64,000 nucleotides of DNA from NCBI GenBank assembly GCA_036785375.1, contig JAWMAR010000471.1:992001-1056000 (forward strand). Reading direction: 5' to 3'. Positions within the stretch are counted from its first letter, which is position 1. Each line of letters opens with the position of its first letter. This stretch comes from Leucoraja ocellata. Its lineage: Eukaryota. The position numbers were made by a program, and so were the translations under genes. Below are positions 1 through 64,000 of this stretch, in pieces. The notes beneath the pieces were generated by a model that saw only the letters and a list, made by a program, of their open reading frames with translations, searched no databases and was not told the origin of the DNA.

Positions 1-875
1 ACACCCACAGGCAATGGGTGAACCTATCTCTGTTCATTTGCAATTGCCGGCTCTGACAGTCCTTAACAAATCCACAGATACCATCCGCCTCTCTGTGAGT
101 CGCTGCATTGATGTTTAAGATAGTTTGGGACTTCTATCCGATTGGGGAAATATGCACTATGTTGATTTCATTTGAAACGTTCTCCGCTTCTATCTTGGTT
201 GTTCTGTGAGTATTGTTCTCTTAAGTATTTTTGCGTAGCCTATTTCCTTCGCTCCAACGATGCTGCTGCTCCCGCTGAGTTTGTCCATCATTTTTGTGTA
301 CCTTCCTTTAAAGCGAATTTCAGTATAGTCATTTTTCTTGGAACATTGTTATTCGACAATAGACATTAAGTGCAGTAGTGGGCCATTCTGACCTTCAAGT
401 CAGCACCGCCACTCACCGCGACCATGGCTGAACATCCACAATCACTCCACCGCTCCTGCCCCCCCCCCCCCCCCCCCCCACACCACCAACACTGTTCCAT
501 TCCATTAGCCCCAAGACATCTATCTAACTCTGTCCCGAACGCATCCCGACAATATCTGGATTATGTTTAATGCCAGCCTTCCAGTGTCTTCCAGTGTATT
601 TCTTCTGCCCATGTATCCTTATTTCCTGACAGTCAGCAAATAGGTATCCATTGAAAAAAGGCCACATTAACGAATACTTTCCCCAGAAAACACTTACATA
701 CTTAAATACAATGTAATTAAGTTATTTACGTTAAGTAAATTTACCTCATTGACATAGAACGTTCTTGAATAGATACTTAAAGAAAACACACATATGCTGA
801 CCGAAAACTAGGGGGTGGCGAGGCTTGAGAGATTCGTTTTATCACTACTCACAATCTGTCTCCCGCTGTCCACAG

Positions 876-1786
876 CTAATTTGATGACGACTGTGATACT
901 AGCACAGGGAAGATGCGGGCTCTCCAAATGTATCAGCCGCTATCTGTTGTCCATGGCGGTGATGGACTTCCTAGTCATCGTGGCGGCAGTGATATTAAGC
1001 CGTCTGCGAGCTCTTTATTTCCCCGATAGTTTGCTATCCACCACTCCCGGCTGCAGCCTCGTTATTGCGTTCAGTTGGTTTTTCAAGGACACTTCCGCCT
1101 GGTTAACGGTGGCGTTCACCTTCGATCGATTCATCGCCATTTGCTGTCCGCATCTGAAAGTCCGATATTGCACGGAGAAAATAGCGACTGGCGTCATCGG
1201 AACGGTGTGTGTGTTGTACTGTGTAAAAAACGTACCTTTCTTTTTTACATATGAACCTGCGTATGTGTTGGATAATATACCTTGGTACTGCAGCCTAAAG
1301 GATGTCTATTATACTTCACTTGCATGGAAGATATATGACTGGCTACTCTATATGGTAAACCCATGCGTACCGTTCGTGCTCATTTTGCTTCTCAATGTTT
1401 TCACGGTCAGGCACATTGTAGCGGCCAGCAGCGCCCGCAAGAGATTGCGAGCTCAGAGCCATGGGGATAAGCAGAATGACCCAGAGATGGAGAGCAGGAG
1501 AAAGTCCATTATTATACTATTCGCCATTTCGGGCAGCTTCCTGATCTTGCGATTGAACAATTTTGTTAATTTTGTAATGGTGCAATTTTTCAACAAAAAT
1601 TATGCGAACAATTCCAATTCCACCAACCCAATGTTCATTCTGCAAGAAAGCGGTTACATGATGGAACTTCTCAGTTCATGCACCAACACGTGCATTTATG
1701 CGGGTACTCAGGCTAAATTCAGAGAACAGTTGAAGAATCTGGTCAAATGGCCCTTCGAGGCAATTTGCAATCGATTCAAACAATAG
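876..1786 (+). CDS. Class A GPCR of the GPR139/GPR142-like chondrichthyan family, main exon (exon 1 not found in window)
   Basis: Open frame with TM helices, ILAQGRCGLSKCISRY, FTFDRF and SSCTNTCIY motifs. Acceptor ctgtccacag ends at 875 in phase 1, the same position as in the paralogs. Residues 815-875 of the ORF track are probably intronic. Confidence 0.85.
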
Positions 1787-1913
1787 GAACGACTGAAATA
1801 TCTTGTCTCGGATTCCTAATAAACAAGTGGAAAGTTAATTGCCAACGGAGCAGGAGTTGTGTTTTTATTTTATTTTTAGCTACACGGTCTAGGTTCTGAA
1901 TGATGAGTACTGT

Positions 1914-2305
1914 GAAACATAGAAACATAGAAACATAGAAATTAGGCGCAGTAGTAGGCCATTCGGCCCTTCGAGCCTGCACCGCCATTCAATATGATCA
2001 TGGCTGATCATCCAACTCAGTATCCCGTACCTGCCTTCTCTCCATACCCTCTGATCCCCTTAGCCACAAGGGCCACATCTAACTCCCTCTTAAATATAGC
2101 CAATGAACTGGCCTCGACTGCCCTCTGCGGCAGAGAGTTCCAGAGATTCACCACTCTCTGTGTGAAAAAAGTTCTTCTCATCTCGGTTTTAAAGGATTGC
2201 CCCCTTATCCTTAAGCTGTGACCCCTTGTCCTGGACTTCCCCAACATCGGGAGCAATCTTCCTGCATCTAGCCTGTCGAACCCCTTAAGAATTTAGTAAG
2301 TTTTT
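1914..2305 (-). mobile_element. CR1/HER1-like LINE 3' fragment
   Basis: RT C-terminal peptide [24 protein letters not shown]; (GAAACATA)n tail at ~1914-1940. Confidence 0.85.
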
Positions 2306-2639
2306 GAACTTGCAGCAACAGTCGGCGCGACGCGACGCGAAGGGTTGTAATCTCGCTAACATTTATCGACAATGGGTCAGGAGTAGGACAATCGGCCCTT
2401 CGACCCTGCACCGCCATTCGATGTGATCATGGCCGATCATCGTCAATCAGAACCCCGTTCATGCCCTCTCCCCATATACACTGACTCCGCATATCTGATG
2501 AATGATATTTAATGATATTACACCTCGTGCTCGGTTCAATTTCTGTGTGACCTCTGCAACATAAGCAGGTGTCGCTTCCAATGAAATCAAATATTGTCCA
2601 CTATTGTTGTGTCTTCAATCGAATGAGCAACAATTTCGC

Positions 2640-3075
2640 TGAAATTCAGTATTTCAATATTCAGTGTTCAGTATTTACTTTAATGTCATTTTAACTGAGT
2701 ACTTACATACACAGAAGACACGGAAAAAAAATGTTTCTCAATCAGTTCCCGTCAGTGCAGTTAATAAATAGGAATAAATACATCTAGGTTTAAAATTAAA
2801 ATTACCATATCTAAAATAGGCCTAAAAATTAAAATAAAAACAGACATTCAGACCGAACTGTGGCTTTGCTTTGACAGGTGCCTAGCCGTCAAAGTATGAG
2901 CGAGGTTAGATGTGTTGGTGTATGATATATGGGGAGGGGACACAGTCCGTTAACCAGTATTCTTCCCTGTGGAAAGAAGCTGTGTAGCATCCTGCTGGTT
3001 TTGCAGCTGATGCTCCTGTAACTCTTCACAGATGGCAGAATGGAGAAAATGTGGTGTGATGGATGATAGCGATTT
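2640..3075 (-). mobile_element. Degenerate Rex1/Babar-like LINE 3' fragment (partial copy at ~14633-14750)
   Basis: HPSHHIFSILPSVKSYRSISCKTSR..SFFPQ resembles the C-terminus of the element at 22348-25274. Confidence 0.55.
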
Positions 3076-3559
3076 GCCATAAGGAAAGTAGCAGCATAAT
3101 TTGGTCAGAACAATTTGAAAGCGGTGTTTAGTTGGTATGTCAACACCTAACGATTTGGATTGTTTTAAATTCGAGCTGATCGTCATATTCTGGTGAGGTG
3201 GGAGAGATAAAGATGGCGAGGTAATCAGACTTTAAATCATAATGGGAGTTGTAAATTTGGGCAAAATGAAAAAGCGAAGCTTTTTTAAGGTTTCAAAGAT
3301 TAATTCAGATGAGCCCTTTGAGGAATAAACCAAGCAGGTAAAAATAACTGGAAATTAATCAAGGTAAAAGGGGCCATGAAATGTTGTTGGCGAGTGGGAC
3401 CCGAAAAGTCTCCAGGGATTTTTAACGGGTACATTAAAAAAAACCAAGAAGTAACCAAGGCGAAGTTAGAGTCGATCGAAGGTTAAGAATGTAATTTATG
3501 CTTGAGGTGAGAGAATGTAGGTATAAGACCCCCCCCCCCCCCTCAATATTCCAAATCAT

Positions 3560-6500
3560 TGTACTCGCTAGAATTTTGAAGAGTGAGGGGAGATCTTATA
3601 GAAACTTGCAAAATTCTTAAAGGGTTGGACATGGTAGGGTAGACACAGGAAGATTATTCCCGATGTTGAGGAAGTCCAGAAGACAGGGTCACAGTTTAAG
3701 GATAAGGGGAAAATCATTTAGGACCGAGATGAAAAAAAAATGTTTTACACAGAGAGTGGTGAATCTCTGGAATTCTCTGTCACATAAGGTAGTTGGGGCC
3801 AGTTCATTGGCTATATTTAAGAGGGAGTTAGATGTGGCCCTTGTGGATAAACGTATCAGTTGGTGTGGAGAGAAGGCAGGTACAGGATACTGAGTTGGAT
3901 GATCAGCCATGATGATATTGAATGGCGGTGCAGGCTCGAAGGGCCGAAGGGCCCACTCCTGCACCTATTTTTTATGTTTCTATGTTTCTATGTACTGTAC
4001 AAAATTAAAACTTTGCATCGATATTCACGAAGGAGGTAGACATGGGGCATAGCGAGAACTGTGGGGAGATTGATCAATATATTGGCATTTTTTAGATCAA
4101 AGAGGAGTCGGGGATATGGTTCTTGAAGTGCATTGTAGATGAATATTCGGTTCTCGTCGGGATCTATCGTAGGTTAATGAAAGAGGGGAAAGCATGCAGG
4201 GGCCTTGGCAAAGATCTTTGCACAATTACCGACACAGACGAGGACCAGAAGGACAAACAATAGCCAAAGTTCATCCTTTGATTAAGAAATAACCAATGCA
4301 ACTAAAAAAAGCCTAACCCAAAAACCTAAAACAAAAATCCTATAATCTAGAAATAATTCGCAAATCTCACGTGAACGTAGGAAATTCACTAAACTATGAA
4401 CATTAAAGATTAATCATTAACCATTAACTAAGAGGGTGATAAATCTGGGGGGGGGGGGGGGGGGGGGGGGGGATCTTTGCCACAGAAGGCTGTGGAGACA
4501 AAGTCGGTGGATATATTTAACCATATAAACCATATAACCATATAACAATTACAGCACGGAAACAGGCCACCTCGACCCTTCTAGTCCGTGCCGAACACAT
4601 ATTCTCCCCTAGTCCCATATACCTGCGTTCAGACCATAACCCTCCATTCCTTTCCCGTCCATATAACTATCCAATTTATTTTTAAATGATAAAAACGAAC
4701 CTGCCTCCACCACCTTGACTGGAAGCTCATTCCACACAGCCCCCACTCTCTGAGTAAAGAAGTTCCCCCTCATGTTACCCCTAAACTTATGTCGCTTAAT
4801 TCTCAAGTCATGTCCCCTAGTTTGAATCTTCCCTACTCTCAGTGGGAAAAGCTTATCCACGTCAACTCTGTCTATCCCTCTCATCATTTTAAAGATCTCC
4901 ATCAAGTCCCCCCTTAACCTTTAGGCAGGTATCAATAGATTCTTGATCAGTACGGGTGTCACAGGTTATAGAAACAAATACAAAGAAACAGGGGAAATAA
5001 GTGCAGGAATAGGCCATTCCGGCCTTCGAACCGGCATCATCCGAAATCAATACCCCGTTCTGCTTTCTCCCCATGTCCATTTATCTTAAGAACTATAGGT
5101 AATTATTTATTGAAACCATCCAGAAAATTGGAATCCACTCCCTTCTGTGACAGCGAATTCCACATATTCACAACATACAGGGTTAAAAGCGTTTTCCTCA
5201 TCTCCGTCCTAAATGACCTCACCTTTATTCATCTACTGTGACCCATAGTTCTAGACTTCCCCCACATCGGGAGCATTTTTCTTGCATGTGGCCTGTCCAA
5301 TCTCTCAAGAATGTTATATGTTTTTATAAGATCCCCTCTCATCATTCTAAATTCCAGTGATTATAAGCCCAGTCGATCCATTCCTTCATTATATGTCCGC
5401 CCTGCCATCACGAAAATAAACCTGGTGAACATACGTTGCAATCCCTCACTAGCACGAACTTCTTTTCTCAAAATAGGAGACTAAAATTGCACACAATACT
5501 CCAGGTGCGGTCTCAACAGGGCCTGGGACAACTGCTGTATGACCTCTTTGCTTCTATACTCAATTCCTCTAGCTAAGAAGGCCAACATGCCATTTACTTT
5601 CTTCATTGCGGCACAGAGGCCACGAGACACGAGAGACATAAGTTCCGGAGATGTACATGCGATCGATACGGGAACCACCCCCTCAGACCTGCGCGAAAAA
5701 GCGTTGGAATCGGGGTGGAGCTGAAAGAAACCTATCAAAGATTCATAAAACACATTTTCACCTTTATTTAGTTGGAAATAAACTTCCAATTTTGTTCCCA
5801 GAGCCAGGGGCCACACACAGTTTAAGAATAAGGGCTAAGCCATTTAGAACGGAGACGAGGAATCATTTTTTCTCACAGAAAGTTGCGAGTCTGTGGAAAT
5901 CTCTGCCTCAGAGGGCGATGGAGGCCGGTTCTCTGGATGCTTTCAAGAGAGAGCCAGATATGGCTCTTAAAAATAGCGGAGTCAGGGGATATTCGGAGCG
6001 GAGGCAGAGGGAGTACAGAGAAGGTTCACCAGACTGATTCCTGGGATGTCAGGACTTTCATATGAAGAAAGACTGGAAGGACTCGGTAGAATTTAGACGA
6101 TTGAGGGGGGATCTTATAGAAACTTACAAAATTCTTAAGGGGTTGGACAGGCTAGGTGCAGGAAGATTGTTCCCGATGTTGGGGAAGTCCAGAACAAGGG
6201 GTCACAATTTAAGGATAAGGGGGAAATCTTTTAGGACCGAGATGAGGAAAACCTTTTTCACACAGAGAGTGGTGAATCTCTGGAATTCTCTGCCGCAGAA
6301 GGTAGTTGAGGCCTGTTCATTGGCTATATTTAAGAGGGAGTTAGATGTGGCCCTTGTGGATAAACGTATCAGTTGGTGTGGAGAGAAGGCAGGTACAGAT
6401 TACTGAGTTGGATGATCAGCCATGATCATATTGAATGGCGGTGAGACTCGAAGGGCCGAATGGCCTACTCCTGCACCTATCTTCTATGTTTCCATGTTTC

Positions 6501-6625
6501 TATGATATGGGGAGAAGGCAGGAACGGGGTACTGATTGGGATGATCAGCCATGATCACATTGAATGGCGGTGCTGGCTCGAATGGCCGAATGGCCTACTC
6601 CTGCCCCTACTGTCTATTGTCTATT
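3560..6625. mobile_element. Cluster of CR1/HER1-like fragments in both orientations (paralogous cluster at ~15285-18330)
   Basis: Repeated [20 protein letters not shown] and RPHLEYCVQF peptides and (TTTCTATG)n tails. Confidence 0.8.
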
Positions 6626-7353
6626 CTTTCACTTCAGGACAGCAAGTTTTAAAACACCCACATAGTAATGCTTTGTAGAGTTGATCGGCATTAATCATCA
6701 ATATTTTTTTGGGAGATGCAATATACTTTCAATGTGGACAACAGCGGAGAAGGTAATAGTCTAGCAAATTAATTCAAGCCATTTGGACTATGGACGCCGC
6801 TGCATCCAAAGACACAGACAAGTTGGAAAAGGGACAATGAGCTTCGTTCCGATTGTGCCTGCCTACCGGAGAGAAATATGGTTCACAATTTTCCGCATCA
6901 CACCGAATAATTCCGCTCAGATTTACATTTCACCGAATTCGCGACTAAACATGTCCCCGTGAGGGGATGCTGCATGATAATGTTGGCAGAGTTGACATAT
7001 GGGCACCTGGAGGAGTCTTGTGGCAACGGTACGTTTGTTTCAATGAGAAAAGGAAATCAAATATACAACACGTTGCACGCATTTAACTGAAAATAATCAC
7101 TCGTTTTGAAAACAATATGTTCCAGGCATATGCATATATATTCGTGAAAAAACAGAAGTTGAATGATTGAACTGAGCACTTGGGAAAACGTACAAGAGGT
7201 GAGACTCAATTGAAGAAGAAGTTGGGCGTGACCGACAGGGCGAATGGACATAAAATGTCCACACATTAAATGCTGTGTTTTCATAAATACCCTACAGCAA
7301 AGCAACGCATGAAGCACAGCTGGTCACTCGCTTTTGCTATATTATTTTAACTA

Positions 7354-9790
7354 TCAGTTTGCCAATTTAAATAACTTTCCAGTGCAACGGATCGGGTACG
7401 TTAGCACACGGAACAGCTCCTCTCTGAACTTGCTCTGGGTCACGGTGTAAATGGCCGTGTTGGTGCACGAGCTCAGCAGCTGAAGCATGTATCCAACATT
7501 TTCCAATCCTTCCAAAGGGTTTCCCCAGGCCTTGTGCATAAACACATTCAAACATCGAACCGCAATAAAATATGCAACACTTGTGGCCCAGAGCAGGATG
7601 AAAGAGCTCGAGATTGCCAGAGTAAAACGACCGACCGTCTGCGGTTCACCATCTCCTGGTCTTTCTTTTTCTCCCCACCGCTGAGGTTCCGGAGGTCCAT
7701 GCGGACCTGACTGGCCACGGAAATACGTCTGACGGTGAGCGCGTTAAACAACAAAATCAGGCAGAATGGAATCACCGGGGTGAACAACTGTTCGGCCCAA
7801 GAGAACACCATCCATTCGGGATGAATGTAAAAATGTACGAGTTTGAAGCAGCCTAGTTCTCTACCCGTTCCTCGATAAGAAGTGTATGCGAAGGGCAAGG
7901 GTAGATGTTTGAGGCAGACGAGCGGGCTCACCGTCAGGATAACAATCGTCGCCGTTCTCTCGGTGCAATAGTTGGTTTTCATTTTCTGAGTAGAAATCGC
8001 AACAAAGCGATCAAAGGTGAAAGCGACTGTGAACCAAACAGAACAATTCACAGAGACTGATGCCAGGTAGATTGTTATTTTACACACAGGAGTGTAGGGC
8101 AAGGAAGCATGCCACCAATACATATCGGCAATCCGGTGAAATATCACCTCACAGAAAATCACAGAGAGGTCCGCGGTCGCCATGGCTACCATGTAACGAG
8201 TGATGCACTTGGAGAGGCCGCACTTGCCACGGGACAGGATCACAATCGCCATCAGATTCACTGGGAAATAATGAAAACAGAAACTGATTAATTGTGTGGT
8301 GGGTGGGAGCAGACGGAGTCATTTAAACCTGTGTCGCCAGTGGCAGAGACTATTTTGTTTAACGAATCAATATTTGGGTAAATCACCCGTCAAACGTTTG
8401 CCAAAAAGTTGTTCAATCTGTAAATTATTAAATTCCTGATTACCAAAATTAGTGGGATTGCCTTATGTAGAAAATAATTACATAAAGATGAAAATATTGG
8501 TGCAAAAGGCAATCCGATTTTAGAAATCAGGAATTTAATCTGCAAATGAATAAATCCCGTTGACCAAATTAGTGGGATTGCCTTATGTACTAATTTTCAC
8601 AAAATTATGCCAATCGCTTGATATTGATGTAACATCCATCGTTTGCATCGTGGCATTGAGTCACTCGTGGTCTGGATTAACGCGGTCTGTTTTCCATTGG
8701 GCCTTCGAGAATGTATTTCCGAACATGAAAGGGTTTCAGTGAAGCGCAGCAAATATAATTACAAACAACCTTCACAAACAAGGCTAACAACATAACGGGC
8801 AAGTATTTTCTGCCGAATATCGGGCGGGCCTCCGTACGGTACCTGACAAAAAAAGGTGCTGGAGTATCTCAGTGGCGGAGGCAATATCTCTGGAGGACAT
8901 AGATATGCGACGTATCAGCTCGAGACCCTTCTTCAGACTCCGATCGGCAGAATGATCCTGACCCGATACGTCGACTGCGTCGGTCCTCCAGAGATGCTGC
9001 AAGACTGGCTGAGTTAACCAGTTCTTTGGTTCCACTGCAAGATCGCTGCACGTGTAGTTTATTTCATCTGTGCTCCGTTTTTGTGGAACAGGTTGTTTGT
9101 ACGACCTTCAAATCTGGCTTTGCTAAATTATCCCTATGAGAATTTAAGAGCGATACGGAAAATGCAGTGTCAAATGACTGATCGGGGTTTATTCTCGTTC
9201 TGCCGAGTGCAGTACGCACAGTGGAACAGAAACTGCCACTCACAGCGAGGACGAAGTTCCCTTTCACCTCGCAACAGCGCAAGTACGGACATTGATTTTA
9301 GTAAAAAGCCACGAAGGCTACATTTCTGCCAGCTTCAATGAGCGGCATCCATCACATATACCAACGCGCTACCTCGCTCCTAAGATGCACATCGCTTATT
9401 TTATTTTAGTTTAGGAATACAGCGCGAAAGCACAACTACCGGCCCACCTAATCCGCACCGATCACGCACACTCCTACACACACAAGGAACAATTTATTTT
9501 ACTTTTATGGAGCGTGGGAGCAAACCGAAGATCTCGGGGAAACCCCAAAAGGATACGGGGAAAACGTACAGACTCCGTACAGCCAAGCGCTGTAAGACAG
9601 TTACTCTAGCGCTGTACCAGCGTGCGGTCCGAACCCCCGCTCGGCTACTCGCTATGTCCTCTTAACCTTTAATATTCTGCGCTCTTCAAACATGAGATGT
9701 GCCGACAATTACCTACCAGGTATACCGATTGCTGCCAGAATCGGATAATACACAAGTACTATTTTTAACCGCGATCGGAATAACGTGCAT
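7354..9790 (-). pseudogene. GPR139-like GPCR copy A; exon 1 9717-9790, exon 2 7354-8260; frameshifted
   Basis: Exon 1 is 74 nt versus 73 nt in intact copies (+1). There is a 1-nt deletion near 7620 (GCCAGAGTAAA versus GCCAGAAGTAAA). Sequencing error is possible. Confidence 0.75.
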
Positions 9791-10074
9791 TGTAATGCGA
9801 CGGTCCAGGCGATCACTCCTTGTGCTGCCGCTCAGCGGTTGTCAGCGAAACAAACCAATATCTGGCATATTTATAATGTAAATGAAGGGAAAAACAGGCA
9901 ACGAGATTACATCCCTGCGGACATTACTTACACATTTTTGAACAAACATCTAATGTTTTCCATGTAACTTTCAAAATGATCTTATCCTGAAGAATAAGTT
10001 CTGAAACGTTGCCTATTTCCTTCGCTCCATAGATGCTGCTGCAACCGCTGAGTTTCTCCAGCACTTTTGTCAAC

Positions 10075-11690
10075 CTTATTCTTAAAATGTGGCCCCTGTT
10101 TCTGCACGCCCCCAAATCGAAAACATGGTTCGTGCCCAAACCCCTTAATAATCTTACATGTTTAAATACGATACCCTCTCATCCTTCCAAATTCCAGATT
10201 ATACAAGCTCAGCCGCTCCATTCTCTCAACATGTAACAGCCCCACCATCCCGGGCATTAACCTTGTGAACGAACGCTGCATTCCCTCAATAGCAAGAATA
10301 TTGGACCGGCTAGATGGAGGAAACATGTCTCACCAATGTCCTGTACAACTGTAGAAGGACCTGTACTCCTATGCGCAAATCCTCTCGTTATGAAGGCCAA
10401 CATACCATTATCTTTCTTCACTACCTGGTATAGCTGAATATTTACTTACAGTGGCTAGTGTACAAGGACACCCAAGTCTCGTTGCACATCGCTTTTTCCC
10501 AAATCGCACACCATTGAGATAATAATCTGCTTCCACGTTCTTGCAGTTAAAGTGGATAACCTCACATCTACCTACATTATGCAGCATCTGCCATGAATCT
10601 GCCCACCAGTCCAGCTCACCTTGCATCCACCTCGCATCCTCTTCGCAGTTCACACTACAACCCGGCTTTGTGTCATCTGCAAATTTGCTCGTGTTACTTT
10701 TAATTAGAAACATAGAAACATAGAAATTAGGTGCAGGAGTAGGCCATTCGGCCCTTCGAGCCTGCACCGCCATTCAATATGTCATGGCTGATCATCCAAC
10801 TCAGTATCTCGTACCTGCCTTCTCTCCATACCCTCTGATTCCCTTAGCCACAAGGGCCAAATCTAACTCCCTCTTAAATATAGCCAATGAACTGGCCTAG
10901 ACTACCCTCTGTGGCAGAGAGTTCCAGAGATTCACCACTCTCTGTGTGAAAAAAAGTTCTTGTCATCTCGGTTTTAAAGGATTTCCCCCTTATCCTTAAG
11001 CTGTGACCCCTTGTCCTGGACATCCCCAACATCGGGAGCAATCTTCCTGCATCTAGCCTGTCGAATCCCTTAAGAATTTTGTAAGTTTCTATAAGATCCC
11101 CTCTCAATCTCCTAAATTCTAGAGAGTATAAACCAAGTCTATCCCGCCTTTCTTCATAAGACAGTCCTGACTGTCATATAATTCCATCATATGTATCATT
11201 AATATCTATTCTCAATAGTTGCGGCCCCTGCATCGAGCCTTGCGGCATTCTACTCGCCACTGCCTGCCATTCTGACAGGTAACTCCTTCATCCATTTTAC
11301 TTGTCACATTCTCAAAACATTCCAGAAGATTTGTCAAGCAGCATTTCCTCTTCATAAATCCATGCCGACTTGGACCAATCTTTTAATTGTGTACAAATGC
11401 GCCGTTATTACGGCTTTGACGATTGACTCCAGCATCTTACCCAGCTCCGATAACAGGCCAACTGTTCATTCATTTCCCGTTTTGTCTCTCGCTCCTTTCT
11501 TGAAAAGTGGGATAACATCAGCTACTCTCCAATCCACAGGAACTGATCCTGAATCTATTGAACATTGGAAATGATCACCAATACGTCCACAATGTCTAGA
11601 GCCACCTCCTAGAGTACCCTGTGATATAGACCGTCAGACCCTAGGGATTTATCAACCTTCAGATCCATCGGTTTACCCAATACTATTTCT
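10075..11690 (-). mobile_element. Nested CR1-like fragments between GPCR A and NAR V A
   Basis: SKFADDTK RT motif (ORF 10408-10773), [18 protein letters not shown] tail near 10706. Confidence 0.8.
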
Positions 11691-12429
11691 CGCCCATTTC
11701 ACCCCTCACCAACAGAGCTACTCCACCTCCAGTGCCCAAATGCCTTGATCATATTGAATGTCAGTGCTGTCTCGAAAGGAGAATGACCTACACCTACAGC
11801 TATTTTGCTATGTTTTTCTGTGTTTCTCCATCCCTGCTAGTGACTGCATTAATTGCAATCTGTGTGTTCCCTTTCACTGGCTCATTGACAGTCGGAATTA
11901 TACCGGTACCCAGCCCGACTGTGGGCTCGCATTGATCTTTCGTCGATGTTATAATCCGCGGTGCAGCAATTCCCACCACCTTCGGCCGTACAGCCTCTCA
12001 TCAAACAAACAAACAGACATCATTGCGGAGTTGAACAGGGGTGCTACAGCCTCTGCTGACAGAATACCTCCGCCACCCGTTCAGTTTAGTTTATTTGTCA
12101 CGTATACCGATTGGATAGGGGATTGTGCGTTCACCTTATCTACTGCCCCCATATGTTCAGCTGCCCGAATGGTTCAGATGGTCTACTGAACGTCAGAGAA
12201 ACGTCAGAGCCACATCAGATGTTTCACATCAGATTTCAGCCCACCAACCAAATCAACAGGTTTAAGGGTCCACGTCTAAAACTCTCCCTCTCCTCACAAA
12301 TCGATTGGGATTTTTCCCAAAAATTCCCAGAACATCGCCCGCACCTAAACGAACAGCCCAGCTGAGGTTCCCGCTCAGTTATCCGGGATTGGCTGCAGGA
12401 TCTGTATGGCGACCTGGTTTTCAGACTCT

Positions 12430-12439
12430 CGTCACGTGA
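12430..12439 (+). promoter_or_regulatory. CRE-half-site/E-box motif CGTCACGTGA ~30 bp upstream of the leader ATG (also 27939, 39062, 52118)
   Basis: CGTCA is at the same position in all four V promoters; function inferred. Confidence 0.35.
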
Positions 12440-12464
12440 ACCATTTATTCCCAGAGAGGGCGCG

Positions 12465-12507
12465 ATGGGAATCCTCCTGTGTTTTGTGCTGTCACTCTGC
12501 TTACGCC
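12465..12507 (+). CDS. Leader exon of NAR-TCR V (unit A): MGILLCFVLSLCLR
   Basis: Hydrophobic signal peptide, 43 nt, phase-1 donor GTGAGT at 12508; conserved in all four units. Confidence 0.85.
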
Positions 12508-12658
12508 GTGAGTACCGGTCCCCCTACTCCCACACAGTGCGGGTTATAAAACAACTCGAGTCCACTCCGACCTGAATTTCAAACACTGTCCGCGATGTAT
12601 CCTTCTGCCGCGGTTCGCCTCGAATTCGCACTAACCTCTCCCTGTGTTTCATCTACAG

Positions 12659-12964
12659 ACTCCTTCAGCCAGTCAGTGACCCAGAGCCCGAATGCGGTGA
12701 CTGGAAAAGAGTGTGAGCCCGTCACCATCACCTGCCTTTTCCAAATTCATTTCTGGGGCAGTTACAGATTACAGGCTGGACATTTCTTCAAGCGTGCACA
12801 GTCCGATGCACAGTGGCAGCGGGTCACTCCAGGTGGACGGTTTGTTGTGTGGATTAATATAGCGAAAAAGACCTTTTCGTTGAAAATTATTCGTTTGAGA
12901 GTTGAGGATATGGCCACATATTACTGTCAAGCTGAGTACAAATGGACTAAGCAGCGGGACTACC
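12659..12964 (+). CDS. NAR-TCR-type (VNAR-like) V exon, apparently germline VD-joined (unit A)
   Basis: ctaac branch point and ctacag acceptor. QSVTQ..KECEP..ITC..GGRF..KTFSLKI..VEDMATYYC matches the VNAR pattern (short FR2-CDR2). Ends in KWTKQRDY. Confidence 0.85.
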
Positions 12965-12992
12965 CACAGTGTAGGAGAGTCGAGTAAAAACT
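12965..12992 (+). other. 12-RSS 3' of VD-A
   Basis: CACAGTG - TAGGAGAGTCGA (12 nt) - GTAAAAACT. Confidence 0.85.
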
Positions 12993-13303
12993 CACCCCAT
13001 TCAAGATATATATTCTTGGGTTCCGGAACCAAAATCATACGATTATTGTTCGTGACGCTGTCGTCCAGATAAATTACACAGGGATTACCGCATTCCGTTA
13101 ACATTCCCTAATAATTGGTTCAGTGTTTGTTAAAGCACACCGGCCTGCGTGTTGGAGATCACTCTGCTCTTAGCTCTGTTTCTTAGCGGGAACTGGTCGA
13201 CCCACCGATGAGTTGGAAGAAAGGATAGTTACTGGTTGGTCTGAAACTCCTGGAATAATTGGACCACGATTCTAATGGTTGCCGGGCAAATCGCGGGGAG
13301 AAC

Positions 13304-13342
13304 GGTTCTTGTACCGCGAGCATCGACAGACGGGGCACTGTG
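13304..13342 (+). other. 23-RSS 5' of J-A
   Basis: GGTTCTTGT - 23 nt - CACTGTG. Confidence 0.9.
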
Positions 13343-13406
13343 GATGGGGCTTCATGGAACACTTACTATCAGGATGGGACGGGGACTACGGTGACTGTCA
13401 CAGCCG
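13343..13406 (+). CDS. NAR-type J segment (unit A): DGASWNTYYQDGTGTTVTVTA
   Basis: DGxGTxVTV motif typical of NAR J; 5' RSS; phase-1 GTAAGT donor at 13407. Confidence 0.9.
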
Positions 13407-14432
13407 GTAAGTACCCTAAACCTCTCTTATCCACGGCTGTTCTTGGAAATATTCAGTTCCCTTTAATATTGGATCATGAGGCATCAATTGCTTTCCAATT
13501 GAAACAGATTCTATTTATAAAGGGTTCCGGCAACTTGCTCCAGATGTTGCGGTACACGTGAGTCCAATGAGAGGATATGTCGGGCTCCCCGGGAGCACAA
13601 CGTGAATCAGGTTGAAGAATAGCTACTTCCCCAAAACCATCAGGATCGGGAACACCACACCGCGCTAACCACAGCTATGGATTTCTATGCAGACACAAGT
13701 AAATGCGGACGCTGACATCGGATTCTGAAGTCTAGATACCAAATGTGGGCTATCAGTGTTCTCCTGAAATGCTGCCTGGCCCGCGCAGTTAATGCTTCCA
13801 CCAAATCGCCGGCTTGTTCCAACATACTCTGCGAAATCACCCTCTTGGTCTACAAGTTACTGCAGCCCATTGTGTTCATAAACTTTTCATAATTGTCTCT
13901 GGTTATACGAAGGGTTTGTTTATTTTGTTCTAGGATTGTGGCTGTTAAATTATTGAGTTCGTTTTGGTATCATACATTAGGCGAGGAATGGACTGATCGT
14001 ACGGAAATGTATGCAATCATGGCAATAATAGAACGGGTAGAAACGCAGAGTATCTTGTGCAGAATAGGTGAGTCGAGGACCGGGGTTTGAGCTGAAGGGG
14101 AAGATTTAATAAGATTTGAGGGGTAACATAGAAACATAGAAATATAGAAAATAGGTGCAGGAGAAGGTCATTCGGCACCGCCATTCAATATCTTCATGGC
14201 TGTTCATCCAACTCAGTATCCTGTACCTGCCTTCTCTCCATACCCCCTCCATAACGTTTTCACACGGAGCGTAGTGGGTGTACAGAACAACTTGCCAGAG
14301 TACATAGTTGAAGCTGGCACTATCCCACTGTTTAAGAACCAGTTAGGCAAGTACATGGACTGGCAAGGTTTGTATGGATTAGGAACAAACGCGGGCAGGT
14401 GGCACTAATGTAGCTGTGACATGCTTGGGCAA

Positions 14433-14632
14433 NNNNNNNNNNNNNNNNNNNNNNNNNNNNNNNNNNNNNNNNNNNNNNNNNNNNNNNNNNNNNNNNNNNN
14501 NNNNNNNNNNNNNNNNNNNNNNNNNNNNNNNNNNNNNNNNNNNNNNNNNNNNNNNNNNNNNNNNNNNNNNNNNNNNNNNNNNNNNNNNNNNNNNNNNNNN
14601 NNNNNNNNNNNNNNNNNNNNNNNNNNNNNNNN
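14433..14632. other. Assembly gap (200 N)
   Basis: Run of N. Confidence 1.
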
Positions 14633-17600
14633 TTAACCAGCATTCTTCCCTGTGGAAAGAAGCTGTGTTCAGCATCCTGCTGGTTTTGCAGCTGATGTTC
14701 CTGTAACTCTTCCCAGATGCAGAATGGAGAAAATGTGGTGTGATAGATGATAGCGATTTGCCATAAGGAAAGTAGCAGCATAATTGGGTCAGAACAATTT
14801 GAAAGCGGTGTTTAGTTGGTATGTCAACACCTAACGATTTGGATTGTTGTAAATTCGAGCTGATCGTCATATTCTGGTCAGGTGGTGAGAGATAAGGATG
14901 GCGAGGTAATCAGTCTTTAAATTTTAATGGGAGTTGTAAATTTGGTCAAATGAAAAAGCGAAGCTTGTTTAAGGTTTCAAAATAATTAATTCAGATGAGC
15001 CCTTTGTGGATATACCAAGCAGGTAAAAATAACTGGAAAATTAATCAAGCTAAAAGGAGCCATGAACTGTTGTTGGCGAGTGGGACCCGAAAAAGTCTCC
15101 AGGGATTTTTAACGGGTACATTAAAAAAAAAGACCAAGAAGTAACCAAGGCGAAGTTAGAGTCGTGTGACGTAGAGAAGAATGTATTTATGCTTGAGGTG
15201 ATGAGAATGTAGGTATAAGACCCCCCCACCCCCCCCCCCCCCCCCCCCCCCACCCCCCCCCCCCCCCCTCAATATTCCAAATTCTTGAACTCGCAAGCAT
15301 TTGAAGATTGAGGGGGATCTTATAGAAACTTACAAAATTCTTAATGGGTTGGACAGGCTAGACGCAGGAAGGTTTCCATTTCCGATGTTGGGGGAAGTCC
15401 AGAACAAGGGGTCACAGATTAAGGGTAAGGGGAAATATTTTAGGATCGAGATGAAAAAAACATTTTTTACACAGAGAGTGGTGAATCTCTGGAATTCTCT
15501 GCCGCAGAAGGTAGTTGAGGCCCAGTTCATTGGCTATATTTAAGAGGGAGTTAGATGTGGCCCTTGTGGATAAACGTATCAGTTGGTGTGGAGAGAAGGC
15601 AGGTACAGGATACTGAGTTGGATGATCAGCCATGATGATTATTGAATGGCGGTGCAGGCTCGAAGGGCCGAAGGGCCCACTCCTGCACCTATTTTTTATG
15701 TTTCTATGTTTCTATGTACTGTACAAAATTAAAACTTTGCATCGATATTCACGAAGGAGGTAGACATGGGGCATAGCGAGAACTGTGGGGAGATTGATCA
15801 ATATATTGGCATTTTTTAGATCAAGGAGGAGTCGGGGATATGGTTCTTGAAGTGCATTGTAGATGAATATTCGGTTCTCGTTGGATCTATCGTACGGTTA
15901 ATGAAAGAGGGGAAAGCTTTCAGGGGCCTTGGCAAAGATCTTTGCACCATTACCGACCACAGACGAGGACCCAGAAGGATAAACAATAGCCAAAGTTCAT
16001 CCTTTGATTAAGAAATAACCAACGCAACTAAAAAAAGCCTAACCCCAAAAACCTAAAACAAAAATCCTATAATCTAGAGATAATTCGCAAATCTCACGTG
16101 AACGTAGGAAATTCACTAAACTATGAACATTAAAGATTAACCATTAACCATTAACTAAGAGGGTGATGAATCTGGGGGGATCTTTGCCACAGAAGGCTGT
16201 GGAGACAAAGTCGGTGGGTATATTTAACCATATAAACCATATAACCCTATAACAATTACAGCACGGAAACAGGCCATCTCGACCCTTCTAGTCCGTGCCG
16301 AACACGTATTCTCCCCAAGTCCCATACACATGCCTTCAGACCATAACCCTCCATTCCCTTTCCCGTCCATATAACTATCCAATTTATTTTTAAATGATAA
16401 AAATGAACCTGCCTCCACCACCTTCACTGAAGCTCATTCCACACAGCCCCCACTCTCTGAGTAAAGAAGTTCCCCCTCATGTTACCCCTAAACTTATGTC
16501 GCTTAATTCTCAAGTCATGTCCCCTTGTTTGAATCTTCCCTACTCTCAGTGGGAAAAGCTTATCCACGTCAACTCTGTCTATCCCTCTCATCATTTTAAT
16601 ATCTCCATCAAGTCCCCCCTTAACCCTTTAGGCAGGTATCAATAGATTCTTGATCAGTACGGGTGTCACAGGTTATAGAAACAAATACAAAGAAACAGGG
16701 AAAATAAGTGCAGGAATAGGCCATTCCGGCCTTCGAACCGGCATCATCCGAAATCAATACCCCGTTCTGCTTTCTCACATGTCCATTTATCCTAAGAACT
16801 ATAGGTAATTATTTCTTGAAACCATCAAGAAAATTGGAATCCACTCCCTTCTGTGACAAGCGAATTCCACATATTCACAACATACAGGGTTAAAAGCGTT
16901 TTCCTCATCTCAGTCCTAAATGGCCTCACCTTTAGTTCATCTACTGTGACCCATAGTTCTAGACTTCCCCCACATCGGGAGCATTTTTCTTGCATGTGGC
17001 CTGTCCCAATCTCTCAAGAATGTTATATGTTTTTATAAGATCCCCTCTCATCATTCTAAATTCCAGTGATTATAAGCCCAGTCGATCCATTCCTTCATTA
17101 TATGTCCGTCCTGCCATCACGAAATAAACCTGGTGAACATACGTTGCAATCCCTCACTAGCACGAACTTCTTTTCTCAAAATAGGAGACTAAAATTGCAC
17201 ACAATACTCCAGGTGCGGTCTCAACAGGGCCTGGGACAACTGCTGTATGACCTCTTTGCTTCTATACTCAATTCCTCTAGCTAAGAAGGCCAACATGCCA
17301 TTTACTTTCTTCATTGCGGCACAGAGGTCACGAGACACGAGACACATAAGTTCCCGGAGATGTACATGCGATCGATACGGGAACCACCCCCTCAGACCTG
17401 CGCGAAAAAGCGTTGGAATCGGGGTGGAGCTGAAAGAAACCTATCAAAGATTCATAAAACACATGGTTCACCTTTATTTAGTTGGAAATAAACTTCCAAT
17501 TTTGTTCCCAGAGCCAGGGGCCACACACAGTTTAAGAATAAGGGCTAAGCCATTTAGAACGGAGACGAGGAATCATTTTTTCTCACAGAAAGTTGCGAGT

Positions 17601-19111
17601 CTGTGGAAATCTCTGCCTCAGAGGGCGATGGAGGCCGGTCCTCTGGATGCTTTCAAGAGAGAGCCAGATATGCTCTTAAAAATAGCGGAGTCAGGGGATA
17701 TTCGGAGCGGAGGCAGAGGGAGTACAGAGAAGGTTCACCAGACTGATTCCTGGGATGTCAGGACTTTCATATGAAGAAAGACTGGATGGACTCGGTAGAA
17801 TTTAGACGATTGAGGGGGGATCTTATAGAAACTTACAAAATTCTTAAGGGGTTGGACAGGCTAGGTGCAGGAAGATTGTTCCCGATGTTGGGGAAGTCCA
17901 GAACAAGGAGTCACAATTTAAGGATAAGGGGGAAATCTTTTAGGACCGAGATGAGGAAAACCTTTTTCACACAGAGAGTGGTGTGAATCTCTGGAATTCT
18001 CTGCCGCAGAAGGTAGTTGAGGCCTGTTCATTGGCTATATTTAAGAGGGAGTTAGATGTGGCCCTTGTGGCTAAAGGGATCAGGGGGTATGTAGAGAAGG
18101 CAGGTACAGATTACTGAGTTGGATGATCAGCCATGATCATATTGAATGGCGGTGAGACTCGAAGGGCCGAATGGCCTACTCCTGCACCTATCTTCTATGT
18201 TTCCATGTTCTATGATATGGGGAGAAGGCAGGAACGGGGTACTGATTGTGGATTGATCAGCCATGATCACATTGAATGGCGGTGCTGGCTCGAAGGGTCG
18301 AATGGCCTACTCCTGCACCTATTGTCTATTGTCTATTCTTTCACTTCAGGACAGCAAGTTTTAAACACCCACATAGTAATGCTTTGTAGAGTTGATCGGC
18401 ATTAATCATCAATATTTTTTTGGGAGATGCAATATACTTTCAATGTGGACAACAGCGGAGAAGGTAATAGTCTAGCAAATTAATTCAAGCCATTTGGACT
18501 AATGGACGGCCGCTGCATCCAAAGACACAGACAAGTTGGAAAAGGGACAATGAGCTTCGTTGCGATTGTGCCTGCCTACCGGAGAGAAATATGGTTCACA
18601 ATTTTCCGCATCACACCGAATAATTCCGCTCAGATTTACATTTCACCGAATTCGCGACTAAACATGTCCCCGTGAGGGATGCTGCATGATAATGTTGGCA
18701 GAGTTGACATATGGGCACCTGGAGGCGTGTATTGTCACTTACTTTATCAGCCATTGGTTTGTGAATGTGAGTTTTGTGGCAACGGTACGTTTTTTTCAAT
18801 GATGAAAGGAAATCATATCTGCAACACGTTGCACGCATTTAACTGAAAATAATCACTCGTTTTGAAAACAATATGTTCCAGGCATATGCATATATATTCG
18901 TGAAAAAACAGAAGTTGAATGATTGAACTGAGCACTTGGGAAAACGTAGAAGAGGTGAGACTCAATTGAAGAAAGAAGTTGGGCGTGACCGACAGGACGA
19001 ATGGACATAAAATGTCCACACATTAAATGCTGTGTTTTCATAATTACCCTACAGCAAAGCAACGCATGAAGCACAGGCTGGTCACTCGCTTTTGCTATAT
19101 TATTTTAACTA

Positions 19112-21754
19112 TCAGTTTGCCAATTCAAATAACTTTCCAGTGCAACGGATCGGGTACGTTAGCACACTGAACAGCTCCTCTCTGAACTTGCTCTGGGGTC
19201 ACGGTTGTAAATGGCCGTGTTGGTGCAGGAGCTCAGCAGCTGAAGCATGTATCCAACATTTTCCAATCCTTCCAAAGGGTTCCCCAGGGCCTTGTGCATA
19301 AAACACATTCAAACATCGAACCGCAATAAACTGTGCAACACTTGTGGCCCCAGAGCAGGATGAAGGAGCTCGAGATTGCCAGAAGTAAAACGACCGACCG
19401 TCTGCGGTTCACCATCTCCTGGTCTTTCTTTCTCTCCCCACCGCTGAGGTCCCCGGAGGTTCCTGCGGACCCGGCTGGCCACGAAAATACGTCTGACAGT
19501 GAGCGCGTTAAACAACAAAATCAGGCAGAATGGAATCACCGGGGTGAACAACTGTTCGGCCCAAGAGAACACCAACCATTCGGGCCATGAACGTAAAAAT
19601 GTACGCGTTTGAGGCAGCCCAGTTCTCCACCCATTCCGAGATAAGAAGTGTATGCAAAGGGCAAGGGTAGATTTTTGAGGCAGATGACGGGCTCACCATC
19701 AGGATAACAATCGTCGCGGTTCTCTCGGTGCAATATTTGGTTTTCATGTTCTGAGTAGAAATTGCAACAAAGCGATCAAAGGTGAAAGCGACTGTGAACC
19801 ACACAGAACAATTCACCGTGACTGACGCGAGGTAGATTGTCATTTTGCACACAGGAGTGTAGGGCAAGGAGGCACGCCACCCAATAAATATCAGCACTCC
19901 GGTGAAATATCACCTCACAGAAAATCACAGAGAGGTCCGCGGTAGCCATGGCTACCATGTAACGAGTGATGCACTTGGAGAGGCCGCACTTGCCACGGGA
20001 CAGGATCACAATCGCCATCAGATTCACTGGGAAAGAATGAAAACAGAAACTGATTAATTGTGTGGTGTGGTGGATGGGAGCAGACTGAGTCATTTAAACC
20101 TGTGTCGCCAGTGGCAGAGACTATTTTTTTTAACGAAACAATATTTGGGTAAATCACCCCGTCAAACGTTTGCCAAAAAGTTGTTCAATCTGTAAATTAT
20201 TAAATTCCTGATTACCAAAATTAGTGGCATTGCCTTATGTAGAAAATAATTACATAAAGATGAAAATATTGGTGCAAAAGGTAATCCGATTTTAGAAATC
20301 AGTAATTTAATCTGCAAATGAATAAAATCCCGTTTACCAAAATTAGCGGGATTGCCCTATGTACTAATTTTCACAACATTATGCCAATCGCTTGATATTG
20401 ATGTAACATCCATCGTGGATGTAAAATATACAATATTCTCAACACGTCAGTCAGTGTCTCTAAAGAATGGAATTAACTATCCAAAAGTACCGTCCATCAA
20501 ATCAGAATTAAGAGGGGATCCTCCCAATATCAAATATTTGATTTCATTTTTATAACCGTAAATTCAAATGCGCAGTGTCTTTTTTATTGCTGAGACTTGA
20601 GCAACGTTTGCATCGTGGCATTGAGTTAATCGTGGTCTGGATTAACGCGGTCTGTTTTCCATTGGGCCTTCGAGAATGTATTTCCGAACATGAAAGGGTT
20701 TCAGTGAAGCGCAGCAAATATAATTACAAACACCCTTCACATACACGGCTGACAACATAACGGGCAAGTATTTTCTGCCGAACAGCGGGCGGGCCTCCGT
20801 ACGGTACCTGACAAGAAAAGGTGCTGGAGTATCTCAGTAGCGGAGGCAATATCTCTGGAGGACATAGATATGCGACGTATCAGCACGAGACCCTTCTTCA
20901 GACTCCGATCGGCAGAATGATCCCGACCCGATACGTCGACTGCGTCGGTCCTCCAGAGATGCTGCAAGACTGGCTGAGTTAACCAGTTCTTTGGTTCCAC
21001 TGCAAGATCGCTGCACGTGTAGTTTATTTCATCTGTGCTCCGTTTTTGTGGAACAGGTTGTTTGTACGACCTTCAAATCTGGCTTTGCTAAATTATCCCT
21101 ATGAGAATTTAAGAGCGATACGGAAAATGCAGTGTCAAATGACTGATCGGGGTGTATTCTCGTTCTGCCGAGTGCAGTACGCACAGTGGAACAGAAACTG
21201 CCACTCACAGCGAGGACGAAGTTCCCTTTCACCTCGCAACAGCGCAAGTACGGACATTGATTTTAGTAAAAAGCCACGAGGGCTACATTTCTGCCAGCTT
21301 CAATGAGCGGCATCCGTCACATATACCAACGCGCTACCTCGCTCCTAAGATGCACATCGCTTATTTTAGTTTAGTTTAGGAATACAGCGCGAAAGCACAA
21401 CTACCGGCCCACCTAATCCGCACCGATCACGCACACTGCTACACACACAAAGGACAATTTATTTTACTTTTATGGAGCGTGGGAGCAAACCGAAGATCTC
21501 GGGGAAACCCCAAAAGGATACGGGGAAAACGTACAGACTCCGTACAGCCAAGCGCTGTATATCAGTTACTCTAGCGCTGTACCAGCGTGCCGCCCGAATC
21601 CCCGCTCGGCTACTCGCTATGTCCTCTTAACCTTTAATATTCTGCGCTCTTCAAACATGAGATGTGCCGACAATTACCTACCAGGTATACCGATTGCTGC
21701 CAGAATCGGATAATACACAAGTACTATTTTTACCGCGATCGGAATAACGTGCAT
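19112..21754 (-). pseudogene. GPR139-like GPCR copy B; exon 1 21682-21754 intact (MHVIPIAVKIVLVYYPILAAIGIP), exon 2 19112-20026 with many 1-nt indels
   Basis: The coding sequence is split across several ORF frames. The surrounding region is indel-rich relative to A, so errors are possible. Confidence 0.7.
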
Positions 21755-22347
21755 TGTAATGCGACGGTCCAGGCGATCACTCTTTGTGCTGCCGCTCAGC
21801 GGTTGTCAGCGAAACAAACAAATATCTGGCATATTTATAATCTAAATGAAGGGAAAAACAGGCAACGAGATTACATCCCTGTGGACATTACTTACACATT
21901 TTTGAACAAACATCTAATGTTTTCCATGCAATATTCAAAATGACCTTATCCTGAAGAATAAGTTCTGAAACGTTGCCTATTTCCTTCGCTCCATAGATGC
22001 TGCTGCAACCGCTGAGTTTCTCCAGCACTTTTGTCAACCTTATTCTTAAAATGTGGCTCCCTGTTTCTGCACGCCCCCAAAATCGAAAACATGGTTCGTG
22101 TCCAAACACTTAATAATCTTACATGTTTAAATAAGATTCCCTCTCATCCTTCCAAATTCCAGAGTATACAAGCTCAGCCGCTCCATTCTCTCAACATGTA
22201 ACAGCCCCACCATCCCGGGCATTAACCTTGTGAACGAACGCTGCATTCCCTCAATAGCATGAATATTGGACCGGCTAGATGGAGGAAACATGTCTCACCA
22301 ATGTCCTGTACAACTGCAGAAGGACCTATGTACAACTGCAGAAGGAC

Positions 22348-25274
22348 TGCGGAGCAACGGAGCGGCATAACACCAGTGCGCACCAAGCCAGCTCGGCCCA
22401 CCAGAAGCACCAACAGACGGCGACGCGTACGAAAACACCGCCGGGGACGCAGAGGTGGGTTAAAGGCCAGGTTAGAGCTAGCCCCACACAGGGTAGCGAT
22501 TCCTAGCGTTTTCCTCGCCAACGTGCGCTCACTGGCAAACAAAATGGACGAACTCCGGCTAAGGATCACCTCCCACAACTGGATCAAGGACTGCAACATC
22601 CTGATCATCACGGAAACTTGGCTCAACACTGACGTCCCTGACAGCGCCATCCAGCTATCGGGGCGTCATTTACTCCGAGCGGGCAGGACATCGGACTCTG
22701 GTAAGACCAGAGGTGGGGGTCTGTGCATTTATGTAAACAAAGCATGGTGCACGGACTCCACCATCATCGAGAGTCACTGCTCAGCTAACCTTGAGTTCCT
22801 CTTGGTTAGATGCAGACCGTTCTATCTGCCCAGAGAGTTCACCTCCACTGTTGTGACTGCAGCCTATATCCCTCCTGATGCTAATGCCAAGCTTGCAATG
22901 AAAGAGCTGCATACTGCCATTAGCAAACAACAGACTCACAACCCCGAGGCAGCCTTCATTGTTGCGGGTGACTTCAATCACTCTAACCTGAAGACTGTAC
23001 TCCCCAAATTCCACCAACGTGTATCCTTCCCCACTAGAGTAGACAAGACACTGGACAAAGTCTACACCAACATGGCTGAAGCTTACAAAGCCATCCCCCT
23101 CCCCCACCTTGGTCAGTCTGATCACGTCTCATTGTTCCTGCTCCCTAAGTACTCCCCACTCATCAGACGGGTTAAACCAACTGTGAGGACAGTTAAAGTC
23201 TGGTCAGAGGAAGCGGACTTCACACTTCAGCAGTGTTTTGGAAACACTGAATGGAAGGCGTTTGCAGCCCAGGCCACCCTTGACTCCCACACGGACATTG
23301 ATTCCTACACATCCTCTGTTCTGGACTTTATAAACTCCACCACCAATAGTGTCACCTCCCTCAAACAGGTGACCATATACCCGAATCAGAAGCCATGGAT
23401 GAACAGCGAGGTCAGGCTACTGCTGAAAGCACGGGACACCGCTTTCAGGTCAGGCGATGCTCGAACCTACAGTTCATCCAGGGCTAACCTGAAGAGGGGC
23501 ATCAGGAAGGCCAAGCACTGCCATAAGCTCACGATTGAGGAGCAGTTCTACAACAACTCCGACCCCCGACTCATGTGGTAAGGCATTCAGGCCATCACGG
23601 ACTACAGACCCTCCAACATCACCCCCACATCCAGCGACGCCTCCTTCCTTGAGGAGCTTAATCACTTCTATGGCCGCTTCGACAGGGACAATCTAGAGAC
23701 AGCCATCAAGGCTGTGCTACCTGCCGATCACCAACCCCTCACACTCACCCCCTACGACGTATACGTGGCACTGAGTAGGACTAATACACGTAAAGCTGTG
23801 GCCCTGACGGCATTCCCGGGCGCGTGCTCAGGGCCTGTGCTGCGCAGCTGACAGACGTCTGGACTGACATCTTCAACCTGTCACTTGCCCAAGCAGTTGG
23901 CCCCACTTGCCTTAAAACCACCTCCATCGTGCCAGTGCCAAAACACTCCAATGCGGCAAGCCTCAACGACTTCCGCCCAGTTGCACTTACCCCCATCATC
24001 ACCAAGTGCTTCGAGAGGCTGGTCCTGGCACACCTCAAAAGCTGCCTACGCCCCACACTGGATCCCTATCAGTTTGCCTACCGCAAGAACAGGAGTACGG
24101 AGGATGCCATCTCAACGGCACTTCGCTCCGCCCTCTCCCACCTCGACAACAGAGACACTTACGTAAGAATGCTGTTCATCGATTACAGCTCAGCATTCAA
24201 CACCATTATACCATCAAAACTGATCACCAAACTCGGTAACCTGGGCATCGACCCATCCCCCTGCAACTGGATACTGGACTTTCTAACCAACAGACCCCAG
24301 TCTGTGAGGTTAGACAAGCACACCTCTTCAACCCTCAACCTGAACACCGGCGTTCCACAGGGCTGTGTGCTGAGCCCCCTCCTCTACTCCCTCTTCACCT
24401 ATGACTGCACACCTGTACATGGTACTAACACCATCATCAAGTATGCAGATGATACAACGGTGATTGGCCTCATCAGCAACAACGATGAGCTGGCCTACAG
24501 GGAGGAGGTCCAGCACTTAGCAGCATGGTGCGCTGACAACAACCTGGTCCTTAACTCCAAGAAGACCAAGGAGCTCATTGTAGACTTCAGGAAGTCCAGA
24601 GGCGGCACGCACATTAACGGGACGGAGGTGGAACGTGTTTCTAGCTTCAGGTTCCTGGGAGTCAACATCTCCGATGACCTCTCTTGGACCCACAATACCT
24701 TTACTCTGATCAAGAAGGCTCATCAGCGTCTCTTCTTCCTGAGGAGACTGAAGAAGGTCCATCTGTCTCCTCAGATCCTGGTGAACTTCTACCGCTGCAC
24801 CATCGAGAGCATCCTTACCAACTGCATCACAGTATGGTATGGCAAATGCTCTGTCTCCGACCGGAAGGCATTGCAGAGGGTGGTGAAAATTGCCCAACGC
24901 ATCACCGGTTCCTCGCTCCCCTCCATTGAGTCTGTCCAAAGCAAGCGCTGTCTGCGGAGGGCGCTCAGCATCGCCAAGGACTGCCCTCACCCCAACCATG
25001 GACTGTTTACCCGCCTACCATCCGGGAGGCGCTACAGGTCTCTCCGTTGCCGGACCAGCAGGTCGAGGAACAGATTCTTTCCGGCGGCTGTCACTCTACT
25101 CAACAACGTACCTCGATGACTGCCAATCACCCCCCCCCCGGACACTTATTGTTATTTATTCAAATTGTTTGCTATGTCGCTCTTCCAGGGAGATGCTAAA
25201 TGCATTTCGTTGTCTCTGTACTGTACACTGACAATGACAATTAAAATTGAATCTGAATCTGAATCTGAATCTGA
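22348..25274 (+). mobile_element. Rex1/Babar-like LINE, near-full EN+RT ORF, inactivated
   Basis: APE endonuclease motifs (ITETWL, AGDFN, SDH) and RT motifs ([12 protein letters not shown]). Stop at 23579-23581 and frameshift near 23795. (TGAATC)n tail. Absent at the paralogous site in unit A (~10360). Confidence 0.9.
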
Positions 25275-25629
25275 CCTGTACTCCTATGCGCAAATCCGCT
25301 CGTTATGAAGGCCAACATGCCATTATCTTTCTTCACTACCTGGTGTAGCTGAATATTTACTTACAATGGCTAGTGTACAAGGACACCCAAGTCTTGTCGC
25401 ACATGCCTTTTTCCCAAATCTCACACCATTGAGATAATAATCTGCTTCCATGCTCTTGAGGTAAAGTGGATAACCTCACATTTACCTATATTATGCAACA
25501 TCTGCCATGAATCTGCCCACTGACTCAACCAGTCCAGCCCACATTACATCCACCTCGCATCCTCTTCGCAGTTCACACTACAACCCGGGTTTGCGTCATC
25601 TGCAAATTTGCTCGTGTTACTTTTAATTA

Positions 25630-26595
25630 GAAACATAGAAACATAGAAACATAGAAATTAGGTGCAGGAGTAGGCCATTCGGCCCTTCGAGCCTCCACCG
25701 CCATTCAATATGATCATGGCTGATCATACAACTCAGTATCTCGTACCTGCCTTCTCTCCATACCCTCTGATCCCCTTAGCCACAATGCAACATCTGACTC
25801 CCTCTTAAATATAGCCAATGAACTGGCCTCGACTGCCCTCTGTGGCGGAGAGTTCCAGAGATTCACCACTCTCTGTGTGAAAAAAGTTCTTGTCATCTCG
25901 GTTTTAAAGGATTTCCCCCTTATCCTTAAGCTGTGACCCCTTGTCCTGGACTTCCCCAACATCGGGAGCAATCTTCCTGCATCTAGCCTGTCCAATCCTT
26001 TAAGAATTTTGTAAGTTTCTATAAGGTCCCCTCTCAATCTCCTAAATTCTAGAGAGTATAAACCAAGTCTATCCAGTCTTTCTTCATAAGAGTGCAGAGA
26101 CGGTTCACCAGACTGATTCCTGGGATGTCAGGACTGTCTTATGAAGAAAGACTGGATAGACTTGGTTTATACTCTCTAGAATTTAGAAGATTGAGAGGGG
26201 ATCTTATAGAAACTTACAAAATTCTTAAGGGGTTGGACAGGCTAGATGCAGGAAGATTGTTCCCGATGTTAGGGAAGTCCAGGACAAGGGGTCACAGCTT
26301 AAGGATAAAGGGGAAATCCTTTAAAACCGAGATGAGAAGAACTTTTTTCACGCAGAGAGTGGTGAATCTCTGGAACTCTCTGCCACAGAGGATAGTTGAG
26401 GCCAGTTCATTGGCTATATTTAAGAGGGAGTTAGATGTGGCCCTTGTGGCTATGGGGATCAGGGGGTATGGAGAGAAGGCAGGTACGGGATACTGAGTTG
26501 GATGATCAGCCGTGATCATATTGAATGGCGGTGCAGGCTCGAAGGGCCGAATGGCCTACTCCTGCACCTAATTTCTATGTTTCTATGTTTCTATG
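25630..26595. mobile_element. Two CR1/HER1 3' fragments in inverted orientation (minus 25630-26090, plus 26091-26595)
   Basis: Same RT C-terminal peptide on both strands. The plus copy is absent in unit A, where the site reads TCATAAG|ACAGTCC (11160/11161). Confidence 0.85.
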
Positions 26596-27102
26596 ACAGT
26601 CCTGACTGTCATATAATTCCATCAACTGTATCATTAATCTATATTGTCAATAGCTGCGGCCCCTGCATCGAGCCTTGCGGCATTCTACTCGCCACTGTCT
26701 GCCATTCTGACAGGTAAATCCTTCATCCATTTTACTTGTCACGTTCTCAAAACATTCCAGAAGATTTGTCAAGCAGCATTTCCTCTTCATAAATCCACGC
26801 TGACTTGGACCAATCTTTTAATTGTGTACAAATGCGCCGTTATTACGGCTTTGATAATTGACTCCAGCATCTTACCCAGCTCCGATAACAGGCCAACTGT
26901 TCTCTAATTTCCCGTTTTGTCCCTCGCTCCTTTCTTGAAATGTGGGATAACATCAGCTACTCTCCAATCCACAGGAACTGATCCTGAATCTATTGAACAT
27001 TGGAAATGATCACCAATAAGTCCACGATTTCTAGAGCCACGACCTTGAGTCCCATCTGATATAGACCGTCAGATCCTAGGGATTTATCAGCCCAGTCCCA
27101 TC

Positions 27103-27177
27103 CCAAATGCATTTCGTTGTCTCTGTACTGTACACTGACAATGACAATTAAAATTGAATCTGAATCTGAATCTGAAT
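27103..27177 (+). mobile_element. 75-bp 3' end of the same Rex1/Babar LINE with CATC target duplication
   Basis: Matches ~25198-25270; CATC at 27099-27102 and 27178-27181; absent in A near 11669. Confidence 0.85.
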
Positions 27178-27973
27178 CATCGGTTTGCCCAATACTATTG
27201 CTCGCCCATTTCACCCCTCACCAACAGAGCTACCCCACCTCCAGTGCCCCAATGCCTTGATCATATTGAATGTCAGTGCTGTCTCGAAAGGAGAATGACC
27301 TACACCTACAGCTATTTTGCTATGTTTCTGTGTTTCTCCATCCCTGCTAGTGACTGCATTAATTGCAATCTGTGTGTTCCCTTTCACTGGCTCATTGACA
27401 GTCGGAATTATACCGGTACCCAGCCCGACTGTGGTCTCGCATTGATCTTTCATCGATGTTATAATCCGCGGTGCGGCAATTCCCACTACCTTCGGCCGTC
27501 CAGCCTCTCATCAAACAAACAAACATACATTATTGCGGAGTTGAACAGGGGTGCTACAGCCTCTGCTGACAGAACACCTCCGCCACCCGTTCAGTTTAGT
27601 TTATTTGTCACGTATACCGATTGGATAGGGGATTGTGCGTTCACCTTATCTACTGCCCCCATATGTTCAGTTGCCCGAATGGTTCAGATGGTCTACTGAA
27701 CGTCAGAGAAACGTCAGAGCCACATCAGATGTTTCACATCAGATTCCAGTCCACCAACCAAATCAACAGGTTTAAGGGTCCACGTCTAAAACTCTCCCTC
27801 TCCTCACAAATCGATTGGGATTTTTTCAAAAACTCCCAGAACATCGCCCGCACCGAAACGAACGGCCCAGCTGAGGTTCCCGCTCAGTTCTCCGGGATTG
27901 GCTGCAGGATCTGTATGGCGACCTGGTTTTCAGCCTCTCGTCACGTGAACCATTTATTCCCAGAGAGGACGCG

Positions 27974-28016
27974 ATGGGAATCCTCCTGTGTTTTGTGCTA
28001 TCACTCTGCTCACGCC
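27974..28016 (+). CDS. Leader exon of NAR-TCR V (unit B)
   Basis: MGILLCFVLSLCSR with GTGAGT donor. Confidence 0.85.
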
Positions 28017-28171
28017 GTGAGTACCGGTCCCCCTACACCCACACAGTGCGGGTTTAACATAAAACAACTCGTGTCCACTCCGACCTGAATTTCAAACACT
28101 GTCCGCGATGTATCCTTCTGCCGCGGTTCGCCTCGAATTCGCACTAACCTCTCCCTGTGTTTCATCTACAG

Positions 28172-28477
28172 ACTCCTTCAGTCAGTCAGTGACCCAGAGC
28201 CCGAATGCGGTGACTGGAAAAGAGTGTGAGCCCGTCACCATCACCTGCCTTTTCCAAATTCATTTCTGGGGCAGTTACAGATTACAGGCTGGACATTTCT
28301 TCAAGCGTGCACAGTCCGATGCACAGTGGCAGCGGGTCACTCCAGGTGGACGGTTTGTTGTGTGGATTAATATAGCTAAAAATACCTTTTCGTTGAAAAT
28401 TATTCGTTTGAGAGTTGAGGATATGGCCACATATTACTGTCAAGCTGAGTACAAATGGACTAAGCAGCGGGACTACC
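28172..28477 (+). CDS. NAR-TCR-type V exon, germline VD-joined (unit B)
   Basis: Nearly identical to A, with the same junction TGGA-CTAAG-CAGCGGGACTACC. Confidence 0.85.
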
Positions 28478-28505
28478 CACAGTGTAGGAGAGTCGAGTAA
28501 AAACT
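28478..28505 (+). other. 12-RSS 3' of VD-B
   Basis: CACAGTG-12-GTAAAAACT. Confidence 0.85.
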
Positions 28506-28815
28506 CACCCCATTCAAGATATATATTCTTGGGTTCCGGAACCAAATCACACGATTATTGTTCTTGACGCTGTAGTCCAGATAAGTTACACAGGGATTAC
28601 CGCATTCTGTTAACATTCCCTAATAATTGGTTCAGTGTTTGTTAAAGCACACCGGCCTGCGTGTTGGAGATCACTCTGCTCTTAGCTCTGTTTCTTAGCG
28701 GGAACTGGTCGACCCACCGATGAATTGGAAGAAAGGATAGTTACTGGTTGGTCTGAAACTCCTGGAATAATTGGACCGCGATTCTAATGGTTGCCGGGCA
28801 AATCGCGGGGAGAAC

Positions 28816-28854
28816 GGTTCTTGTACCGCGAGCATCGACAGACGGGGCACTGTG
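28816..28854 (+). other. 23-RSS 5' of J-B
   Basis: GGTTCTTGT-23-CACTGTG. Confidence 0.9.
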
Positions 28855-28918
28855 GGTGGGGCTTCATGGAGCACTTACTATCAGGATGGGACGGGGACTA
28901 TGGTGACTGTCACAGCCG
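28855..28918 (+). CDS. NAR-type J segment (unit B): GGASWSTYYQDGTGTMVTVTA
   Basis: J motif, RSS and GTAAGT donor. Confidence 0.9.
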
Positions 28919-30713
28919 GTAAGTACCCTAAACCTCTCTTATCCACGGTTGTTCTTGGAAATATTCAGTTCCCTTTAATATTGGATCATGAGGCATCAAT
29001 TGCTTTCCAATTGAAACAGGTTATATTTATAAAGGATTCCGGCAACTTGCTCCAGATGTTGCGGTACACGTGAGTCCAATGAGAGGATATGTCGGGCTCC
29101 CCGGGAGCACAACGTGAATCAGGTTGAAGAATAGCTACTTCCCCAAAACCATCAGGATCGGGAACACCACACCGCGCTAACCACAGCTATGGATTTCTAT
29201 GCAGACACAAGTAAATGCGGCCGCTGACATCGGATTCTGAAGTCTAGATACCAAATGTGGGCTATTAGTGTTCTCCTGAAATGCTGCCTGGCCCGCGCAG
29301 TTAATGCTTCCACCAAACCGACGGCTTGTTCCAACATACTCTGCGAAATCACCCTCTTGGTCTACAAGTTACTGCAGCCCATTGTGTTCATAAACTTTTC
29401 ATAATTGTCTCTGGTTATACGAAGGGTTTGTTTATTTTGTTCTAGGATTGTGGCTGTTAGATTATTGAGTTCGTTTTGTTATCATACATTAGGCGAGGAA
29501 TGGACTGATCGTACGGAAATGTATGCAATCATGGCAATAATAGAACGGGTAGAAACGCAGAGTCTCTTGTGCAGAATAGGTGAGTCGAGGACCGGGGTTT
29601 GAGCTGAAGGGGAAGATTTAATAGGATTTGAGGGGTAACATAGAAACATAGAAATATAGAAAATATGTGCAGGAGAAGGCCATTCGGCACCGCCATTCAA
29701 TATCTTCATGGCTGTTCATCCAACTCAGTATCCTGTACCTGCCTTCTCTCCATACCCCCTCCATAACGTTTTCACACGGAGCGTAGTGGGTGTACAGAAC
29801 AAGTTGCCAGAGTACATAGTTGAAGCTGGCACTATCCCACTGTTTAAGAACCAGTTAGACAAGTACATGGGCTGGCCAGGTTTGTATGGATTTGGAACAA
29901 ACGCGGGCAGGTGGCACTAATGTAGCTATGCCATGCTTGGGCAACGTGAGCCGAAGAGCCTGTTTCCGCGTTATATCGCTCCATGACTCTATGACTCTGT
30001 TATCCGATAAAGCATATTTTATTTCTAGGCCTGTGTACATCTACAAGTAAGAATGTCACTGTTCCGTTATCGGAAGATAATACATTTAATCACCCTGTAA
30101 TCGTCACTTTTGATTCTAACGGGCAATGACTGTTGGCCTTAACAGTTATGTCCACATCCAAAACAAAGACCATGAGGCATAGAAGCAGAGTTAGGCCATT
30201 GGCCGGTCGTGGAAATTGAAATCCGCCGTTGGAAGTGAAAACGAGAAGTGCGCGGGTGAAGACTGCGATATGTAGCAAGGGTCAAATGAGAGAAAAGGGT
30301 GAAAGTGTTCGAGGTTTGAGCGTGAGGACGAAATGCCGATGTCAATGTTGCTCAAATCTCAATCAGAGTGATCAGAGAGATCAGATCGTATCATTCTCAA
30401 GTCCAGCGTGTGTAGGCTTGGCGTCAGCGCGGACTTGGTGGGCCGAAGGGCCCGTTTCCGCGCTGTGTCCCTAAACTAAACTGTACTAAACTGAACTAAT
30501 GTAAACTAAACCAAACTATACTAAAGCAAACTAACCTAAAGGAAATTAAATCTCCACTCGTCGAGGGAACAATTAAAGGATCCATAAATAACGTTTCCAT
30601 ACATTTAGCAAAAATGTGATGAACTACCGGAGACGGTAACTAGTTTCTGTGTGTGTCACAGTCTCCAACAGTCAATGTTAAAACAATAACTATTCCCCTG
30701 TTATTTTCCGCAG

Positions 30714-31019
30714 ATTCCATTTCCGCGGGTTCCCAGAATCCGCCTCAACAATCCTCTCTTTCTGGTGACACTGCCACCCTTAACTGCGTATATTCCGGAA
30801 TCTGCTCGTACACAGTACACTGGTACCGACAGTTCCCAGGGCAGGCTCTGGAATTCCTGCTCCAAAGACACATTTCAGGAAAGCAAGATGAGGAAGAGGC
30901 TGCCGAAGGTCGTATTTCTGGTTCTCTCGATCCAGGACAGAAAATCAGTCAGTTAACGCTCTCTGAAGTACTGCCGAGCGACGGGGCTGTGTATTACTGT
31001 GGGATGAGTCCGCGCATCG
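30714..31019 (+). CDS. Leaderless supporting TCR-delta-like V (unit B)
   Basis: Phase-1 acceptor ttttccgcag is compatible with the J donor. LNC..GICSY..WYRQ..AVYYC. Extra CDR1 Cys. No hydrophobic leader exon found upstream. Confidence 0.85.
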
Positions 31020-31058
31020 CACAGTGGCACAGCGCAGTGAGATAGCTGTACCAAAACC
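31020..31058 (+). other. 23-RSS 3' of supporting V-B
   Basis: CACAGTG-23-ACCAAAACC. Confidence 0.9.
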
Positions 31059-31201
31059 TCAGCGTGGCGGAATACAGGCACACAGCCCTGCAGAACATCT
31101 GGGGCGCTAACCGAGAACCACAGTGTAGTATGGATTGTTTACACGTTGCCAGGGAAGGAAAGAAAGAGATTACAAAGATAAATTATGTTGAAACTTACAG
31201 A

Positions 31202-31470
31202 NNNNNNNNNNNNNNNNNNNNNNNNNNNNNNNNNNNNNNNNNNNNNNNNNNNNNNNNNNNNNNNNNNNNNNNNNNNNNNNNNNNNNNNNNNNNNNNNNNN
31301 NNNNNNNNNNNNNNNNNNNNNNNNNNNNNNNNNNNNNNNNNNNNNNNNNNNNNNNNNNNNNNNNNNNNNNNNNNNNNNNNNNNNNNNNNNNNNNNNNNNN
31401 NNNNNNNNNNNNNNNNNNNNNNNNNNNNNNNNNNNNNNNNNNNNNNNNNNNNNNNNNNNNNNNNNNNNNN
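31202..31470. other. Assembly gap; same relative position as the gap at 44365-44535
   Basis: Both gaps follow GAAACTTACAGA; probably an unresolved simple repeat. Confidence 0.9.
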
Positions 31471-31729
31471 NAACGGAAATCGAATTCGTACCCCTGGAGC
31501 ATGTGGGAAACTGGCTTAATTATTGTGCCTTTACGTAACTCATCCTGGCCATGGAAGGGGAGAGAAAAGGGGAGAGAGAACTGGAGAGGGAAGGGGAGTG
31601 GTTAGGGGGTAGAGAAGGGGAAATGAGGGGAGACAGTTTTAAATTTAACGAGACCAAGTGCAGACCCGTTGGTTCTGGTCCCCGAACGTCCCCAATAAGT
31701 GGGTTTCCTGGTTTCCTAAGTGGTGCAGG

Positions 31730-32365
31730 GGCTTTAGCATTCATAGCAAAAGGATTTGAATATAGGAGCAGGGACGTTCGACTGCAGTTACACACGGTCT
31801 TGATGAGACCACAGCTGGATTATTGCGTAGTTTTGGTCTCCAAATCTGAGGAAAGACATTCGTGCCATGGAGGGAGCACAGAGCAGGTTCACCAGACTGA
31901 TTCCTGGGATGTCAGGACTTTCATATGAAGAAAGACTGAATAGACTAGGAGTGTACTAGCTAGAATTTAGAAGACTGAGGGGGGATATTATAGAAACTTA
32001 CAAAATTGTTAAGGGGTTAGACAGGCTAGATGCAGGAAGATTATTCCCGATGTTGGGGAAGTCCAGAACAAGGGGTCACAGTTTAAGGATAAGGGAGAAA
32101 TCTTTTAGGACCGAGATGAGAAAAAAGTTATTCACAGAAAGAGTGGTGAATCTTTGTAATTCTCTGCCACAGAAGGTAGTTGAGGCCATTTACTTGGCTA
32201 TATTTAAGAGGGAGTTAGATGTAGCCTTATGGCTAAAGGGATGGAGAGAAGGCAGGAACAGGATACCGAGTTGAATGATCAGTCATGATCATATTGAATG
32301 GCGGTGCAGGCTCTAAGGGCCGAATGGCCTACTCGTGCACCTATTTTCTATGTTTCTATGTTTCT
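31730..32365 (+). mobile_element. CR1/HER1 3' fragment (paralog ~44805-45437)
   Basis: FIAKGFEYRSR..RFTRLIPGM peptides; TTTCTATG tail. Confidence 0.8.
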
Positions 32366-33599
32366 CTGAGAGACATAAGCTCCGGAGATATACATGCGAT
32401 CGACACGGGAACCACCCCCTCAGACCTGCGCAAGAAAGCGTTGGAATCAGCGTGGAGTTGAAAGAAAAACATTAAAGATTCATACAAGAAATTTTCACTT
32501 TTATTTAGCTGGATAGAAAATTCCAAATTTGTTTCACGAGAGATCAGCAAATTTTAAAAATCCCACGTAGTAAGGCTTTGTAGAGATAATCGGGAGAATC
32601 ATCAATATTGTTATGGGGCATACAATATACTTTCAATGGAGACAACAGCGGAGAAGGTAAGATTTTAGCAACTGAATTCAAGCCATTTGGACTAAGGAGC
32701 CTGCTGCATTCAAAGAAACACACGAGTAGGAAAATGGACAATGGTCTTCGTTACGATTATCCCTACTAAATGGCGAGAAATATGGTTCAAGATTTTCCCC
32801 ACCACACAGAATAATTCCGCTCACATTTACATGTCACGGAATGCGCGAATAAACATGTCCCCGTGAGGGGATGCTGCATGATAATGTTGGCAAAGTTGAC
32901 ATATGGACACCTGGAGTAGTTTATTGTCCTTTAATATATTAGACATTGGTTTGTGAACGACAGAGTGCACGAGCAATGTTTATTTTAGAACACGATAACT
33001 TCATTTTAATTCATAAATGGCAGAATATTTTATTTTCTTCACAGTTTGTGAGGGAAGAGGAGAAATAGGTAGATACAAAGTTAACCACCCACCAGCCCCA
33101 ATTTTGTAGTATCAGGGGAACATTATGCGGCTTGCCGCCTCTTGAGTGCAAATGAACAGCAGGCAGTATCTCTCCAGGAAAACGATAGATGACGTTTCTG
33201 GTCAGGATCCTTCTTCCGTCTGAAAGTAGGGCGAGGCCACTGGATGCAAGAGTAGGCCAGAACGAGGCAGGGATGGCAACACATGACTAGGAAATGAAGG
33301 AGCCCATAATGGCCCATTGTGGGCTGTGGAATAAGTGGTCATACACAACTACAAAGATGCGAGCAGTACAACTAGTGTGATGACTATGTTGGAGGAGAGG
33401 GTGAGAGAAATGGAGTCAAGCGACCTACGAGATGCTGCTCCTCCATTTTGTGCGTGGCCTCGTTCTAGCAGTTGAGGAGGACAACGACGGAATGGTTTAT
33501 ATGGGAATGGGTAGAGGTGTTAAAATGTTTGCCCACCGGGGAACGTAAAGGCCAATGTGGAAATTGATTTATTACCGTACATGGGAGCCACAGAGTCAC

Positions 33600-33945
33600 A
33601 GTCACAGAGTGATACAGTGTGGTATCAGGACCTTCGGCCCAACTCGCCCACACCGGCCAACAATATCCCAGACACACCAGTCCCACTTGCATGCGCTAGG
33701 TCCATATCCCTCCAAATCTCTCCTATCCAAGTAACTTTCTAACTGCTGCTTAAACGACGGGATAGTCCCAGGCACAACTACCTCTTGTCGCAGCTTGTTC
33801 CGTACACCCACCATCCTTTGTATGAAAATGTTTCCCCACCGAATCCTCTTAAATATGTTTCCCTTCTCCTTGATCCAATGTCCTCTGGTCGTAGATTCAC
33901 TGGGCAAACGACTCTGTGCATCTAACCGATATATCATCTCACGAT
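33600..33945 (-). mobile_element. CR1-like 3' fragment (paralog ~46680-47025)
   Basis: TTRGH..FIQRMVGVRNKL..FKQQLESYLD peptide. Confidence 0.65.
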
Positions 33946-34555
33946 TTTGTATTTCTGGCACTCCTCACCTATAGCTCTACATTGGATAGAAGTTTTCCGT
34001 ATACAGAAGGTATTTTAATCACGGTATCTATATGAAACTTTGCACAATCCACATCATCCGCTGCTAAAACAGCAGATTCTCTTGAAACCGAAAACCTCGT
34101 CAATGAACAATTGTTAACGTTTTTTTTAATGATAAAAGGAATTCATCAAACAACACGTTGCACCTATTCAACTGAAAATATTCACTCGTTTTGAAAACAA
34201 CATGTTCCAGCCTTATGTATACATATTCGTGAACACACAGAAGTTGGATGATTGAACGGGGCACATGGGAATACGTACACGAGTTGAGACTCAGTTGAGC
34301 CCATGAACCCCCGAAGCCGTTGGGCGCGTCCGACAGGGCGAATGGACATAAAATGCTGTATTTCCATATTTTATTTTTATTTTTTATTTAACCTTTATTT
34401 AACCAGGAGAAGTCTCATTGAGATTAAAAATCTATTTTACAAGAGAGTCCTGGCCAAGACAGACAGCAGCACAGTTCCACAGTTCCACAGTTCCACATAT
34501 AAACCATACAGCAAAGCAACGCATGAAGACCAGCTGGTCACTCGTGTGTGTTATA

Positions 34556-35811
34556 TTATTTTAACTCACACTTTACCGATTTAAATATCTTTCCAGTGCA
34601 AATGATCGGATATTTTAGAACACGAAACAGCTCCTCTCTGAACTTGCTCTGGGTCACTGTGTAAATGGCCGTGTTGGTGCAGGAGCTCAGCAGCTGATGC
34701 ATCAATCCAACCCTTTCCAATCCACCCAAGGGGTTTCCCCAGGCCTTGTGCATAAACACATTCAAACATCGAACCGCAATAAAGTGTGCAACACTTGTGG
34801 CCCAGAGCAGTATGAAGCAGCTCGAGATTGCCAGAAGTAAAACGACCGACCGTCTGCGGTTCAACATCTCCTGGTCTTTCTTTTTCTCGCCACCGCTGAG
34901 GTCCCGGAGGTTCCTGCGGACCCGACTGGCCACGAAAATACGTCTGACGGTGAGCGCGTTAAACAACAAAATCAGGCAGAATGGAATCACCGGGGTGAAC
35001 AACTGTTCGGCCCAAGAGAACACTATCCATTCGGGATCAACGAAGAAATATATGAATTTCAGGCAGCCCACTTCTCCAGCGGCACCGTAAATAGAAGTGT
35101 ATGCAAAGGGCAAGGGTAGATTTTTGAGGCAGATGAGCGGGCTCACGGTCAGGATAACAATCGTCGCGGTTCGCTCGGTACAATATTTGGTTTTCATTCT
35201 CTGAGTAGAAATCGCAACAAAGCGATCAAAGGTGAAAGCGACTGTGAACCACACAGAACAATTCACAGAGACTGATGCCAGGTAGATTGTCATTTTACAC
35301 ACAGGAGTGTAGGGCACGGAGGCATGCCACCAATACATATCAGCAATCCGGTGAAATATCACCTCACAGAGAATCACGGAGAGGTCCGCGGTCGCCATGG
35401 CTACCATGTAACGAGTGATGCACTTGGAGAGGCCGCACTTGCCACGGGACAGGATCACAATCGCCATCAGATTCACTGAGAAAAAATGAAACGAGAAACG
35501 GATTAATTTTGAGGTGTACAGGTTGGTGGGTGGGAGCAGACGGAGAAAACCGAAGATTTCGGGGAAAACCCAAAAGGATACGGGGAGGAGTACATCTCCG
35601 TACAGCCAAGCGCTGTAAGACAGTTACTCTAGCGCTGTACCAGCGTGCCGCCCGAACCCCGCTGGGCTATTCGCTATGTCCTCTTAACCTTTTATATTCA
35701 GTGCTTTTCAAACATGAGATGCGCCGACAATTACTTACCAGGTATACCGATTGCTGCCAGAATCGGATAATACACACGTCCAAATTTTACCTCGATCGGA
35801 ATACCGTGCAT
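34556..35811 (-). CDS. GPR139-like GPCR copy C, intact, ~330 aa; exon 1 35739-35811, exon 2 34556-35475
   Basis: Exon 1 MHGIPIEVKFGRVYYPILAAIGIP (73 nt, G|GTAAGT) splices in phase to TG AAT CTG ATG. DRF and SSCTNTAIY motifs present. Confidence 0.9.
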
Positions 35812-35999
35812 TTTAATACGGGGATCCAGCCGATCACTCCTTGTGCTGCAGCTCAGCGGTTGTCAGCCAAGCAAACAAATATCTGCCATATTTATAATGT
35901 AAATGAAGGGAAAAACAGGCAACGAGATTACATCCCTGTGGACATTACTTACACACTTTGAACAAACATCTACGGTTTTGCATGTAATACTCAAAATCA

Positions 36000-38785
36000 C
36001 ATTGATCTTAAACTGTGCCCCCCCCCCCCCCCCCCCTGGCTCTGCACTCCCCAACATCGGGAACATGGTTCGCGATTCTAGCGTGTCCAAACCCTTAATA
36101 ATCTGAAGAAGAGTTTCGGCCCGAAACGTTGCCTATTTCCTTCGCTCCATAGATGCTGCTGCACCCGCTGAGTTTCTCCAGCTTTTTTGTGTAAACCTTA
36201 ATAATCATATATGTTTAAATACGATCCCCTCTCATTCTTCTTAATTCCAGAGTATACAAGATCAGCCGCTCCATTCTCTCAGCATGTAACAGCCACACCA
36301 TCCCGGGAATTAACCTTGTGAACCTACGCTGTATTCCCTCAGTAGCAAGAATATTGGACCGGCTAGATGCAGGAAAATGTTCCGGATATTGAGAGAGTCC
36401 AGAACAAGAGGTCCCAGTTTAAGAATAAGCGGTAGGCCATTTAGAAACATAGAAACAGAAAATTTCGATGCACGAGTAGGCCATTCGGTCCTTCGAGCCA
36501 GAACCGCCATTCAATGTCTTCATGGCTGAACATCTAAAATCAGTACCTCGTTCCTGTTTGTACCCCATATCCCTTGATTCCTTTAGTCCCGAGAGCTAAA
36601 TCTACCGTTCTCTTGCATCGTCCGGTGAAAATTCCTCCACTCTATTCTGTGCCTGAGAATTCCACAGTTTTACAACTCTCTGGGTGAAAGAGACGTACCC
36701 TCATCTCAGTCCTAAATGGCCTATCCGTATTCTTAAACATTGAACCCTTATTCTCGACTCCACCAACATCGAGAACATGTTTCCTGCATATTGCCTTGCC
36801 AACCCTTTAAGAATGTATATGTTTCTTTAACATACCCTCTCATCCTTCCAAATGCCAGTGAATACAAGCACACTCAACCCATTCTTTCATCATATGGCAG
36901 TTCCGCCATCGCGGGAATTAACCTGGAGAACCGATGTTGCACTTCCTCAATAGAAATCATGTCCTTCCACAAATTAGGAGGCCAAAATCATTGACAAATG
37001 CGGTCTCACAATGGCCCAAAACAACTTAGGACTGAGATGAGGAAAATCTGTTTCTCCCAGAGAGTTGTAAATCTGTAGAATGTTCTACCACAGAAGGCCG
37101 TGGAGTCCAATCCACTGGAATATTTCACACGAGAGTTAGATTTAGCTCTTCGGGCTAAACGAAACAAGGGATATGGGGAGAAAGCAGGTACGGTGTACTG
37201 ATTTTAAATAGAAACATCGAAACATAGAAATATAGGTGCAGGGAGAGACTATAAGGCCCTTCCAGTCCGCACCGCCGCGATCATAGCTGCTCATCCACAA
37301 ACAAATACCCGTGCCTTTCTTCTTCCCATGCCCCTGCATTCCGCTAGCCCCAAGACCTCTAGCTGTCTTTTAATTTCATCCAGTGTATTGGCCTCCATTG
37401 TCTTCTGTGGCAGAGATGTCCACAAATTGACAACTCTCTTGGTGAAAGAGATAATTCTCATCTCAGTTTTAAAATGACCTCCCCTTTCTTCTAAGACTTT
37501 GGCCCTGGTCTGTGCTCCCCCAGCATTGGGAACATTTTTCCTGCATCTAGCTTGTCCAGTACTTTTATAATTTTATATGTTTCTATAAGATATTCCCCTC
37601 ATCCTGCTGAATTCGAATGAATACATGCCCAGTCTTTCTCATATTCCTCAAATTGACAGACCTGCCTTACCTGGGATTAACCTTGTAAACTCCCTCAATA
37701 GCAAGGAAGTCCTTCCCTTAATTATGAGACATAAACTGCACACAATATTCAAAATGTTGTCTCGCCAGTGCCGTGTACAACTGCAGAACGACCTCCTTAC
37801 TCGTGTACACAAATCCGTTCATTATGAAGGCCAACATGCCATTACATTTATTTACTACCTGCTGTAGAGCACCCAGGTCACGTTCCACTTCCCATTTTCC
37901 CCAATTGAAACAATTGAGATAATAATCTACCTCGATGTTCTTGTCGTCAAAGTGGATAATCTCGCATTTACCTGCATTATACAGGATCTGCCATGTATCT
38001 GCCCACTCACTCAACCTATCCAAGTCACCCCGCAACGATCTGACATCCTTTCCGCAGTTCAAACTGTCACCCAGCTTTGTGTCATCTGCAAATTTGCTCG
38101 TGTTACTTTTAATTCCATAATCTAAATCATTAATATATATTGTCAATAGTTACGGCCCTGCACCGAGCCTAGGCGGCACTCCACTCGCCACTGCCTGCCA
38201 TTCTAACAGGGACCTTCTTGTTCCATTTTACTTGTCACATTCTCAAACATTCCAGATCGGAGTCAAGCAGGATTTCACTTCCATAACTCCATGCTGATTT
38301 GGACTAATCATTTTACCGCTATCCAAATGCGCCGTTGTTACTTTAAAAATTGACTCTGGCATCTTCCCCAGTTCCGATATCAGGCTAATTGGTCTCTAAT
38401 TTTCCGTTTTCTCTTCCCTCCTTTCTTGAAAAGTGGGGTAACATTAGCTCCCCTCCAATCCACAGGAAAGGATCCTGAAGCTATAGAACATTGCAAATGA
38501 TCAAACATACGTCCACGATTTCTAGAGCCACTTCCTTGAGTAGTTGTGATGCAATCCATCACACCCTGGGTATTTAGCAGGCTACAGTCCCATCAGTTTA
38601 CCCAATGCTATTTCTTGCCCAATGCAAATGTATTGCAGTTCCTCTTTCTCCAGAGACCCTCTGTCCTCTAGTACACCTGGGAGATTGTTGTGCTTTCCTA
38701 GCGAAGATAGAACCAAAGTACCTATTCAACTCTTCTGCCATTTCCTTGTTCCCATAATTATTTCACCTGTTCTGCCTTCTATGGA
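36000..38785. mobile_element. Nested old CR1-like fragments with a short Penelope-type insertion at ~36102-36197 (paralog ~49080-51845)
   Basis: IYINDLD..SKFADDTKL RT motif (37718-38146). Confidence 0.75.
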
Positions 38786-39095
38786 CTGACATCTGCCTGA
38801 ATGGGTTCAGATGGTCTACTGAACGTCAGAGAAACGTGAAAGCCACGTCAGATGTTTCACATCAGATTCCGGGCCACCAAACAAATCAGCAGGTTTAACG
38901 GTCCCCGCCTCTAACTCTCCGTCTATTCGCACATCGATTGGGATGTTTCCAAAACTCCCCAGGACAACGCACTCACCGAAACGAACAGACCAGCTGTTGC
39001 TCCAGCTCAGTTCTCCGCGATAGGCTGCAGGATCTGTCCGGCGTCCTGGGATCCAGCCACTCGTCACGTAAACCATTTATCCCGGAGAAGGCGCG

Positions 39096-39138
39096 ATGGG
39101 AATCCTCCTGTTGTTTGTGCTGTCACTCTGCTTACGCC
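39096..39138 (+). CDS. Leader exon of NAR-TCR V (unit C)
   Basis: MGILLLFVLSLCLR with GTGAGT donor. Confidence 0.85.
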
Positions 39139-39293
39139 GTGAGTACCGGTCCCCCTACTCCCACACAATGCGAGTTTTACATAAAACAACTCGCGCCCAC
39201 TCCGACCTGAATTTCAAACACTGCCCGCGATGTATCCTTCTGCCGTGGTTCGCCTGGAATTCCCACTCACCTCTCCCTGTGTTTAATCCACAG

Positions 39294-39586
39294 ACTCCGT
39301 CAGTCAGTCAGTGACCCAGGTCCCGAATGCGGTGGCTGGAAAAGAGTGTCAGCCCGTCACCATCACCTGCCTTTTCCAAGAAGGTTCCATTGGCAGCTAC
39401 GTATTTAATGAAGGACATTTCGTCAAGCAAGCACAGTCCGGTGCAACACGGCAGCGGATCACAACAGGTGGACGGATCGTTGTGTCGAACAATAAAGTGG
39501 AAAAGACATTTACGTTGAAAATTCTTGGTTTGAGAGTTGAGGACATGGACACATATTACTGTCGAGCTGAATACAAGTGGAGGAGG
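39294..39586 (+). CDS. NAR-TCR-type V exon, unjoined (unit C)
   Basis: QSVTQVP..KECQP..ITC..GGRI..VEDMDTYYCRAEYKWRR. Confidence 0.88.
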
Positions 39587-39624
39587 CACAGTGATGGGCC
39601 AGCGCTTCGCGCAGCCCAAAAACC
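39587..39624 (+). other. 22(23)-RSS 3' of V-C
   Basis: CACAGTG-22-CCAAAAACC. Confidence 0.9.
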
Positions 39625-39946
39625 CTCACTGCACATTCTGCCAGCAACGTGAAGACAGGAGGTGAACCCACCGGGTAAACCCACGGGCCCGCTTTGTCCC
39701 GCCTGCCCTGCATTCTGGGTTACACCGGATGAAATGTGTGCGATTCAAACAATGGGTTTTCTCCATTTGGCGAGTGCGGCCTAATGCTCCCTTTACCGAA
39801 AATGGTGTAAACGAACTGCCAACGAGAATGACTGACCACTCTTCTGATGCACTACTCCAGACGGGATCCAGTTACAGAAACTGCAATCTGAAAAATGCAT
39901 TCGCTGAACGTTAATCTCCTGCCCGCCCGTCTCGCCGGGCGTCTGG

Positions 39947-39974
39947 GGATTTGAAAGTGACGTGTAACAACGTG
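39947..39974 (+). other. Degenerate 12-RSS 5' of DJ-C
   Basis: GGATTTGAA-12-CAACGTG (or GGGATTTGA-13); retains the terminal GTG. Confidence 0.55.
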
Positions 39975-40050
39975 TGGCCGTTGGGACAGCGTGACTATTG
40001 GGGCATTTACTATCAGGATGGGACGGGGACTACGGTGACTGTCACAGCCG
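39975..40050 (+). CDS. Germline DJ-joined segment (unit C): WPLGQRDYWGIYYQDGTGTTVTVTA
   Basis: J body matches J-A/B, but the J 23-RSS and first ~12 nt are replaced by a D-like sequence containing CAGCGTGACTA; GTAAGT donor. Confidence 0.8.
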
Positions 40051-43000
40051 GTAAGTACCCTAAACCTCTCTTATCCACGGTTGTTCTTGGAAATATTCAG
40101 TTCCCTTTAATATTGGATCACGAGGCATCAATTGCTTTCCAATTGAAACAGATTCTAGTGCCAGAAAATTATGCTAGATGTTACGCTACACGCGAGTCCA
40201 ATGAGAGGATATGTCGGGCTCCCAGGGAGCACAACGTGAATCAGGTTGAAGAATAGCTACTTTCTCAAAACCATCAGGATCGGGAACACCATACTGTGCT
40301 AACCACAGCTGTGACATTCTATGCAGACACAAGTAAATACGGACGCTGACATCGGATTCTGATGTCTAGATTCCAAATTTCGGCTATCAATGTTCTCCTG
40401 AAATGCTGCCTGACCCGCGGAGTTATTCCTACCACCAAACCGCCGGCTTAATTCAAAACACTGCTCCAATTCACCCTCTTGGTCTACAAGTTACTGCAGC
40501 ACTTTGTGTTCATAAACTTTGCATTATTGTCTCTGGTTATACAAAGGATTTGGGTTTTTTTTTGTTGCTCTGGGATTGTGGCCATTAATTGATTCAAATC
40601 GTTTTCGTATTATTATGAGAGGAATGGGGTGATCGTGAATGCGGTATAATTGGAAGAATAGATCGGGTAGATACGCAGAGTCTCTTGTGCAGAGTAGCTG
40701 AGTCGAGGACCGGCGGACGCAGGTTTAATGTGAAGGGGAAGATTTAATAGGATTTCAGCGGTAACGTTTTCACACGGAGGGTGGTGGGTGAACAGAACAA
40801 GTTGCCAGAGTACATAGCTGAGGCTGGCACTATCCCCCTGTTTAAGTATCAGTTAGCCAAGTACATGGACAGGACAGGACAGGTTTTTATGGATTTGGAC
40901 CAAACGCGGGTAGGTGAAACAATATTGCTGTGACATGTTTGCCGGTGTGCAACATGAACCGAAGAGCCTGTTTCCGCTTTATATCGCTCCATGACTCTAT
41001 GACTCGGTTATCTGATAAAGCATATTGCATTTCTAGGCCTGTGTGCATCTACAAGTAAGAATGTCACTGTTCCGTTGTCGGAACAGAATACATTTAATCA
41101 CCCTGTAATCGGTACCTTTCATTCTAACGGGCAATGACTGTTGGCCTTAACAGTTATGTCCACATCCAAAACAAAGACAAAGACCATGAGGCATAGAAGC
41201 AGAGTTAGGCCATTGGCCGGTCGTGGAAATTGAAATCCGCCTTTGGAAGTGAAAACGAAAAGTGCGCGGGTGAAGACTGCGATATGTAGCAAGGGTCAAT
41301 TCAGGGGGAAAGTATCCGAGTTTGGAGCGTGAGGACGAAATGCCGATGTCAATGCTGCTCAAATCTCAATCAGAGTGATCAGATAGAGCAGAACATATCC
41401 TTCTCAAGTCCAGCGTGTGTAGGCTTGGAGTTTGCAAACGCTTCTTATTCGTGACCGAATGACCCCCCGAATAATTCGCATAAACCTCCGTTTGGTAATC
41501 TCCAAAACCACCATATCCTTCCTCAGATACGGGACACAACACTGCTCACGATATTCCAAATGTGATCAAATCAGTGCCTAAAAAACATGTACCATTTACA
41601 TTAGATCCGTGTTTTTATATTCTGGTCATCTCTAAATTAATGCTAACATTTAATTTGTCTCCCTGAACGACGATTCACACTGCAAATCCACATTTTGGAA
41701 TTCCCGCACCTACATACACAAATCCCTTTGTACCTCCATTTCTGAATCCTCTCACATTTAGAAAATAGAAAAGCGCCGTTAATCCTTCCGCCAAAGTGCA
41801 TGCCCGTATAGTGTGGTGTGTAGTATTCCATCTGTCACTTATTTGCCCCCCCCCCCCCCCTTCCAACCTGTTCAAGGAAATTTTCAGACTCCATGCTTAC
41901 TCTACACTACCTGCCCCATCATCTATGTTTGGCATCGTCCACGATATCAGCCGCAAAAGCCATTAATTCCATCATCCAGATCGTAAACATACAACGGGGA
42001 AAGTAGTGAGCCCAACATTGACCCATTAGTCAAAGGCAGCAAGCGGAAAAGGTCACTTTTATTCCAATATTTTGCCCTGCAACGGAAGCCTATCCTCTGT
42101 CCAGGCTGATACCTCATCTCTAACACCAATACTCCAATTTTAATTATCCACTTCGCGTCCGGCACCAAGAAAACTGCATTTCTGACTTTCCTTTGTTTAC
42201 CCTGCTAGTTACTTTCATCAAACAATTTCAACAGATTTGTGGGGCAAGAACACCCCCCTCCCCCCCCCCCCCCCTTTGACTAGTTCTCGCCGACTTCGTA
42301 GATTTTATCTTGTGCTTCCAGATACCACTGACCCGCATTTTTAATAATCGTTTCAAAAATCTTATCAACTATTGAAGTCATGCTAACCGCCTTATCATTA
42401 CAACTGGCTTATCAATTTATCCCATAAAATCTATGGGATTGATCCTCGCCCGCTGTAAGCGAAAGCCTGGGAAACAATCTATTTCTTACTCCAGGAAACA
42501 GAGGGAGGTTGGCGGGAGAGTAGATGGTCTGTGAGTGAAGCTGAACCCTCTGAAAACATTCCACTAACTGAAATCAAACGACAGCTGGCAGACCTGTTGA
42601 AACGGTTGGCTGGAGGCGGAAATATGAACCGCAAGCAGCAAAAAGCGGGCGACCAAGATTGAAAACCATAACTGTTCTTCAATTAAATGAAAGTAAAATG
42701 TAGAAGGACGTGGCCCAGTGAAGCAAAAAAAAAAACACAACTCTTGATACATAGAGGGCAAAGCATTTATCCCGGGTTGTGTAAATTCCACTTAAAATAT
42801 GACCTTCCAGTTGTTAATCACAGAAGGATGTGGAGGCCAAGTCAGGGGGAAAATAAGGCAGCGATAGATAGAGTTTTGATTAGTCGAGGCGTCAGAGGTT
42901 TTGACATTGCGGAGAAGGCAGAAGATTGCGGTTCGGAGGGAGACATAGTTCAGCCATTATTGAATGGCTGGGTGGGCCTGATGGGCCGAATGGCCTAATT

Positions 43001-43325
43001 ACACTACTATCACATGACCTTATGACCTTATGCCTTAAATGCCAAAACATCTCTGTTGAACCTTGACTATATCCAGGAAGGGATACACTTCAGTCAAGCT
43101 GTGGGGAGAATGACTAGTTCTATTGTTTTAACGCCAAGAACCAATTACAAAATGTTAGAGAACCGACAAAGGTAATTTGTCTCATTCACCGGATCCCGAC
43201 TCACTGAATCAGCTCCACTATTATTCCGTGCTCGCTTTGATTGTTCCCACAGCCTGGAATATTTCCAATTTCACTTTCATAATCAGAGTTTGACCTCGCG
43301 GATATTCGTCAGTGATGTTCTCCAC

Positions 43326-43700
43326 GGTGGCACAACGGTAACGGTGGAGGTGCTGCCTAACAGCGCGTTTAGCACTAGAGACCCGAGTCCGGTCCAGACT
43401 CCGGGTGTTGTTGGTACGGAGTTTGTATGTTCTCCCCATAATCTGTGTGGGTTTCTCCGAGATCTAGGGTTTCTTCCCACACTCCAAATACGGACAGTTT
43501 TGAAGGGTTATTGGCGCTCTATAAATGTAAATATTCCATCGTGTGTGTAGGATAGTGTTAATGTGCGGGGATTGCAGGGCGGCGCGGACTTGGTGGGCCA
43601 GAGGACCCTTTTCCGCGCTGTGTCCCTAAACTAAACTAAACTGAACTAAACTGAACTAATGTAAACTAAACCAAACTCTACTAAAGTAAACTAACCTAAT
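43326..43700 (+). mobile_element. tRNA-derived SINE (HE1/V-SINE-like) with (CTAAA)n tail; paralog 56360-56693, 3' remnant 30425-30540
   Basis: tRNA-like head, GTTTGTATGTTCTCCCC..GGGTTTCTCCG core, CR1-like 3' end. Confidence 0.6.
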
Positions 43701-43873
43701 CGAAATTAAATCTCCACTCGTCGAGGGAACAATTAAAGGATCCATAAATAACGTTTCCATATATTTTGCAAAAATGTGATGAATTACCGGAGACGGTAAC
43801 TAGTTTCTGTGTGTGTCACAGTCTCCAACAGTCAATGTTAAAACAATAACTATTCCCCTGTTATTTTCCGCAG

Positions 43874-44179
43874 ATTCCATTTCCGCGGGTTCCCAGAGTC
43901 CGCTTCAACAATCCTCTATTTCTGGTGACACTGCCACCCTTAACTGCGTATATTCCGTAATCTGCTCGTACACAGTACACTGGTACCGACAGTTCCCAGG
44001 GCAGGCTCTGGAATTCCTGCTCCAAAGACACACTTCAGGAAAGCAAGATGAGGAAGAGGCTGCCCAAGGTCGTATTTCTGGTTCTCTCGATCCTGCCCAG
44101 AAAATCAGTCACTTAACGCTCTCTGAAGTTCTGCCGAGCGACGGGGCTGTGTATTACTGTGGGATGAGTCCGCGCATCG
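43874..44179 (+). CDS. Leaderless supporting TCR-delta-like V (unit C)
   Basis: Paralog of 30714-31019; VICSY CDR1 Cys; phase-1 acceptor. Confidence 0.85.
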
Positions 44180-44218
44180 CACAGTGGCACAGCGCAGTGA
44201 GATAGCTGTACCAAAACC
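44180..44218 (+). other. 23-RSS 3' of supporting V-C
   Basis: CACAGTG-23-ACCAAAACC. Confidence 0.9.
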
Positions 44219-47200
44219 TCAGCGTTGCGGAATACAGGCACACAGCCCTGCAGAACATCTGGGGCGCTAACCGAGAACCTCAGTGTAGTATGGATTGTTT
44301 ACACGTTGCCACGGAAGGAAAGAAAGAAAACATTACAAAGATAAATTATGTTGAAACTTACAGANNNNNNNNNNNNNNNNNNNNNNNNNNNNNNNNNNNN
44401 NNNNNNNNNNNNNNNNNNNNNNNNNNNNNNNNNNNNNNNNNNNNNNNNNNNNNNNNNNNNNNNNNNNNNNNNNNNNNNNNNNNNNNNNNNNNNNNNNNNN
44501 NNNNNNNNNNNNNNNNNNNNNNNNNNNNNNNNNNNCCTGAACGGAAATCGAATTCGGACCCCTGGAGCATGAGGGAAACTGGCTTAATTATTGTGCCTTA
44601 ATCTACGTAACTCATCCTGGCCATGGAAGGGGAGAGAGAAGGGGAGAGAAAACTGGAGAGAGAAGGGGAGTGGTTAGGGGGTAGAGAAGGGGAAAGGAGT
44701 GGAGACAGTTTTAAATTTAACGAGACCAAGTGCAGACCAGTTGGTTCTGGTCCCCGAACGTCCCCAATAAGTGGGTTTCCTGGTTTCCTAAGTGGTGCAG
44801 GGGCTTTAACATTCATAGCAAAAGGATTTGAATATAGGAGCAGGGAAGTTCGACTGCAGTTACACACGGTCTTGATGAGACCACAGCTGGATTGTTGCGT
44901 AGAGTTTTGGTCTCCAAATCTGAGGAAAGACATTCTTGCCATGGAGGGAGCACAGAGCAGGTTCACCAGACTGATTCCTGGGATGTCAGGACTTTCATAT
45001 GAAGAAAGACTGGATAGACTCGGAGTGTACTCGCTAGAATTTAGAAGATTGAGGGAGGATCTTATAGAAACTTACAAAATTGTTAAGAGGTTAGACAGGC
45101 TAGATGCAGGAAGATTATTCCCGATGTTGTGGAAGTCCAGAACAAGGGGTCACAGTTTAAGGATTAGGGGAAATCTTTTAGGACCGAGATGAGAAAAACG
45201 TTTTTCACAGAAAGAGTGGTGAATCTTTGTAATTCTCTGCCACAGAAGGTAGTTGAGGCCATTTCCTTGGCTATATTTAAGTGGGTGTTAGATGTAGCCT
45301 TATGGCTAAAGGGATGGAGAGAAGGCAGGAACAGGATACCGAGTTGAATGATCAGTCATGATCATATTGAATGGCGGTGCAGGCTCTAAGGGCCGAATGG
45401 CATACTCGTGCACCTATTTTCTATGTTTCTATGTTTCTCTGAGAGACATAAGCTCCGGTGATATACATGCGATCGACACGGGAACCACCCCCTCAGACCT
45501 GCGCAAGAAAGCGTTGGAATCAGCGTGGAGCTGAAAGAAAAACATTAAAGATTCATACAAGAAATTTTCACTTTTATTTAGCTGGATAGAAACTTCCAAA
45601 TTTGTTTCACGAGAGATCAGCAAATTTTAAAAAATCCCACGTAGTAAGGCTTTGTAGAGTTAATCGGGAGAATCATCAATATTGTTATGGGGCATACAAT
45701 ATACTTTCAATGGAGACAACAGCGGAGAAGGTAAGATTTTAGCAACTGAATTCAAGCCATTTGGACTAAGGAGCCTGCTGCATTCAAAGAAACACACGAG
45801 TAGGAAAATGGACAATGGTCTTCGTTACGATTATCCCTACTAAATGGCGAGAAATATGGTTCAAAATTTTCCCCACCACACAGAATAATTCCGCTCACAT
45901 TTACATGTCACGGAATGCGCGAATAAAGATGTCCCCGTGAGGGGATGCTGCATGATAATGTTGGCAAAGTTGACATATGGACACCTGGAGGAGTTTAGTA
46001 TCCTTTAATATATTAGACATTGGTTTGTGAACGACAGAGTGCACGAGCAATGTTTATTTTAGAACACGATAACGCCATTTTAATTCATAAATGGCAGAAT
46101 ATTTTATTTTCTTCACAGTTTGCGAGGGAAGAGGAGAAATAGGTAGATACAAAGTTAACCCCCCCCCCACCAGCCCCAATTTTGTAGTATCAGGGGAACA
46201 TTATGCGGCTTGCCGCCTCTTGAGTGCAAATGAACAGCAGGCAGTATCTCTCCAGGAAAACGATAGATGACGTTTCTGGTCAGGATCCTTCTTCCGTCTG
46301 CAAGTAGGGCGAGGCCACTGGATGCAAGAGTAGGCCAGAACGAGGCAGGGAAGGCAACACGTGACTAGGACATGAAGGAGCCCATAATGGCCCATCGTTG
46401 GCTGTGGAATAAGTGGTCACACACAACTACAAAGATGCGAGCAGTACAACTAGTGTGATGACTATGTTGGGGGAGAGGGTGAGAGAAAGGGAGTCAAGCG
46501 ACCTACGAGATGCTGCTCGTTCATTTTGTGCGTGGCCTCGCTCTAGCAGTTGAGGAGTACAACGACAGAATGGTTTATATGGGAATGGGTAGAGGTGTTA
46601 AAATGTTTGCCCACCTGGGAACGTAAAGGCCAATGTGGAAATTGATTTATTACCGTACATGGGAGCCACAGAGTCACAGAGTCACAGAGTGATACAGTGT
46701 GGTATCAGGACCTTCGGCCCAACTCGCCCACACCGGCCAACAATATCCCAGACACACCAGTCCCACTTGCATGCGCTTGGTCCATATCCCTCGAAATCTC
46801 TCCTATCCAGGTAACTTTCTAACTGCTGCTTAAACGACGGGATAGTCCCAGGCACAACTACCTCTTGTCGCAGCTTGTTCCGTACACCCACCATCCTTTG
46901 TATGAAAATGTTTCCCCACCGAATCCTCTTAAATATGTTTCCCTTCTCCTTGATCCTATGTCCTCTGGTCGTAGATTCACTGGGCAAACGACTCTGTGCA
47001 TCTAACCGATATATTCATCTCACGATTTTGTATTTCTGGCACTCCTCACCTATAGCTCTACATTGGATAGAAGTTTTCCGTATACAGAAGGTATTTTAAT
47101 CACGGTATCTGTATGAAACTTTGCACAATCCACATCATCCGCTGCTAAAACAGCAGATTCTCTTGAAACCGAAAACCTCGTCAATGAGCAATTTTTAACG

Positions 47201-47636
47201 TTTTTTTTAATGATAAAAGGAATTCATCAAACAACACGTTGCACCTATTCAACTGAAAATATTCACTCGTTTTGAAAACAATATGTTCCAGGCTTATGTA
47301 TACATATTCGTGAACACACAGAAGTTGGATGATTGAACGGGGCACATGGGAATACGTACACGAGTTGAGACTCAGTTGAGCCCATGAACCCCCGAAACCG
47401 TTGGGCGTGTCCGACAGGGCGAATGGACATAAAATGCTGTATTTCCATATTTTATTTTTATTTTTTATTTAACCTTTTTTTAACCAGGAGAAGTCTCATT
47501 GAGATTAAAAATCTCTTTTACAAGAGAGTCCTGGCCAAGACAGACAGCAGCACAGTTCCACAGTTCCACAGTTCCACATATAAACCATACAGCAAAGCAA
47601 CGCATGAAGACCAGCTGGTCACTCGTGTGTGTTATA

Positions 47637-48893
47637 TTATTTTAACTCACACTTTACCGATTTAAATATCTTTCCAGTGCAAATGATCGGATATTTTAGA
47701 ACACGAAACAGCTCCTCTCTGAACTTGCTCTGGGTCACTGTGTAAATGGCCGTGTTGGTGCAGGAGCTCAGCAGCTGAAGCATCAATCCAACCCTTTCCA
47801 ATCCACCCAAGGGGTTTCCCCAGGCCTTGTGCATAAACACATTCAAACATCGAACCGCAATAAAGTGTGCAACACTTGTGGCCCAGAGCAGTATGAAGCA
47901 GCTCGAGATTGCCAGAAGTAAAACGACCGACCGTCTGCGGTTCAACATCTCCTGGTCTTTCTTTTTCTCGCCACCGCTGAGGTCCCGGAGGTTCCTGCGG
48001 ACCCGACTGGCCACGAAAATACGTCTGACGGTGAGCGCGTTAAACAACAAAATCAGGCAGAATGGAATCACCGGAGTGAACAACTGTTCGGCCCAAGAGA
48101 ACACTATCCATTCGGGATCAACGAAGAAATATATGAATTTCAGGCAGCCCACTTCTCCAGCGGCACCGTAAAAAGAAGTGTATGCAAAGGGCAAGGGTAG
48201 ATTTTTGAGGCAGATGAGCGGGCTCACGGTCAGGATAACAATCGTCGCGGTTCTCTCGGTACAATATTTGGTTTTCATTCTCTGAGTAGAAATCGCAACA
48301 AAGCGATCAAAGGTGAAAGCGACTGTGAACCACACAGAACAATTCACAGAGACTGATGCCAGGTAGATTGTCATTTTACACACAGGAGTGTAGGGCACGG
48401 AGGCATGCCACCAATGCATATCAGCAATCCGGTGAAATATCACCTCACAGAGAATCACGGAGAGGTCCGCGGTCGCCATGGCTACCATGTAACGAGTGAT
48501 GCACTTGGAGAGGCCGCACTTGCCACGGGACAGGATCACAATCGCCATCAGATTCACTGAGAAAGAATGAAACGAGAAACGGATTAATTTTGAGGTGTAC
48601 AGGTTGGTGGGTGGGAGCAGACGGGGAAAACCGAAGATTTCGGGGAAACCCCAAAAGGATACGGGGAGCAGTACAATCTCCGTACAGCCAAGCGCTGTAA
48701 GACAGTTACTCTAGCGCTGTACCAGCGTGCCGCCCGAACCCCGCTGGGCTATTCGCTATGTCCTCTTAACCTTTAATATTCAGGGCTTTTCAAACATGAG
48801 ATGCGCCGACAATTACCTACCAGGTATACCGATTGCTGCCAGAATCGGATAATACACACTTCCAAATTTTACCTCGATCGGAATACCGTGCAT
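47637..48893 (-). CDS. GPR139-like GPCR copy D, intact, ~330 aa; exon 1 48821-48893, exon 2 47637-48556
   Basis: 73-nt exon 1 MHGIPIEVKFGSVYYPILAAIGIP in phase with the 306-aa ORF. Confidence 0.9.
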
Positions 48894-51800
48894 TTTAATA
48901 CGGGGATCCAGCCGATCACTCCTTGTGCTGCAGCTCAGCGGTTGTCAGCCAAGCAAACAAATATCTGCCATATTTATAATGTAAATGAAGGGAAAAACAG
49001 GCAACGAGATTACATCCCTGTGGACATTACTTACACACTTTTGAACAAACATCTACGGTTTTGCATGTAATACTCAAAATCACCTTGTTCTTAAACTGTG
49101 CCCCCCCCCCCCCCCCCCCCCGGCTCTGCACTCCCCAACATCGGGAACATGGTTCGCGATTCTAGCGTGTCCAAACCCTTAATAATCTGAAGAAGGCTTT
49201 CGGCCCGAAACGTTGCCTATTTCCTTCGCTCCATAGATGCTGCTGCACCCGCTGAGTTTCTCCAGCTTTTTTGTGAAACCCTTGATAATCATATATGTTT
49301 AAATACGATCCCCTCTCATTCTTCTAAATTCCAGAGTATACAAGATCAGCCGCTCCATTCTCTCAGCATGTAACAGCCACACCATCCCGGGAATTAACCT
49401 TGTGAACCTACGCTGCATTCCCTCAGTAGCAAGAATATTGGACCGGCTAGATGCAGGAAAATGTTCCGGATATTGAGAGAGTCCAGAAACAGAGGTCCCA
49501 GTTTAAGAATAAGCGGTAGGCCATTTAGAAACATAGAAACAGAAAATTCGATGCTAGAGTAGGCCATTCGGTCCTTCGAGCCAGAACCGCCATTCAATGT
49601 CTTCATGGCTGAACATCTAAAATCAGTACCTCGTTCCTGTTTGTACCCCATATCCCTTGATTCCTTTAGTCCCAAGAGCTAAATCTAACGTTCTCTTGCA
49701 ACGTCCGGTGAAAATTCATCCACTCTATTCTGTGCCTGAGAATTCCACAGATTTACAACTCTCTGGGTGAAAGAGACGTACCCTCATCTCAGTCCTAAAT
49801 GGCCTATCCGTATTCTTAAACATTGAACCCTTATTCTCGACTCCACCAACATCGAGAACATGTTTCCTGCATATTGCCTTGCCAACCCTTTAAGAATTGT
49901 ATATGTTTCTTTAACATACCCTCTCATCCTTCCAAATGCCAGTGAATACAAGCACACTCAACCCATTCTTTCATCATATGTCAGTCCCGCCATCGCGGGA
50001 ATTAACCTGGAGAACCGATGTTGCACTTCCTCAATAGTCCTTCCACAAATTAGGAGGCCAAAATCATTGACAAATGCGGCCTCACAAGGGCCCAAAACAA
50101 CTTAGGACTGACCCAGAGAGTTGTAAATCTGTGGAATGTTCTACCACAGAAGGCCGTGGAGTCCAATTCACTGGAATATTTCACAAGAGAGTTAGATTTA
50201 GCTCTTCGGGCTAAACGAAACAAGGGATATGGGGAGAAAGCAGGAACGGGGTACTGATTTTAAATAGAAACATCGAAACATAGAAATATAGGTGCAGGGA
50301 GAGACTATAAGGCCCTTCCAGTCAGCACCGCCACGATCATAGCTGCTCATCCACAAACAAATACCCGTGCCTTTCTTCTCCCCATGCCCCTGCATCCCGC
50401 TAGCCCCAAGACCTCTAGCTGTCTTTTAATTTCATCCAGTGAATTGGCCTCCATTGTCTTCTGTGGCAGAGATTTCCACAAATTGACAACTCTCTTGGTG
50501 AAAGAGATAATTCTCATCTCAGTTTTAAATGTCCTCCCCTTTCTTCCAGGACTTTGGCCCCTGGTCTGTGCTCCCCCAGCATTGGGAACATTTTTCCTGC
50601 ATCTAGCTTGTCCAGTACTTTTATAATTTTATATGTTTCTATAAGATATTCCCCTCATCCTGCTGAATTCGAATGAATACATGCCCAGTCTTTCTCATAT
50701 TCCTCAAATGACAGACCTGCCATACCTGGGATTAACCTTGTAAACTCCCTCAATAGCAAGGAAGTCCTTCCCTTAATTAGGAGACATAAACTGCACACAA
50801 TATTCAAAATGTTGTCTCGCCAATGCCGTGTACAACTGCAGAAGGACCTCCTTACTCGTGTACTCAAATCCGTTCATTATGAAGGCCAACATGCCATTAC
50901 ATTTATTTACTACCTGCTGTAGAACACCCAGGTCACGTTCCACTTCCCATTTTCCCCAATTGAAACCATTGAGATAATAATCTACCTCGATGTTCTTGTC
51001 GTCAAAGTGGATAATCTCGCATTTACCTGCATTATACGGTATCTGCCATGTATCTGCCCACTCACTCAACCTATCCAAGTCACCCCGCAACGACCTGACA
51101 TCCTTTCCGCAGTTCAAACTGTCACCCAGCTTTGTGTCATCTGCAAATTTGCTCGTGTTACTTTTAATTCCATAATCTAAATCATTAATATATATTGTCA
51201 ATAGTTACGGCCCCTGCACCGAGCCTAGCGGCACTGCACTCGCCACTGCCTGCCATTCTAACAGGGACCTTCTTGTTCCATTTTACTTGTCACATTCTCA
51301 AACATTCCAGATCGGAGTCAAGCAGGATTTCACTTCCATAACTCCATGCTGACTTGGACTAATCATTTTACCGCTATCCAAATGCGCCGTTGTTACTTTA
51401 AAAATTGACTCTGGCATCTTCCCCAGTTCCGATATCAGGCTAACTGGTCTCTAATTTCCCTTTTCTCTCTCCCTCCTTTCTTGAAAAGTGGGGTAACATT
51501 AGCTCCCCTCCAATCCACAGGAACTCATCCTGAAGCTATAGAACATTGGAAATGATCAAAAAAAACGTCCACGATTTCTAGAGCCACTTCCTTGAGTAGT
51601 TGTGATGCAAACCATCACACCCTGGGTATTTAGCAGGCTACAGTCCCATCAGTTTACCCAATGCTATTTCTTGCCCAATGCAAATGTATTGCAGTTCCTC
51701 TTTCCCCAGAGACCCTCTGTCCTCTAGTACACCTGGGAGATTGTTGTGTCTTCCCTAGCGAAGATAGAACCAAAGTACCTATTCAAATCTTCTGCCATTT

Positions 51801-52150
51801 CCTTGTTCCCATAATTATTTCACCTGTTCTGCCTTCTATGGACTGACATCTGCCTGAATGGTTCAGATGGTCTACTGAACGTCAGAGAAACGTCAAAGCC
51901 ACGTCAGATGTTTCACATCAGATTCCGGGCCACCAAACAAATCAGCAGGTTTAACGGACCCCGTCTCTAACTCTCCGTCTATTCGCACATCGATTGGGAT
52001 TTTTTCAAAACTCCCCAGGACAACGCACTCACCGAAACGAACAGACCAGCTGTTGCTCCAACTCAGTTCTCCGGGATAGGCTGCAGGATCTGTCCGGCGA
52101 CCTGGGATCCAGCCACTCGTCAAGTAAACCATTTATCCGGAGAAGGCGCG

Positions 52151-52193
52151 ATGGGAATCCTCCTGTTGTTTGTGCTGTCACTCTGCTTACGCC
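52151..52193 (+). CDS. Leader exon of NAR-TCR V (unit D)
   Basis: MGILLLFVLSLCLR with GTGAGT donor. Confidence 0.85.
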
Positions 52194-52346
52194 GTGAGTA
52201 CCGGTCCCCTACTCCCACACAGTGCGGGTTTTACATAAAACAACTCGAGTCCACTCCGACCTGAATTTCAAACGCTGCCCGTGATGTATCCTTCTGCCAT
52301 GGTTCGCCTGGAATTCCCACTCACCTCTCCCTGTGTTAATCCACAG

Positions 52347-52638
52347 ATTCCGTCAGTCAGTCAGTGACCCAGATCCCGAATGCGGTGACTGGAAAAGAGT
52401 GTCAGCCCGTCACCATCACCTGCCTTTTCCAAGAAGGTTCCATTGGCAGCTACGTATTTAATGAAGGACATTTCGTCAAGCAAGCACAACCCGGTGCTAC
52501 ACGGCAGCGAATCACAACAGGTGGACGGATCGTTGTGTCGAACAATAAAGTGGAAAAGACATTTACGTTGAAAATTCTTGGTTTGAGAGTTGAGGACATG
52601 GACACATATTACTGTCGAGCTGAGTACAAGTGGAGGAG
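52347..52638 (+). CDS. NAR-TCR-type V exon, unjoined (unit D)
   Basis: Paralog of V-C with an open frame. Confidence 0.88.
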
Positions 52639-52676
52639 CACAGTGATGGGCCTGCGCTTCGCGCAGCACAAAAACA
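52639..52676 (+). other. 22-RSS 3' of V-D
   Basis: CACAGTG-22-ACAAAAACA. Confidence 0.9.
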
Positions 52677-52999
52677 CTCACTGCACATTCTGCTAGCAAC
52701 GTGAAGACGGGAGGTGAACCCACCGGGTAAACCCACGGGCCCGCTTTGTCCCGCCTGCCCTGCATTCTGGGTTACACCGGATGAAATGCGTGCGATTCAA
52801 ACAATGGGTTTTCTCCATTTGGCGAATGTGGCCTAATGCTCCCTTTACCGAAAATGGTGTAAACGAGCTGCCAACGAGAATGACTGACCACTCGTCTGAT
52901 GCAAAACTCCAGACGGGATCCCAGTTACGGAAACTGCAATCTGAAAAATGCATTCGCTGAACGTTAATCTCCTGCCCGCCCGTCTCACCGGGCGCCTGG

Positions 53000-53027
53000 G
53001 GATTTGAAAGTGACGTGTGACAACGTG
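53000..53027 (+). other. Degenerate 12-RSS 5' of DJ-D
   Basis: GGATTTGAA-12-CAACGTG. Confidence 0.55.
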
Positions 53028-53103
53028 TGGCCGTTGGGACAGCGTGACTATTGGGGCATTTACTATCAGGATGGGACGGGGACTACGGTGACTGTCACAG
53101 CCG
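53028..53103 (+). CDS. Germline DJ-joined segment (unit D)
   Basis: Identical to DJ-C. Confidence 0.8.
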
Positions 53104-56100
53104 GTAAGTACCCCTAAACCTCTCTTATCCACGGTTGTTCTTGGAAATATTCAGTTCCCTTTAATATTGGATCACGAGGCATCAATTGCTTTCCAATTGA
53201 AACATATTCTAGTGCCAGAAACTTGGACTAGATGTTACGGTACACGTGAGTCCAATGAGAGGATATGTCGGGCTCCCCGGGAGCACAACGTGAATCAGGT
53301 TGAAGAATAGCTACTTTCCCAAAACCATCAGGGTCGGTAACACCACACCGTGCTAACCATAGCTATGACATTCTATGCGGACACAAGTAAATGCGGACGC
53401 TGACATCGGATTCTGAAGTCTAGATTCCAAATTTCGGCTATCAATGTTCTCCTGAAATGCTGCCTGACCCGCGGAGTTATTCCTACCACCAAACCGCCGG
53501 CTTAATTCAAAACACTGCTCCAATTCACCCTCTTGGTCTACAAGTTACTGCAGCACTTTGTGTTCATAAACGTTTCATTATTGTCTCTGGTTATACAAAG
53601 GATTTGGGTTTTTTTGTTGCTCTGGGATTGTGGCCATTAATTGATTCACATCGTTTTTGTATTATTATGAGAGGAATGGGGTGATCGTGAATGCGGTATA
53701 ATTGGAAGAATAGATCGGGTAGATACGCAGAGTCTCTTGTGCAGAGTAGCTGAGTCGAGGACCGGCGGACGCAGGTTTAATGTGAAGGGGAAGATTTAAT
53801 AGGATTTCAGGGGTAACGTTTTCACACGGAGGGTGGTGGGTGAACAGAACAAGTTGCCAGAGTACATAGCTGAGGCTGGCACTATCCCCCTGTTTAAGTA
53901 TCAGTTAGCCAAGTACATGGACAGGACAGGTTTTTATGGATTTGGATCAAACGCGGGTAGGTGAAACAATATTGCTGTGACATGTTTGCCGGTGTGCAAC
54001 ATGAACCGAAGAGCCTGTTTCCGCTTTATATCGCTCCATGACTCTACGACTCGGTTATCTGATAAAGCATATTGCATTTCTAGGCCTGTGTGCATCTACA
54101 AGTAAGAATGTCACTGTTCCGTTGTCGGAACAGAATAGATTTAATCACCCTGTAATCGTTACCTTTGATTCTAACGGGCAATGACTGTTGGCCTTAACAG
54201 TTATGTCCACATCCAAAACAAAGACAAAGACCATGAGGCATAGAAGCAGAGTTAGGCCATTGGCCGGTCGTGGAATTGAAATCCGCCTTTGCAAGTGAAA
54301 ACGAAAAGTGCGCGGGTGAAGACTGCGATATGTAGCAAGGGTCAATTCAGGGGGAAAGTATCCGAGTTTGGAGCGTGAGGACGAAATGCCGATGTCAATG
54401 CTGCTCAAATCTCAATCAGAGTGATCAGATAGAGCAGAACCTATCCTTCTCAAGTCCAGCGTGTGTAGGCTTGGAGTTAGCAAACGCTTCTTATTCGTGA
54501 CCGAATGACCCCCCGAATAATTCGCATAATCCTCCGTTTGGTAATCTCCAAAGCCACCATATCCTTCCTCAGATACGGGACAAAACATTGCTCACGATAT
54601 TCCAAATGTGATCAAATCAGTGCCTAAAAAACATCTACCATTTACGTTAGATCCGTGCTTTTATATTCTGGTCATCTCGAAATTAATGCTAACATTTAAT
54701 TTGTCTCCCTGAACGACGATTCACACTGCAAATCCACATTTTGGAACTTCCGCACCTACATACACAAATCCCTTTGTACCTCCACGTCTGAATCCTCTCC
54801 CGTTTAGAAAATAGAAAAGCGCCGTTAATCCTTCCGCCAAAGTGCATGCCCGTATAGTGTGGTGTGTAGTATTCCATCTGTCACTTATTTGCCCCCCCCC
54901 CTCCCCCTTCCAACCTGTTCAAGGAATTTTTCAGACTCCATGCTTACTCTACACAACCTGCCCCATCATCTATGTTTGGCATCGTCTGCGATATCAGCCG
55001 CAAAAGCCATTAATTCCATGATCCAGATCGTAAACATACAACGGGGAAAGTAGTGTGCCCACCATTGACCCATTAGTCAAAGGCAGCAAGCGGAAAAGAT
55101 CATATTTTGCCCTGCAACGGAAGCCTATTCTCTGTCCAGGCTGAAACCTCATCTCTAACACCAATACTCCAATTTTAATTATCCGCTTCGCGTCCGGCAC
55201 CAAGAAAACTGCATTTCTGACTTTCCTTTGTGTACCCTGCTTGTTACTTTCATAAACAATTTAAACAGATTTGTGGGGCAACAACCCCCCCCCCCCCCCC
55301 CCCCCCCCCCGCCCCTTGACTAGTTCTCACTGACTTCGTAGATTTTATCTTGTGCTTCCAGATAGCACTGACCCACATTTTAAATAATCGTTTCAAAAAT
55401 ATTACCAACTATTCAAGTCATGCTAACCGCCTTATCATTACAACTGGCTTATGAATGTATCCCATAAAATCTATGGGATTGATCCACGCCGCTGTGAGCG
55501 AAAGCCTGGGAAACAATCTATTTCTTACTCCAGGAAACAGAGGGAGGTTGGCGGGAGAGTAGATGGGCTGTGAGTGAAGCTGAACCCTCTGAAAACATTC
55601 CACTAACTGAAATCAAACGGCAGCTGGCAGACCTGTTGAAACGGTTGGCTGGAGGCGGAAATATGAACCGCAAGCAGCAAAAAGCGGACGACCAAGATTG
55701 AAAACCATAACTGTTCTTCAATTAAATGAAAGTAAAATGTAGAAGGACGTGGCCCAGTGAAGCAAAAAAACACAACTCTTGATACATAGAGGGCAAAGCA
55801 TTTATCCCGGGTTGTGTAAATTCCACTTAAAATATGACCTTCCAGTTGTTGAACACAGAAGGCTGTGGAGGCGAATTCAGGGGGAAAATAAGGCAGCGAT
55901 AGATAGATTTTGATTAGTCGAGGCGTCAGAGGTTTTGACATTGCGGAGAAGGCAGAAGATTGCGGTTCGGAGGGAGACATAGTTCAGCAATTATTGAATG
56001 GCTGGGTGGGCCTGATGGGCCGAATGGCCTAATTACACTACTATCACATGACCTTATGACCTTATGCCTTAAATGCCAACACACCGTTGTTGAACCTTGT

Positions 56101-56693
56101 CTATATCCAGGAAGGGATACACTTCAGTCAAGCTGTGGGGAGAATGACTAGTTCTATAGTTTTAACGCCAAGAACCAATTACAAAATGTTAGAGAACCGA
56201 CAAAGGTAATTTGTCTCATTCACCGGATCCCGACTCACTGAATCAGCTCCACTATTATTCCGTGCTCGCTTTGATTGTTCCCACAGCCTGGAATATTTCC
56301 AATTTCACTTTCATAATCAGAGTTTGACCTCGCGGATATTCGTCAGTGATGTTCTCCACGGTGGCACAACGGTAACGGTGGAGGTGCTGCCTAACAGCGC
56401 GTTTAGCACTAGAGACCCGAGTCCGATCCAGACTCCGGGTGTTGTTGGTACGGAGTTTGTATGTTCTCCACATAATCTGTGTGGGTTTCTACGAGATCTA
56501 GGGTTTCTTCCCACACTCCAAATACGGACAGTTTTGAAGGGTTATTGGCGCTCTATAAATGTAAATATTCCATCGTGTGTGTAGGATAGTGTTAATGTTC
56601 GGGATTGCAGGGTGGCGCGGACTTGGTGGGCCAGAGGGCCCTTTTCCGCGCTGTGTCCCTAAACTGAACTAAACTGAACTAAACTGAACTAAT

Positions 56694-56893
56694 NNNNNNN
56701 NNNNNNNNNNNNNNNNNNNNNNNNNNNNNNNNNNNNNNNNNNNNNNNNNNNNNNNNNNNNNNNNNNNNNNNNNNNNNNNNNNNNNNNNNNNNNNNNNNNN
56801 NNNNNNNNNNNNNNNNNNNNNNNNNNNNNNNNNNNNNNNNNNNNNNNNNNNNNNNNNNNNNNNNNNNNNNNNNNNNNNNNNNNNNNNNNNNNN
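56694..56893. other. Assembly gap (200 N)
   Basis: Run of N. Confidence 1.
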
Positions 56894-57189
56894 TATCGGG
56901 CCTTCAGTAAGTTTTATGCAAGAGGCGCATGCTGTTGTCAGTGATTAAACCACCTATCTCATGGAATGGGAAGAGCCACCCAGCCAGAGATCCTGAAGGT
57001 GCAGGAAATTATGTCAGGCCGTTTGCTCTATCTGTCCGTGAGCGTGGCTGACATGCCGTTACATTTAATTAACGACTCCGCCATAAGCAGCGACACGACG
57101 CAGGCGTGCCTACTTCAGGAGGTGACAGCTCTGCTGAACACTTTATAATGCTGATGTTCTACCATTCTTCTACCATTCATCTACCCTGC

Positions 57190-57780
57190 AGAAGTATAGG
57201 GTCTTGGTTAGACCACACCTGGAGTATTGCGTACAGTTTTGGTCTCCTAATCTGAGGAAGGACCTTCTTGCCTATAGAGGGAGTGCAGAGAAGGTTCACC
57301 AGACTGATTCCTGGGATGGCAGGACTTTAAAATGAAGAAAGACTGGATAGACTCGGCTTGTACTCGCTAGAATTTAGAAGATTGAGAGGGATCTTATAGA
57401 AACTTACAAAATTCTTAAGGGGTTGGACAGGCTAGATGCAGGAAGATTTCTCCCGATGTTCGGTAAGTCCAAGACAAGGGGTCACAGCTTAAGGATAAGG
57501 GGAAATCCTTTAAAACCGAGATGAGAAGAACTTTTTTCACACAGAGAGTGGTGAATCTCTGGAACTCTCTGCCACAGAGGGTAGTCGAGGCCAGTTCATT
57601 GGCTATATTTAAGAGGGAGTTAGATGTGGCCCTTGTGGCTAAGGGGATCAGAGGGTATGGAGAGAAGGTAGGTAATGGATACCGAGTTGGATGATCAGCC
57701 ATGATCATATTGAATGGCGGTGCAGGCTCGAAGGGCCGAATGGCCTACTCCTGCACCTAATTTATATGTGTCTATGTTTC
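57190..57780 (+). mobile_element. CR1/HER1 3' fragment
   Basis: RPHLEYCVQFWSP to 3' tail. Confidence 0.8.
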
Positions 57781-57939
57781 TAAGCTTAGCACAGAACGAA
57801 AACAACGCCATGAATTCCTGCCATTGTAAATCATTCCCCTTCGGCAAACACCATTTCCAATCAGCACAGGCAGAATGGTCGGAAATTGTATTTCAATAAA
57901 ATGCAGCCCTCAACATAGAACAAGCAATCACATGGAACG

Positions 57940-58160
57940 TTCGAAGGTAGACAGACATGCTGGAGAAACTCAGCAGGTGAGGCTGCATCTATGGAGCGAA
58001 GGGGTCCTGCCCCCCACCCCAACATCAGTCTGAAGAAGGGTCTCAACCCGAAACGTAACCTGTTCCTTCGCTCTATAGTTGATGCCTCACCCGCTGAGTT
58101 TCTCCAGCATTTTTGTCAACCTTCGATTTATCCAGCATTTGCAGTTCTTTCTTAAACAGA
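57940..58160 (+). mobile_element. Penelope-type short repeat with inverted arms around a hammerhead-like core
   Basis: GCTGGAGAAACTCAGC..TCTATGGAGCGAAGG is inverted with CCTTCGCTCTATAG..GCTGAGTTTCTCCAGC; core CTGAAGA-GGGT/ACCC-GAAAC at 58030. Confidence 0.55.
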
Positions 58161-58786
58161 TGGAACCTGTCCAGTTTGTAAACTACGGCGGGAAATTTAG
58201 GTACAAACTATTTGGCCCACTGTTTTTTTGTTCCCAGTTACAATTCCCTGATCATTAATTGGATGTCCGTTGCCACTAAGTGCAGAAACATTTATTGGGT
58301 TTATGGAACGTGCAGCTATAAGAGGTGGTGGAGAAAGGAACAGAAGATGCTGGTTTACACCGGAGAATGGCACAAACTGCCGGAGTGACTCGGCGGGTAA
58401 AAGTGTCTTCGGTGGAGAAAAAGGATGGATGATGTTTCTGGTCGGGACCCTTCTTCCGCCAGAAAGTAGAGCGGAGGGCACCGGATGTCGGAAGCCCAGC
58501 TGCTCCATTCTCTCAGCATCCGACAGTCCCGCCATCTATGGAGCGAAGGAATAGATTGATGGAGAAACTCAGCGGGCGAGGTAGCATCGATGGAGCAAAG
58601 GAACACCTATTTCTTCGCTCCATCGATGCTGCCTCACCCGCTGAGTTTCTCCAGCATTTTGTCTACCTTCCATTGTTCCAGCAGCTGCAGAACTTTCTTA
58701 AACTAATGTTTAAACTAAATGTTTGTATTTTCACAAACATCCGATAATCAAACCACTCACGTGTTGTAGTGATATTATTTTAATGA

Positions 58787-61293
58787 TCACTTTACCAATT
58801 GCCCTATATTTTTATCGCAACGGAATGGGTATGTTAGCACACGGACCAACTCATCTCTGAACTTGCGCTGTGTCACGGTGTAAATGGCCGTGTTGGTGCA
58901 GGAGCTCAGGAGCTGAAACATAAATCCAACCTTTTCAAATTCGAACAGGGGGTTTGTCCAGGACCTGCGTAAGGGCAAATTAAAACATCGAAGCACAATA
59001 AAATGTGCGACACTTGTGGCCCAGAGCAGGATGAAGGAGCTCGAGATTGCCAGAAGTAAAACGACCGAGCGTCTGCGGTTCATCATCTCCTGGTCTTTCT
59101 TTTTCTCGCCACCGCTGAGATCTCGGAGGCTCCTGCGGACCCGACTGGCCACGGAAATACGTCTGACGGTGAGCGCGTTAAACAACAGAATCAGGCAGAA
59201 TGGAATCACCGGGGTGAACAACTGTTCGATCCAAGAGAACACCATCCATTCGGGAAGCATATAAAAAAAAACGTCTTTGCCGCAGCCCAGATTCAGTTCA
59301 GTTAGGGAATTAGAAACGTATGCGAATGGCAAAGGTGTATTCAGAAGGCAGACGAACGGGGTCACTGTCATAATAACAATCGACGCGGTTCTCTCGGTGC
59401 AATATTTGGCCTTCATATTCTTAGTAGAAATCGCAACAAAGCGATCAAATGTGAACGCGACTGTGAACCATACAGAACAATCCACCGTGACTGATGCCAG
59501 GTAGATTGTTATTTTGCACACAGGAGTGTAGGACAAGGAGGCATGCCACCAATAATTATCAGCAATCCGGTGACATATCACCTCACAGAAAATCACAGAG
59601 AGGTCCGCGGTCGCCATGGCTACCATGTAACGAGTGATGCACTTGGAGAGGCCGCACTTGCCACGGGACAGGAGCACAATCGCCATCAGATTCACTGGGA
59701 AAGAATGAAAACAGAAACGGATTAATTGTGTGGTGTATAGGTTGGGGGGGATGGGAGCAGACGGTGTAATTTAAACCTGTGTCTCCAGTGGTAGAGACTA
59801 TTTATTTAATTAATCAATATTTGGGACAGTCACCCGTCCAGCGTATGCCAGAACTATGTTCAATCAGATATTTATTAAATCCTGATTACCAACATTAGTG
59901 GCATTGCCATATGTAGAAAATAATTACATAAAGATGAAAAAATTGGTACAAGAGGCAATCCGATTTTTGAAATCAGGGATTTAGTCTGCAAATGAATAAA
60001 ATCCCGTTTACCAAAATTAGCGGGGTTGCCTTATGTAGTAATCTTCACATCATTATGCCAATCGCTTGATGTTGATGTAACATCCATCGTTGATGTAAAA
60101 TATACAATATTTTCAACCGGTCAGTGTCTCTGAAAAATGGAATTAACAATCTAAATTACCGTCTAATAAGTCAGAATAAAGAGGGGATCCTCCCAATATC
60201 AAATATGTGATTTAATTTTCCAACATGAAAGGATTTCAGGGAAGCGCAGCAAATAAAATTACAAACACCCTTCACAAACAAGGCTAACAACATAACGGGC
60301 AAGTATTTTCTGCCGAACAGCGGGCGGAGGGCGGACCTGTGTTCTGTCGCTGACAAGAAAGGTGCTGGAGTATCTCAGTGGCGGAAGCAATATATCTGGA
60401 GGACATAGATAGGCGACGTATCAACTCCGATCCCCTTCTTCAGACTCTGATCGGAACAATGATCCCAACCCGATACGTCGACAGCGTCGGTCCTCCAGAG
60501 ATGCTGCAAGACTGGCTGAGTTAACCAGTTATTTGGTTCCACTGCAAGATTTCTGCACTTGTAGTTTATTTTATCTGTACTGCGATTTTGTGGAACAGTT
60601 GTACGTACGACCTTCAAACCTGTCTCTGCGAAATTATCCTATGAGAATTTAAGAGCGATACAGAAATGCAGTGTCAAATTACTGGACCGGGGTGTATTTC
60701 TCGTTCTGCCGAGTGCAGTACGCACAGTGGAACAGAAACTGCCACTCACAGCGAGGACGAAGTTTCGCTTCACCGACCGGCATCGATTTCAGTTAAAAGC
60801 CGCGAAACTACATTCCTGCCAACGCCAATGAGCGGCATCCATCACATACACCATCGCGCTTCCTCGCTCCTAAGATGTACATTGCTTTGTTTATTTTAGT
60901 TTAGGAATACAGCGCGAAAACAGGGAAACAGCCAACGTAATCCGCGCCGACCGCGCACACTAACACGAGCCGACACACACCAGGACAATTTATTTTACTT
61001 TTATGGAGCGTGGGAGGTAACCGAAAATCTGGTGGAAAACCTAAAAGGTTACGGGGACAAGGTACAACTCCGCACAGACATCCGCTGTAAGACAGTTGGT
61101 CTAACGCTGCGCGCCGTGCAGCCTAACGCCTGCTAGTTATTCGGTATGTTCCTTAACCTTTAATATTCTGCGCGTTTAAAAACATTCTTTGTTAGTTCCA
61201 TGCGATGTACCGACAATTACCTACCAGGTATACGATTACTGCCAGAATCGGGTAATACACATTTTCTATATCCGCGATCTCCACATAATCCAT
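58787..61293 (-). CDS. GPR139-like GPCR copy E; exon 2 58787-59694 intact, exon 1 61225-61293 one nt short of phase
   Basis: 302-aa ORF. Exon 1 MDYVEIADIENVYYPILAVI lacks one base of GGT ATA CCT. An alternative donor 4 nt downstream restores phase. Confidence 0.7.
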
Positions 61294-61469
61294 TTTAATG
61301 CGACGGTCCAGGCGATCACTCCTTGTGCTGCCGCTCTGCGGTTGTCAGCGAAACCAACACACATCTGCATATTTATAATGTAGAGAAAGGGAAAAACAGG
61401 CAACTAGATTACATCCCTGTGACATTACTTACACACTTTTGAACAAACATCTACTGTTTTACTCAGATT

Positions 61470-63950
61470 CACCTTATTCTTAAACTGTGGCCCCTGGTTC
61501 TGGACTCCCCTAACTTCGGGAACATGACATGCCTTTTGCGTGTCCAAAGCTTTAATAATCTTATATGTTTCAATAAGATCCCCTCTGATTCTTCTGAATT
61601 ACAGATGATACAAACCCCAGCCGCCCCATTATCTCAGCATATGACAACCTAGATATTAACCACGTGAACCTACGCTGCATTCCCACAAGAGCAAGAATAT
61701 TGGACCGGCTAGATGCAGGAAAAATATTCCGGATATTGAGAGAGTCCAGAAACAGAGGTCCCAGTTTACGAATAAGTGGTCGGCCATTTAGAAACATAGG
61801 AACAATTTAGAAGATTGAGGGAGCGATCTTATTGAAACTTACAAAATTCTTAAGGGGTTGGACAGGCTAGATGCAGGAAGATTGTTCCCGATGTTGGGGA
61901 AGTCCAGATCATAGAAACATAGAAACATAGAAATTAGGTGCAGGAGTAGGCCATTCGGCCCTTCGAGCCTGCACCGCCATTCAATATGATCATGGCTGAT
62001 CATCCAACTCAGTATCCCGTACCTGCCTTCTCTCCATACCCCCTGATCCCCTTAGCCACAAGGGCCACATCTAACTCCCTCTTAAATATAGCCAATGAAC
62101 TGGCCTCAACTACCTTCTGTGGCAGAGAGTTCCAGAGATTCACCAATCTCTGTGTGAAAAAAAGTTCTTCTCATCTCGGTTTTAAAGGATTTCCCCTTTA
62201 TCCTTAAGCTGTGACCCCTTGTCCTGGACTTCCCTAACATCGGGAACAATCTTCCTCCATCTAGCCTGTCCAACCCCTTAAGAATTTTGTAAGTTTCTAT
62301 AAGATCCCCTCTCAATCTTCTAAATTCTAGAGAGTATAAACCAAGTCTATCCAGTCTTTCTTCATAAGACAGTCCTGGCATCCCAGGAATCAGTCTGGTG
62401 AACCGTCTCTGCATTCCCTCTATGGCAATAATGTCCTTCCTCAGATTTGGAGACCAAAACTGTACGCAATACTCCAGGTGTGGTCTCACCAAGACCCTGT
62501 ACAACTGCAGTAGAACCTCTCTGCTCCTATACTCAAATCCTTTTGCAATGAAAGCTAACATACCATTCGCTTTCTTTACTGCCTGCTGCACCTGCATGCC
62601 TACCTTCAATGACTGGTGTACCATGACACCCAGGTCTCGCTGCATCTCCCTCTTTTGATTGAGAGGGGATCTTATAGAAACTTACAAAATTCTTAAGGGG
62701 TTGGACAGGCTAGATGCAGGAAGATTGCTCCCGATGTTGGACAAGTCCAGGACAAGGGGTCACAGCTTAAGGATAAGGGGAACATCCTTGAAAACCGAGA
62801 TGAGAAGAACTTTTTTCACACAGAGAGTAGTGAACTCTGGAACTCTCTGCCATAGAGGGTAGTCGAGCCCAGTTCATTGGTTATATTTAAGAGGGAGTTA
62901 GATGTGGCCCTTGTGGCTAAGGGGATCAGAGGGTATGGAGAGAAGGCAGGTACGGGATACTGAGTTGGATGATCAGCCATGATCATATTGAATGGCGGTG
63001 CAGGCTCGAAGGGCCGTATGGCCTACTCCTGCACCTAATTTCTATGTTTGCCTCATTATTGTGTTTTGTATTGAATTCTGTCTTTACTTTGTGTACTAGT
63101 CATGTCTCTACTATTTATTTAATTCCCCTTACATGTTTTTCCTCTACCTGCTAAATTTTTGTAAGGTGTCCTTGGGACTCTTGAAAGGCGCCCATAAATA
63201 AAATGTATTATTATTATTATTATTATCCTTCGCAGTAAAGTTATTGGCCTTCCCTGTCTTATGAAGAAAGACTGGATAGACTTGGTATATACTCTCTAGA
63301 ATTTAGGAGTTTGAGAGGGGATCTTATAGAAACTTACAACATTCTTAAGGGGTTGGACAGGCTAGATGCAGGAAGATTGTTCCCGATGTTGGGGAAGTCC
63401 AGACAAGGGGTCACAGCTTAAGGATAAGGGGGAAATCCTTTAAAACCGAGATGAGATGAACTTTTGTCACCCAGAGAGTGATGAATCTCTGGAACTCTCT
63501 GCGGGTAGTTGAGGCCAGTTCATTGGCTATATTTAAGAGGGAGTTAGATATGGCCCTTGTGGCTAAGGGGATCAGGGGGCATGGAGAGAAGGCAGGTACT
63601 GGATACTGAGTTGGATGATCAGCCATGATCATATTGAATGGCGGTGCAGGCTCGAAGGGCCGAATGGCATACTCCTGCACCTAATTTCTATGTTTCTATA
63701 CTTGTTTCCGTTTCTGCAAGATCTCCGCTCATCCTTCTAAATTCCAGTGAATACAATCCAGGTCTTTCCAACCTTTCCCCATATAACAGTCCCGCCATAC
63801 CGGGGAGTAACCTGGTGAACCTTCGCTGTACTCCCTCCATAGCAAGGATGTCGTTCCCCAATTTAGGAGACCAAAACTGCACATCCAGATGTTGTCTCAC
63901 CAAGGCCCTGTACGACCGCAGAAGGACGTCTACTCGTATACTCAAACAGC
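61470..63950. mobile_element. Dense CR1/HER1 cluster with alternating orientations (minus ~61910-62655, plus ~62656-63048, plus ~63256-63700, minus ~63720-63950)
   Basis: 179-aa RT C-terminal ORF 62106-62645 and multiple tails. Confidence 0.85.
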
Positions 63951-64000
63951 CAGAAACAAACTTCAAACAATGCCAGAAATCTCGGGGTTATTATGGATTC

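What the first reader, a model, noticed from the sequence alone, without database searches (positions are those of the whole stretch)
7354..61293. Orphan GPCR gene co-amplified 1:1 with each NAR-TCR cassette
Seen: every unit has one GPR139-like gene on the minus strand, head-to-head with the NAR V leader (ATG to ATG 2.7 kb in A, 3.3 kb in C and D). It sits between the previous supporting V and the next NAR V. Copies C and D are intact. Inference: the duplication unit is GPCR + NAR V(D)J + supporting V. Its promoter faces a V promoter, so it may be co-activated in T cells. This could be a coupled immune receptor/GPCR module or passive hitch-hiking, analogous to olfactory receptors among mammalian TRA/TRD V genes and trypsinogens in TRB.
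Basis: partly seen in the sequence, partly recalled or inferred. Interest (0 to 1): 0.75.

Follow-up and report, generated by a model that had tools for sequence, protein, structure and literature searches.

The report
Orphan GPCRs copied with NAR-TCR cassettes
In a skate-like fish, each repeated block of an unusual two-V T-cell receptor gene sits head-to-head with a gene from a very large shark-and-ray receptor family; the pairing also appears in related skates and likely reflects a working receptor gene copied along as a passenger, with no evidence yet that T cells use it.

Summary
The layout is real. Five minus-strand, two-exon class A GPCR genes recur in 12-13 kb blocks; four face a NAR-TCR V leader at 2,675, 6,220, 3,285 and 3,258 bp; C and D are intact (330 aa). 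The supporting V is seen in only 2 units (gaps hide the rest), unit E has no V in the window, and a sixth GPCR lies outside any unit. The genes belong to a family of at least 2,176 protein clusters, named only from cartilaginous fish among the top hits and distantly related to GPR139. The link recurs in little skate and thorny skate (one model shows the same orientation) and on the sawfish record; it was not seen in 3 sharks. The GPCRs show purifying selection outside the extracellular loops and fast change inside them, so they are probably functional. But 1:1 is what tandem duplication gives automatically, the spacer is repeat-filled with separate promoter motifs, and no expression data support coupling. 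Best reading: functional passengers captured once in batoids. Side finding: the NAR cassettes appear germline-joined in two reciprocal ways (VD-J, V-DJ).

The parts
876..1786 (+). Sixth family GPCR, exon 2 only, different subfamily, outside the cassettes
   Evidence: ORF and 7tm_1 match; 41% identical to copy C; acceptor read from sequence
7354..9790 (-). GPCR A: exon 1 9717-9790, exon 2 7354-8260; two one-base indels, no premature nonsense codon in the C frame
12465..12964 (+). NAR V cassette A: leader 12465-12507, V exon 12659-12964 running into a D-like tail, then heptamer with 12-bp spacer at 12965
13343..13406 (+). J of cassette A, preceded by a 23-bp-spacer RSS (heptamer ends 13342)
19112..21754 (-). 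GPCR B: exon 1 21682-21754 intact, exon 2 from 20026 with 8 indels (end coordinate approximate)
22328..25272 (+). LINE (endonuclease + reverse transcriptase) inserted between GPCR B and NAR V B, absent from A
   Evidence: Pfam matches; alignment break against A
27974..28918 (+). NAR V-J cassette B (leader 27974, V 28172-28477, 12-RSS 28478, 23-RSS 28854, J to 28918)
30714..31058 (+). Supporting V of unit B with CDR1 cysteine and 23-bp-spacer RSS at 31020
34556..35811 (-). GPCR C, intact, 330 aa; exon 1 35739-35811, exon 2 34556-35475; TATA-like motif about 80 bp upstream
39096..40050 (+). NAR cassette C: leader 39096, V 39294-39586, RSS with 22-bp spacer 39587, weak 12/13-bp RSS ending 39974, D-J-like segment 39975-40050
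43874..44218 (+). Supporting V of unit C with 23-bp-spacer RSS at 44180
47637..48893 (-). GPCR D, intact, 330 aa, 3 amino acids different from C in exon 2
52151..53103 (+). NAR cassette D (leader 52151, V 52347-52638, RSS 52639, D-J-like segment 53028-53103)
58787..61293 (-). GPCR E, older sister lineage; exon 2 intact, exon 1 one base short; no V seen before the window ends

Best explanation
Each 12-13 kb block holds one GPCR gene head-to-head with a NAR-TCR V-J cassette, and the GPCR is likely a working receptor gene that was captured once beside a NAR V in a ray/skate ancestor and then copied as a passenger whenever the cassette was tandemly duplicated. Shown: the anatomy, the block-wise similarity, the family membership, dN below dS outside the extracellular loops and faster change inside them. 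Inferred: the TCR alpha/delta region already carried scattered members of this family; unequal crossing-over copied V cassette and neighbour together; each gene runs from its own promoter; the receptor is kept by its own selection and would sense diverse extracellular ligands other than GPR139's, in cells chosen independently of V usage. Any transcription in NAR-TCR T cells would be a by-product of open chromatin.
For: Coding and non-coding DNA of a block diverge together with the same A/B versus C/D grouping, as passive copying predicts. The family is huge and not tied to NAR cassettes: 2,176 of 3,290 candidates at E<=1e-10; of the 120 listed, 118 carry a name, all from cartilaginous fish, on dozens of records; a sixth member sits outside the units; close clade members lie on other records in thorny skate (131 Mb) and little skate (170 kb), and the clade expanded separately in two sharks (14 and 13 rows). 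In horn shark the NAR cassettes are on a 59,489,666-bp record while the member nearest this clade is on a 19,484,767-bp record. Spacer varies 2.7-6.2 kb, tolerates a 2.9-kb LINE, and is 20-49% repeat; each side has its own motif. Non-loop dN/dS 0.39-0.51 in 9 of 10 pairs (C-D 0.16 on 3 changes), p 0.001-0.03 in the 6 pairs tested; 31 of 60 loop positions vary against 49 of 245 elsewhere, p 2e-6. Precedent: olfactory receptor genes among human and mouse TRAV genes (PMC4574546).
Against: The pairing has lasted across three skates and possibly sawfish with the same orientation in one thorny-skate model, and the GPCRs have mostly not decayed, which a coupled module also predicts. The apparent mismatch in thorny skate (10 cassette models, 2 GPCR models) is unreliable because at least one GPCR there is hidden inside a V model. 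The shark comparison uses annotated proteins, top-120 lists and mostly fragmented records. No expression data exclude T-cell use.
Confidence: 0.68

Rival explanations
1. Coupled module: when a supporting V rearranges, the blocks downstream would be deleted, and the GPCR facing the active NAR V promoter would come under the TCR delta enhancer, so each NAR-TCR T-cell clone expresses the GPCR of its cassette as a co-receptor or homing sensor.
For: Fixed head-to-head geometry in 4 of 4 complete pairs; same order in little skate (accessions GPCR, cassette, GPCR) and same orientation in thorny skate; A-type GPCR and A-type V are each closest to adjacent little-skate models; purifying selection with variable loops.
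Against: All of this also follows from tandem duplication of a functional neighbour. Spacer is long and repeat-filled. Clade members lie away from NAR cassettes in other records and in horn shark. The constant region, and so the deletion geometry, is not in the window.
Confidence: 0.13
2. Dead passengers: the GPCRs are decaying pseudogenes dragged along by selection for more NAR-TCR cassettes.
For: 3 of 5 copies are frameshifted as assembled: A 2 indels, B 8, E 1.
Against: No premature nonsense codon in A, B or E when read in the C frame, and non-loop dN/dS stays near 0.4-0.5 in pairs including B. Indels look like long-read errors: 6 of B's 8 lengthen a base run, and its contig end has 62 indels in 5.7 kb (43 of 49 one-base indels in runs) against 4 in 1.7 kb and 4 in 2.8 kb further in. 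Relatives have open frames.
Confidence: 0.08
3. Part of the array is an assembly effect: A/B and perhaps C/D are two haplotypes of one block placed in tandem, so the amplification is smaller than it looks (not exclusive of the best explanation).
For: Every unit boundary is an N gap; two are round 200-N joins; paired units differ by only 2-3%.
Against: B-C and C-D gaps (270, 171 N) have matching flanks on both sides, as true tandem junctions would; A, C and E lineages differ by 8-15% and A- and E-types exist in little skate; thorny skate has 10 cassette models.
Confidence: 0.2

Closest known systems
Olfactory receptor genes among mammalian TRAV genes (human OR10G2, OR4E2; mouse Olfr1507-1509; PMC4574546 passages)
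   Same: Class A GPCR genes from a large multigene family lying between T-cell receptor V genes of the alpha/delta locus, in conserved synteny.
   Different: [quoted passage not shown]
Trypsinogen genes in the TRB locus (PMC8945572 passages)
   Same: Unrelated multicopy genes embedded in a TCR locus with copy-number variation.
   Different: They form their own run between V and D; they are not paired with V cassettes and are proteases.
NAR-TCR of cartilaginous fish (PMC3457774, PMC6795676, PMC5931798 passages; PMC12227049 section 6 and table S1)
   Same: IgNAR-related N-terminal V with its own J, followed by a supporting TCR delta V with RSS; multiple cassettes in the alpha/delta region.
   Different: No neighbouring GPCR is mentioned in the passages or table seen; here no free D was found and cassettes appear partly germline-joined.
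GPR139 / GPR142
   Same: Best solved-structure match of the family profile, full length, E 3.5e-19 against 5.7e-13 for the next; RefSeq label of 116 of 120 hits.
   Different: Single-sequence match is weak (E 1.5e-4, no better than 5-HT2A); 1 of 4 agonist-site residues is kept; thousands of diverging copies rather than one conserved gene.
Partly germline-joined shark Ig clusters (VD-J; PMC4279169 passage) and white-shark 'NARTCR V(gj)' model (table S1)
   Same: Segments pre-joined in the germline, leaving one 12/23-compatible join.
   Different: Here two reciprocal partial joins (VD-J in A/B, V-DJ in C/D) seem to sit side by side in a TCR cassette array.

Membership tests
NAR-TCR cassette | N-terminal V related to IgNAR V | tested here: met
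   Best single-domain solved matches are VNARs, E 4.5e-12; 53-56% to shark two-V models
NAR-TCR cassette | Own J followed in frame by a second, supporting TCR-type V with RSS | tested here: met
   J donor and supporting V acceptor in units B and C; RefSeq two-V models at 88-96% in skates and a full V-J-V-J-C model in Mustelus
NAR-TCR cassette | NAR domain assembled from separate V, D and J | tested here: inconclusive
   12/23-compatible V and J signals present, but no free D found by the RSS scan; D-like bases appear fused to V (A/B) or J (C/D)
NAR-TCR cassette | Supporting V rearranges to TCR delta D-J-C and is expressed in T cells | not testable with these tools
   Constant region outside the window; no genome held
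Class A (rhodopsin-like) GPCR | 7tm_1 domain over seven helices | tested here: met
   E 5.6e-16 to 3.7e-14 for the five frames scanned, above cut-off
GPR139 orthologue | GPR139 is the nearest characterised human relative | tested here: met
   Profile of 40 family sequences ranks GPR139 first among solved structures
GPR139 orthologue | Agonist-site residues F109, H187, W241, N271 (PMC5430874 abstract) | tested here: not met
   Read by hand from the alignment (construct offset 212): only W241 kept; copy C has S, E, W, L
GPR139 orthologue | Single, highly conserved gene | tested here: not met
   2,176 clusters at 90% identity; six copies in this window
Bidirectional (shared) promoter pair | Divergent starts close together (about 1 kb or less, recalled rule) on one compact element | tested here: not met
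   ATG distances 2.7-6.2 kb, 20-49% repeat, separate TATA-like and CRE-like motifs; true start sites not mapped
Bidirectional (shared) promoter pair | Co-expression in the same cells | tested here: inconclusive
   RNA lay had no depth on the V genes either, so it holds no positive control

The most novel reading that the evidence does not exclude
NAR-TCR T cells of skates clonally co-express the GPCR that faces the V cassette they use, so V(D)J choice also picks one member of a diversifying receptor family: a second, recombination-linked receptor repertoire in T cells.
Probability: 0.13. Interest if true: 0.87.

Novelty: new variant of a known kind. Interest (0 to 1): 0.48.

Why it matters
It shows a non-immune-looking GPCR gene built into the duplication unit of a T-cell receptor cassette and kept under selection across skates, which goes beyond the few olfactory genes at the edge of the mammalian locus. 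It gives a direct test (does V usage predict GPCR expression?) and an entry into a very large cartilaginous-fish receptor family for which the searches found no paper. The reciprocal germline joins would be further evidence of RAG activity in germ cells acting on a TCR locus.

Tried and rejected
Whole-genome search: no genome held. Expression: no RNA holder listed; four RNA runs laid on 34400-44300 gave zero depth on NAR V, J and supporting V in 4 of 4, and only paralog-like reads over a short part of GPCR exon 2; most reads were under 95% alike and 1-25% of each run was read, so this is no evidence either way. An independent read check of copy B's indels was not obtained, so their reality stays open. 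NAR V word search found no candidate of similar length. An O/E (EBF)-like motif (consensus recalled) upstream of the GPCRs: 19 matches against 27 expected, rejected. Positive selection in the loops: dN/dS up to 1.6 but not significantly above 1 in the 2 pairs tested (p 0.26, 0.71). Counting 10 cassettes to 2 GPCRs in thorny skate as proof against 1:1: dropped. GPR139 terms in supplements of the bamboo-shark single-cell paper (0 of 4 files) and elephant-shark paper (0 of 1): uninformative, gene naming may differ; the catshark supplement could not be read and may hold expression data. PMC7909615 was not held; the 2006 NAR-TCR paper was not read. No structure or complex prediction was run.
Full report
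Anatomy. The window holds five minus-strand GPCR genes and one plus-strand one, four NAR-type V-J cassettes and two supporting V exons, among many LINE fragments. Each minus-strand GPCR has a 69-74-nt first exon, a phase-1 intron and a long second exon; ATGs are at 9790, 21754, 35811, 48893 and 61293, and the NAR V leaders start at 12465, 27974, 39096 and 52151, giving 2,675, 6,220, 3,285 and 3,258 bp. C and D splice to 330 aa. The supporting V is present after cassettes B and C only; in A and D a 200-N gap begins where it would follow. E has no V before the window ends. All four unit boundaries are N gaps; the 270-N and 171-N gaps have matching flanks on both sides, which supports real tandem order for B-C-D, while the joins A-B and D-E are unverified.

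The V genes. The first V matches shark VNAR structures best among single domains and the second V finds two-V RefSeq models at 88-96% identity in thorny and little skate, 61-65% in sawfish, and a full V-J-V-J-C model in Mustelus (11 of 12 hits are cartilaginous fish). This is a NAR-TCR cassette array, in a skate by nearest homology (GPCR 88% to little skate). The NAR V carries an invariant extra framework-1 cysteine and the supporting V a CDR1 cysteine.

Is 1:1 more than chance? It is not independent evidence. C and D align over 12.1 kb at 2.35% substitution, A and B at 2.2-5.2% by segment, A and C at 8-14% in the four shared segments. Coding and non-coding DNA group the same way, so one juxtaposition was copied with the block.

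The GPCR family. Copy C finds 2,176 clusters at E<=1e-10 among 3,290 candidates; of the 120 listed, 118 are named, all from sharks, rays or chimaera, and 116 are labelled probable GPR139. Human GPR139 is only a weak single-sequence match (E 1.5e-4) but the best match of a 40-sequence profile (E 3.5e-19). Of four agonist-site residues named in the abstract of PMC5430874 only W241 is kept, read by hand. So these are distant relatives, not orthologues. In a 136-row tree (quick method; copy B left out, A partial) copies A, C, D, E form a fully supported clade with two little-skate and two thorny-skate proteins; the E lineage split from A/C before these species did.

Are the GPCRs alive? A has two one-base indels, B eight indels, E one. 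None has a premature nonsense codon in the C frame; their stops fall four codons before C's, where the little-skate protein also ends. Non-loop dN/dS is 0.39-0.51 in 9 of 10 pairs (C-D 0.16 on three changes), below 1 at p 0.001-0.03 in the six pairs tested. The three extracellular loops vary at 31 of 60 positions against 49 of 245 elsewhere (p 2e-6), with dN/dS 0.56-1.63, not significantly above 1 in the two pairs tested. Six of B's eight indels lengthen a base run, and B's contig end shows 62 indels in 5.7 kb against 4 in 1.7 kb further in, which suggests sequencing error; this could not be checked against reads.

Synteny. Little skate, 208,102-bp record: XP_055522161 GPCR..162 NAR V + supporting V..163 GPCR. 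Thorny skate, 59,888,763-bp record: ten cassette models (XP_032890419-22, 25, 26, 44, 45, 48, 49) and two GPCR models (..24..47). One cassette model begins with 64 residues identical to the antisense reading of GPCR exon 2 (65 of 74 aligned), so an unannotated GPCR lies upstream of that NAR V on the opposite strand: orientation is conserved and annotated counts undercount. Sawfish, 57,793,762-bp record: one GPCR (XP_051882913) and three cassettes (..916, 920, 926). Against a universal link: in 0 of 3 sharks with both kinds of hit (horn shark, catshark, Mustelus) do clade members share a record with NAR cassettes, though two of these are fragmented. In horn shark a different family member (P0092), grouped with thorny-skate P0096 and, on a long unsure branch, the window's plus-strand gene, does share the NAR-TCR record. 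So the family's presence on the TCR alpha/delta chromosome looks old, and the capture of this clade into the cassette looks batoid. Earlier scan notes on neighbouring windows report many family genes among ordinary TCR V segments and in pure arrays; these are unchecked leads, consistent with the sixth gene seen here.

Shared promoter? The spacers are 20-49% repeat by within-window counts and B's holds an added 2.9-kb LINE. A TATA-like motif lies about 80 bp above the GPCR ATG (exact pattern in 4 of 5) and a CRE-like motif about 35 bp above each V leader (4 of 4). This is two separate promoters, not one compact element. Enhancer-driven co-activation after rearrangement remains possible but untested; expression data were uninformative.

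Side finding. In A/B the V runs on by 13 bases into a 12-spacer RSS and J has a 23-RSS; in C/D the V ends at a 22-spacer RSS and J is preceded by extra bases and a weak 12/13-spacer signal. The V-J intervals of A and C have no similarity while their flanks are 85% alike. Thorny-skate models read through a C/D-type V signal in 7 of 10 and an A/B-type J signal in 3 of 10. The simplest reading is an ancestral V-23/12-D-12/23-J cassette joined in the germline as VD-J in one lineage and V-DJ in the other (my odds about 0.7; part of the shared D-like string may be J-derived). Partial germline joins are known for shark Ig clusters and a 'gj' NAR-TCR model is listed for white shark.

Literature. Seen: PMC12227049 passages, section 6 and table S1 in full (no GPCR mentioned; supplementary PDF not read); passages of PMC3457774, PMC6795676, PMC3149040, PMC6504862, PMC4574546, PMC8945572, PMC5931798, PMC4279169; abstract of PMC5430874. 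A search requiring GPR139 and shark gave 4 papers, none on this by title or abstract start (not opened); looser searches listed nothing on the linkage. The library lacks most subscription journals, including the main NAR-TCR papers, so absence from print is not established.

Verdict. Observation largely confirmed, duplication unit supported, coupling unsupported. Most likely a functional orphan receptor carried as a passenger in a NAR-TCR cassette array: a new variant of GPCR genes embedded in TCR loci. Interest 0.48.

Noticed in passing
window 12950-13406, 28460-28918 versus 39587-40050, 52639-53103: Two reciprocal RSS layouts suggest germline VD-J (A/B) and V-DJ (C/D) joins of one ancestral V-D-J NAR cassette; thorny-skate models show both unjoined signals.
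   Followed up: partly
window 876-1786 (+): Sixth family GPCR of another subfamily outside the cassettes; related proteins lie on the NAR-TCR records of thorny skate and horn shark.
   Followed up: partly
NAR V framework 1 and supporting V CDR1: Invariant extra cysteine in NAR V framework 1 and in supporting V CDR1, while the NAR J here has none; a V-to-V disulfide between them is possible but untested.
   Followed up: no
window 22328-25272 (+): LINE with long open endonuclease and reverse transcriptase frames inserted only in unit B, between GPCR and V promoters.
   Followed up: partly
P0144 (XP_032890445): A thorny-skate gene model splices an antisense GPCR exon onto a NAR V; the antisense frame is also open for 130 codons in C and D (34698-35087, 47779-48168). 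Probably a prediction artefact.
   Followed up: partly
window 14633-20416: Contig end with a high rate of one-base indels in base runs, likely lower consensus accuracy.
   Followed up: partly
P0005-P0023, P0121-P0131: The same GPCR clade expanded independently in sevengill shark (14 rows, 10 on one 29.8-Mb record) and saw shark (13 rows); whether these sit in NAR-TCR arrays is unknown.
   Followed up: no
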